Shown here: piece by piece, positions 1 through 64,000 of the stretch
How the letters are laid out: the number at the start of each line of letters is the position of its first letter
Position numbering within the stretch: position 1 is the first letter of the stretch
Assembly: GCA_950097015.1 (NCBI GenBank)
Contig: CATNEN010000039.1
Coordinates: 18,476,001 to 18,540,000, forward strand
Length of the DNA: 64,000 nt
DNA from: Macrostomum hystrix
Taxonomy: Eukaryota > Animalia > Platyhelminthes
Direction of reading: 5' to 3'
Position numbers and translations under genes: made by a program
Notes under the pieces: generated by a model
Told to the model about the DNA's origin: nothing
Seen by the model: the letters and a program-made list of their open reading frames with translations, nothing else
Databases searched by the model: none

Positions 1-349
1 CGGCGAGGCCTTATTCATTTGTCGCTATGAGGGGCTAGCCTGTAAGGAACAATGAGATTATACCTGCGTGAGTAAAATGGGCAAAATTGTTATCTAAAAT
101 CTCCACTTTTTGTTGAGCTCCTTTGAAACAATCGCACCTCTCGAGAACGTCGAAATATCCAAAGAATCTGGCAGAAGCTTCAGTAATGCATCCTTAGTAC
201 GGACTTCATCACTTCTGAATTTCATCAGCTTGTCAAATGTGATATTTTTTGTGTTAAAGCCATTTGTTAAAGCCATAACTCAGAAAATTTAATGAAATCA
301 AGTTTAGAATAGAATTTCCGTCAAAGTTAAATCGTCTAAATGTTTTCAG

Positions 350-937
350 ATTCGGCTAGCAAACGCGCGCCAACCTCCAGCGCGACCGAAGTAGTTAAAG
401 ATTGTAAGTACTTTATCATGGCCGATATGTATAGAAAAAGTTGAATTGTGACTGTTTTGGTAGGCGTGTTTTAAAAAAGAACTATTTATTTTTCACTGTA
501 AAGGTAAAAAAAATATCTGGAATGCATAAAAAGCTTGAGCTTGAGGTTGAGCAGTTTCCCTGAAAAATTGAATTCGTCCGATATGTATAGAAAATAGCAA
601 GTTCAGTCCTTTGTAGTTTGTAATTTTGGTTTGTAAAAACAGCTTAAATAACCATTTAGATGTGGTCAGGCAGGGCGGACCGCCTCGTCCGCCGCCAACG
701 CCGCCGCCTCCTCCGCCGCGACATTCTCTGGCGGACTCGCTAGCCGATCGGTATCATCAGGCGCGCGCCACTGTCATCGGCCTGGGCGTCGCCCTGGCCC
801 TCACAATCGTGGCCATTGTTGCGTTGGGCTGCCGGCTTCGCCAGCTCAGGTCGCAGTTCGGAGTCGGTCGTCAAGGTAAGCTGCGCAGCCGCATGGTTGA
901 CGATGAAGACTATTTAATCAACGGGATGTACCTGTGA
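350..937 (+). CDS. LRP11: Last exons of an LRP11-like single-pass membrane protein (exons ~350-403 and 660-937; 5' part lies outside the window or is unresolved)
   Basis: TM helix VIGLGVALALTIVAIVALG is followed by CRLR and the C-terminus EDYLINGMYL*, which matches the LRP11 tail as I recall it (ACRLR...ESDYLINGMYL). AG acceptors at 348-349 and 658-659 and a GTAAGT donor at 404 keep phase 1. Confidence 0.65.
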
Positions 938-1494
938 GCTCGATTTCATTTCCATTTCCATGTCAGTTTCATTTCCGAATGCTCCGCTAATGCTATTTAT
1001 GCTACTCACATTAAGCTTCGCTAGTAGTATCCACCGCATTTTATTGTCATTATAACATTATATCGATGAGAGTATATTTTTGGCCAATAAAATATCAGTT
1101 CCCATTTTACGAACAATCATTTTTTTATTCCTTATATGTTAATTGTTTACAGAGCTGGAAATTGTACTTACTGCCTTTGCTACATTATGCTAGTGGTACT
1201 ATGTGCAGTGGTACAAGTGCTTCTAATTGTGTTTTTATCGTTTTTTAAACATATTGTGCTTTTTGTTTTATCACACTGAGCAAATTGTTTCCGTAGCGTG
1301 ATTTGTTTATTTAGTCGGATTTTTTCAGCACATATTTAAATTTAAGTGCAGAATCATTGGAGTACCTTGTGTTTTTAATAAAGACACTAGTTTCAAACTA
1401 GACAATTAAACTTTCCAAAAAATGTTTTTAAAACTTACATTTTTCGTAAAAAAGTGTTTGCGTACCGCTGTTCCAGTGATTTTTCAATTCAGAA

Positions 1495-2100
1495 AGCTGA
1501 CGATTTCTGATTGGCTAGGAGATTAAGTAAAGCAAAATAAAGATGAAAATACCTGATTGGCTATGAGATTTGTTGGTTCTTGGCACTTCCTACACTAAAA
1601 TATGACGATCTCTGATTGGTTGAGAGATTCATTAATTATCGCTACTTACACATCTAAAGATGGCGATCTCTGATTGGCTGGAAGATTCAATGGCGCCTCT
1701 TCACTATTTGCGTAAATATGATATCCTCCGATTGGCTGATTAAGAGATTGGGGTTCTTTTCGCAAGCTGACGATTTCTGATTGGCTGGGAGATTTATTAA
1801 TTATCGCTACTACACTTCTAAAGATGGCGATCTCTGATTGGCTGGAAGATTCAATGGCGCCTCTTCACTATATGCGTAAGGATGATATCCTCCGATTGGC
1901 TGATTAAGAGATTGTGGTTCTTTTCACAAGCTGACGATTTCTGATTGGCTGGGAGATTTATTAATTATCGCTATTTACACATCTAAAGATGGCGATCTTT
2001 GATTGGCTGGAAGATTCAAGGGCTCTCTTCACTATATGCGTAAAGATGATACGAGCGTATCCTCCGATTGGTTGAGTAAGAGATTGGGGTTCTTTTCGCA
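1495..2100. repeat. Tandem repeat, ~164-bp unit built from ~55-bp GATTGG(C/T)T (CCAAT-box) subunits
   Basis: GCTGACGATTTCTGATTGGCT recurs at 1496, 1766 and 1930; GATTGG recurs roughly every 50-60 bp. Confidence 0.85.
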
Positions 2101-2619
2101 AGTCCTCCCATCATAGAGTGACTTTAGGTTGGTGTATTTATTGGACGCCAAATTTTACTGTGAGGCTCGCACTGAACTATGTCAAAGAAGTTGAACTCCA
2201 TTTTACAACTGGGTCGATTCTTTGAGTTTTGCAGGCCGGGCAGAGCTGTTAAATTCAATATATTTTTTGCCGTCTTAATAAGGAAAAAACTAACAATAAA
2301 TCAAGCAATTCATTGCTAATGATATAGTTAAAAGTCCTGGTGTCTTTTGAAATAAAAAACTTACATTTATCGGCCAACAGAGCTCGCATTTTCCAGCTGA
2401 CAACTGTATATTTTGGCTAGCGATGTCAGTTTTATCGGAAAAAGTTAATTAACGAAAGAAAAACTGTCTTTTTGTAATATTTTGCCCTATGACGGCACAA
2501 GACTTTTGGTATTAGGCGAATGGCCGAAGCGCATGCATGCAGGTTACAATGGGATTTTATTGCCACAAAAAGTCTGGGACGAATTGAAACAAAAACTGCG
2601 ATTCGGCGAACACGCTATG

Positions 2620-2840
2620 TTTGGGGGAATCGTTATTGCTGAGACATAGCGGGCGTCATTTAGACTGAACTCATTAGACAAGTCCATGCACTTGTATAAA
2701 AAAGATATTTGCTTTGTTGTGGGAACTAAAATCCTCAAATTATATTTGGGGAATCGTTATTGCTGAGACATAGCGGGCGTCTTTTAGACTGAACTCATTA
2801 GACAAGTGCATGGGCTTGTGTGAAAAATTATATTTGCCTC
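2620..2840. repeat. Direct duplication of ~90 bp (period ~124 bp)
   Basis: TTTGGGG(G)AATCGTTATTGCTGAGACATAGCGGGCGTC...GACTGAACTCATTAGACAAGT occurs at ~2620 and ~2745. Confidence 0.85.
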
Positions 2841-3156
2841 CTACCGAAAAAATCACCAGTTATTCAGTGACAATCATTGACCAATTTCACCCTGTCCTTG
2901 GCGGCACCAAAACGACTTCCTTGAAACTGGCACGTTGAAGTCGAATATGCACGCGTGCGCCGCTGAAAATGGCTTTGTTGACAGGTACTGCAGGTAAACT
3001 AGCATGTCCTCTGTGACTAGGTGAACGTAGGCGCGAGGCCATTCAGCTCTGAACAGAACGTGACCTGAGAGTGTCACACAAGAGTTAAGGATTTAGGCTG
3101 CAGTCAAGATTGGCGATGTTTTAAATAGTTTTTTTGTAATTAAACCCCAGACATTA

Positions 3157-4500
3157 CTACTCACCTTCCATGTTGATAAGTAGTACGACGCTGTAGCTGC
3201 TGTAGTGCTTGGGCTGGTCGCCCTCATCGTGACCGTCGTGCTTGAAGACGAACAGGACGCCCAGCGAGCCAACCGGATAGATGTGGCTGGAGCCGCCCTC
3301 GCTGAACTTCATGCACTTGGACACGTCGAAGGTGCGCGGATTCGACAAGTTGCTGAGTGACTCAAAATTTGGAAAGAATTCCAGTGTCATATTTTGCCGA
3401 TTTAGCACAATAAGGTCTCCGGCTGTGCTAATCACGTGCTCGCACAAGATCGAGCCTGTGGACTTCTGCTTCTGCAGGCCTGATACTGATCGGGGCAGTC
3501 GATCCAACGAGTGTAGTTGCTTCAGAGTGATCGTGTCAACCAGGATGCATTTGGTCCGGCTGGATACGAACAGAAGTTTGCCATCAGGAGACAGTGAATA
3601 GTGCTCGCTGCGTTGGACATTTTGCTTGCTAAACTTGTTCAGTATCTTACGGTTGGCCGTGTCGTAGGAACAGAAGACAAGCGGCTTGCCATTTGTAGGA
3701 GGATCCTGCATCAAACCTGTCGCACCACCATGATTGACTTCGTCAGCTCCCTCAACTTTGGAGATAAGCAGGATGGTAGTTGGCGAGCTCCAATGGAAGC
3801 TGAGATATTTCTCCGTCTTGTTGAACCCGTTGATGCCAAGGAAGATGACCTGCTGCGGCACCATCACCTGCTCGTTCCAGAAGGTGAAGGTGGACTGGCG
3901 TCCGGCGCTCATCGGCTTGCGAGAGTCCTGCACGCACCAGAGAGCCCCCAGCGGGAACCGATGGTTATAGGCAGTTACCGTGGAAACCAGCTCGCCTAGC
4001 GAGGTCTGATACACGCCAACCTTTTCCATGGTGATCAGACTGTAAAACTCTATCTTTGACTGGAACACAACGCAGAGGTTGTCCCTATTGTCGTAGGAAA
4101 CAATGCCCCTTGGTCGGTGGTCAACATCAAATTCGATCGTTTTTTTCTTACAGTTGTTCTTCTCCTCTGGGACGCGCTTATTAATAAAGATCTTGATTTT
4201 ATCGGCTGTCAGGGCGGCGAAGTAGTTGCCAGTAAAGGCCAGCTCCGCTATGTTGACAGGGAAGCGGACATCCTGCGGATTGACGCCAATGATCCAATTC
4301 ACCTGGCGGCGAAGGTGCTCGCTACTGATCCTGGACTCGTCATTCTCCTCTAGTAGTGCCATATTGTTAACTGGCCTAGAGACTCCTGGATGACGAGAAA
4401 CTGCCCCAGTCAGTGCAGCCGTGTTAGCCCCAGCTGCTTTTAACTCGGAGTTGCGGCCAACATTGATGGTTTCACCCTCAGCGTTAGCAGTCGACGCCAT
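3157..4500 (-). CDS. Uncharacterised ~445-aa protein, probable WD40-like beta-propeller
   Basis: Long GC-rich ORF with first ATG at 4500 and beta-strand repeats such as SLSPDGKLLFVSSRTKCILVD and NYFAALTADKIKIF. A GTGAG donor at 3164 may splice to an AG at 3098, changing the last residues to ...NMEA*. Confidence 0.55.
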   Translation of the reverse strand: MASTANAEGETINVGRNSELKAAGANTAALTGAVSRHPGVSRPVNNMALLEENDESRISSEHLRRQVNWIIGVNPQDVRFPVNIAELAFTGNYFAALTADKIKIFINKRVPEEKNNCKKKTIEFDVDHRPRGIVSYDNRDNLCVVFQSKIEFYSLITMEKVGVYQTSLGELVSTVTAYNHRFPLGALWCVQDSRKPMSAGRQSTFTFWNEQVMVPQQVIFLGINGFNKTEKYLSFHWSSPTTILLISKVEGADEVNHGGATGLMQDPPTNGKPLVFCSYDTANRKILNKFSKQNVQRSEHYSLSPDGKLLFVSSRTKCILVDTITLKQLHSLDRLPRSVSGLQKQKSTGSILCEHVISTAGDLIVLNRQNMTLEFFPNFESLSNLSNPRTFDVSKCMKFSEGGSSHIYPVGSLGVLFVFKHDGHDEGDQPKHYSSYSVVLLINMEGE

Positions 4501-5126
4501 TGGCAATCGTTAAAAAGCTCGACCTGATGGCTGGCGATGAGTTTTTGAACTATAGTTCGAGTTAATCTTGCTCTGCTGTGCCTTAATAGTTCTATAGAAA
4601 GTTCAAACAACGCTAAAATACTGCTTCTGCGTGTTATCAAGTGGCTTAAAGCTAAGGGACGCGAAGAATACAGCCCTGAGCAAACAAGAAGTTGGGACAT
4701 AGACATTAATCGCTTACCTTGCGTCCGCTCTTTGCATGTGTGATATTGCAACCCGGTTTCTACACAAATAACAACTAAGCTGTGTCAGCAAAGCTTTTAA
4801 AGTGGTTTGTTTCTCTTTATTATAGAAATTGCTGCTTCTTCTTTCTACGAGCAATAACCGAAGTCATTTTTCTAGATTTGGTTCATAGCGTACTATAAGC
4901 TTACTTCGTCACACGCAGCTAGGGTGTGGTTTCATTTATATTTGCGCAGGAGCGCGTGTACATTAGAATTATAGCGATCCGTGCATATTGCTCACCCTTC
5001 ATCGATCTTGCACGGCAACCAGTTGATGTACATCACTTTACAACGATTGAAACAGAATTGAATTGAAAGTTTTACGTAAATATGTAGCAACGAGTACGCT
5101 GTGTTGCTAACAACAGCTTTTAGACC

Positions 5127-5909
5127 TCAGTCAAATGGCGACGCACATTTGCACAGGACTCCCGATGGCTTGTAGGTCGCTGGTGACACCGGGAAGTCAT
5201 TCAGCCCCGGTGAGCTGTAAAACCGGCCGATGGTGACTTCATCTCTCAAAAAGTTGTCGGGCTGACCACTCAAATACGAGCTCCACTGCAGATTGGGGTC
5301 GACGCTGAGGTTGCAGCTGACCCACGACCAGCCCGACTTCGACTTGGGACTCGTTGGAGACTGAAAGCCTCCAAGCCAGATGGACTGGCTCTTGCTGAAG
5401 TACTCGACGTTGTACTGGGTGTCGATGAAACTCATCTCAGCCGAGTTGAGCACATCCGCCATGATGACCAGTCCAGCATGATTCTCGCAGCTCTGCTTGG
5501 CCTGCCACCAGTCTCCAGGACTTGAGTACACCCTGTACTTCACTCCACACAGCTGTGCATCGAAGCCGGACGGACACAGTCTACCGGGCTGCAGTCCCGC
5601 TCGTCTCTTCACAAACAGCCGACCTGTGCTCGAGCAGCTGCACCTTTTCACCGCCTTGCTGCACCTGTCGAACACGAACAGCTGGCACGGACCGTCAGCT
5701 GTGCTGAAGGCCTGGCAGCGCTGTCGGCGGCTGCACTGAAGGGAGCAGTCGAGCTCGGACGCCGGCGCCGCGCCGAGAGGCGTCTCGATGAACTCGCCGT
5801 TGACGCACAGGAAGCCGCTCACGGCCGTGAACTCGGACTTGCACTGCTGGGCCCGCACTGCTGAGGCAAAGATCAGAGACAGCATTAAAATGACAAAGTT
5901 CGGTGACAT
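5127..5909 (-). CDS. Secreted PAN/Apple + C-type lectin domain protein (intronless)
   Basis: Signal peptide MSPNFVILMLSLIFASAVRA; PAN-like DCSLQCSRRQRCQAFS...CQL; CTLD motifs CPSGF, WWQAKQSC, IWLGG, WSW, GQPDN, LND and VLC. Confidence 0.85.
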   Translation of the reverse strand: MSPNFVILMLSLIFASAVRAQQCKSEFTAVSGFLCVNGEFIETPLGAAPASELDCSLQCSRRQRCQAFSTADGPCQLFVFDRCSKAVKRCSCSSTGRLFVKRRAGLQPGRLCPSGFDAQLCGVKYRVYSSPGDWWQAKQSCENHAGLVIMADVLNSAEMSFIDTQYNVEYFSKSQSIWLGGFQSPTSPKSKSGWSWVSCNLSVDPNLQWSSYLSGQPDNFLRDEVTIGRFYSSPGLNDFPVSPATYKPSGVLCKCASPFD

Positions 5910-7090
5910 TCTGCAACTCAATTTCTCCTTAAATATCGGCTGTGTTTAGCGATTCGCTCAGTGAAACTTTCTCTTATAAAATTCCATATATTTCTCAGCA
6001 TCGCGAATTCTCTCATTGTTTCTTGATATATACTATACGACCTATATTGTGAGAGCCAAAAAATCAATTGACAGCTTCTTGAGGGGCTTTGTCATTTCGG
6101 TTCTGATGTGTTTGCCTAGTGAAAGTGTATACCCCTTTTCCCCCGTAAATTTCCTTCTTGTCTGCTTTTGTAATTGGGAACTTCATATGTGACCATGCTG
6201 ATAAATATAATAATTGCACTTACCTAATATTCAGGTGTTACACAATTATAGCATATTTAACACTTGAAGATGGCAGCTTTTGTTTCTCCACTCAGTCGTA
6301 AATTGACGTTTTTCCGACAAAAAGGTGAAAAGTTCATTTGACGAACAATCGGTTGTTAATTGTAATTTCACAGTATCCTTCTCGAGTATTTTTGCGGCTA
6401 TCAGAACATTTTAAGAGGGACAACGCTTCCATTTCTGCCAAGCAATATACTCGTATTATATGTCATACATTAAAACATGTTACATCATGTTTGTTGTGTA
6501 TATGTTGTATACTACAAAAATAAGTACGCTGTATAACTATTGATAATTATAATTGAATACAACTGCCCCGATTGGGGTCCCATGTGCAGCCAACAGCACT
6601 TGTGCGGCCACTTGAAGTCTCTGCGTCCGTCTGTTCAGTCTATAAGACTTAGAGATCTGAATGGAATTTAAGTAGGCGTTGGTTGGAGACTAAATCTAAA
6701 AATAGCAACAGCAGAAAGAGCGAGCAACTGAAAGGAGAATGATTAGACAAAACCCGCCCTGAGATTAATTAATCATTTCAGCACAAACCCGGCGCGGCAG
6801 GGCAGCAGCGGTGCCGAAGTGGAGCTGCCTGAGACCGGATCCGCGGCTGTGCTGACGTGGAACCACCCGAGACCGGACCCGCAGCTGCGCTGACGTGGAG
6901 CTGCTGGTATCAACCCGGCCTGTCCCGACCCACAGCTGCCTGAATCGACCCAACCCAGCCGAAACTGGAGCCGCCCGGACCCGATCGGCAACGAGATCTG
7001 GAGGAGCCCGGGATCGCACAAGAAGACGGGATCGATGAAAGGAGAGGGGATAACGAACAATAGGAAAGAGATCTCAGTAGAGGGAGGAAC

Positions 7091-8759
7091 CGCGGACCCC
7101 GGGATTATAAGCAACTGGACTGGAAGGCTAAAAATAACCCATACCACAAGGGGGCATTAGTTTCCTACATAGCTTTTCTGCAGAAGGGCATGAATTGCTA
7201 ACACAAATCACATAAATAGATAAATAGACACGTGCACAACTGAAAAAAACACTTTGCAACAGTGGAAAAAGCAAAAACATTTCTGACAAGCCACTTAATC
7301 TGAAACCGAGGCGAATCCGCAGTTAATTATTAGTAGGAATCGGCAGACTGACTGGAGAGCTTCGCAATCTTCCGCTTCCTTCCGCGCTCCGAATCGCCAG
7401 AAACTTCCTTAGCCAGGTTCCTCATCATGCAGTTGAAGAACGCTTTAGACAATTCTGTCTTCACATCATGTCCATGGCTGCATGTTGTGAGGTGGGTGAA
7501 TGATTCTAGAAAAAGTGCGTCGTCGGTCATTTCGTCCACGAGTCCACAAAATACCAGCTGCTGCTGCTGAGCGCACATGAACTCCTTCTTCAATGTCTCC
7601 TTTCGCCGAATCTCTTCGAAAATTTTCCAGCAATGAGTGCCCAAAGCAAAAGCAAACTCAGTTGGCTGGCAAAGACCACCTCGGTTGATCTGGTCAATGA
7701 AGGAGGAGGCCTGTGCTGGAACCCAGTCAACATCCAACTGCGCGGCAGCATCTTCCTCCAACAGCAGTTCTCTGCACGAATCACACCTTCGGTTTTTCAC
7801 CAGAGTTCGGGCAACAGCGGCAATGACGTAATAAATTACCGTCTGATCAGCAGGAGCTGGCTCGCAATCCATGTCTAGCTTTACGGCCAAGTTGTTGACA
7901 CAAGTACAGCTTGCCGTCGCACAGAGAGATTTGAAAACCTGCTGGCTTACTCTCCTCCTGATCAAGTCTGGAGCGCACGTCGTGTAGGCTGCAATCAGCA
8001 ATTGAGTCGGCTTCCTGAAAGGTGTCGATGCTGCTTTGCAGGGCACTGAGTTCCCGCTCCAGACGTTCAAAAGAAGTCGCCGCTGTTGATCTCTGCGGCT
8101 TTTTTTCAGAGGACAGGTAGGATGGAGCGTTGGGAAAGATGGACGGCACAGCCCCTTGTTTCAAAAGGCGTCTTAGTAGTTGCTCCTTGCTCTTCTTACG
8201 TGCGACGTTTGTATCCATGGAACTTTCAACGAAGTCGTCCGGATGAAAATGTCTAGAGCAATTCCTTGAGTTTTTTGTTGGCTCAAACTCCTGCCTTGGG
8301 TTGGCTCGCTTCCACTTTTCCAGAAGGGCGGGGTCCTTCCATGGAAAACTATGGAAGCTGACTCCTGCGACAGTTCCATTTGCTCGATTTGAGCATCCGT
8401 ACGCTGAGCAAGCCTTCACCATTAGTGGTGGTCTTCACTCTCAGAGTCCCAGACAATTATGAGTGCTAGTTAGCAAAAACAAGGAGAGATCGTTTTTAGG
8501 AATTGCTGTACAGTGCAGCGATTCTTGTAGTCCACTACAGGCCACAACCCCGGCCGAAATACGAACAGGGACGAATTGGAATGTACATTGTAGAGAGAGC
8601 TTTTTAGTGTACAACGAAAGCTTTCTTTCCCTCGTGGAACAAAGACCCCAAGCCCCCAACTGGGGACAGAAAGGAGAAGCATTGCCCCCTTGTGGTATAG
8701 GGTGGAAAATAAAATTATCTCTCCTTCCAGTCCAGATGCTTATAATCCCGGGGTCCGTG
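7091..8759 (-). mobile_element. Internally deleted P-superfamily (THAP) DNA transposon
   Basis: 37-bp TIRs at 7091-7127 and 8723-8759 with 2 mismatches. Inner 16-bp perfect inverted repeat ATACCACAAGGGGGCA at 7141-7156 and 8683-8698. 7-bp TSD GAGGAAC at 7084-7090 and 8760-8766. THAP ORF inside. Confidence 0.9.
7330..8422 (-). pseudogene. THAP-domain P-type transposase with the catalytic core deleted (THAP + coiled-coil ORF 7847-8422; out-of-frame C-terminal fragment 7330-~7900)
   Basis: THAP signature CSAYGC...FHSFP...W...CSRHF...GAVPSIF. C-terminal P/THAP9-like motifs IYYV...CDSC...INRGGLCQP. No room between them for the RNase-H-like domain. Confidence 0.85.
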
Positions 8760-9598
8760 GAGGAACGCATCCTAACTCAGCTAAGACATTTTAAGAATTT
8801 TACCCACCCTCCATAGGAGAGGGGTTGGTGTGCCTGCCAACCAACTAGTATAATGACTAATGACTGTAATAGACTAGAGGCTGCGACCTCAACCCGCATA
8901 AATTCTCTCGCCAGATGTTGCTACGGTATTGCCTCCCCTCGGATCGAGGGGTTTTAAAGATAATATATATATCGGTGCGGAGCGCGGGAAAAGATCCGCC
9001 GCTCCAGTTAGTTATAGACTCACTTTGAGCTCCGTTTAGATAAACTAGAAAATCATTGTGTTTGGGTTCTTTCTTAAGTAGAATCAGCGATAACGATCTA
9101 GAGAGATCACTACGACCAGCCGGTATACTGAGTATCGATAGTCGTTAGGATTTATAGCCTTCAAGACTTTTAGACTGCAATAAACCGCTAGACAAACTAT
9201 AGGAAAACTACAAGTGAAGAAGAAGAGACATACAACCTGAAGCGCTATACAGTCCATGGACTGGGCCGAAGACGCCTGCATACCCACCTGTGATGAGCAG
9301 CTGGTTAAATAATTATTTTGTTAAAAAAATTATCTGGCATCACCTTTCCTTTTCGCGACTGAAGCTCAGGGTGTGCTACTAACTAGAAATGAGAATGATC
9401 ATTGCGGCCTATAGTATCGCAAGCCTTTCATTTAAAGTCATTGAATGATATGTATAGTTTCTTATAAGTCAGAAATGACAGCTCCACCCCGCATGTCACC
9501 TCTCTAGCTGCAAGCTAGAGACCACCTCTCTAGTCCTTAAGACGTTTCTTCAACATGATTTTTTCTAGTAAAAAGCGTTGACCTTGAACTTCATTTTT

Positions 9599-12520
9599 CA
9601 CCCGTGTTTACATTAGAACGGTAAAAAAGCACAGTTATAGACACGTTAAATACGACTATACAGCATGCTGTATGCATTCTCAGCATGCTCGATTTGCGCT
9701 AGTTAGTGTCGCACATTGTATGAACAAAACGTGGTAGTAATTATTGTTTTATATTCAATCTGTTAGCATTTTTATAGAAAATGAAATCACAAAATATTTG
9801 GATTTGGATCTTTATTCAGTAATATTTAATGCGTATATTTTTAATAATCATGATTTAAGTTTACTAAGCCTGGGTAGGCCGCGAGCTGCAGTATTATCAT
9901 ATATGCTTTTAATGCATAATATCAACCATAAAATAGAATAATACTTGTAGATAGACTACAAAGTAGATTTTTTTTGGCAATGACTGCAACCAGCAGATCT
10001 ATCATAGTTCTATAGGTCTATCGTACTTAAAATGAAATATTTGGTTGTTCCAGCTGTTGTTCAAAATGCTTAAATTGCCCCTGCTACTTAGTTTTTATCA
10101 ATATACTTTTTAGAATAGGCCTATGTTAGGCATTTTTTATTACAAACTAAATATAAAATTGCTAAGAACTAACTAGTAATAAATAAGTTGCCATATCGAC
10201 TATACCATATATGCCTGGCCTGGTTAGGCCTATAGCTTACTTATAGCTATCACCTATATAGAACAAATTTGTATTAGCTAGCCAAAAGTAGAAGAGTAGA
10301 GCATAACAGTTTGCCATTTATTAATTCAAATCTTCCTTAAAATGATATAAAATCATTCCATTAGACCTCTATCAGCCTATGAAATTAAAGATTCCATAAC
10401 AGTCATTAATCAACAGCAACAACTAATTAATCAGGTTTCCATGACCATGACCTGATTCTATAGCCCTCCTTGACCTAATATTGTAACCTTCCCTATCCTC
10501 ATTATAGCCTTCCTTCGCACTGATCCTATAGCCTTCTATTGGCTGATGCTATTTCTTTGGCTAGCTTTTATTTAATTAATTATATAGTGCTCTATACTCT
10601 GATCTTTCAATGTGCCTTGACATGATCACTCACCTTTCTACTAGCCATGCTTCTCTACTAACTGCTCCCCCACCCCCGCTTCTCTAACCATTGATCCCCA
10701 ACACCTGCTCATCTACTCACTGCTCCTCTACTGGCCCTGCTCCTCTATCGCAGCTCCTCTACCCCTGTTTCTCTACCCCTACTTCTCTACCCACTGCTCC
10801 TCTACTGGCCCTGCTCATCTACCCCTACTTCTCTGCCCCTGCTTCTCTACCCATTGATCCTCAACACCTGCTCATCTACTCACTGCTTCTCTACTGGCCC
10901 TGCTCCTCTACCCCTGCTCCTCTACCCCTGCTTCTCTACCCCTGCTTCTCTACCCCTGCTTTTCTGCCCCTGCTTCTCTACCCACTGCTCCTCTATTGGC
11001 CCTGCTCCTCTACTCACTGCTCCTCTACTCACTGCTCCTCTACTCACTGCTCATCTACTGGCCCTGTCCTCTACTGGCCCAGCTCCTCTACCCCTGCTCT
11101 TCTACCCCTGCTTCGCTACTCACTGCTCCTCTACCCCTGCTCCTCTACTCACTGCTCCTCTACTCACTGCTTCTCTACTCACTGCTCCTCTACCCCTGCT
11201 CCTCTACTCACTGCTCCTCTACTCACTGCTCCTCTACTCACTGCTCCTCTACTCACTGCTTCTCTACTCACTGCTCCTCTACCCCTGCTCCTCTACTCAC
11301 TGCTCCTCTACTCACTGCTTCTCTACTCACTGCTCCTCTACTCACTGCTTCTCTACTCACTGCTCCTCTACCCCTGCTCCTCTACTCACTGCTCCTCTAC
11401 TCACTGCTTCTCTACTCACTGCTTCTCTACTCACTGCTCCTCTACCCCTGCTCCTCTACCCCTGCTCCTCTACTCACTGCTCCTCTACTCACTGCTTCTC
11501 TACTCACTGCTTCTCTACTCACTGCTCCTCTACTCACTGCTTCTCTACTCACTGCTCCTCTACCCCTGCTCCTCTACTCACTGCTCCTCTACCCCTGCTC
11601 CTCTACTCACTGCTCCTCTACTCACTGCTTCTCTACTCACTGCTTCTCTACTCACTGCTCCTCTACTCACTGCTCCTCTACCCCTGCTCCTCTACTCACT
11701 GCTCCTCTACCCCTGCTCCTCTACTCACTGCTCCTCTACTCACTGCTTCTCTACTCACTGCTTCTCTACTCACTGCTCCTCTACTCACTGCTCCTCTACC
11801 CCTGCTCCTCTACTCACTGCTCCTCTACTCACTGCTTCTCTACTCACTGCTCCTCTACCCCTGCTCCTCTACTCACTGCTTCTCTACTCACTGCTCCTCT
11901 ACTGGCCCAGCCTTTCTTACCCTGATCCTGTAGCTCACCTCACCCTAATCCTCACCCTGATCCTGTAGCCTTCCTCACCCTGATCCTGTAGCCTTCCTCA
12001 CCCTGATCCTGTAGCCTTCCTTACCCTGATCCTGTAGCCTTCCTCACCCTGATCCTGTAGCCTTTCTCACCCTGATCCTGTAGCCTTCCTCACCCTGATC
12101 CTGTAGCCTTCCTCACCCTGATCCTGTAGCCTTCCTCACCCTGATCCTGTAGCCTTTCTCACCCTGATCCTGTAGCCTTCCTCACCCTGATCCTGTAGCC
12201 TTCCTCACCCTGATCCTGTAGCCTTCCTCACCCTGATCCTGTAGCCTTCCTTACCTGATCCTGTAGCCTTCCTTACCCTGATCCTGTATCCTTCCTTACC
12301 CTGATCCTGCATCCTTCCTTACTCTGATCATTTAGCTTACCCTAATCATTACCCTGATCCTGTACTCCTCGTCACCCGGATCCTCACCCTGATCCTCACT
12401 TTAATCTTTACCCTGATCCTCGCAATAATCCTCACCGATCCTCACTTTTATCCTCACCGATCCTCACCCTAATCCTCACCCTGATCCTCAACCTGATCCC
12501 GTGACCTTTCTCACCCTGAT
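9599..12520 (+). repeat. Left terminal inverted repeat (~2.9 kb): ~1.1 kb unique AT-rich sequence plus 15-bp, 23-bp and 12-bp arrays
   Basis: Reverse complement of 28220-32481. The identical 65-aa spurious ORFs at 9744-9941(+) and 32139-32336(-) both start 145 bp from their terminus. Confidence 0.95.
10690..11905 (+). repeat. 15-bp minisatellite (CTCTACTCACTGCTC and variants) in the left TIR
   Basis: Direct inspection; it produces low-complexity ORFs in all three frames. Confidence 0.95.
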
Positions 12521-12735
12521 CCTCGCCCTAATCCTCACCCTGATCCTCAACCTAATCCTACAGCCCTCCTTACCCTGATCCTCACCCTAATCCTACAGCC
12601 CTCCTCACCCTGATCCTGAACCCTAATCCTCACCCTGATTCTCAACCCTCATCCTCACCCTGATCCTGTTGCTCACCTCACCCTGATCCTGTAGCTCACC
12701 TCACCCTAATCCTCACCCTGATCCTGTTGCTCACC
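11920..12735 (+). repeat. 23-bp (CCCTGATCCTGTAGCCTTCCTCA) then 12-bp (CCCTGATCCTCA/CCCTAATCCTCA) arrays
   Basis: Direct inspection. Confidence 0.9.
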
Positions 12736-12749
12736 TGGGAGATCCTGGG

Positions 12750-13060
12750 AGAATCGAGGTAAATGAGGGATCAGTGGGAGTATTGAGGTAAATGAGGGAG
12801 CAGTGGGAGAATTGAGGTAAATGAGGGATCAGTGGGAGAATTGAGGTAAATGAGGGATCAGTGGGAGTATTGAGGTAAATGAGGGATCAGTGGGAGAATT
12901 GAGGTAAATGAGGGAGCAGTGGGAGAATTGAGGTAAATGAGGGATCAGTGGGAGAATTGAGGTAAATGAGGGATCAGTGGGAGAATTTAGGTAAATGAGG
13001 GATCAGTGGGAGTATTGAGGTAAATGAGGGATCAGTGGGAGAATTGAGGTAAATGAGGGA
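12750..13060 (-). repeat. 29-bp minisatellite, inverted relative to the 13533-16935 array
   Basis: GAGGTAAATGAGGGATCAGTGGGAG(A/T)ATT units, the reverse complement of the large array. Confidence 0.9.
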
Positions 13061-13400
13061 TGAGCCGTAAATAAATTTTAAATAAGCATAAATGGGTCGT
13101 AAATAATCAAGATGTATGGGAGAATTGTTATTAATGAGGGACAAGTGTCTTTCGGGCAAATAATTGAGCAACTTATCGGTTTCTCAAATGTCTTGAATTA
13201 TCATTTTTTATCTTTAGCCTAATGAAAAGTTGTGGTTATCACTTATGACTGTCTATTTATTCTACTAGGATTCTACTAGGTAAGGATCATAGTAAGTGAG
13301 GAATACAGGGGTTGAGGAGCAAGGCCAGTAGAGGAGCAGGGGTTTTTATTGGATTGCCAATGTTTTGTCAAACGATATTCTCATTTACTCTTTAGCTACC

Positions 13401-16400
13401 ATGATGAAGCGGTCTGCTTGGCACAGTTTCGTTTCCGATGAACTTAAATCTAGTGGAAATTTCAAAGGTGGTTGTATATAATCATGCGAATTTGTTATTT
13501 TGCCTTATTAACCTGCTCGTTTAATCTATTAAACCTCAATACTCCCACTGATCCCTCATTTACCTCAATACTCCCACTGATCCCTCATATACCTCAATAC
13601 TCCCACTGCTCCCTCATTTACCTCAATACTCCCACTGCTCCCTCATTTACCTCAATTCTCCCACTGATCCCTCATATACCTCAATACTCCCACTGATCCC
13701 TCATTTACCTCAATACTCCCACTGATCCCTCATATACCTCAATACTCCCACTGCTCCCTCATTTACCTCAATACTCCCACTGCTCCCTCATTTACCTCAA
13801 TTCTCCCACTGATCCCTCATATACCTCAATACTCCCACTGATCCCTCATATACCTCAATACTCCCACTGCTCCCTCATTTACCTCAATACTCCCACTGAT
13901 CCCTCATTTACCTCAATACTCCCACTGATCCCTCATATACCTCAATACTCCCACTGATCCCTCATTTACCTCAATACTCCCACTGCTCCCTCATTTACCT
14001 CAATACTCCCACTGCTCCCTCATTTACCTCAATTCTCCCACTGATCCCTCATATACCTCAATACTCCCACTGATCCCTCATTTACCTCAATACTCCCACT
14101 GATCCCTCATTTACCTCAATTCTCCCACTGATCCCTCATATACCTCAATACTCCCACTGATCCCTCATTTACCTCAATACTCCCACTGATCCCTCATATA
14201 CCTCAATTCTCCCACTGATCCCTCATATACCTCAATACTCCCACTGATCCCTCATATACCTCAATTCTCCCACTGATCCCTCATATACCTCAATACTCCC
14301 ACTGATCCCTCATATACCTCAATTCTCCCACTGATCCCTCATTTACCTCAATACTCCCACTGATCCCTCATATACCTCAATTCTCCCACTGATCCCTCAT
14401 ATACCTCAATTCTCCCACTGATCCCTCATTTACCTCAATACTCCCACTGATCCCTCATTTACCTCAATACTCCCACTGATCCCTCATATACCTCAATACT
14501 CCCACTGATCCCTCATTTACCTCAATTCTCCCACTGATCCCTCATTTACCTCAATACTCCCACTGATCCCTCATATACCTCAATACTCCCACTGCTCCCT
14601 CATTTACCTCAATACTCCCACTGATCCCTCATTTACCTCAATACTCCCACTGCTCCCTCATTTACCTCAATACTCCCACTGATCCCTCATTTACCTCAAT
14701 TCTCCCACTGATCCCTCATTTACCTCAATACTCCCACTGATCCCTCATTTACCTCAATTCTCCCACTGATCCCTCATTTACCTCAATACTCCCACTGATC
14801 CCTCATATACCTCAATACTCCCACTGATCCCTCATTTACCTCAATTCTCCCACTGCTCCCTCATTTACCTCAATACTCCCACTGATCCCTCATATACCTC
14901 AATACTCCCACTGATCCCTCATTTACCTCAATTCTCCCACTGATCCCTCATTTACCTCAATACTCCCACTGATCCCTCATATACCTCAATACTCCCACTG
15001 ATCCCTCATTTACCTCAATACTCCCACTGATCCCTCATTTACCTCAATTCTCCCACTGCTCCCTCATTTACCTCAATACTCCCACTGATCCCTCATTTAC
15101 CTCAATTCTCCCACTGATCCCTCATTTACCTCAATACTCCCACTGATCCCTCATTTACCTCAATTCTCCCACTGATCCCTCATTTACCTCAATACTCCCA
15201 CTGATCCCTCATATACCTCAATACTCCCACTGATCCCTCATTTACCTCAATTCTCCCACTGCTCCCTCATTTACCTCAATACTCCCACTGATCCCTCATT
15301 TACCTCAATACTCCCACTGATCCCTCATATACCTCAATTCTCCCACTGCTCCCTCATTTACCTCAATTCTCCCACTGATCCCTCATATACCTCAATACTC
15401 CCACTGATCCCTCATTTACCTCAATACTCCCACTGCTCCCTCATTTACCTCAATACTCCCACTGATCCCTCATATACCTCAATACTCCCACTGCTCCCTC
15501 ATTTACCTCAATACTCCCACTGATCCCTCATATACCTCAATTCTCCCACTGCTCCCTCATTTACCTCAATACTCCCACTGATCCCTCATATACCTCAATA
15601 CTCCCACTGATCCCTCATATACCTCAATTCTCCCACTGCTCCCTCATTTACCTCAATACTCCCACTGATCCCTCATATACCTCAATTCTCCCACTGATCC
15701 CTCATATACCTCAATTCTCCCACTGATCCCTCATTTACCTCAATACTCCCACTGATCCCTCATTTACCTCAATACTCCCACTGATCCCTCATATACCTCA
15801 ATACTCCCACTGATCCCTCATTTACCTCAATTCTCCCACTGATCCCTCATTTACCTCAATACTCCCACTGATCCCTCATATACCTCAATACTCCCACTGA
15901 TCCCTCATTTACCTCAATACTCCCACTGATCCCTCATTTACCTCAATTCTCCCACTGCTCCCTCATATACCTCAATACTCCCACTGATCCCTCATTTACC
16001 TCAATACTCCCACTGATCCCTCATTTACCTCAATACTCCCACTGCTCCCTCATTTACCTCAATTCTCCCACTGATCCCTCATATACCTCAATACTCCCAC
16101 TGATCCCTCATATACCTCAATACTCCCACTGATCCCTCATTTACCTCAATTCTCCCACTGATCCCTCATATACCTCAATACTCCCACTGATCCCTCATTT
16201 ACCTCAATACTCCCACTGATCCCTCATATACCTCAATTCTCCCACTGATCCCTCATATACCTCAATACTCCCACTGATCCCTCATATACCTCAATTCTCC
16301 CACTGATCCCTCATATACCTCAATACTCCCACTGATCCCTCATATACCTCAATTCTCCCACTGCTCCCTCATTTACCTCAATTCTCCCACTGATCCCTCA

Positions 16401-19400
16401 TATACCTCAATACTCCCACTGATCCCTCATTTACCTCAATACTCCCACTGATCCCTCATTTACCTCAATACTCCCACTGATCCCTCATATACCTCAATTC
16501 TCCCACTGCTCCCTCATTTACCTCAATTCTCCCACTGATCCCTCATATACCTCAATACTCCCACTGATCCCTCATTTACCTCAATACTCCCACTGCTCCC
16601 TCATTTACCTCAATACTCCCACTGATCCCTCATATACCTCAATACTCCCACTGCTCCCTCATTTACCTCAATACTCCCACTGATCCCTCATATACCTCAA
16701 TTCTCCCACTGCTCCCTCATTTACCTCAATACTCCCACTGATCCCTCATATACCTCAATTCTCCCACTGCTCCCTCATTTACCTCAATACTCCCACTGAT
16801 CCCTCATATACCTCAATACTCCCACTGATCCCTCATATACCTCAATTCTCCCACTGCTCCCTCATATACCTCAATTCTCCCACTGCTCCCTCATTTACCT
16901 CAATACTCCCACTGATCCCTCATTTACCTCAATACGTTAGATAAAAATAAAAAGAAATTTTATCAAACTGAATATTTTTCACATTCATTTTTAGGAGACA
17001 TGCCTTCTACAGCAGAAAGGTACAAAGCGCTGACAACCGATGAGAAGAATGCCATGAAAAGGAGCCTTACTGATGAAGAAGTTTTTCAAAGAGCTTTCAA
17101 GAGCTTTAAGAAAAAAGTAATATTTACTTGCCTGTATCATTTATGTTCATGAGAGTGTAATAGGAAAGCCTTTCAACCACTACAGTCTTTGGCAACCCAT
17201 CATTAATATTGTCACCTTGCTATGTTTACAGGTTGTCCTGATTCGCCAATTCTCAAATTACTTTATCCACATTTCTACAGTAGTAGTTTTACGTTAAGTT
17301 TTGTACGCTTGAACCTTTCAATCATTTAATGATTCACTTGCTTAACTTTGGAGTTAATATGCCTAAAGTTTTTAAACGTAAATGCACGAATTTGAGTGAG
17401 CTTAATTATTGAAATATATTTGTTTGAATATAACGAGAATAGCGAAAAAATTACTGAGTTTGGAATCTGGATCTTTAAAAAGGCTTTGCCCCTGTTAATT
17501 ATACGAGTATCCCTTATATATCCCTTATGACCCCATTTGAAAATTGTAGATAACCGAGCTCGAAAAGTGCGGCGCTCATGTCTGTGCCGTTGTGTGCTTC
17601 AACGGAGAAGTGTCTTCTGTTGAAACTCCGGAAGTAGTCGGAGTTGCTGCAAAATCTCGAATAGCAAATGTAATTTACTTTGCACTTTTGCTTATGATAC
17701 TTATTTAGTTAAAGTATTAATTGTATTTGACGGTATCGCTAAAATCAGACATATTTTTTACATATATGATTTTTATTGTTAATAGATACAACTGGCTTTC
17801 GATTAAAATTTCATTGATTGTTACTACTTTAGATGATTACATCTGGAGTGTCTCAGGTCACTCGGAGCGGAAACCTTTCCGTTGCACAGTTGCGAGTTCG
17901 AGTTGCTCACGTGCTAAATGAGAGATATCGTAAGGACCTCATATCATTTTTAATTATATTTTTTACCGGTTACAAGTTAAACCGTCGAAACGTGCCAAGT
18001 TCCTTTAATATTTAATGTAAAATCAAGTACTTTTACTATAGCAAAAACTGGTTTACTCCGTCCCGACTCTTGTTGTATTGATTCAGCTGCTGAAATGCAC
18101 GGTAATGGGTGTACACCGCTCTTAATTAGGTATTAGGTTTCTGCTAATATTGAGCTATGTGTACTAATTGTGCTCGTAGGTAGTCACTTCCTAGGGATAT
18201 AAAGTTACACACGTTATATGCGTTGCCATTTGATTTATACCGCAGTAATTAATTATTGTTTTCTTTGAATGTAATATAAAAATAATATTTGCAGGAAGGC
18301 TGTGGGCAAACTAGGCACATCATTTGGTGACACTAGACCCGCAGCCAGCGAGGTGGCAATTCTGCCTATTTCGCTGACTCCTGAGCACTCACGCACACAG
18401 ATACCGTACGCCTCACAGCCCCCAAACCTCTCCACGACTGCGCCTCAAATTAATGTGGCCTCGCTGAGGAATCGAGCTCAGGGACCGTGGTGCGAGAGGC
18501 AAACGCGTTAGACCGCTCTGCCCCTATGAATGTAGCTAGCATACGAAATGTTTACAATTTTTTGTTACTGTACTTGCTTAATTTTCCCATTGCTGAATTT
18601 CATTTTTGTTTTAAGGTCAAGGCCGAGGAGTGGGCAAGTACTGCATCGACGAGGAAGTTTCAGGCCAGTGGCTGAATTGGCCAGTCGACGTTCCCAGAGA
18701 CCGAACTGTAAGCTGCATGAAAAAGGACGCTCTACTTTGCCTCTGGGAAAAACGTCACGAATTAAAGTTTATTTCCTTGCCGGGGGCTCCGCGGCAAACG
18801 AAAAAATGCGCCCTAGTCTCTGAGTCTGAAAGTTCTGGCACTGTTGGTGCCTGGGTCTCTCATGGCTCTGCCTCAGGCTTTGCAACAGCTGCTGACTCTG
18901 ACACTGCAGCCCGCTCTGACACTGCCGCCCGCTCTGACACTGCCGCCCGCTCTGACACTGCCGCCCGCTCTGACACTGCCGCCCGCTCTGACACTGCGGC
19001 CCGCTCTGACACTGCCGCCCGCTCTGACACTGCGGCCCGCTCTGACACTGCCGCCCGCTCTGACACTGCGGCCCGCTCTGACACTGCCGCCCGCTCTGAC
19101 ACTGCCGCCCGCTCTGACACTGCCGCCCGCTCTGACACTGCCGCCCGCTCTGACACTGCCGCCCGCTCTGACACTGCCGCCCGCTCTGACACTGCGGCCC
19201 GCTCTGACACTGCCGCCCGCTCTGACACTGCGGCCCGCTCTGACACTGCCGCCCGCTCTGACACTGCCGCCCGCTCTGACACTGCCGCGTGCTCTCGTGC
19301 TTGTGTGATTTTTTTATCTTCTGGTCCTAGGAGTGCTGTAGTATCGTCGAAGTTTGTTGATGGGGACAGTTCGAGAATTTTAGGTAGAAGCATTTTACGC

Positions 19401-19460
19401 ACAGTCGTGACTAATAATGAACAGAAGAAGTATCGGGTTGTTTTAGGCAAACCATATTGA
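13401..19460 (+). CDS. Transposon accessory gene with an HMG-box-like N-terminus (exons 13401-13467, 16995-17116, 17550-17669, 17833-17929, 18616-19460; ~416 aa)
   Basis: All four introns are GT-AG and phase-compatible; exon total 1251 nt with no internal stop. Spliced start MMKRSAWHSFVSDELKSSGNFKGDMPSTAERYKALTTDEKNAMK resembles an HMG box. Later LRVRVAHVLNERY...WLNWPVDVP...LLCLWEKRHELKF, then (SDTAAR)n. Confidence 0.7.
13533..16935 (+). repeat. 3.4-kb 29-bp minisatellite (CCTCAATACTCCCACTGATCCCTCATTTA) filling intron 1 of the accessory gene
   Basis: Direct inspection; variation is limited to about three dimorphic positions. Confidence 0.95.
18415..18517 (-). mobile_element. tRNA-derived SINE fragment (copy 1)
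   Basis: Minus strand reads AGCGGTCTAACGCG...GAGCTCGATTCC TCAGCGAGGCCA (A-box remnant, B-box-like motif, tRNA-like 3' end). Clearly homologous to 58725-58831. Confidence 0.6.
18896..19288 (+). repeat. 18-bp coding minisatellite (TCTGACACTGCCGCCCGC, about 22 copies, encoding SDTAAR)
   Basis: Direct inspection; in frame within the last exon of the accessory gene. Confidence 0.95.
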
Positions 19461-19789
19461 AAAATATTTTATACTTTTGTTTAGGCCCCTAAACCCCATT
19501 TGTCTAGGATGATTCACCTTTGCTTAAGTCCACCTTTTTCTGCCCCCTTCAGAGAATTCTAGTTGCACCACTGTTCAGTCTGGCTGCTTTATAATATAAA
19601 TTTCATTTTTTACAGTTAAAATATATTAATGTTATGAATATAATTGTAGACCTAATGCTATTTAGCTATAAAATATTGTTTAAAATTTAACTAGGCTTAT
19701 AGTCAAGAAGTTGAGTTTTGACCTGAAATTTTTGTTTTATTTTTTTTAAAGCCTTCTAATTTTCAGGACTGTTATTTTGAATACGAGCT

Positions 19790-21170
19790 AGTTTGCTGGC
19801 TCGACTACAGGTTTCAGGGACTGCTCAAAAGTGTGAGCACTTTGCTGTTGATAGATTGAGCTGCGGGCCGGTGGCGCTGTGGGCCTGTTGAGGTCATAGG
19901 CACCAGCATCCTCGAGGCCGAGGGCAGCAACAGCAGTGGATGGTTGTGCTGATGGTGGTGCTGTTGGTACGTATGCCATTGCGGTGATCCATCGGTAGCG
20001 TGGCGGGGTCCACAGAGCAGAAAAGGGCACCAATGCTCCGTTCGAGCTTGTTCGCCTGTGCTGCTGGGACAAGGCGTTGCCGAGGTGAGCCGCATCGACG
20101 TCGCAGCGTCGGGTCTTACACTGGGCCCTCGGTTTTGCGGGCGTTCAGTTCGAGGCAGACTCTGGCATCTCGACTGACCGAGTCAAAGGCTTTGCGAAAG
20201 TCGATAAACACGATGGTCACCGACTTCTGCCGCGTTACGCAGGACTCGATGATGCTGCGGACGGTAGCGATTTGCTCGACGGTAGATCTGCCAGCGCGGA
20301 ATCCGCTCTGAGCGCCCAGCAGAAGCGGATTGATGACTGGCAGCAGTCTGTTCCCACGGACTACTCAACTCACGGACTATCTACTAGTGGTCCTTGTCTG
20401 TTCCTTGTGCAGTTTTGGGAGGGTACACTCCAGAGCGATGCCCTCTGGTTGTCCAAGCTGGTGGACAGGCCCTTCTTCGGAATTGAGCCAATCTTGGAGG
20501 TGCGCCAGGTGAAGGGAGCCTCGGCGCGGGATCGCCTCCAAGAATGGAATATTTGTTGAGGAATGTGGTGATGATCGAATTGAGCTCTGGGAGCCTGAGG
20601 ACCCTGGGAGGGACCCCATCGACACCAGGCGCAGCATCAGGCTTTATGCTTTGCTGAGTGTTGTTGCGAACCTCGTATAGGGGGTGATGGACCGATGTTG
20701 AAATTCTCGCTGCGAGCATGGGAAATTTACACTGCCGAGATGGGAGTTAAGATCAAACTTCACTACTTACGAAAGTTTTATAGTACGCCCCCACACAAAA
20801 ATACTCAGCAAAATTGTACGAGTATGGCTAGGGTGTAACACAAAAGAATGGCAACATCGTTTATTCGACAGCAACCTTCGATTCACATGGACAGTTAATT
20901 CAGAAAAGTTCTTATAGTAACGACTGTGCTCCGCGAGCCGCAGCAACAGCGAGAGGCCGAAATTCTTCGTGGCATCCCCACCAGGTGCCGCAATAAACCT
21001 TGAGGAAAACTTGCCAGGCATCGGAAATGGCTTGGCGCATGTAACACACTAAACGTGTGGGTCGAACCTCGCGCTGGCAGACCGAGACCGGTTTCTGGCT
21101 TGTTTGCATTCGTCAGTCGGCCATAGCCACACGCAGGACACCACCACTCTTTGTGTGCACAGAAGTCTCT
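19790..21170 (-). mobile_element. Degenerate non-LTR retrotransposon (RTE-like) RT fragment nested in the KDZ element; recognisable core ~20130-20720
   Basis: Minus-strand peptides AAPGVDGVPPRVL, GIALECTLPKL and QSGFRAGRSTVEQIATVRSIIE...FIDFRKAFDSV run directly into LELNARKTE, so the QG and YADD region is deleted. Frameshifted. Outer boundaries are approximate. Confidence 0.75.
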
Positions 21171-21784
21171 TTCAACCTTGCCGTTTTTGTGGCGAAACTG
21201 CTAGTGTGCTAGTGTTATGTGAGATATTTTAGCAGCCAATTCTTTTTCTACTGTTTTCAGTAGTCTAAAGTGTATCTCTCACAGCGCAGTCGCATTAAAT
21301 TTCCTCACTTCCCACTCCCGATTCTCCCACTGAATATTGCGCTTCAGAAATCCCAGACATGTTTGAGCATAACTCAAACTTTACCTCAAAAGTCCCTATA
21401 CTATAGACCTTGCCTTTCGATGTGGACTAAAACTATGTACATATGTTATCGATTTTTTCACACAAATATCATATTATTTGCTCAGAACCTTTTCCTTAGC
21501 TAAAATAAACCTGAACATGCTAATAATTGTAGGACGAAACGTGCCGGTAAACCTGTGTTTATTTTCGGCCTTCTCTTTCCACATATTAACTTACTTGAAC
21601 AGGTTTAATGAATATGTTCGAATATATGCGTTCAGTGACGAAAGAGCTAGTTGTTTTAGAACGTCTAAACCTTCAATTGCATGCTTGTTAGCTACGTACA
21701 TAGAAAAACATTGGTTCTACTTTTCAATATGCGGTGGTTCTTTTAAAATCACAAGCCACCTTCAGAGTCTGCACGTGAGTTTTT

Positions 21785-22590
21785 ATTATTATTATTATTA
21801 TTAAAACGCGCACGCCATCTATGGGTGCTGATTTTTTTTTATATTTATTTTTTAACAACACATTTAAATGAACAACGAAAAGCAACATAAAAAGCGAAGT
21901 TAAGTAGGAATCAAATATCGAGCTGGGAAGGGAAAGCAAAGGTATTAAAAATAAGAGCAGTAAAAACACAAGGGACGCCAGGGATAAAACAAAATATGAA
22001 ATATCTATTGTTGAATGCTAGTAAGATCTCGTAGTCTCAGGGCAGCTGTTCCCTTATTTTAGAGATTTCTATGATGTATTTTGCAAAAGCTTCAGCGGTT
22101 TCCCTATCGTCTTGAGCCATTATGTAGTTAGATTTTTCTTCTGCTGTTAAGGATATGAAATTGGGGGTTTTCCCAGAAACTTCCGTCTCAAATTTCGAAC
22201 GTGCTGCGCTATACATATTCCAAGTGCACTTAAAAAGGAAGTGGACCTCGTTTTCAACTTCTGTTTTGCACTTACTACATAATCTATTTACATACGGAAT
22301 TTTCGGTCTCGCAGTTCGCAATGTTTCGCAAGCTAGCTTATGGTTTCCTAGTCTAAACGAGGCTATGGTACGTCTCAACTCCGGGTTGTATATTTGTTGT
22401 AAATATTTTTCGGCTGAATAATATTGCTTGAAGGAGTAATAGAAGTGACTTAGCTTGCTTGAGTTCTGTGTCCTTTGTCTCCAATGGGTATCGAACTGAG
22501 AAACGAAATTTTTCCTGTGGTTTCCAATTGCTTTTGCAGGACTAATGCCTCTGCAGTTCAGCATAACGTCATTGTTGGTCTTTGCTTTGT
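21785..22590 (-). mobile_element. 5'-truncated LINE 3' end (ORF2 C-terminus with CCHC-type motif, 3' UTR, (TAA)n tail)
   Basis: SKLSHFYYSFK...EKYL...RRTIASFRLGNHKLACE...RLCSKC...VENEVHFLFKC..Y; (TAT)n tract at 21785-21802. Confidence 0.8.
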
Positions 22591-23933
22591 CATAAATGCT
22601 GCAATGAGTTCAGGGTTCAAAATCCTTCTGAATTCTTTCCCTCTATAGTCACCAGTCCGACTTCTACCTCTTTCACATGTGCCCTGTTATCGATTTTTTC
22701 CTTCTGTAAATGTACATGTGTAGTTATGCTATGTACATGTATATAATGATAATGAATAATGTATAACACGTACAAAGTATAGCCTTGTTTTAGAAACGAT
22801 TCGCCGCTTTATAAACAGGCATACAAACATCTTTCGGAACTCCCGTGCTTAAGTGCGTACATCCATATCGTAAATGTAGTAAGCCATGCAGTTCATGATG
22901 CGGCTTTGGTCGCTGTCTGTCGGTCGGCGTGTACTTGGTGCAAGCGCCGGTGCGATTAAAAAGAAATTAAAAAATCACATTCAACGTTAAAGCATGCAGG
23001 ATGGGGCTGTTTTGGAGAGGGAGCTGGGTATGGGTGGGGCTGTTTTGGAGTGGTATGGAGTGGAGTGGAGGGTATGGAGTTGATATAAAGAGGAGGACGT
23101 CACTCGATTGGCCGGTTGCTCTGGAAGAGGCGGAAGATGGACCACTTTCCTACTTCTAATTCTTCAGAACCTTTAAAAAACCGTTATACTTCGTTAAACT
23201 CTTCAGTGCCTTCATTTTTATCTTCCCTTTGAATTTCTAATCGGCGCCGTCGCAGCTTAAAAGCACAGCTATGCTTATATATTTATGTGTTCGCAAGAAC
23301 CAGTAAGCAATTATGTGACGGGAAAATAAAGAAAATAAATATATAGCAAGTAAAATTAGCTTTTAAAACGATATTACTTTAATGAATCCAAGGCAAATTA
23401 ATGAATTTGCTACTTTCTTCGGAAACCTGAAATATTGTGGGAGAGCATACGCTACAAATTCGAAATTAGAATAAAGATAATTGATCAGTTCGTCGAAGCC
23501 AATATAGACGCAAAGCAGTCAATTAAATATACTTCATGTGCCAGTTTTAACAAATCGGTCCACCTTGTATACTTTATGTGATTACGCGTTGGTATTAAAA
23601 ATAGACACAACTGTGCATATTAAAGCAGAAACCATACGGTAATGCGACAGAAAATAGGGAAAAACTAGTTTTCTACGCTAACTCCTAAAATTACTTCGTA
23701 GTATTTAACAATCAATCTGCAGTGAAATGTCAAGGAAACTCGCTGACAATTTTATTGAATTCCAACTATGGACACATCCCACATCAATCATGCTAACCCG
23801 GCACTTTCCATGCAAAAATAAAAGTACAAGCGTAGAAGCACTAGTACAAGTACAAGCGTCAACATTGTGCTGTACTCTCATTTATTAGAGTCATGTGCAT
23901 TAACCTATACGTATTTGTTAATAGAAAACTGAG

Positions 23934-26900
23934 TCAAGGAGCCACTGGCGAAGCAGCGTCGCTGGTTGGTGGCAGTACGGAAGCGTCGAGCTGCTGTTCC
24001 GGAAAAATCTGCGCGTTTTTTCGCAGCAAATAGATAAGGCCATCGTACCTTGCCGAGAGAATGGCGACCATCGGTTGACCTGATGCCTCGTCTATCTGTC
24101 TGCTTGTCTGGGACAGTGAATAAGACAGAAAATGAGTGACTCGTCTGGCCTCAGCGCTGACTAGCATCGACTCTTCTGCTACGCGTTGACGAAGATGCCA
24201 AAGGCGAACCGCCTCCATCCGTGGTGCATACTCAACAGGATTTAGTGCAGCGAAGCCAGCCGAGTTAGGATGGCTGAAATCTTCGAAGCGCAGCTTTCGC
24301 ACAGTGGGAACCTGTGAACATGTGTACAGAAAACCTATGAAATATGAAGTGCATGCTATGGATGCTAGACGCCTTATTGTGATTCACCAAATTTGATTAC
24401 AGTCAGCTCTATAAAATAATCATGCATGAAATGATAGTCATCAAGCGCTTGAAAACAGATAGCAGTTAAACAGTTACACGACAGATAGAATATCAACTCA
24501 AAACTTCTTCACCTTGGCATTGTAGCTCCTTATGATCCGATTTGACTTTCGAATGCTAACTGATGTAACTATGCGGAGTCGCTTAGCGAGCTTTTGGCCT
24601 CTCTCAGTGACGGAGTGTCTGATGAGAAACTCTCGTTCGCAAGCCAATTGATGCAGACGCGAGATTACTTTAACCTTGCTAGAGCGTTGAATGCTTTGCT
24701 CGCTGTTCGATGTGACACGCAATTCTGCATCCCACTGTTCAGCTAGAGCATCGAAGCTTGTGGTATCTGGATGCATGAAAGGAGAAAAAAGAAGGCGACC
24801 ATAAAACACTTTATGAAGGATGGATACACCCCCAGGACCTTTTGCTCTGTGGCCCACTCGTTCCAAAATCGTGAATGTCTCAATGCTAATGTGCTCAAGC
24901 GATGTAAAACTCGCGCAAAGCGGTAACCTTTGCTCGAACCAAAGCTGTAACGAATTAGCTCACTAAATAGAAAATAATTTAACAAACCTGCATAGCCATG
25001 TTTCTTCAGGAAATCGACAATATCCTTCTCTACAATAACAGTCATCCTGTGATGCATTACAAGGCGTTTCTTCAGCCACGTTGCTGCGAAAAGAACAATT
25101 CAGTAAAGTAAGATTAAATTTCACCTAAAATAATCGTACTTGTCTGGAGTCAGAAGCAGCTTTCAGAAGCATGTACAGTTTAATTAGTTCAAACCGAAAT
25201 CCTAATTCTAGCTTTAATTTATTGTGGCGGATAATAAAAGCAACTCTCGCTTACAGATTTCAAGTAGCTTCTGGAAGTTTATTGAGTTGGCCATGTGAGA
25301 CAAAAACTGTCGACGGTTGTAATGTGTCATCTCTTTGACCTGTGGTCCATACCGCCGGATTATTGACCACAGAGATTCGCATGATTCTCCGTCCGTCAGA
25401 CCAGCGCCGTTGGTATAGCGTATGCCCTGCTTTATTTGGCACTGGTATACATGGCCGTAGGCATGAAAAGCTGGCACGGCAAACTTCATTCGATCTACGG
25501 CGAAATGACCCTGAAGCTTACATGCCACATCGTATGACACGATTAGAGGAACCGGCGATGGGACATCTTCAAGAGCTTGAGCCACCATAGTGCATGCATA
25601 GTTCAGCCTGTAATTGTTCACATAGAAGACGAAACATTAGTAGTACCCCATGAGGTATCAGTATTAGTCAAGTTATTTGGGCCAATACTCAGAACATTTT
25701 TTCGGCAAACTTATCTTCTGGATTTCATCAAACTTCACAATTCACAAATGAGTGATCTTGAAACCAGAACACTATTAAATTCGTTAATTTTTCATCTAAC
25801 CTATCCTAAAAACCCTGCACATACAAGCACTTATGGCTTTAAAATTGCATAAACTGAAATTAAATAGCAACTGAAATACTTCTCTCCTGGCGTCGTCATG
25901 TCAGCGAGGTATCGAATGCAGCCGTGGCGGCACGAACCACAGAAACAACCGAAGACGTCGAGACGCTGGATGTCCGACGAAGAACTGAGCGCCTGGCCTC
26001 GACCACCAGCAGTCCAGTTGGAGCAGTGTTCTTCTTTGGGCTCAGTTTTTTTCTGAAAATCAACATCTAAAAAGATGTCCGTTTTTGGAGCCGAAGAAAG
26101 GTCATCGCCCCCTGCGGTTTTTCGATGACGAATTCCAAAGCAACCGTCAAGTAAAAGAAAGCACGGTTGACTTTCATTGCAATCAGGCTGCTACAAAGGG
26201 TTTATTTAAAACAGTAAATAAGGAATGTGTAAGGCAACTGTTCAACCGTTCTAATGGCATAACAAGGAAATGCAATGTCATATATAAAATGAAATCCGAT
26301 TATATAAACCATTTGGTAGCACATACAACATAGCATGCAGGGCAGTCCACCTTTGCTGACCAACGTATGTCATCGACAAAGTGCTCAAACGCTCTGAATG
26401 CACCGAATGTGTTCAGATGTCGGTAAAGGTTGACCTGAAAAGAATTGCACTTTTTAATCAATAAACCCTTTGGAATGGAAATTCGACTTCCGGAAAGTAA
26501 TTGAGACTTATTTTATTTTCGAGACTAGATCCTAGCTACTTTACTTACAGGCCCGAAATTCCACATAGGAGTTTTATGTAGCTCGAGTGCTTTACATATT
26601 GAGAACAAAGACGCGCTAGTGCACTGTCTTAGCGACTCCATAAGGAACAGAAGACGAATTGAAACAGCCTTAGGCACGTGGGCGCGCTCAGGGACTGCTT
26701 GCAATGGCCAGTAGCCGAGGTGCAACATAGCCTGAGAGGTGGTTGTGCATCTGCACATATGAAGCTTGACGTTCAATTCTTCAGCTGCAAATGAGTCACA
26801 TGAAATGGTAGATTTAAACTCTGATACCGTAGAAGAAAGGGTGGCTTTTTTCTTGATTATATTCTTAGGAGGCTGTCTAAATAAGTTACACAACTTTCTC

Positions 26901-27952
26901 TTTATTTACGCGCTAGCATTTTGCAGCGACCTAAAACATTAATGTCGAGGCTTTAACCTCGACATTATTGGGGAATTAAGGAATGTAATTCAGAATTACT
27001 GCACTGGTTTTACAAGTTAAATTTTTACAGCCAATGCAATCGCCTAAAAACACAAATAGTGCTCTTGAGAAAAAACTTGACAGTCGTAATTAAAAATATA
27101 GGTTTCAAAGCAAAACAACAAGTAAACCAATAGGATTGTTTATTACACCTCGATGGCTCGATCTTACCATCTTCAGTGAAGAATACAGCATCGATCAAGT
27201 ATGTTCCATCGTGCTCCTCTTGATCTCCAAACGAACACTCGATGTGACACGTCAGAGTGTCAGACGTACGTTTAAAATATTTTCCCTATAAATAAAATAT
27301 AACATTTCATCGTTTGAGTATAGAATTATTTGATACTCGTATATACTTATAGCTTTTCTATACAGTTATTTAACTCTTATAAACCTACATTCCATTGCTC
27401 CACTACATGTAGAGGATTATGCCTGTGCTGGTAGTTCATGCAACTTGTGCAAACCTCTCTTAGGCCACACATGTTGCATCGGAGGGAGCTCTCCATCTCA
27501 TTGCACAGTTGGCAGACACCTCGCCGATGATGAATTTTGCTGTAGGAGTTGTACAAATTGCGACGATTATCTCGCCACGCTTTTGAAAATTCTTCTGAAG
27601 CCTTAGCGTAGCGGGACTTGCGTGGTGCATTTTGATCCTCTTGCATGCATTGGGGATTCGGATCAGAACTATTGGATGACGCACTAGTGGGCGCAGTCTG
27701 ATCTACGTCAATCCAGTCATCATCCTGAATCCTGTAAAATACAGGCAGGGGTACGTATTTAATAGAAGTAACAACTTCCTTGATTATTAATGTCTGGAAA
27801 ATGTCCATTCGAAAAATAAATTCGTATTCAACTTACTCATTCGAAATCCTAATCCTCTTTCTGGATTGCTCGTACGATACTTTAACTGTTCTGCAACGCC
27901 TTCCAGCAACATGTTGCTTAATTGTATTTGAAATTTTTGACGTTCGTGGCAT
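23934..27952 (-). CDS. CxC2-KDZ transposase, 10 exons (27952-27837, 27731-27389, 27285-27168, 26784-26549, 26434-26327, 26190-25880, 25607-25255, 25083-24988, 24766-24513, 24311-23934), ~770 aa
   Basis: Exon total 2313 nt, all junctions GT-AG and in phase. Motifs: CxxC...CxxC...CxxC...H...PLHVVEQWNGKYF and CRC...LGYWP (CxC2-like), CPAC, LLDGCF, DVFGCFCGSCRHG, PGEKLNY, YDVAC, FHAYGHVYQC, GAGLTDGESCESLWS, GQKLAKRL...IRSYN, RVAEE. The exon 4 acceptor has an in-frame alternative at 26820. Confidence 0.88.
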
Positions 27953-28219
27953 CTGAAAAGGTAGCTGGAAAACTGGATTTGAAATTAGTGGCGTAAGACA
28001 ATTATTTGAGTAAACACGTGATAAGAAGAGACTGTTCAAATAGTTTTGTAAGACCTTGATTGTTGTGTTAATACGAAAGTGCCAGGAAGGCTGCAGCTCA
28101 GTGCCGAAACACTTTACTGCTGACAATTGTGTCAGCAGTTAGACCCCAAATACCCACTCCACGACGACTCGCTTTTAGCTGGCCAAACCCATATCAGTCT
28201 GCCTCGGCTGGCTACAGTT

Positions 28220-31200
28220 TTAGGGTGAGAAGGGTCACGGGATCAGGTTGAGGATCAGGTTGAGGATTAGGGTGAGGATTAGGGTGAGGATTAGGGTGAG
28301 GATTAGGGTGACGATCGGTGAGGATTAGGGTGAGGATCGGTGAGGATTAGGGTGAGAAGGGTCACGGGATCAGGTTGAGGATCAGGGTGAGGAAAGCTAC
28401 AGGACCAGGGTGAGAAAGGCTACAGGATCAGAGTGAGGAAGGATATAGGATCAGAGTGAGGAAGGCTACAGGATCAGGGTGAGGAAGGATATAGGATCAG
28501 AGTGAGGAAGGATACAGGATCAGGGTAAGGAAGGCTACAGGATCAGGGTGAGAAAGGCTACAGGATCAGGGTGAGGAAGGCTACAGGATCAAGGTGAGGA
28601 AGGCTACAGGATCAGGGTAAGGAAGGCTACAGGATCAGGGTGAGGAAGGCTACAGGATCAGGGTGAGGAAGGCTACAGGATCAGGGTGAGGAAGGCTACA
28701 GGATCAGGGTAAGGAAGGCTACAGGATCAGGGTGAGGAAGGCTACAGGATCAAGGTGAGGAAGGCTACAGGATCAGGGTGGGGAAGGCTACAGGATCAAG
28801 GTGAGGAAGGCTACAGGATCAGGGTGGGGAAGGCTACAGGATCAGGGTGAGGAAGGCTACAGGATCAGGGTGAGGAAGGCTACAGGATCAGGATAAGAAA
28901 AGCTACAGGATCAGGGTGAGGAAGGCTACAGGATCAGGTAAGGAAGGCTACAGGATCAGGGTGAGGAAGGCTACAGGATCAGGGTAAGGAAGGCTACAGG
29001 ATCAGGGTGAGAAAGGCTACAGGATCAGGTAAGGAAGGCTACAGGATCAGGGTGAGGAAGTATACAGGATCAGGGTGGGGAAGGCTACAGGATCAAGGTG
29101 AGGAAGGCTACAGGATCAGGTAAGGAAGGCTACAGGATCAGGGTGAGGAAGGCTACAGGATCAGGGTGAGGAAGGCTACAGGATCAGGGTGAGGAAGGCT
29201 ACAGGATCTGGGTGAGGAAGGCTACAGGATCAGGGTGAGGAAGGCTACAGGATCAGGGTGAGGAAGGCTACAGGATCAATGTGAGGAAGGCTACAGGATC
29301 AGGTAAGGAAGGCTACAGGATCAGGTAAGGAAGGCTACAGGATCAGGGTGAGGAAGGCTACAGGATCAGGGTGAGAAAGGCTACAGGATCAGGGTGAGGA
29401 AGGCTACAGGATCAGGTAAGGAAGGCTACAGGATCAGGGTGAGGAAGGCTACAGGATCAGGGTGAGGAAGGCTACAGGATCAGGGTAAGGAAGGCTACAG
29501 GATCAGGGTGAGGAAGGCTACAGGATCAAGGTGAGGAAGGCTACAGGATCAGGGTGGGGAAGGCTACAGGATCAGGGTGAGGAAGGCTACAGGATCAGGG
29601 TGAGGAAGGCTACAGGATCAGGATAAGAAAAGCTACAGGATCAGGGTGAGGAAGGCTACAGGATCAGGTAAGGAAGGCTACAGGATCAGGGTGAGGAAGG
29701 CTACAGGATCAGGGTAAGGAAGGCTACAGGATCAGGGTGAGAAAGGCTACAGGATCAGGTAAGGAAGGCTACAGGATCAGGGTGAGGAAGTATACAGGAT
29801 CAGGGTGGGGAAGGCTACAGGATCAAGGTGAGGAAGGCTACAGGATCAGGTAAGGAAGGCTACAGGATCAGGGTGAGGAAGGCTACAGGATCAGGGTGAG
29901 GAAGGCTACAGGATCAGGGTGAGGAAGGCTACAGGATCAGGGTGAGGAAGGCTACAGGATCAGGGTGAGGAAGGCTACAGGATCAGGGTGAGGAAGGCTA
30001 CAGGATCAAGGTGAGGAAGGCTACAGGATCAGGTAAGGAAGGCTACAGGATCAGGTAAGGAAGGCTACAGGATAAGGGTGAGGAAGGCTACAGGATCAGG
30101 GTGAGAAAGGCTACAGGATCAGGGTGAGGAAGGCTACAGGATCAGGTAAGGAAGGCTACAGGATCAGGGTGAGGAAGGCTACAGGATCAGGGTGAGAAAG
30201 GCTACATGATCAGGGTGAGGAAGGCTACAGGATCAGGGTGAGAAAGGCTACAGGATCAGGGTGAGGAAGGCTACAGGATCAGGGTGAGGAAGGCTACAGG
30301 ATCAGGGTAAGAAAGGCTGGGCCAGTAGAGGAGCAGTGAGTAGAGGAGCAGTGAGTAGAGGAGCAGGGGTAGAGGAGCAGTGAGTAGAGAAGCAGTGAGT
30401 AGAGGAGCAGTGAGTAGAGAAGCAGTGAGTAGAGAAGCAGTGAGTAGAGGAGCAGTGAGTAGAGGAGCAGGGGTAGAGGAGCAGGGGTAGAGGAGCAGTG
30501 AGTAGAGAAGCAGTGAGTAGAGGAGCAGTGAGTAGAGGAGCAGGGGTAGAGGAGCAGTGAGTAGAGAAGCAGTGAGTAGAGGAGCAGTGAGTAGAGGAGC
30601 AGTGAGTAGAGGAGCAGTGAGTAGAGGAGCAGGGGTAGAGGAGCAGTGAGTAGAGAAGCAGTGAGTAGAGAAGCAGTGAGTAGAGGAGCAGTGAGTAGAG
30701 GAGCAGGGGTAGAGGAGCAGTGAGTAGAGAAGCAGTGAGTAGAGGAGCAGTGAGTAGAGAAGCAGTGAGTAGAGGAGCAGTGAGTAGAGGAGCAGGGGTA
30801 GAGGAGCAGTGAGTAGAGAAGCAGTGAGTAGAGGAGCAGTGAGTAGAGGAGCAGTGAGTAGAGGAGCAGTGAGTAGAGGAGCAGGGGTAGAGGAGCAGTG
30901 AGTAGAGAAGCAGTGAGTAGAGGAGCAGTGAGTAGAGGAGCAGGGGTAGAGGAGCAGTGAGTAGCGAAGCAGGGGTAGAAGAGCAGGGGTAGAGGAGCTG
31001 GGCCAGTAGAGGACAGGGCCAGTAGATGAGCAGTGAGTAGAGGAGCAGTGAGTAGAGGAGCAGTGAGTAGAGGAGCAGGGCCAATAGAGGAGCAGTGGGT
31101 AGAGAAGCAGGGGCAGAAAAGCAGGGGTAGAGAAGCAGGGGTAGAGAAGCAGGGGTAGAGGAGCAGGGGTAGAGGAGCAGGGCCAGTAGAGAAGCAGTGA

Positions 31201-32481
31201 GTAGATGAGCAGGTGTTGAGGATCAATGGGTAGAGAAGCAGGGGCAGAGAAGTAGGGGTAGATGAGCAGGGCCAGTAGAGGAGCAGTGGGTAGAGAAGTA
31301 GGGGTAGAGAAACAGGGGTAGAGGAGCTGCGATAGAGGAGCAGGGCCAGTAGAGGAGCAGTGAGTAGATGAGCAGGTGTTGGGGATCAATGGTTAGAGAA
31401 GCGGGGGTGGGGGAGCAGTTAGTAGAGAAGCATGGCTAGTAGAAAGGTGAGTGATCATGTCAAGGCACATTGAAAGATCAGAGTATAGAGCACTATATAA
31501 TTAATTAAATAAAAGCTAGCCAAAGAAATAGCATCAGCCAATAGAAGGCTATAGGATCAGTGCGAAGGAAGGCTATAATGAGGATAGGGAAGGTTACAAT
31601 ATTAGGTCAAGGAGGGCTATAGAATCAGGTCATGGTCATGGAAACCTGATTAATTAGTTGTTGCTGTTGATTAATGACTGTTATGGAATCTTTAATTTCA
31701 TAGGCTGATAGAGGTCTAATGGAATGATTTTATATCATTTTAAGGAAGATTTGAATTAATAAATGGCAAACTGTTATGCTCTACTCTTCTACTTTTGGCT
31801 AGCTAATACAAATTTGTTCTATATAGGTGATAGCTATAAGTAAGCTATAGGCCTAACCAGGCCAGGCATATATGGTATAGTCGATATGGCAACTTATTTA
31901 TTACTAGTTAGTTCTTAGCAATTTTATATTTAGTTTGTAATAAAAAATGCCTAACATAGGCCTATTCTAAAAAGTATATTGATAAAAACTAAGTAGCAGG
32001 GGCAATTTAAGCATTTTGAACAACAGCTGGAACAACCAAATATTTCATTTTAAGTACGATAGACCTATAGAACTATGATAGATCTGCTGGTTGCAGTCAT
32101 TGCCAAAAAAAATCTACTTTGTAGTCTATCTACAAGTATTATTCTATTTTATGGTTGATATTATGCATTAAAAGCATATATGATAATACTGCAGCTCGCG
32201 GCCTACCCAGGCTTAGTAAACTTAAATCATGATTATTAAAAATATACGCATTAAATATTACTGAATAAAGATCCAAATCCAAATATTTTGTGATTTCATT
32301 TTCTATAAAAATGCTAACAGATTGAATATAAAACAATAATTACTACCACGTTTTGTTCATACAATGTGCGACACTAACTAGCGCAAATCGAGCATGCTGA
32401 GAATGCATACAGCATGCTGTATAGTCGTATTTAACGTGTCTATAACTGTGCTTTTTTACCGTTCTAATGTAAACACGGGTG
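28220..32481 (-). repeat. Right terminal inverted repeat (~4.3 kb): 12-bp array, expanded 23-bp array (~28380-30315), 15-bp array (~30320-31390) and unique arm
   Basis: Reverse complement of the left TIR with different minisatellite copy numbers. Confidence 0.95.
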
Positions 32482-33703
32482 CATTTTTGGACCAAATAGA
32501 GAGCAGAAAAAGGGTAATTTGTTTTATTATCTACTAAAGTTATTCAGTAGCGACCCTCTAAAACCCGAGCAAAAGCATAGCCATGGTTAATTCAATTCAA
32601 GTAGTTTTTGTTATTTTGACTGTAAAATCGAAAATACAAAAGGAAAATCTTCTAAGAAGCAAATTTTCGTTTTCACGTGGTTGTATCCATGTATTTGATA
32701 TGTTTTAGACGTAAAAAGACTAAACAGGATATAAATACGAACTAATCATAGTTACAGATTTTTTGTTCATTTGTTTATTGTCTTTCTGATAAAATGAGGA
32801 GTGCAATTTGTTAAGTTTAATGATATGAGGACATCAGAAAAAATATAATCAACTTCGCTAAGTGATTACACCTGTACTAATTGGGCCAGATGTGCAGCTT
32901 ACAGCACACCTGCCTGAAGCAGTCGCACAGAATCTGGTCGTTCAGTCCATCGATTAGGGACATGCCCTTCTTCAGATCAGATACCACAGCAAATGCTGGT
33001 ACCTATATTTAACAGCAGGGTAAATGGAAGCAAATAGTAAATAAAGAGATAGGGTCTTGCTAAACTAAATAACTTAGCAAGAAAATTGCACCTGTGAAAT
33101 TTATAATCAAAGTCACACGTTTTATGCTGGAGTATTGAACTCAAGCATTAAACTACAATCCACTTGCTAAAGTTTTTAAGATGATTATATATGCTGGTAA
33201 TCCTTATTAGACCATACCTTTTCTATTGGATTTTAAGAATATACTCTCTAATGTCTATATAAATTTAACTAAAAATATGACTTTTATATATTGATTAGCT
33301 GATTCTCATAGGTGCAAAAGTTGCAAGAAGGTGATATATATTCATCACAAGTTACTAAGATAAAATATTGTTTGAATTTATTTAAATATATGTATTGGAA
33401 GCATTTGTGAAATGCTTCTGAGAGCAAAAAACTAGTTTTGAGAACATGTAATAGATCATATGATGTGTACAATCTCATATTTAACAAATTAAAGACCTAA
33501 TTTTTTTTAATGGCCCTTTCTTCATAAGTTAAGCAATTTAAACAATTTATCATAGCAAAAAAGTTTTAATTGGATCCATAATGTCATATTCCTTAAATGT
33601 ATATTTCAAGTAAAATTTCAGCAAAACTATGCTTCATTAGAACAAAACTTTTAGCATACAAATTATTGTTCTTTAAAAATAAATATATACAATATGCCAA
33701 AAG

Positions 33704-34996
33704 CAGTGTTGGGCAACCTTCCGGCACTTCCGGCACTTTTTGTGCCGGAAGTTACTGTTTTTTAAAGCGGCACTTTTTTCCGGTTCTTTTTTTTGTAGTG
33801 CCGGACTAGGGTATCGGAAGTTACTTTTTGTTAAGTCCGGTACTTCCGGCACTTTTTTAAATGCAGAGAAAAAAAGAGAAAGAAAGTAAAGAAAACATAC
33901 AAATTGAAAGAATTTTCATATCATCAGTTCATAATGTCGTAAGAAATGCCGAGAAATTTCGAAATTTATTTAGTTGGTGAATTTTAACAACTTTTTGGTT
34001 CTTTAAAAAATTAAATGTTTAATTCGAGCAAAGCGAGCACCTCTTGCCGACGCGACACTAAACTGCCTTGTACTACTTCGCGGCAACAGGCATTTGATGT
34101 GAATTGTGACAACATGACTGTCTATATCTAGCTTTTACACTAGTGCTAAAGCTTTCAAGTTTAAATTACGGGGGTTCCTTTTAAGAAGCATGCAAACTTT
34201 TTTTCTCAGCTGTTAACCTAGGCTAAATTGTCTAAATGTCAAAGTAGTTTTTTCAGGCCTTAAAAGGTTATTGAATTAATAAAGGTAATTATCAGCAGGG
34301 CAGCAGCGCCACTAGAGCTACTCTTTCCACCTTTTTAGAGTTGTCACTTTATGTCATTAGTTTGTAAGACTCTTGTGTTGTTAGTTATTCAGTGGTGTGA
34401 TTGAGGCGCGAATATGCGATTTCTGAGGGCAGGCTCGAATTATCGTCAAACAGAGGCGCGATTTTTCAATTTTCGAATTTTCATTTTTTACTGATCACGT
34501 TTAGTCTATTTGCGCACGCTTTATTCAAATTTAAACTTAATGTAATGTTATGGTGTAAAATACATGCAAATCTAATTTTTTTTCAGCTTTTTTAGTTGCG
34601 CAGGCCAAACTTTTGAGTGGTAATTGGTAAAGTTCTGCCACAGCAAGGATTGAACCTTAGTGCTGGAAAAAGAAGCAAAAACCATAAAAATATAGGTTTT
34701 CAGAAATTAATTTTTCGTTTTCAATAATTTCATTTAATCATTTTCCACTTGGTTTTACTCTAGACAAGTTGGCAGTTGCAAAGGCATGTTATTATTGGTT
34801 TTTTAATAATAAAAACATAATTAAGCCCTTCTTTAACACGCGATTTTTCAAAAGTAGAAAGTACCGGTGCCGAAGAACCGGAAGTTACTTTTATTTTCGA
34901 GTGCCGGTACCGGAACTACTACCGGAAGTTACTTTCTTTAGAACCGGAAGTTACTTGACCGGAAGTTACTTTTTTAAAGTAACTTGCCCAACACTG
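33704..34996. mobile_element. Non-autonomous hAT-type DNA transposon (1293 bp)
   Basis: TIR CAGTGTTGGGCAA / TTGCCCAACACTG; 8-bp TSD GCCAAAAG at 33696-33703 and 34997-35004; subterminal CCGGAAGTTACT/TTCCGGCAC repeats at both ends; no transposase ORF. Confidence 0.9.
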
Positions 34997-35152
34997 GCCA
35001 AAAGTAATTTTTTGTTAAATAAATATGCACTATTGCTCTATTTTTACTTTGACTACATTGTCAAGTTCATGGAACTTTGATTTGGAACTTCCTTAATAAA
35101 GTAAATAAAATAATTCTGATTGTAAAATAAAACTGATGCAATTTCAGTTACT

Positions 35153-38100
35153 ATGGAAGTCGATAGTGCCTCATCCCCACCATCAGATGAAGCCCCCAGA
35201 TTTGGTAGACAGTATCAGGTGAGATTAACAACAATAGTATCTGCCAAAATTTTATAATTATTCTTCTTTTGTTTGATATTGTTATAAAATAACCAATTTC
35301 AAAATGCAAGATGGACATTGCCAGTGAGGGACTCAGGCGCAACATCATTGTGAAGCTGGACACAGGCAGTGGCAAGACTTTCATTGCCGCCATGATAATT
35401 AAACACTTCATGGCTAACTCGAGGCACAGCGTTGATCAAGGCGGTCAACGATGCGTCTTTCTGGTTAAGAATGGTGAGTAATAATTGCTGTCAGTTAGGC
35501 TTTTAAGTACCACATAATCCTACCTAACTAAACTTACCTAATACAATAATACACGCTTAGCTGCCCTAATCCCCACCTATACCATGACTAATCCCCACTT
35601 GTATACCCTATTCTCACTTTCCATCCTTAATACCCACCAACCATCCCCAATCCCCACTAATCTTCCCTAATCCCAAATAACCTTCCCTAATCCCCACTAA
35701 CCTTCCCTAATCCCCACTAACCTTCCCTAATCCCCACTAACCTTCCCTAATCCCCACTAACCTTCCCTAATCCCACTATCCTTCCCTAATCCCAAATTAC
35801 CATCCCTAATCCCAAATTACCTTCCCAAATCCCTAAGAACCTTCTCTAATCCCCACCAACCATCCCTTATCCCCGCTAATCTTCCCTAATCCCAAATAAC
35901 CTTCCCTAATCCCCAAGAACTTTCCCTAATCCCAACGAACCTTCCCTGATCCCCACTAACCTTTCCTAATCCCAACTAGTTCTATCCCTAATCCCCGCTA
36001 ATCTTCCTTAATCGCAGCTTATTATCCCTCCCCGGCGCCTCTCCAGTGCCCCTGGTGTACCAACAGGCGGCCGAGATTCGCCGCTGCCTGGCGACTGCCC
36101 ACCCGGACGAAATTGGCGAATTCATTGGCAACATGGGCGGCGAATATATCGACATCTGGACAGACGACCGTTGGCGCCAGGTGTTTGAGAAGCACCGCGT
36201 CCTTGTCATGACCGCCGATATATTCAAGGACCTGCTGTTCCACGCCAAAGCTCGGCCGCAGTGGGTCTCGCTTCTGGTGCTAGACGAATGTCATCACGCT
36301 GACAAAGGCGACGCCTACGTAGCCATTTGTAAATGGCTGGCTAACAAGAAGAGCTGGGATCCGAGCAGGTTGAGATTGATTGGACTTACCGCCTGCCTGT
36401 TCAGCGGCAATGTCAAGAGGGATAAGCTTAAGGTGAGCTGCGGGCTGATTTTGGGATGTCAGGTTAGGGGAGAGTCAGGGGAGAGTTAGGGGAGGGTCAG
36501 GTGTTGGAGGTTGTTAGGGGAGATTCAGGTGTAGGAGGTTGTTAGGGGAGAGTCAGGTGTAGGAGGTTGTTAGGGAGGAGTCAGGTGTAGGAGGTTGTTA
36601 GGGAGGAGTCAGGTGTAGGAGGTTGTTAGGGGAGAGTCAGGTGTAGGAGGTTGTTAGGGGAGAGCCAGGTGTAGGTGTTAGGGGAGAGTCAGGTGTAGGA
36701 GGTTGTTAGGGGAGAGCCAGGTGTAGGTGTTAGGGGAGAGCCAGGCGTAGGTGTTAGGGGAGAGTCAGGTGTAGGAGGTGTTAGGGGAGAGTCAGGTGTA
36801 GGAGGTTGTTAGGGGAGAGCCAGGTGTAGGTGTTAGGGGAGAGTCAGGTGTAGGAGGTTGTTAGGGGAGAGCCAGGTGTAGGTGTTAGGGGAGAGCCAGG
36901 CGTAGGTGTTAGGGGAGAGTCAGGTGTAGGAGGTGTTAGGGGAGAGTCAGGTGTAGGAGGTTGTTAGGGGAGAGTCAGGTGTAGGAGGTTGTTAGGGGAG
37001 AGTCAGGTGTAGGAGGTTGTTAGGGGAGAGTCAGGTGTAGGAGGTGTTAGGGGAGAGTCAGGTGTAGGAGGTGTTAGGGGAGAGTCAGGTGTAGGAGGTT
37101 GTTAGGGGAGAGTCAGGTGTAGGAGGTTGTTAGGGGAGAGTCAGGTGTAGGAGGTGTTAGGGGAGAGTCAGGTGTAGGAGGTGTTAGGGGAGAGTCAGGT
37201 GTAGGAGGTTGTTAGGGGAGAGTCAGGTGTAGGAGGTTGTTAGGGGAGAGTCAGGTGTAGGAGGTTGTTAGGGGAGAGTCAGGTGTAGGAGGTTGTTAGG
37301 GGAGAGTCAGGTGTAGGAGGTGTTAGGGGAGAGTCAGGTGTAGGAGGTGTTAGGGGAGAGTCAGGTGTAGGAGGTTGTTAGGGGAGAGTCAGGTGTAGGA
37401 GGTTGTTAGGGGAGAGTCAGGTGTAGGAGGTGTTAGGGGAGAGTCAGGTGTAGGAGGTGTTAGGGGAGAGTCAGGTGTAGGAGGTTGTTAGGGGAGAGTC
37501 AGGTGTAGGAGGTGTTAGGGGAGAGTCAGGTGTAGGAGGTGTTAGGGGAGAGTCAGGTGTAGGAGGTTGTTAGGGGAGAGTCAGGTGTAGGAGGTGTTAG
37601 GGGAGAGTCAGGTGTAGGATGTGCTAGGGGAGACTCATGTGTGTAGGGGAGAGAGTCAATCGTGTAGGGGAGATTCAGTTGTGTAGGGAGAGAGGTGTAG
37701 CAGGGAGAGTCAGGTGTGTAGGGGAGACTCAGGTGTAGGGGGAGTCTAGTGTCTGATCCCTATCATCCATGCCCTGGCATCCTCATTGCCAGGAGCGGCT
37801 AGAGGAGCTGCAGAAGACCATGCTGAACTCTCGCATCGTGACCTCGACCCACTCGGAGGCCGAAGGATTCCGTCTTAGATGCAAAGAGGAGACCCTGCTC
37901 TACAGTCCCATGTTCAGCGCCGAGGACGAGCAGTGCGCCAGCATCACGGATCCAATTTATCTGCGCCTCTCTCAGGCACTGGAATTAGCCAAGCAGAAAT
38001 TGTCCGATAGCAAGCAGTCAAGAAATGGCGGCGGTGGCAGAGGCGGCGGTGGCGGCGGTCATAATCAGATGTGTCAAGCATCTCGAATGCCTGGTAAAAT

Positions 38101-41100
38101 GGCTGTGAGCTCATCTGTAAATTCACTGTGTCTGTAAATTCACTGTCTGTAAATTCACTGTCTGTCAATTCACTGTCTGTAAATTAATAGTCTGTAAATT
38201 AATTGTCTGTAAATTCACTGTCTGTAAATTAATTGTCTGAAAATTCACTGTCTGTAAATTCACTGTCTGTAAATTAATTGTCTGTAAATTCACTGTCTGT
38301 CAATTCACTGTCTGTAAATTCACTGTCTGTAAATTCACTGTCTGTAAATTCACTGTCTGTAAATTCACTGTCTGTAAATTCACTGTCTGTAAATTCATTG
38401 TCTGTAAATTCACTTTCTGTAAATTCACTGTCTCTAAATTCACTGTCTGTAAATTCATTGTCTGTAAATTCACTGTCTGTAAATTCACTGTCTGTAAATT
38501 CACTGTCTGTAAATTCACTGTCTGTAAATTCACTGTCTTACTGTCAACTGCAGGCCCATCTAACGGGGAGCCGCCACTCCGCAAGTGTCAGCGCGCCTTA
38601 TCCGACTCGCTGAACGCTTTGAAAGATCTCGGCCATTTCTGTTGCTACCGGGTGATGCAGCTGTACGTGAGCGAGCTGCAGGATGTGGAACGCGGCACCT
38701 CGGGCCCAATAAAGCAACCGGAGCGCGTGGCAGTTCAGGAAACGCTGAAAGTACTTTTAGCCGCCTCCGAAGAGTACAAACTCATCGCGCTGACTAAGCA
38801 GACGCCTGAGAGCCTGTGCTCAGATAAGTGCCTTCTCCTGGTTGAATCTCTGGTCAGGCATAGCAACAACCTGTCAGATCGTGACAGCTTCCGGGCTGTT
38901 ATCTTCACCCAGGAGCGTGTGATCGCTTTGGCTGTGAAGGAATTTCTTTGCGAGGTGAGTGACTGCAATCTCATTTAGTCATAAGCATAATGAGCATAAT
39001 TCAAATACTAATGTCAATTCCCAAACGAATTTCAATACCATCTCAATCCCTCTTATCATGTTTCTTAATCCTAAACACAATCACAATCACAATCCCAAAT
39101 CAAAACACCAAACCTAAACACAATCCCGACCCCAATCACAATCCAAATCCAAAACCCAACCACAATCCCAATCCCAATCCTATACCCAATCCGAATCCCA
39201 ATTTAAATCCCAAAACCAATCCCAATCGCAATCACAATTACAAACCCAATCCCAATCACAATCCCAAACACAATCACAATCCCAAACCCAATCACAATCC
39301 CAATCCCAATCCCACTCGCGATCGCAATCACAATCCCAAACCCAATCCTAAACTCAATCATAATCCCAAAACCAATCCCAATCGCAATCACAATTACAAA
39401 CCCAATCCCAATCACAATCACAATCCCAATCCCAATCCCACTCACAATCTCAATCCCAATCCCAATCCCACTCGCAATCACAATCACAATCCCAATCCCA
39501 ATCCCACTTCGCAATCCAGTTGACAGGCTTCAGATCCGATCTGCAATTCCTCCGGCCTGACTATGTCACTGGCCACGGCCAGTCCAGTGTCCAGAGCAGC
39601 GAAGTGGCCATGTCGCTGAGCCAGCAGGATCGGGTGCTGCGACAATTTCGCACTGGTGCCGTCAACACACTGGTTGCCACGCGGGTGATCGAGGAGGGCA
39701 TGGATGTCAGGCAGTGCAGCCTGGTTGTGAAGTTTCATTTTCCGCCAGAATTTCGATCCTACATCCAGTCCAAGGGTAGGGCCAGGGCTGCCGAGTCGCA
39801 CTACGTGTTGATGATTAATAAAGATCAGGAGAACGACTGCCGGGCCAAGCTGACCTACTTCAAGTGGTTGGATTACGCACTGAGGCGAGAGCTGATCAAT
39901 ATGCAAGCCGCCTTTGATGATGAGACGGAAGCTAAGGTAAGGATTGGGATTCCGATGTTTGAACTGCTTCAGAATCCCATCTGAAACACTTCAGAATCCC
40001 ATCTCAAACCCTCCAGAATCCCATCTCAAACTCTTAAGAATCCCATCTCAAACTTTTAAGAATCCCATCTCCAACACTACAGAATCCCATGCCAAACCCT
40101 CCAGTTTAAATCCCATCTGAGTCCCATCTCAAAAAATGCAGAATCCCATCTTAAACACTTCAGAATCCCATCTCAAAGACTTCAGAATCCCATCTCAAAA
40201 AATTCAGAATCCCATCTTAAACACTTCAGAATCCCATCTCAAAGACTTCAGAATCCCATCTCAAACCCTTCAGAATCCCATCTTAAACCCTTCAGAATCC
40301 CATCTCAAACCCTTCAGAATCCCATCTCAACCCCTTCAGAATCCCATCTCAAACCCTTCAGAATCCCATCTCAACCCCTTCAGAATCCCATCTCAACCCC
40401 TTCAGAATCCCATCTCAAACCCTTCCGAATCCCATCTCAAACCCTTCAGAATCCCATCTCAACCCCTTCAGAATCCCATCTCAACCCCTTCAGAATCCCA
40501 TCTCAAACCCTTCCGAATCCCATCTCATACCCTTCCGAATCCCATCTCAAACCCTTCCGAATCCCATCTCAAAGACTTCAGAATCCCATCTCAACCCCTT
40601 CAGAATCTTATCTCAAACACTTCAGAATCCCATGTCAAACACTTCAGAATCCCATCTCAAACACTTCAGAATCCCATCTCAAACCCTCCAGAATCCCATC
40701 TCAAACTCTTAAGAATCCCATCTCAAACACTACACAATCCCATGCCAAACCCTCGAGTTTAAATCCCATCTGAGTCCCATCTAAAAAAATGCAGAATCCT
40801 ATCTTAAACACTTCAGAATCCCATCTCAAACCCTTCAGAATCCCATTTTAAACACTTCAGAATCCCATCTTAATCCCATCCCATCCCGTTTTTGAGATGG
40901 GATTCTAAAGTGTTTCAATAGGGATTCTGAAGGGTTTAAGGTAATTAGGTATGATTCTGAATTCTGAATACTTGACCCACCTTATCAGGCCGAGGACTCG
41001 GGTACTGAATGCACTAGTAGAGAGTCGGACACTCCTCTAGACCTCAGCGTGCCCAAGAACCATCCGGAATTTTACGAGGTCGCTTCGACCGGCGCTAAGG

Positions 41101-44100
41101 CGACGCTGAAAACGGCTGTCAGCCTGGTTAACCGGTGAGGCGTCGAAAATCAGTCGACATTCTTTGCTTGCTACTATAAGTAGGCGATCTCATCTACGAG
41201 ATAATTATTCTCTCGTAACTATTCTATTTTTTGCCAGTTACACCACGAAGCTGGCATCTGTTGGCTGCGCCTGCCCACCGCCTGCTCACTACGATGTCTG
41301 GATTGACCAGGCGGTCACGCGCTACGTCTGCCGCCTGTACCTGCCGCGGCCCTGTCCTCTGGTGCACCCGGTTGAGTGCCGGTCCGGCCGGTTGGTTGCC
41401 AACGACGCGAAACGGTCGGCAGCGTTGGAGGCGGTGCGCCAACTGCATCGTCTAGGCGAACTGAACGATCACCTGCTGCCGGCGGATCGTCAGGCGCGTC
41501 AACCTGTCAAGGAGCTGCGCGATTATGCTCCCGGCCAGGTGAGCATTTTTTCTGAAGTCTCTTCTCTGAAGTCTCTTCTCTCTAATCCTGAAGTCTCTTC
41601 TCTCTAACCCTGAAGTCTCTTCTCTCCGACCCTGAAGTCTCTTCTCTCTAACCATGAAGTCTCTTCTCTCTAACCATGAAGTCTCTTCTCTCTAACCCTG
41701 AAGTCTCTTCTCTCTAACCCTGAAGTCTCTTCTCTCCGACCCTGAAGTCTCTTCTCTCTAACCCTGAAGTATCTTCTCTCCGACCCTGAAGTCTCTTCTC
41801 TCTAACCCTGAAGTATCTTCTCTCCGACCCTGAAGTCTCTTCTCTCTAACCCTGAAGTCTCTTCTCTCCGACCCTGAAGTCTCTTCTCTCTAACCCTGAA
41901 GTCTCTTCTCTCCGACCCTGAAGTCTCTTCTCTCTAACCCTGAAGTCTCTTCTCTCTGACCCTGAAGTCTCTTCTCTCTAACCCTGAAGTCTCTTCTCTC
42001 TAAACTTGAAGTCTCTTCTCTCTAACCCTGTAGTCTCTTCTCTCTAACCCTGAAGTCTTTTCTCTCCGACCCTGAAGTCTCTTCTCTCTAACCCTGAAGT
42101 CTCTTCTCTCTAACCCTGAAGTCTTTTCTCTCCGACCCTGAAGTCTCTTCTCTCTAACCCTGAAGTCTCTTCTCTCTAACCCTGAAGTCTTTTCTCTCCG
42201 ACCCTGAAGTCTCTTCACTCCGACCCTGAAGTCTCTTCTCTCTAACCCTGAAGTCTTTTCTCTCCCACCCTGAAGTCGTCTCCGTCATGTTTTTTACTTT
42301 CCATCCTGAAATATTTAGTTTCCCCTGATCCCCCTCCCTCCTGAACATTTGTAGGGCACCCGCAGTCGTCGCACTTGGCAGACAAAATCTGTGGCCCGAC
42401 TGTCCCTAGCCATCGACTCCATCGCCGACTCGTCCGTCCACGTGTTCTTCAGTCATTCGCTTGACGTTCGCCTGCCCGACGTTCAACTGCCCGCCTGCGA
42501 CTGGCAGCCGGCAATTCTGACACCAAACGCTCCCCTTCCCGCTGGTTTGTCATTTCCGCTCTACCTCGGTCGACAGCCGGTGCAATTTCAGCCAGGCGTT
42601 GGTCAGAAACTGATGCTGACGCCCAGTCAGCTGGCTTCGCTGGTGTCCGCTCAGGCCGCCCTGACACGCCTCATGCTGCGGCACCACTCGGCTGAGCCAA
42701 TGCGCGGTCTGGAGTTCGAACTCCCGACCCCAATGTCGAACGGAAACAATCAGTGCGTTTGATGTGGGATTCTGAAGTGTTTGGTGTGGGATTCTGAAGG
42801 GTTTGAGATGGGATTCTGAAGTATTTGAGATGGGATTCTGAATTATTTGAGATGGGATTCTAAAGTATTTGATGTGGGATTCTGAAGGGTTTGAGAAGTG
42901 TTCTGAATTCCCTCCACCACAGGGGTATTTTAAACACCCACCGCCAACTTTACAATAGCTCCTAAACTGAATGACCGATTTTCGTGAAATTCCACCATCT
43001 GAGTTTGTGGTTTGCCACCGGACACCCGGACGATAATCGTTGAAGATCTCGACGATGCCGATGTTTCATGTCCCTTGGTTGAATATTTTAGGAGGTGTGG
43101 GTATTTGAAACACCACCAGTGTTCTTTCTACTGTTAAGAAACATCAAAAATGTACTTTTATTTGTTTACAAACCTTCCTGATTCCCAAAAACCGATCAGT
43201 TCGAACAACGAGAACTTGTCCGGCCACATCGCCGAGCCCATCTGCCAGCTTGTCGCTGTCGTTCGCTGCGGCAGCGCCGACATCGACTGGGACCTCCTGG
43301 CTCGCCTGACCAGCCCGAACCCGGCTACAGGGCCGGCCATTGTGAAGGCTTCCGACTGCGCACTGCAACCCGGAGTTCTGGTGCAACGTCAGAAAGAACA
43401 AGGATCTAAGTCTTGGTGAGCTTGGTTTACCCAAAACAACAGGCGAAACTGAAAATGCCACTGTATTCCGAAATCAATTACCGAAAACCCTCCCGAAATT
43501 CCGAAATCGATTATCGAAACTCTCCCGAAATTCGGAACTCGATTACCGAAAATCCCTAGCCTGAACTCCTGAAACATCCTGAACCATCCTTTGCGCAGGC
43601 ACTATGTGACCTCAGTCCTTGATGACGGTCTCGTTGAGTTCTGTCGGACGCCTCACATGGACTCATTGGTTTACAATCCGAACGCCGTCAAGGGTAAAAT
43701 GAGTCGCCTATTGGCCAGACAGAATCGGCCAAGTATGGAGCATGGAAAACATTTGCTGGCCATGCCGGATGTTCAAATTCAGCTGTGGTGTCAGCTGCGT
43801 GCACTGCCAGCTATTGTGTACAGAATCAACCAGGTCCTGCTGGGACTCGAACTCATGACCTTGCTAGATAGCGCCCTGACGCCAATCTGCCCTGTAGACG
43901 CCACGCCGAAGCTGAAGCCTCCGGTCATCGGCGCCTTAGTCGAACAGCTGACAGCTGAGGAGAGGGCAATGATGAAGTTCGACCTCATGGACTCGCTGAT
44001 TGCCGATGGGTGAGGCTACCTGCTGTTTTCTGCTGTCATTCCTGACACTCGCCTGTCATTCCTGAGAGTCGCCTGTCATTCCTGACACTAGTCTGTCATT

Positions 44101-47100
44101 CCTGACACACACCTGTCATTCCTGACACTAGTCTGTCATTCCTGACACACACCTGTCATTCCTGACACACACCTATCATTCCTGACACTCGACTGCCATT
44201 CCTGAGAGTCGCCTGTCATTCCTGACACTTGCCTGTCATTCCTGACATTCATCTGTCATTCCTGACACTCGTCTGTCATTCCTGACACTCGCCTGTGATT
44301 CCTGACACTCGCCTGTCGCCTCCGCTTCCAGATTTCGCTTGCCTGACTTCGGGTCCCGCCTGAGCCTCACCAGCTGCCTACGCGCGGTGACGCTGACAAA
44401 CGCCAACGATTTTCACAGCATGGAGCTGCTGGAAACACTGGGTGACTCCCGGCTCAAACTCACCGTCGCCGCGCGCCTATTTGCCGGCAGCGATCACACC
44501 GCCAGCGAGGGCAACCTCACCAGGCTGCGCACAGTGCAGATCTGCAACGCCTTCCTGCACTGCGCGGCTACGGAGAAGGGCCTGCAGAGATTTGTGTTCG
44601 GACAGGTTGGGATATTCTAGAATAACATTAGTCTTGAATCCTATATCTTAAAGAATTCGATGGAATATTTTCCCAAATCCCATAGAATCCTACGGGATCT
44701 TCTCTCGCTTTCCCATATCCCATTGAATCCTACGGGATCTTCTCTAGTTTTCCCAAATCCCATTTTAATCCTACGGGATCTTCTCTCGTTCTCCAAAATC
44801 CCATAGAATCCTACGGGATCTTCTCTCGTTTTCCCAAATCCCATTTCAATCCTACGGGATCTTCTCTCGCTTTCACATTTTCCATAAAATCCTACGGGAT
44901 CTTCTCTCGCTTTCCCATATCCCATAAAATCCTACGGGATCTTCTCTCGCTTTCCCATATCCCATAAAATCCTACGGGATCTTCTCTCGCTTTCCCATTT
45001 CCCATAAAATCCTACGGGATCTTCTCTCGCTTTCCTATATCCCATTGAATCCTACGGGATCTTCTCTCGTTCTCCCAAATCCCAAATAATCCCATTGGAT
45101 CTTCTTAAACCGGCATCCGCAGGACGCCAACCTGCCAGAGAATTATCAGCCGCCCTGCGCCAGGCCGCCCGATCTCATTGAAGACGCCGACGCAGACAGT
45201 CGTCGTTGGGGCTACCACCTGGCCGACAAGAGCCTTGCCGACGTAGCCGAAGCCCTGACTGGCCTCATCCAGTCGGCCTGCGGCGGCGACGCAGCCGACG
45301 CGTTTCTGCGCTGGCTAGGCCTGCCTTCGGCGTCAATGCCGACGCCCTCGGAGCCAGCTTGCAGCACCCTGCTGGCACCCGAAGCGTTCGGAGTCAACTC
45401 GGAGAAGTTTCGTCACTTCTGGTCGATGGCGGATCTGGACAGGCTGCAGGCGAAGCTGGGCTACGCTTTTCAACGCAAAGAGTTCCTTCTAGCCGCTGTC
45501 ACTCATTCGTCGTTCGTATGGAATCACGTGACCGACTGCTATCAACGACTGGAGTTCCTAGGCGACGCCGTGATTGACTATCTGGTGACTCAATACGCCG
45601 CGTGCGACTGCATGGACACCGGCTCGCCTGGTGAGACAGACGGCTGCTTGTGATTGGCTGTCTGCTTCTAAGCCTAATTATGCATGGCTGCTTTCTCTAC
45701 TCTTCACCTCTGCTTCCTTTGATTGTGATTGGCTGACTAGTATCAAATCGATTCTGATTGGTTGACTAGAATGTAGTCGATTCTGATTGGCTGTCTATTA
45801 TGAAATCGATTCTGATTGGCTGTCTAGTATGAAATCGATTCTGATTGGCTGTCTAGTATGAAATATGAAATCGATTCTGATTGGCTGTGTAGTATTAAAT
45901 CGATTCCGATTGGCTGTCTAGTATAAAATCGATTCTGATTGGCTGTCTGCTCACAATAACGATTCATATTCCCTATCTGCTCACAGGGTCGATTCTGATT
46001 GGCTGTCTATTAAAAAAGACGATTCTTATTGGCAGTTTGCTGAGAAAGTCGATATTACGCTCGTAATTAGCTATCTGCTCTCGAATACTGTTCTGATTGG
46101 CTGTCTGCTATCATAGTCAATTTTGATTTGCCTTAGTGCATATACCTAAAATATCCACTCACCCTTCATTCGCACTGAAGGCGCCATCACAGATCTGCGC
46201 ATGTCGTTAACTAACAACGACTTGTTTGCCGCCGTGGCCGTAGCCAATGGCTTAGAATCGCACATGTTGCACTTCGACGATCAGCTGATGTCGCTCATTG
46301 CCGAATACCGCGACAGCGCCGCCCAGCTCAGCGGGCCGGACCGTTACAGACAGCTGAGCGACCGCTTCGTAGCCGGCGCTGCTGCCGACGCATCGAGGGT
46401 TGTTCGACTGTCCGCTGTCAAAGTGCGTTCGGGTTCATTGTGGCTGTTGATACTGTATCAGAAGGGGCGGAGTGGCAGAGTGGTCTGACACCTTTGTGTA
46501 TGAAATACACTGGCGTAGCGCTTATCGGAAAAAGTCTGACCTTCTCGTTCTGAAATTGAATATCTCGACGGTCTGAAGAGCTGGCAACTTGATTATTGTT
46601 TCAGAAGATGCGCAACAGAAATTTGGCTCGTGATCTTGAGCTTGCGTTGCTCGGTTCGGGTGCAGCACAGATAATTGTCAGGAGATGTTTAGGGTTAGGG
46701 TTAGGGTTAGGGTTAGGGTTAGGGTTAGGATTGACAGCGATGCTCAAATAGCTAATTTTGCTGATAGAGGAGTTCTTGCGATGGGAGTTTTATCCCCTCT
46801 ACCTTCTCGGAAGGTTGATAAAATATCCTACCAATTGTCATTCACCTGAAGGCTCTCGGCGACCTAGTCGAGTCGCTGGTGGGTGCCGTATTCGCCGACT
46901 CCGGCTGGTCCCTGGCCACCGCCTGGACCCTGATCCGCCGCCTGATGTCCGAACCGATGCGCGACTTCCTGACCGAGACGCCGAAGAATCCGGTGCGTCA
47001 GCTGCACGAGACTGCCGCGCTGCTTCGACGAACTGCAAAGTTTGAGCTTGTCTCAACTTCGATTGAGTCGATGCCGCCATTAATCCGGATGCGCCTCTTA

Positions 47101-47358
47101 GTTGGCAACGATGGCAGATTTGTCTACGAACAGTCGGAGCGCAGCAAGCGACTCTGCCGGGTGGCCCTGGCGCGCCAGTTTCTGTCGGATTCGACAGCGC
47201 GCGAAACCGGCCGCGGCTTCGGCGACGGAGGCGGCGGCGGCAAACGAAAGTCGCCAGGATCGTTAAGCGAAGAATCTGAAACTACGGAAACATCAGCGGA
47301 GGCGGCTATGGGTGGCGTCTCGTGTACGGCGGCCCCCATAAACATATTCGCTTCCTGA
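35153..47358 (+). CDS. Dcr: Dicer (RNase III), 15 exons: 35153-35218, 35311-35473, 36047-36432, 37793-38093, 38554-38954, 39520-39936, 40989-41134, 41238-41538, 42355-42752, 43200-43415, 43599-44009, 44332-44605, 45123-45630, 46181-46422, 46852-47358; ~1578 aa
   Basis: Helicase: [38 protein letters not shown]. Dimerisation/DUF283: [25 protein letters not shown]. Connector: [12 protein letters not shown]. RNase IIIa: ELLETLGDS...[11 protein letters not shown]. RNase IIIb: QRLEFLGDA...[15 protein letters not shown]. dsRBD: PVRQLHE. Exon total 4737 nt, in frame. Confidence 0.95.
35560..36010. repeat. 20-bp minisatellite (CCTTCCCTAATCCCCACTAA), Dicer intron 2
   Basis: Direct inspection. Confidence 0.85.
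36465..37740. repeat. 27/28-bp G-rich minisatellite (GTTAGGGGAGAGTCAGGTGTAGGAGGT[T]), Dicer intron 3
   Basis: Direct inspection. Confidence 0.95.
38113..38538. repeat. 15-bp minisatellite (TCTGTAAATTCACTG), Dicer intron 4
   Basis: Direct inspection. Confidence 0.95.
39060..39505. repeat. Degenerate hexamer array (AATCCC/AATCAC), Dicer intron 5
   Basis: Direct inspection. Confidence 0.85.
39965..40940. repeat. 22-bp minisatellite (CTTCAGAATCCCATCTCAAACC) with inverted terminal copies at ~40890-40940, Dicer intron 6
   Basis: Direct inspection. Confidence 0.9.
41552..42280. repeat. 22-bp minisatellite (CTGAAGTCTCTTCTCTCTAACC), Dicer intron 8
   Basis: Direct inspection. Confidence 0.95.
42757..42910. 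repeat. 22-bp array (GTTTGAGATGGGATTCTGAAG..), reverse complement of the intron 6 array, Dicer intron 9
   Basis: Direct inspection. Confidence 0.9.
44033..44316. repeat. 20-bp minisatellite (CTGTCATTCCTGACACTCGC), Dicer intron 11
   Basis: Direct inspection. Confidence 0.9.
44668..45100. repeat. 40-bp minisatellite (AATCCTACGGGATCTTCTCTCGCTTTCCCATATCCCATAA), Dicer intron 12
   Basis: Direct inspection. Confidence 0.9.
45720..46110. repeat. ~29-bp GATTGGCT-containing array (TCGATTCTGATTGGCTGTCTAGTATGAAA), Dicer intron 13
   Basis: Direct inspection. Confidence 0.85.
46689..46729 (+). repeat. Interstitial telomeric repeat (TTAGGG)6 + TTAGG, Dicer intron 14
   Basis: Direct inspection. Confidence 0.95.
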
Positions 47359-47439
47359 ATGATAGATTTTGCGTATGTTTGAGTTATACTGCTAAACCTG
47401 AATTGATACATCGATTCAAACTTCACAAAATGAGAGTGA

Positions 47440-49635
47440 GTCAGAGTTTGAGGAGAAAGATAATGGCTCTGAGTTTGAGGAGAAAGATAATGGCCCTGAG
47501 TTTGAGGAGAGAGATAATGGCCCTGAGTTTGAGGAGAAAGATAATGGCCCTGAGTTTGAGGAGAATGATAATGGCTCTGAGTTTCTGATGGGTAGGGTAG
47601 TCCTGAGTTTGTTGAGGTGAGAGTAGTCCTGAGTTTGTGGAGGTGAGAGTAGTCCTGAGTTTGTGGAGGGGAGAGTAGCCCTGAGTTTGTGGAGGTGAGA
47701 GCAGTCCTGAGTTTGTTGAGGGGAGAGTAGTCCTGAGTTTGTTGAGGGGAGTGTAGTCCTGAGTTTGTGGAGGTGAGAGTAGTCCTGAGTTTGTGATGGA
47801 TAGAGTAGTCCTGAGTTTACGGATGGGAGTGTAGTCCTGAGTTTCTGGAGGTTAGAGTAGTCATGAGTTTACGGATGGGAGTGTAGTCCTGAGTTTCTGG
47901 AGGTTAGAGTAGTCCTGAGTTTGTTGAGGTGAGAGTAGTCCTGAGTTTGTGGAGGTGAGAGTAGTCCTGAGTTTGTTGAGGTTAGAGTAGTCCTGAGTTT
48001 GTGGAGGTGAGAGTAGTCCTGAGTTTGTTGAGGTGAGAGTAGTCCTGAGTTTGTGGAGGTGAGAGTAGTCCTGAGTTTGTGGAGGGGAGAGTAGTCCTGA
48101 GTTTGTTGAGGTGAGAGTAGTCCTGAGTTTACGGATGGGAGTGTAGTCCTGAGTTTCTGGAGGTGAGAGTAGTCCTGAGTTTCTGGAGGTGAGAGTAGTC
48201 CTGAGTTTGTGGAGATGAGATTAGTCCAGAGTTTACGGATGGGAGTGTAGTCCTGAGTTTGTATAGGTGAGAGCAGTCCTGAGTTTACGGATGGGAGTGT
48301 AGTCCTGAGTTTGTTCAGGTGAGAGTAGTCCTGAGTTTGTTCAGGTGAGAGCAGTCCTGAGTTTACGGAGGGGAGAGTAGTCCTGAGTTTGTATAGGTGA
48401 GAGTAGTCCTGAGTTTGTTGAGGTGAGAGTAGTCCTGAGTTTGTTGAGGTTAGAGTAGTCCTGAGTTTGTGGAGGTGAGAGTAGTCCTGAGTTTGTTGAG
48501 GTGAGAGTAGTCCTGAGTTTGTGGAGGTGAGAGTAGTCCTGAGTTTACGGATGGGAGTGTAGTCCTGAGTTTCTGGAGGTTAGAGTAGTCCTGAGTTTGT
48601 GATGGATAGAGTAGTCCTGAGTTTGTTGAGGTGAGAGTAGTCCTGAGTTTACGGATGGGAGTGTAGTCCTGAGTTTCTGGAGGTTAGAGTAGTCATGAGT
48701 TTACGGATGGGAGTGTAGTCCTGAGTTTCTGGAGGTTAGAGTAGTCCTGAGTTTGTTGAGGTGAGAGTAGTCCTGAGTTTGTGGAGGGGAGAGTAGTCCT
48801 GAGTTTGTTGAGGTGAGAGTAGTCCTGAGTTTGTTGAGGTGAGAGTAGTCCTGAGTTTACGGATGGGAGTGTAGTCCTGAGTTTCTGGAGGTGAGAGTAG
48901 TCCTGAGTTTCTGGAGGTGAGAGTAGTCCTGAGTTTGTGGAGATGAGATTAGTCCAGAGTTTACGGATGGGAGTGTAGTCCTGAGTTTGTGGAGGTGAGA
49001 GCAGTCCAGAGTTTACGGATGGGAGTGTAGTCCTGAGTTTGTATAGGTGAGAGCAGTCCTGAGTTTACGGATGGGAGTGTAGTCCTGAGTTTGTTCAGGT
49101 GAGAGTAGTCCTGAGTTTGTTCAGGTGAGAGCAGTCCTGAGTTTACGGATGGGAGTGTAGTCCTGAGTTTGTATAGGTGAGAGCAGTCCTGAGTTTACGG
49201 ATGGGAGTGTAGTCCTGAGTTTGTTCAGGTGAGAGTAGTCCTGAGTTTGTTCAGGTGAGAGTAGTCCTGAGTTTGTTCAGGTGAGAGTAGTCCTGAGTTT
49301 ACGGATGGGAGTGTAGTCCTGAGTTTGTATAGGTGAGAGCAGTCCTGAGTTTACGGATGGGAGTGTAGTCCTGAGTTTCTGGAGGTGAGAGTAGTCCTGA
49401 GTTTCTGGAGGTGAGAGTAGTCCTGAGTTTGTGGAGATGAGATTAGTCCAGAGTTTACGGATGGGAGTGTAGTCCTGAGTTTGTGGAGGTGAGAGCAGTC
49501 CAGAGTTTACGGATGGGAGTGTAGTCCTGAGTTTGTATAGGTGAGAGCAGTCCTGAGTTTACGGATGGGAGTGTAGTCCTGAGTTTTTATAGGTGAGAGC
49601 AGTCCTGAGTTTACGGATGGGAGTGTAGTCCTGTG
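47440..49635. repeat. 26-bp minisatellite (GAGAGTAGTCCTGAGTTTGTGGAGGT and variants), preceded by 27-bp related units, downstream of the Dicer stop
   Basis: Direct inspection. Confidence 0.95.
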
Positions 49636-50948
49636 TATATTGTATTTCTGAGCATATCATTTGTGAATGAAAATCATTATTCAGAATTCGTGTCCGTTTG
49701 CTAGACACGCCATTTTTATTGTTATTTAAAATACGTATATACCGACTCGCACTTAAAAAATGAATTAGCATGTTGTGAAATAAAAGTTGAACTAGTTGAT
49801 TTATCACTCACTATACCACTATACTACATGAAGCAGCTACGGTTATAAGTAATACTTGTTTATCTTTTTTTAATTTGTTTTTTAGATTTTCGAATAAGTT
49901 GATTTTACTAAGGACTTATGACCTTTGCGTAGTTGAAAAAAATGTCTGCTTAGTAAGCTTTTAATTTGTTAAATAGTTAGAAGTGCAGTTGAGTAACGAA
50001 ATTAAGAGTAACGAAGTTCCATGACATACTCATACTACTTAAACGTGGTAAGTAGTAAGCTATGCATCATTTTTCTGAAGCTCTGCTGGGAACTAGTTTT
50101 TATCCTTAACCTGCGATCGAATGACCGAGTCAGGTTTACACCAGTAGATTAGCCCATATCGACCGACGCGCGGCTGATTTGCTGGCGGGCTATTGCCCCT
50201 CTACGGTTGGCCACAGGACACCGGTCGCGTTACCCGATGCGTGGCGCGGTGTCGCCAGTGTGCAGTAGCTGCACAACTACTTATGAACTACCAAATCTGG
50301 ATGATGTGAAGTTGTCTAGAGTATTGGTGCAAGATTAGTGAAAAATGTAAAAATACGTGTATTCGCTACATGTAAAATATAATTATGATTTCTGAGATCA
50401 GCCAAGAAGTGTTTTCTTATTCTTACGGGACAGTAAGGGGACAAACACCCGCGCCGCACATTGCATAAATACTGGCGAAGTTTCTTATCGAAACACACTA
50501 TAATACTTTTGAAGTAGGCAGTAGTATCATATTTTGGTTTCTATAAAATAGTAGGCGTAAAGTAGACCCTGAGTATCTTGGGATATAAGGGTTTGAGAAT
50601 ACTCTTAAGTACATTGGGGTAATATGGGGAACTCAGTTCGTGGAGGAGGTGGGCCTCTGGGAGAAGCGAGACTCAGTGGGGGTAGAAGGCTGGGGGAAAA
50701 GGCGGCGTAGAAAGCTCAGACCCGCCAGCGGACCAATCAGCGCGCGGAGGCACCCACCTCAAAAGCAACCATCAGTTCTTACTAAAAAAAGATTAACTTA
50801 TTAAAATCAATTAAGCTGATTCGTAACCATGTTATAATCATTAGTTAATTGCCGTATCTAGGACTCCAATTCCATACTGAACAGCTATATTTACAACAAA
50901 GCATTTTGCTTCTCAAATTAGTTTAGACAGCTATATTATTAGACAGTG

Positions 50949-51614
50949 TTAGACACCGCAACCAGGTCGTTGTAGTCGACGCCGACAGACCCTACGCACA
51001 AAGTCCTCCTGCTCCTGTAGCTGCACAGCGGCCAATCCGCCGGCTGCCAGCAGCTCCGACTTCGGCGGCGGAGCGCCCCAGCAGGCGAGTAGACTTCGCT
51101 GACCCTGTCTTTCATTGGCGTCGCACAGATTGTCGCCAACTAGGAGGCAGTCGCCGCGGCCATCCAAGCCAGTCAGCTTAATGCCTAGAGGAACTCGCGA
51201 CATTGACAGGCCGGCGTCTAGCAGAGCCAACGAGCTGGCGTTCAATATTGCCACGGCGGCTTCAATTGAGCCGGCAACTCCGACTGGTGAAGCCTCGATT
51301 AGAGTGACAATGACTGACAGACACATATTTGGATAGTCGGTCAATACTATGCACCTTTTTAAACAATCGTGCACCAGACTTTCTATAGCTTTTAATGAGC
51401 GAGCGCCGGAACCGCCGCCAGCAGCTGAGATCAACGACAGGCGAAGATCGGCTTCGCGAGGTTGGTGACGATAACGATTGGTACCTCCTCCCATGCTGCC
51501 AATGCTAATTGGTCCATTTACATAGGCTAATGCCGCGGATTGATAGCAACGATACAGACAGGATCCACTAGCAGAGTGGACTAGGCCTAGTTCTGCACTG
51601 CGCAATGGCGCCAT
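50949..51614 (-). CDS. EXOSC5: Exosome complex component RRP46-like (RNase PH fold), intronless
   Basis: LRSAELGLVHSASGSC...ALAYVNGP...YPNMCLSVIVTLIE...GS...AILNASSLALLDAGLSM matches the RNase PH domain 1 pattern. The 221-aa length and short N-terminus fit RRP46 better than RRP41 or MTR3. Confidence 0.75.
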   Translation of the reverse strand: MAPLRSAELGLVHSASGSCLYRCYQSAALAYVNGPISIGSMGGGTNRYRHQPREADLRLSLISAAGGGSGARSLKAIESLVHDCLKRCIVLTDYPNMCLSVIVTLIEASPVGVAGSIEAAVAILNASSLALLDAGLSMSRVPLGIKLTGLDGRGDCLLVGDNLCDANERQGQRSLLACWGAPPPKSELLAAGGLAAVQLQEQEDFVRRVCRRRLQRPGCGV

Positions 51615-53511
51615 TTTAACATACAGAATATGTATACAGAATACAGAATGTGTTTAAACTGTATGCTTCAGAGATAAGCTGAAAGTTTTTGTAAAATGTG
51701 ATAAATGTGATTATTTTGACAGGCAGTAATTGTAGTCTAATGGCTTCATAGACACCTAAATAAACGGATATGGACTATGTCTAAAGTTCAGATAATAGTC
51801 ATGTTTTATATAAAAATATGGGTTGACTTAAAAAATCAAGGACAAAAAACCACAAGTTTTCTTTTGCTAAGAAAAATTACAAACTGTATTATAAACTTAA
51901 AAAACATAGTTTAATGACACTAATTTTACAATCGTGAAGAAAATAAGAAAATTATAGTATGAGTATAAGCTATATTTAAAAATATATATTTATGTAGCTC
52001 AATAGTTATTGCATTGGAAAGTCACAAAAAATTTGAATTTGAAAATATATTCATGAGGCTTTCTAAAAAAACTGTCTATTTTAGCAGTAATTTTTTTAAA
52101 ATATTTATGCCTAGTTCTGCTACACATGCCAAAACTAAAAGATACAATAATTTTATCCTCTCATAGCAAGTTTTAAACAAATAATAGGCCCATTAATTAG
52201 ATACAATGTGACAGAAAATAAAAAAGCAAAAAAACTGACCAAGAAAATGTTTTGTCTGTCAGAATTTTCCTGAAATTCCTATTAATCCTTGACTTAAGTC
52301 ATAGCTCATAGATACTGTTCTACACCAAGTCCAACACTTGCTCATTATTTATCTAGAAAGAACTTAATATTTTTAATAAATTGTCAGACTCAATATATAT
52401 TACCCTATTACTGTATTAGCTATATAGTAGTACCTACCCACATTGCATTAACAGTAGAACTAACAAAGGGGGAGACATTAAACCCCCCTTGGAAATTTTG
52501 TGCTTCCTGAACATACATGTGCAACCTCCCAAATCTTAGCTGGCCGTGGGACTTAGTTTTTGCTCTATTTACAACTTAGTTTGCTCTCATTTGCTCTATT
52601 TTTCACTCCCCTTTTTTCTTTTCTTCACGCCTTCCTTAATTGTCCCTTGGTCCTCACTTTGATTTTTTTGCACTTGGTTGATTGGTTTTTGTGACTTATC
52701 TTGCTTGGCCCTCATTTCACCTGGCTGGTTTGGCCAGGTCGGCCGGGTGTTGCGCATATATGACTGTTATTATATACTTTATTAACAAAAACATTCTTGC
52801 TTAACAATAATCATCTCTGAAAGTCAGGCCTAAAGGCCTAGCTACATGGGGTATAGCAGATTTGCCAAATTATTAGTAGGACTTAGCTAGTATGATGTAC
52901 AAAAAGGCAAAAAGCCATTGTGATGTTGAAATATTACAGCCAAATGTCAGACTTCAGTCTTCTTTGGTGGCGGGCTATCTTTTCCATGATCATGTTGAAG
53001 CAAACTCAGGCACAGCTCTAATTCTATGGCTATGGCAATCATGTTCAGTGGGTCCAGGTGGCCTAGTGTCCCTGTGCTAGATAGTGAGCCATTCCCATTT
53101 GCTGGTGTCTGCATGGCCAGTGCCAACAGACTTAGCCTGCAGGTGCTCCAGCTAGTGAGAGCTGGGAATACACATTAATCCTCTTGCCTATGGCAACTAC
53201 AAACTGTTTAGGATCCGGAATGCTTCACTTTGTTTTTGATCTGAAGCAGAAATCTTAGGCTTCAATAGTTTCATATTTAGAGAAGAGGTATTTTTAAATG
53301 TTTACAGCAATCATTAACTTGAAAAAAATAATTAATTAAACCTGCCCTGATTGGGCTGGAAATGCAGCCAACAGTATAGCTGCAGCCATTGCGTGGTGCA
53401 TTTGAAGGCTGCTTATGCTTCCTGCCATTCAGTCCATGGACATGGGAAGATGCCACACCCACCCTTAATTACCTCAGCTGAATTGTCTTTCCAAATGACA
53501 ATCTGTTTCAA

Positions 53512-53576
53512 TGGAGTCAAGATTAGAACCCCCAAACTTCAAGTCGTAAGTTCTATACTGTAACCACTAGGCTACA
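53512..53576 (-). mobile_element. Degenerate tRNA-like/SINE head
   Basis: Minus strand GTAGCCTAGTGGTTA (A box) ... GGGGTTCTAATCTT (B-box-like); no complete cloverleaf. Confidence 0.4.
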
Positions 53577-54995
53577 ACTAAAAATAACAAAAAAAACTAT
53601 TACAAACTTATATTAGTAAACAATAGTGTTAGCAAGCTTGCTAAGTAGCTAGCAATTTGAAGACTGAGATAGCAAAAATACTATAAACAATAGGCCCTAC
53701 AGTAAATTATTAAATGACAGCATGTATTGATTTTGTATTAATCCACGAGAGATGTGGTGGGACGAAGACAGTAATTAAGGATGCATAGCTCCAATAAAAG
53801 AACATAATTCTGCATATTTCGAAATATACACATTATATTGCGGTCTACAAGCATGTCAGAATTGAGTTGCTGTGTTAACAATGAATGTTATAATAACTGG
53901 CACGATTGTCATGCGGTTAAAAATGAAAACTTTTTACGAGTTGCAAATTTACAAGCATTTATAACAACTAAATGTTTTATTTATTAAAAAGGCATTTTAT
54001 ATCAACTTTAATATAACATTTTGAAAATCTTTACTATTTAAGAGTATTAAATTTTTGTTATTATACACAGGTTCAATTTTTTCTTTAGTCGCGAAAATAA
54101 AATTATTCCTTTGTCCTGTGATTTGAGCCTACAATAAAAAAGAATTCTGAACGTTGTATACAAGTCAAAAGCAAGGACCACTAGGAGTAGAAGGACGGGC
54201 AACTACGTTTCTTAGAAATAGTTGAATGCTAGTTTTAGCGAATAAATACACAACGGAGATATGAAATTTTCACATTTGCTTCTGATTTTCAGATTTAACT
54301 GATGACAGCTTTTGATTGGAATTAGATGCAAAGCTGTTCTTTTGATATAACTTTCCTGAATAGCATGAATAAAGATATCATTTCGAACTTTCAACTTTTG
54401 CGCTTGTGACGAAAACAATGGCGAACGTGTACGTATAGCGGTAGCAATTATTTGGTAGCATCTTTAGTTGTAGCTTGCACGGTTATATTTGTTCTTCAGT
54501 TGACGTATTTACTTATTTCTTTCGAAGCGTACAAATGCACTTTATGAGCTCGACCACTCAAGCACTTTGGGGATTATAAGACAGTGCGAGACATACGGTT
54601 ACTATAAAGTCTGTAACTTAACCTACTCTACAAAAATTATAAGTCAATGGCTTGATAGCTGAGACAATTTAGATTGAAATTCAGATTGCGTCCAGTTGAA
54701 ACTAAATTACTTGCTGTTGCTCTCTCGAGCTGCCTCAGCGTTCCGATTTAAACACGCACTAGCTTTTTTTGCCCGTTGTTTTTGGGGCAGAAATTTAAAG
54801 CAAAGCAGTAAGCAATTCACGTCTCTGTATTAACTTTATAGTGAAGGTCACCATTTATTTATTTACTGCATTAATGAAAAGTGAAGAGTTTGTTTAAGGG
54901 CGTTTTAAGTAAAAAAGAAGTGAAAAGTTTGTCCAAACAGCCCCCTCTTGATTACTTCTTTAGAAACATGTCTCTTAGCCACTCCTCTATACAGT

Positions 54996-55267
54996 CAGTG
55001 GCAGATCCAGGAATTTTGTTTTGGGGCGGTCTGTCAGGGGAGCGCCATGAGAATCACAGAGGGGGTGCCAGCGGCCGAAAAAGGGCGCCAGGAGCCAAGA
55101 AAGGGCGCCAGCGGCTGAAAAACGGGAGCCAGCGGCTGAAAAAGGGGCGCCAGCGGCCGAAAAGGGGCGCCAGTGCTGCGACTGGCGCCCCTGGTGGGGG
55201 CATCTTATTCCCATGATTAAAATTTAGGGGGGCGACTGCCCCCCGCCCCCCCCTAAATCTGCCTCTG
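54996..55267. mobile_element. hAT-type MITE (272 bp) nested in the Helitron 3' region
   Basis: Imperfect TIRs CAGTGGCAGATCCAGG / CCTAAATCTGCCTCTG; 8-bp TSD TATACAGT at 54988-54995 and 55268-55275; internal ~21-bp GC-rich repeats. Confidence 0.88.
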
Positions 55268-55419
55268 TATACAGTATGCATGTACACGCGTATACATAAG
55301 GAAAATAGCCATGGCATAACAATAACAATGTCAAAGAAACAAAATTAAACTGTTTCAGAGTTCAGAGTTAGACAGGTCAAGGTCAATTCGTGACTACTTT
55401 TCTATTAATTGCTTGCGAG

Positions 55420-56390
55420 TCACCTCAAGGCCTGGGGATACACCACATTCTTCGTTCTTCCCCTTGGTGCGAAAATGAATAGGCCAGCTGGAGTTCCAAC
55501 ACGGGAGCAGGCGACATAAAGCTGCCCATGCGAGAAGCAAGGAGTCTCCAGGTTGATGCCAGCCACCTTCAGCGACTGTCCCTGAGCCTTGTTAATAGTC
55601 ATCGCAAAGCACACTCTCACAGGGAACTGCAGTCGCTTGAACTGAAATGGCAGGTCCGTGGGGATAATTGGAATCCGGGGAACGAACACAGACTCTCCTC
55701 TGCCAGATCCAGTCATTATCGTGGCCTCAATCACGTGTGGGAAGAGCCGCCTGACTATCAGTCTGGTGCCGTTACACAGCCTTGGCGCATTCAGGTTGCG
55801 GAGGAGCATAATTGGTGCCCCAACTTTCAGCTGCAAGTTGTGCGATGGAGTTCCAGGAGGATCTAGAGAGTTCAGAAACTCAACAGGATACTCCACAGCG
55901 GTGTCATCAGTCAACGTTGTATCAATTGACTTGTAGGTGAAAACTGCACCTGGCAACTCCTGAAGCAGTTGGTAGTTAATTTCGTTGGCGGCATCATTTC
56001 TAGGACACAGAATTGCCCTCTCTGACAGCCAGTCAACGTCAGCATATCGAACCATCAAGTTCGGGTAAACTTTTGCCTTGAGCTCCTGCACTGACTGCAC
56101 AATGGTTCCGATTGTAGCGATCGATGACTGCCCATCCTCGGTGCTAATCTCCAGCAGACCATTGCCGATTCGCAATAGATTGGCAGAGAACTCATGAGCT
56201 GTTTCGTCTCCTTGAATTGTAGCTCTCATGTTTGTTCGTAGGTGCAACTTCACAACCGATGGCCACAGGTGAGATAATTTTAGGCAAGCATTAATCTCAT
56301 CAGCAGGAGTGCCACGCGGAATCACAGGCAGCGTCTGTCTAAAGTCTCCAGACAGCAGCAGAGTGACACCACCCATCAGTTGATCGCCAG
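55420..56390 (-). pseudogene. C-terminal half of a Helitron RepHel PIF1-like helicase (Rep domain and Walker A/B missing)
   Basis: GGVTLLLSGDFRQTLPV, LRTNMR, AILCPRN, LKVGAPIMLLRNL, LCNGTRL, QFPVRVCFAMTINKAQGQSL, FSHGQLYVACSRV, TKNVVY. Confidence 0.9.
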
Positions 56391-58477
56391 CCTCTCTCTT
56401 TCTTCTATCCCAGGCTGGCTGGAGAGAAATATCGACCGGAGAGCCCTGCGCACTGGGACGCCACCGCACTCACCGCACTCAGTCTCAGTGCTGCTTGGGG
56501 GCCAGTAGACAGTCTAGGGGTTTGGGCTGTGTACATTCACGGCTTGAAATACAATGTACAGTCTGGGGCTTCGGCGCCCGGGGAAGGGAGGGGGTGGCTG
56601 TAATAAAATTTGGCCCGCAGAGTGGCGGAGGGGAGTTGGGGTGGCTGTCCTCGGAAAACAAAAAGTGACTCACTTTGAGATGATGCAGCTTTGCTCTGGA
56701 TTGAGTAGAGATGTTCAAAAGTGAGAGCATTGTTGGAAAACATGTAAAGTGTAAGTGGATCAAATTTGGAGAAAATCTGACAAAGTGGGGCGACGATATG
56801 TCGAATTGAGTGATTTTTTGACGATTTTTGAGCAGTTTTTTGCACTTTTGAGCAGGAAGGAAATGATTTTTCGGGAATTTGAGTAGCCTATTGCACTCAG
56901 TGTAGGTGGTTTTAGGTATGTGCAAAGTTTGGTGCGATTTGGTTGAGCGGTTTTGGCGTCTATAAAGACAAAAGGTTGCACACACACAGACAGACAGAGT
57001 TTTCACTTTTATATATATAGATAGTCGCAGAACAAATGAATGAGCAGGGAAAGAGAGAGAGAGAGCAAACCAGGGGACGCACTAGAGAAAGGGGCAAGCA
57101 GCTCTGAAGTAAACATCACGTTTCTTTAAATACATTTTAAATTTCTACGAAACCGCAATGTAACCAACCGTTGGCATTGAAGCGATTAAACAACTCAACG
57201 AGTATCAACGACTATTGCTAACCTATGGAAAGAACCGAGCGAATTTATCTACGCAAACTTATTGTACTCGTAACAACAAAATATGACTTCACGACGTCAC
57301 ACGCAAATCATTTAGATTTAGAATGGGTCACAGGCGGTCGATGAAAATTACCTATAACATAATAACATAGATCTCTCTGAGCTTCTCTTGAACTACACGC
57401 TCTGTTTTCGCCCCACAAACAGTCTTTGTTTGAAAGACATATATTTTAGGGTGCATGCTTATCAGCAATTTTCTTTGCAAAAAACCTGCGTGCTGTGTGC
57501 AGTAGTTTCATTTTATTTGAGATAGAGAATCAGCGGTTTGCTACTAAAATAGTATTATAATAGGCTAAATCAGAAAAATCCTGTTGTATTCATATTTCGT
57601 CACTCGGCAATGGTGCACCTATGATAAATTAAGGGATCGGAAGAAGAAAAAATAATAATGTATGTCCACTTTCTTGGCATTATATTGATTATGTAGCAAA
57701 AAGATAGTTCCCGTGGAAGAAGATATTGATTAATTAGTTTAATAAAGAAATACCAAAATGGGAAGTATTTATGTTTGGATGAACCAGAAGTGCACGGGTA
57801 CCATATCTTATTTTAAAATTTTAAAATTTTAAACAAGGAAAATAGAAAACACGCACTGCAGCAAATCCTCGAATGGGAATTAAAGTAAGCAATATACAAC
57901 AGTTTTTTTTCGCGACCAAAAATTAATTATCAGACTAGAAAGGTATTGCTCATGCAATGGCCTACACAATCAACAGAATAATAAAAGTAAAGGTATTGAA
58001 AAAATCTGAATTTATGATTTAGATAAGTTTATAGTAAAAAATTATACACGGAAAAATGGTTTCATTGAAGCCTGTACAAATAGTTTAGGCAATTTTTTAG
58101 CTATAAAAAACTGACGGAGCTAATGTACAAACTATAAAGAAACGATGCTTATGGTTGAATCCTAGATGATTATTGTCTGCATTTTCTATTATACGAACGA
58201 TACTCTGGATAAGGAAAACTATAGAATGGGAAGAATTTAGTGCTTCAATGACTCACAAAATTTCCATTGAGTTCTTGCACTGTGCAGCAAACCAAGTCTA
58301 AATAAAAGTGCTTTAAGTGCTGGGCAGACAAACGCGAAGTAGCTAATTCTTTGATGCAAGCGTCAAGTTTTTTTTAATCACGATAACATAAAGGAACTCA
58401 TAGTGTGGAGTATTTAAATTATATCATTGGACTTTAAATCATATTTTTTCGTTGAAATTAGTTTGCTTAATACTCGA

Positions 58478-58630
58478 CTTCTATTCTATATTCTATACTC
58501 TATTCTATTCTATTCTATTCAATTCCATTCTATTCTATTCAATTCTATTCTATTCAATTATATTCTATTCAATTGTATTCTATTCTATTCAATTCTATTC
58601 AATTCTATTCTATTCTTCTATTCTATTCTG
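58478..58630. repeat. Degenerate (ATTCT)n microsatellite
   Basis: Direct inspection. Confidence 0.9.
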
Positions 58631-58724
58631 CTTCTTTAAGTTTCTTATAAGATAAGGCAGAAGTGACACTCTCAGTGTACATTGGAACCTTTGGAATACC
58701 TCAAGGACGTCAAGAATTGCACGA

Positions 58725-58831
58725 CAAGCCCTCAAAGCCTTCTCTCCGCGGCTGCGCCCAAAATTAATGTGGCCTCGCCGAGGAATTGAGCTCAGGAACC
58801 TTGTCGCGAGAGAGGTCAAACGCGTTAGACC
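58725..58831 (-). mobile_element. tRNA-derived SINE fragment (copy 2)
   Basis: AAATTAATGTGGCCTCGC(C/T)GAGGAAT(T/C)GAGCTCAGG...AAACGCGTTAGACC is shared with 18415-18517. Confidence 0.6.
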
Positions 58832-59041
58832 TAAAGATTTTTGACGCTCGAAATTTAATTTAAATTTTCTAAAATGAACTAATTTTACTCAAACAAAACA
58901 AACGCTTTCGAATCATTGAAACTCTAGTTAAAGTCACATTTAAAGCAAATAGATTGACCAACGAGACTATAGACAAAAAACTAGAAAAATTGTGAAAAAA
59001 CAAACAGAACAGGCGAAATTGATCAGGGTCGAATTATTCTG

Positions 59042-61008
59042 TCACGTGAGCTCAGTAAAGGTCATGCCGCCCTCCTGCGACGAGGAGGCGTGGCTTCCAG
59101 CAGACGAGCCGGTCGGCATCGGGTAGCTGTCGTACATCGCCACCGAAGCGGCTGCGGCTGCTGCCGCCTGCATCATGTGAAAATTGTCGTAGTGGTGCCG
59201 CATATCGCTGCAATTTTGCGTTGTGTACTACTGAAGTTAGTAGTGTGTGGTGCATGCAACAAATAGTTGTCTTCAGTTCTATTCTATTCTATTCTATTCT
59301 ATTCTATTCTATTCTATTCTATTCTATTCTATTATATTCTATTATATTCTATTCTATTCTATTCTATTCTATTCTATTCTATTCTATTCTATTCTATTCT
59401 ATTCTATTCTATTCTATTCTATTCTATTCTATTCTATTCTATTCTATTCTATTCTATTCTATTCTATTCTATTCTATTCTATTCTATTCTATTCTATTCT
59501 ATTCTATTCTATTCTATTCTATTCTATTCTATTCTATTCTATTCTATTCTATTCTATTCTATTCTATTCTATTCTATTCTATTCTATTCTATTCTATTCT
59601 ATTCTATTCTATTGTAATTTGTGTTTCTACCTGGCAGCCGGTTTGTAGTCAATCTTGGTCAGGTAGCCGGCATGCAGGGCGGCCTCTTCTGGTCCGTAGC
59701 CAGTCATTGCCGACTGGTGCATCGGGAGGTGCAGCTTCTTGAGATCTGCGAGAAAACAGAGGCTTTGCTGAATGATCTGAGGCTTTGCTGAAGGATCTGA
59801 GGCTTTGCTGAAGGATTTCAGGCTTTGCTGAATGATCTGAGGCTTTGCTGAAGGATCTGAGGCTTTGCTGAAGGATCTGAGGCTTTGCTGAATGATCTGA
59901 TGCTTTGCTGAAGGATCTGAGGCTTTGCTGAAGGATTTCAGGCTTTGCTGAAGGATCTGAGGGTTTGCTGAAGGATTTCAGGCTTTGCTGAAGGATCTGA
60001 TGCTTTGCTGAAGGATCTGAGGCTTTGCTGAACGATCTGAGCCTTTGCTGAAGGATTTCAGGCTTTGCTGAAGGATCTGAGGCTTTGCTGAAGGATTTCA
60101 GGCTTTGCTGAAGGATCTGAGGGTTTGCTGAAGGATCTGAGGCTTTGCTGAATGATCTGAGGCTTTGCTGAAGGATCTGAGGGTTTGCTGAAGGATCTGA
60201 GGCTTTGCTGAAGGATCTGAGGCTTTGCTGAAGGATCTGAGGGTTTGCTGAAGGATCTGAGGCTCTGCTGAATGATCTGAGGCTTTGCTGAAGGATCTGA
60301 GGCTTTGCTGAAGGATCTGAGGCTTTGCTGAAGGATCTGAGGCTTTGCTGAAGGATCTGAGGCTTTGCTGAAGGATCTGAGGCTTTGCTGAAGGATCTGA
60401 GGGTTTGCTGAAGGATCTGAGGCTTTGCTGAAGGATTTCAGGCTTTGCTGAAGGATCTGAGGGTTTGCTGAAGGATCTGAGGCTTTGCTGAAGGATTTCA
60501 GGCTTTGCTGAAGGATCTGAGGGTTTGCTGAAGGATCTGAGGGTTTGCTGAAGGATCTGAGGGTTTTCTAAAATTAGGCTTTGAAAAAATCCCCTGATCT
60601 GATTGCAATTAGGTATCCTGATCTAAGAGCGAAAATTCCCCAGATGTTATTTCGCATCCCAGCTGCTGGAGATTGATGCCCAGGCGTCGTCAGACCAGGT
60701 GTTTAGGTAATTTGCAAATTTTTCAAAGAAACAGCCGACAATTTGTTTGAGTCTATAAGAAATGATTGTGTGGCAACTATTGATACCGTGCGTGGTCAAA
60801 CAGGACACATCTATCTAGTCGATTTTTTTGAATGGGCAGTTAAACGTCCGCGTTCTCACACCTGGGGTCACAGGCGAACTGGGAAGAAATCATTTTTAGC
60901 CTGTAATTACAGAAATTGCAGAAACTGCCCCTACCTTGCTGCTGCTGCTGCTGCTGCTGATGCAGCAGCTGCTGTTGCTGCTGCTGAAGATGATGAATGT
61001 GATGCTGG

Positions 61009-61043
<35 letters not shown>

Positions 61044-64000
61044 GATGACAGTCACGCTTGAGTCACCGCGACGCTTCTTGGCTTTCTTCTTGTTGGCTAG
61101 CTGAACGGCATAGTTGTCTCTGGCTGTCCAGCCTGGGTACATCTGCATGTGCAGCTCCTTCTCTTTGCGTGCCAACTCGTAGTATTTGGCCTGCTCCTCC
61201 CGCGACAGGTTGTGCCACTGTTTGTTTCCATGGTAACATTGGGCGATAAGAGATTTTATAATTGGTGTCATTTATTAATTTCTATTTCGTAAGTTGAAAA
61301 TTCCTAAGATTTCATATTTCCTAAATTTCATATTCCCTAAATTTCATATTTCCTAAATTTCATATTACCCTAATTTCATATTTCCTAAATTTCATATTCC
61401 CTAAATTTCATATTCCCTAAATTTCATTTTCCCCTAATTTCATATTCCCCCTTCTCAGAAGTTTTCTGTGTTTCACTACAACTGGTGGAGCAACTAATAG
61501 TTTGAGTTTGAGTATCTAATGCAGCTTTCAGAGCTCTTTGGCCTTGGGCATGGGATTGGCAAGGTATGGCAGGGCGACACGCATTTATCCCCCCAGAGAA
61601 GCTTCTTTTACTGTTGCTTCTTCTTGCCTTTGTCTCGACACGAGTCCTCCCTGATGGTCACGGGTGCATTGTTGAACACCTCTCGCTGGGTCTCTGTATA
61701 AGCCTATAAGCTTAATTCGTATTAATCGAGAAATTCTACCAGGAATTTCTTTGAGGAAGTTGGAAAGCTGCTGCAAAAGACACTTCAACGCCTCAAGGCG
61801 GAAGCCCTAACATCTCTTTTAGGGATAATTGACGAATTGTTCCTACTATATTGGGATTTGTTAGGGATAAATTGAGGACACATATTGTCACGTTTTGCGC
61901 ACTAGCTTTGGGCAATAACATCTTAGGAACTATTTAGACAGTCTGCGTGTTAGCAACCTGCAATTTTCCCATAGATGCAATCCGTATTACTCCGAACCTG
62001 CATGCATGACAACCCCGAGGCAATTGCAGCAGCAAAATGACAATGCTACTTAATTACTGATGTAGTTAGTGAATAAGTTTCTATAAAGACTAGAACTGCT
62101 TGTTTGAGCATAGAATAGCTAAAAATAATTGGATAACATAAAGCATACGTACGTAGATGTTTAGAGGGTTGACCAGGAAATGTTAAGAATTGTGGAAAAA
62201 TTCGAGAACGGTGAGAGACAAGATGCAGGGTTTATAATGGAGCAGAGATGAGACACGGGAGAGATGAGACACGGGAGAGATGAGACACTGGAGAGATGAG
62301 ACACTGGAGAGATGAGACACTGGAGATATGAGATACGAGAGAGATGAGATACGAGAGAGATGAGACACCGGAGAGATGGGACACGGGAGAGACGAGACTC
62401 GGGAGAGATGAGACACGGGAGAGATGAGACTCGGGAGAGATGAGACACGGGTGAGATGAGACTCGGGATAGAGATGAGACACGGGAGAGATGAGACACGG
62501 GAGAGATGAGACTCGGGAGAGATGAGACACGGGTGAGATGAGACACGGGATAGAGATGAGACACGGGAGAGATGAGACACGGGAGAGATGAGACACGGGA
62601 GGGATGAGACACTGGAGAGATGAGATACGAGAGAGATGAGACACGAGAGAGATGAGACACGGGAGAGATGAGACACCGGAGAGATGGGACACGGGAGAGA
62701 CGAGACTCGGGAGAGATGAGACACGGGAGAGATGAGACTCGGGAGAGATGAGACACGGGTGAGATGAGACACGGGATAGAGATGAGACACGGGAGAGATG
62801 AGACACGGGAGAGATGAGACACGGGAGGGATGAGACACGGGAGAGAGATGAGATTCAGTAACTTTAAGACCGACTTCCACTAATCAAATTTTTGCCTTTA
62901 AAAACATGAATGCCGTATCATTTGAAGCTCTTAGATATCTTCAAGAAAATCGAAGCAATTTTGAGATATCAGCAGAGAGACTCAGAAACTCACCTTCCGC
63001 CCCAAGATTTGGTTAATCGCAGCGGATTCCTTCAGTGTGCACTCGGCGACAACCTTGGATCGCATCTCCTTCATGAATAGCATGAAAGCGTTTAGCGGCT
63101 TCTTAACATGCTGCTGCTGCTGCTGCTGCTGCTGATGACTGTGGTGTGATTTGCGCGGCTTCGACTCGCTTGTGTTTGCGACGCCGTTCCCGCCGCCACC
63201 GCTGCTGACGCTACTGGGTAAACCAGCGACGTATCCAGCGGACATAAGACGCTGCTGATGCTGCTGCTGCTGTTGCTGATGATGCTGCTGCTGCTGCTGC
63301 TGTTGGTGGTGTTGATGCTGAATCTGGTGCGGCTGCACAATCTGTTCCTCTTTGATGCCTCCGACAATGTGACTTTCAGTCTGAGCCATGAGATGCTGGT
63401 CATAGTAGGCGTAGGGGAGATGCTGCTGCTGCTGCTGCTGCTGCTGATAGTGATGATGCAAAAGGCTTGGCGAGAAACGGCCTAACCCGGTGGCTGAAGA
63501 CGGTGGCGGTGGTGGCGGCGGCATGTGCTGTGGGTAGCCAGCGCACCTGCCAATCATCTGGGCCGATCCGTAGGCAGCTGTAGCTCCGCCGCCCCAGCCA
63601 GAAAAATCCGGATAAAAATGATGCTGCTGCTGCTGATGCTGCTGCTGCTGCTGAAGATGATGGGCGTGCAGTTGCTGATTGTGAATTCCGGCGAATTGTC
63701 CGCATCCGTGCGGTCCGGACGCGGAAACGGCGGCTGCGGCCGCGGCAGCCGCTGCGGCCGCAGCCGCCGCCGCAGCCGTGGCGTTGACGGCTGACATAGC
63801 CGAGGTTGAAGCTGACGAGATGCAGGCATCGCCGCTGTCGCCACTGCCATTCGGTGATGGCGTTCCACCGGCGGTATGATAGGAGGCCACCGAATGGTCT
63901 GTTAATAAACGATGAATTAAATATATTTTATTTAGGATAGGCGCATCTGAAGGCTGGGTACCGCTGTTCAGTCCATGGACTGGAAGGTCGGCACCAGCTA
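59042..64000 (-). CDS. TCF: TCF/LEF (pangolin-like) HMG-box transcription factor, 3' part (exons >64000-63962?, 63898-62994, 61217-60935, 59745-59631, 59207-59042)
   Basis: [39 protein letters not shown]|[36 protein letters not shown] plus the basic tail KKKAKKRR. Downstream exons join in phase to a TGA at 59044-59042. The 5' end lies outside the window. Confidence 0.93.
59277..59612. repeat. (ATTCT)n microsatellite in the last TCF intron
   Basis: Direct inspection. Confidence 0.97.
59760..60565. repeat. 20-bp minisatellite (GGCTTTGCTGAAGGATCTGA), TCF intron
   Basis: Direct inspection. Confidence 0.97.
61309..61450. repeat. 16-bp array (ATTTCATATTCCCTAA), TCF intron
   Basis: Direct inspection. 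Confidence 0.9.
62244..62853. repeat. 16-bp minisatellite (GAGAGATGAGACACGG), TCF intron
   Basis: Direct inspection. Confidence 0.95.

What the first reader, a model, noticed from the sequence alone, without database searches (positions are those of the whole stretch)
9599..32481. Complete 22.9-kb two-gene KDZ-type transposon with 3-4 kb foldback arms and a 7-bp TSD
Seen: mirror-image termini (CACCCGTG...CACGGGTG), an exact CATTTTT duplication on both flanks, ~1.1-kb unique arms that look identical by eye, and two convergent spliced genes. Known: KDZ transposases (Kyakuja, Dileera, Zisupton) are described mainly from fungi and fish; Zisupton has short TIRs and 8-bp TSDs. Inference: kilobase minisatellite-built TIRs, a 7-bp TSD and an intron-rich CxC2-KDZ gene in an invertebrate may define an undescribed giant foldback-like family. 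The matching arms and clean TSD suggest a recent insertion.
Basis: partly seen in the sequence, partly recalled or inferred. Interest (0 to 1): 0.92.

Follow-up and report, generated by a model that had tools for sequence, protein, structure and literature searches.

The report
Single-copy flatworm KDZ foldback transposon
This is a real, complete 22.9-kb cut-and-paste jumping gene of the known KDZ class in a Macrostomum-type flatworm genome, with an apparently intact multi-exon transposase gene and unusually long mirror-image ends built of short tandem repeats; it is a well-preserved new variant of a known kind, not a new kind of element.

Summary
Window 9599-32481 (22,883 bp) is bounded by CACCCGTG...CACGGGTG, flanked by an exact 7-bp duplication (CATTTTT), and has arms that are 1861/1861 nt complementary. 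Looser arm homology, built of minisatellites, runs 3.1 kb on the left and 4.2 kb on the right.

The minus strand carries a KDZ transposase gene (27952 to 23934) in at least nine open exon blocks. These are collinear with Macrostomum lignano KDZ proteins, and the D/D/E motifs are kept. The plus strand carries a conserved but unidentified partner gene.

This element is single-copy in its 220-Mb genome. A sister family (about 58% identical transposase) has five copies, all with CACCCGTGTT termini, the same arm layout and perfect 7-bp duplications. That rules out an assembly artefact.

Seven-bp duplications and CA..TG ends are already published for fungal Kyakuja (2025). What is new is the kilobase foldback arms and the conserved partner gene in an animal.

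Identical arms do not prove a recent insertion: in the sister family, copy-private substitutions sit on both arms, so arms are homogenised. The interior also holds a nested retroelement fragment and older repeat fragments.

This scan has already reported similar KDZ elements elsewhere in this genome. No read data could be obtained.

The parts
9592..9598 (.). Left target-site duplication, CATTTTT
   Evidence: Read directly; identical to 32482-32488.
9599..32481 (.). Whole element, 22,883 bp, termini CACCCGTG...CACGGGTG
   Evidence: The boundary is confirmed by an 83%-identical relic terminus elsewhere on the same contig, whose homology starts exactly at the first base.
9599..11459 (+). Left perfect arm: 1049-bp unique terminal segment (9599-10647) plus the first 812 bp of the 15-bp array
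   Evidence: 1861 nt, 100% complementary to 30621-32481.
30621..32481 (-). Right perfect arm, the mirror of 9599-11459
10648..11903 (+). Left 15-bp minisatellite (TGCTCCTCTACTCAC, about 85 copies)
   Evidence: TRF. Its partner on the right is 30324-31432 (about 75 copies).
30324..31432 (-). Right 15-bp minisatellite
   Evidence: TRF.
11938..12725 (+). Left 23/12-bp minisatellite (TCCTCACCCTGATCCTGTAGCCT)
   Evidence: TRF; 343-nt inverted match at 93% to 29326-29668.
28240..30318 (-). Right 23/12-bp minisatellite (about 85 copies; longer than the left one)
   Evidence: TRF.
12746..13061 (-). 316-bp patch of the 29-bp unit, in inverted orientation relative to the large array
   Evidence: TRF; inverted matches at 95-97% to 14.3-16.1 kb.
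13533..16935 (+). 29-bp minisatellite, 117 copies, left side only; possibly lies in an intron of gene 2
Evidence: TRF.
13407..13448 (+). Candidate first-exon peptide of gene 2 (KRSAWHSFVSDELK)
   Evidence: Collinear 14-aa match to the sister family (KASAWNIFVSRRYK), E 0.37, not significant alone. No Pfam hit.
18615..19457 (+). Main exon block of gene 2: conserved WLxWPxxVPxD...LW..R...F.S.P block, an in-frame 18-bp repeat (18896-19288, (SDTAAR)n), then VVxTNN
   Evidence: The layout and the open frame through the repeat are the same in the sister family, at L013:5020-5571:-. Weak paralogues of the block sit convergent, 7-8 kb from KDZ exons, at five other loci.
19484..19786 (.). Fragment 93% identical to one other locus
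20163..20722 (.). Fragment of another repeated sequence (83-86% identity, about 8 loci); the ORF 20089-20556 belongs to it
21040..21284 (.). 245-bp dispersed repeat (84-85% identity, more than 30 loci)
21783..22589 (-). Nested 5'-truncated non-LTR retroelement fragment with a (TAA)n tail; young, high-copy family
   Evidence: 98-99% identical to at least 39 scored copies out of 4390 candidates. Other copies continue upstream with shared sequence and diverge after the tail.
23934..27952 (-). KDZ transposase gene, at least 9 exon blocks. The blocks lie inside the open frames 27836-28138 (Met at 27952), 27380-27832 (B-box-like), 26528-26905 and 26303-26512 (CxC region), 25834-26190 (KDZ N half), 25217-25636 (KDZ C half), 24966-25124, 24501-24959 and 23937-24383 (C-terminus).
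   Evidence: Pfam. Collinear tblastn and fragment alignment to M. lignano and other animal KDZ proteins. Motifs LLLDGCFG, VSYDVACK and GLTDGESCE are kept.
32482..32488 (.). Right target-site duplication, CATTTTT

Best explanation
A structurally complete, single-copy DNA transposon of the KDZ (Kyakuja-Dileera-Zisupton) class in a Macrostomum-type flatworm.

Shown:
- The element has defined ends (CACCCGTGTT...), a 7-bp target duplication and 1.86-kb perfect arms.
- Arm homology continues as minisatellite arrays, to 3.1 kb on the left and 4.2 kb on the right.
- The multi-exon B-box/CxC/KDZ transposase gene has all homology blocks open and its acidic catalytic motifs kept.
- A convergent partner gene is linked to KDZ genes in several families of this genome.

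Inferred:
- The KDZ DDE-type transposase recognises the conserved CACCCGTGTT ends, excises the element and reinserts it through cuts staggered by 7 bp, preferably in AT-rich DNA.
- The subterminal arrays act as multivalent binding sites for the transposase N-terminal zinc modules and/or the partner protein. The arrays differ in sequence but not in layout between families.
- The two arms are kept identical by arm-to-arm conversion, so their identity does not date the insertion.
For: Ends, TSD and arms.

Transposase: KDZ Pfam hits at 3.5e-26 and 1e-9. Nine exon blocks are collinear with full-length M. lignano proteins (58% identical over the KDZ C-half, lower elsewhere), with no stop inside any block and D/D/E contexts conserved.

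Sister family (five copies): all have CACCCGTGTTGACACGG termini and perfect 7-bp TSDs (GTTTAAT, TTTAAAC, AAAATTT, GCTATGC, AAATTTT). Each has a roughly 960-bp unique end followed by tandem arrays. Four of the five also have two matching arms; the 9.3-kb copy D does not. The complete copies A and E, the two compared, have two convergent genes.

Boundary: an independent relic terminus (83% identical) starts its homology at base 1.

Partner gene: its conserved block plus an in-frame coding repeat is shared by two families. The block is found convergent, 7-8 kb from KDZ exons, at five other loci.

Arm homogenisation: three copy-private substitutions are each present on both arms.

Phylogeny: the flatworm KDZ sequences form one supported clade (96/90).

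Literature: Kyakuja makes 7-bp TSDs and has CA..TG ends (PMC12730594).
Against: - Expression, exact splice junctions, heterozygosity and current mobility are therefore untested.
- No second full copy exists in the genome, so activity of this particular family is not shown.
- The 3' part of gene 2 is undefined, and the 19.5-22.6 kb interval is a patchwork of other repeats. The partner gene of this copy could be damaged.
- The binding role of the arrays and of the partner protein is pure inference. The partner has no detectable domain.
Confidence: 0.85

Rival explanations
1. The ends are complete but this copy is functionally dead or non-autonomous. On this reading it is an old resident insertion whose arms look young only because they are homogenised, and whose partner gene or regulatory regions were damaged by the nested retroelement and other repeat fragments.
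For: It is single-copy in a genome where the sister family has five copies that are 99.8-99.9% identical over the roughly 930-nt unique arm segments compared. The interior holds an 807-bp retroelement fragment and three older repeat fragments. Arm identity is uninformative about age. Only one exon block of gene 2 is recognisable.
Against: All nine transposase blocks are open with catalytic motifs kept. The TSD is perfect. The nested fragments lie between the two genes, and no coding block is seen to be interrupted.
Confidence: 0.3
2. Assembly artefact: the perfect inverted arms were created by mis-joining or collapse of repeats.
For: 100% identity over 1861 nt and arrays of short repeats are typical trouble spots. 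No reads could be checked.
Against: Four of the five sister-family copies, at four other loci, show the same two-arm architecture, and all five have their own 7-bp TSD. The two flanks here carry the same 7 bp and are unique in the genome.
Confidence: 0.02
3. It is an ordinary member of Zisupton or Dileera, the KDZ branches whose complete elements have been described in fish, in Puccinia (rust fungi) and in Cryptococcus.
For: It shares the Pfam KDZ domain. Animal KDZ genes are usually labelled Zisupton in repeat libraries (PMC9297572).
Against: Zisupton and Dileera make 8-bp TSDs (PMC12730594; 10.1101/2024.08.15.608186). Here 6 of 6 insertions have 7 bp. No SWIM or CxC4 domain was found.
Confidence: 0.07
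4. It is a composite: two separate foldback-type non-autonomous elements that happen to flank an unrelated KDZ gene region.
For: The arms alone resemble foldback elements, and the interior contains foreign repeats.
Against: One matching 7-bp TSD spans the whole 22.9 kb. The termini occur nowhere else as solo pairs. The same ends-plus-genes package recurs in the sister family.
Confidence: 0.02

Closest known systems
Kyakuja (KDZ class; fungal families such as Kyakuja-1_LB, Kojima 2025, PMC12730594)
   Same: KDZ transposase domain, 7-bp target-site duplications, 5'-CA..TG-3' termini, large multi-gene elements.
   Different: Fungal Kyakuja are reported without TIRs and often carry a TET/JBP gene. 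This element has 1.86-kb perfect arms, with 3-4 kb of structural arm homology built of minisatellites. It has a B-box-like N-terminus, many introns, no TET/JBP, and a different partner gene. Phylogenetic membership is unresolved.
Zisupton (fish and others; Boehne et al. 2012, as cited in PMC12730594 and PMC9297572)
   Same: Multi-exon KDZ transposase in animals; TIR-bounded cut-and-paste element.
   Different: Zisupton makes 8-bp TSDs. A Zisupton-type element of Cryptococcus has a CxC4 + SWIM architecture (10.1101/2024.08.15.608186). Here the TSD is 7 bp, the arms are kilobases long, and no SWIM or CxC4 was found.
Cryptococcus KDZ1-3 (Dileera clade; 10.1101/2024.08.15.608186)
   Same: 'Gigantic' KDZ elements (9-11 kb) with TIRs and extra ORFs of unknown function; experimentally mobile.
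   Different: 8-bp TSD, 236-bp TIR, CxC1 domain, fungal host. The element here is twice as long, mostly because of arrays (about 9.4 kb, or 41%, is tandem repeat).
Foldback-type elements (Drosophila FB; Galileo of the P superfamily). This comparison is from my own knowledge and was not tested here.
   Same: Long inverted arms composed of tandem repeats with variable array length. Galileo also makes 7-bp TSDs.
   Different: The transposase here is KDZ, not P-like or MuDR-like. The resemblance is in architecture only.
CACTA/EnSpm (CMCT group)
   Same: 5'-CAC...GTG-3' ends, subterminal repeat arrays, and a two-gene arrangement of transposase plus DNA-binding accessory. The two-gene arrangement is from my own knowledge.
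   Different: CACTA makes 3-bp TSDs and uses a different transposase family. No such domain was found here.

Membership tests
KDZ class (Pfam PF18758) | KDZ transposase domain above Pfam's gathering score | tested here: met
   Exon blocks 25217-25636(-) score 92.7 bits and 25834-26190(-) score 38.7 bits, against a cut-off of 26.6. Together they cover profile positions 3-217.
KDZ class (Pfam PF18758) | Conserved acidic catalytic contexts and an N-terminal cysteine cluster (CxCn) | tested here: met
   LLLDGCFG, VSYDVACK and GLTDGESCE align with homologues. The cysteine-cluster region aligns with homologues, but the Pfam CxC1 hit is only 20.4 bits, below the cut-off.
Kyakuja | 7-bp target-site duplication | tested here: met
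   CATTTTT here, and 5 of 5 sister-family copies have exact 7-bp TSDs. Criterion taken from PMC12730594.
Kyakuja | 5'-CA..TG-3' termini | tested here: met
   CACCCGTG...CACGGGTG.
Kyakuja | Placement of the transposase inside the Kyakuja clade | tested here: inconclusive
   The tree used 148 columns. Flatworm sequences form one clade (96/90), but deep nodes are open and no labelled Kyakuja, Dileera or Zisupton references were available.
Kyakuja | Absence of TIRs (as reported for the fungal families) | tested here: not met
   1861-nt perfect TIRs. This may be a family trait of fungi rather than a defining feature.
Zisupton / Dileera | 8-bp target-site duplication | tested here: not met
   7 bp in 6 of 6 insertions. 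The eighth base differs on both sides.
Zisupton | CxC4 and SWIM domains next to KDZ | tested here: not met
   Neither was found in the exon blocks or in the closest full-length homologues.
Foldback / Galileo-type elements | Long arms of tandem repeats | tested here: met
Foldback / Galileo-type elements | P-like or MuDR-like transposase | tested here: not met
   The only transposase domain found is KDZ.
CACTA/EnSpm | 3-bp TSD and a CACTA-type transposase | tested here: not met
   7-bp TSD; no such Pfam family among the ORFs scanned.

The most novel reading that the evidence does not exclude
Macrostomum KDZ elements may form an undescribed animal branch of the KDZ class. Its marks would be a conserved CACCCGTGTT terminus, 7-bp duplications, kilobase foldback arms that homogenise themselves, and an obligate convergent partner gene. 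On this reading the partner gene's fast-evolving protein reads the family-specific arm minisatellites, giving each family a private 'address code' that prevents cross-mobilisation.
Probability: 0.25. Interest if true: 0.6.

Novelty: new variant of a known kind. Interest (0 to 1): 0.45.

Why it matters
Complete KDZ transposons, with ends, duplications and accessory genes defined, have so far been described mainly in fungi and one fish lineage. In animals, KDZ genes are mostly known only as 'uncharacterized proteins'. This locus and its sister family give a full anatomy for an animal KDZ lineage.

They tie that lineage to the 7-bp / CA..TG pattern just reported for fungal Kyakuja. They also show two features worth testing:
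- Arms that evolve in concert within a copy.
- A conserved partner gene whose sequence changes while the layout is kept.

Macrostomum lignano is transgenic-tractable, so a native large-cargo cut-and-paste system there could also be of practical interest. As a single finding it is moderate: the class is known, and this scan has already met it repeatedly in this genome.

Tried and rejected
There is therefore no read support, no empty-allele test, no expression data and no splice junctions.
- Empty site in the assembly: both flanks are unique apart from a 150-bp dispersed repeat at 9100-9250 and a short repeat at about 32.86 kb. No paralogous empty site or alternative haplotig exists.
- Other copies: only self-hits, plus four copies of one 273-bp relic terminus that share the same outer flank, which indicates a segmental duplication. 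A TSD table for this exact family was therefore impossible, and I used the sister family instead.
- Identity of gene 2: nothing was found.
  - Pfam at E up to 10 on exon pieces gave nothing.
  - A PDB profile search found only a designed repeat protein at E 1.6.
  - The ESM Atlas gave no usable hit.
  - Single-sequence AlphaFold2 gave pLDDT 42, which is unusable, so no fold search was run.
  - The homologue search found none.
  - The GTF2I-like and HMG-like readings in earlier notes could not be reproduced on this copy.
- Further gene-2 exons: low-threshold tblastx against the sister family found nothing significant beyond the one block.
- A closer protein or transcript of this element in the public collection: none; the best is M. 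lignano at 58%.
- Joined spliced model: the exon blocks were searched one by one by reference.
Full report
**1. Observation**

The element runs from window 9599 to 32481 (22,883 bp). Its left end reads CATTTTT|CACCCGTGTTTACATTAGAACGG, and its right end is the exact reverse complement followed by CATTTTT. The eighth base outside and inside differs on both sides, so the duplication is exactly 7 bp.

The repeat finder gives arms 9599-11459 and 30621-32481 that are 1861 nt long and 100% complementary. Tandem Repeats Finder shows that each arm has three parts:
- a 1049-bp unique terminal segment;
- a 15-bp minisatellite, 1256 bp on the left and 1109 bp on the right;
- a 23/12-bp minisatellite, about 790 bp on the left and about 2080 bp on the right.

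The perfect match stops inside the 15-bp array, where copy numbers differ. Structural arm homology is thus about 3.1 kb on the left and 4.2 kb on the right.

The left side also has a 316-bp patch of a 29-bp unit (12746-13061). It lies inverted relative to a 3.4-kb array of the same unit (13533-16935). About 41% of the element is tandem repeat.

**2. Genes**

Stop-to-stop frames were scanned piece by piece. PF18758 (KDZ) is hit on the minus strand at 25834-26190 (profile positions 3-101) and 25217-25636 (profile positions 100-217; 92.7 bits). There are weak CxC1-like (26528-26905) and B-box-like (27380-27832) matches upstream.

A HMMER scan of 1.84 billion representatives with the 140-aa exon found 1556 relatives. 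The best are Macrostomum lignano proteins (58% identical); next come a jellyfish, fish, echinoderms, molluscs, amphioxus, a nemertean and fungi. The animal relatives have the architecture B-box + CxC1/2 + KDZ.

Mapping five full-length flatworm proteins back on the window, and adding the window's open frames as fragments to their alignment, gives nine collinear blocks from a Met at 27952 to a stop after 23937. No block is interrupted. The contexts LLLDGCFG, VSYDVACK and GLTDGESCE, and the AFHAYGH motif, are conserved. A small block at 25084-24968 fills the only gap.

I did not build or search a joined spliced model. Exon blocks were treated one by one by reference, so exact junctions remain to be shown by RNA.

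On the plus strand, the frame 18615-19457 encodes three things in order:
- a block (..GKYC..WLNWPVDVPRD...LCLWEKRHELKFISLP);
- an in-frame 18-bp repeat, (SDTAAR)n;
- then ..VVTNN...

The sister family (section 3) has the same order: block, in-frame (AGQSI)n repeat, VVGTNN. An open frame kept through arrays whose period is a multiple of three, in two families that share only 38% identity, argues for a real coding exon.

Weak paralogues of the block (29-38% identity) lie convergent, 7-8 kb from KDZ exons, at five other loci. The two-gene, tail-to-tail arrangement is therefore a lineage trait.

What the protein is remains unknown; every sequence and structure route failed. A possible first exon before the 29-bp array (13407-13448) matches the sister family collinearly, but not significantly.

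**3. Copies, and a sister family**

The genome has 220 Mb in 42 contigs, and the window is C39:18,476,001-18,540,000. In it the termini, the interior and the KDZ exon occur only here.

Four further hits to the terminus are 83% identical over only the first 273 bp and share one outer flank. They are one relic copied by a segmental duplication. Usefully, its homology begins at the very first base of the element.

The KDZ exon has 62 paralogous hits at 60% identity or less. I fetched five copies of the closest family. All begin CACCCGTGTTGACACGG, end with its reverse complement, and are flanked by perfect 7-bp duplications:

| Copy | TSD | Length |
|---|---|---|
| A | GTTTAAT | 16.6 kb |
| B | TTTAAAC | 21.1 kb |
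| C | AAAATTT | 19.4 kb |
| D | GCTATGC | 9.3 kb |
| E | AAATTTT | 18.1 kb |

Each has a unique end of about 960 bp followed by kilobases of tandem arrays. The complete copies A and E, which were compared with this element, carry the two convergent genes. Copy D is a rearranged 9.3-kb derivative whose right arm matches only at the terminus.

Across the two families, 7-bp duplications were therefore found in six of six insertions. The first ten bases of the terminus are shared although the transposases are only about 58% identical. The unit sequences of the arrays differ completely while the layout is kept. Four of the five sister copies repeat the two-arm architecture at other loci, which also disposes of the assembly-artefact rival.

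**4. Age**

The sister copies are 99.8-99.9% identical in the roughly 930-nt unique arm segments compared, which points to a very recent burst. Three copy-private substitutions (alignment positions 243 in B, 326 in C, 472 in E) are each present on both arms of that copy. Only the right arm of E has changes of its own.

A new mutation arises on one arm. Finding it on both arms means the arms are converted to each other, or one is copied from the other. Hence the 1861/1861 identity here does not show a recent insertion.

Other clues point both ways. The TSD is perfect and all transposase blocks are open. But the interval 19.5-22.6 kb between the genes holds foreign DNA:
- a 303-bp fragment (93% identical to one other locus);
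- a 560-bp fragment of a repeated sequence (83-86%);
- a 245-bp dispersed repeat (84-85%, more than 30 loci);
- an 807-bp 5'-truncated non-LTR retroelement with a (TAA)n tail, from a very abundant young family (98-99%).

None is seen to cut a recognised coding block.

**5. Mechanism**

Shown:
- defined ends;
- a staggered-cut signature of 7 bp;
- an intact-looking DDE-type KDZ gene;
- a conserved partner gene;
- arms in concert.

Inferred:
- cut-and-paste transposition by the KDZ enzyme acting on the CACCCGTGTT ends;
- AT-rich target preference (five of six TSDs are at least 71% A+T);
- arrays as family-specific binding platforms for the zinc modules of the transposase and/or the partner protein, by analogy with subterminal repeats of CACTA and foldback elements (my own knowledge);
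- arm homogenisation by intramolecular conversion or repair.

**6. Comparison with what is known**

Kojima 2025 (PMC12730594) reports that fungal Kyakuja make 7-bp TSDs and have CA..TG ends without TIRs, whereas Zisupton and Dileera make 8 bp. Cryptococcus KDZ1 (Dileera clade) is 10.9 kb with 236-bp TIRs and 8-bp TSDs. Animal KDZ genes are known as multi-exon 'Zisupton-like' genes (PMC9297572). No held paper mentions both Macrostomum and KDZ.

The present element therefore matches Kyakuja in TSD and termini. It differs in its kilobase arms, its B-box-like N-terminus and its partner gene.

A tree of the C-half of the domain (148 columns) places this element, the sister family and the M. lignano proteins in one supported clade (96/90), with the sister family next to M. 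lignano P0001. Deeper nodes are unresolved and no labelled references were at hand. Membership in Kyakuja is thus plausible but not shown.

**7. Earlier notes of this scan**

Several other windows of this genome were already reported as two-gene KDZ elements with 7-bp TSDs and judged examples of a known class. Two notes concern this same stretch: a 10-exon KDZ gene at 23934-27952, and a proposed HMG-like gene split by the 29-bp array. My mapping agrees with the first. The second, and the GTF2I-like reading of the partner gene, could not be confirmed here.

**8. Limits**

- Repbase and Dfam were not available.

**9. Verdict**

This is a real, complete, apparently intact KDZ transposon. It is a new variant of a known kind, of moderate interest.

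Noticed in passing
window 21783-22589 (minus strand): An 807-bp 5'-truncated copy of a very abundant, young non-LTR retroelement (4390 candidate hits; 98-99% identity) with a (TAA)n tail. Its last 190 codons are open but have no Pfam match.
   Followed up: partly
window 21040-21284 and 20163-20722: Inside the transposon there is a 245-bp dispersed repeat (more than 30 loci, 84-85%) and a 560-bp fragment of another repeated sequence with an open frame (about 8 loci at 83-86% DNA identity; up to 75% amino-acid identity).
   Followed up: partly
G000:C39:15,723,696-16,145,136 (L003-L007): Four copies of a 273-bp relic of a related terminus (CAACCGTGTTTACATTATAACGG, 83%) share one outer flank. Three are about 30-36 kb apart and one is inverted, which indicates a segmental duplication carrying an old transposon end.
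   Followed up: partly
sister-family copies L011-L030 (C1, C8, C41): Copy-private substitutions are present on both arms of the same copy, which indicates arm-to-arm homogenisation. Copy D (9.3 kb) is a rearranged derivative with an inverted internal segment, yet has a perfect 7-bp TSD. Length differences among copies come mainly from array length.
   Followed up: yes
window 9100-9250: A 150-bp dispersed repeat just upstream of the insertion site, with at least 40 copies at 84-97% identity.
   Followed up: no
window 35,560-49,630: A chain of at least nine different minisatellite arrays (periods 15-52 bp; up to 2 kb; strong GC skew) without long inverted repeats. This may be debris of other array-bearing elements, or a general trait of this genome.
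   Followed up: no
window 62,244-62,846: A 16-bp tandem array (AGAGATGAGACACGGG). Variants of its reverse complement match the transposon's terminal decamer with one mismatch (CACCCGTGTC, 3 times). This is probably coincidence.
   Followed up: no
window 18896-19288 and L013:5020-5571: The partner gene carries an in-frame hexapeptide-coding tandem repeat whose sequence differs between families ((SDTAAR)n against (AGQSI)n) but whose position is conserved.
   Followed up: partly
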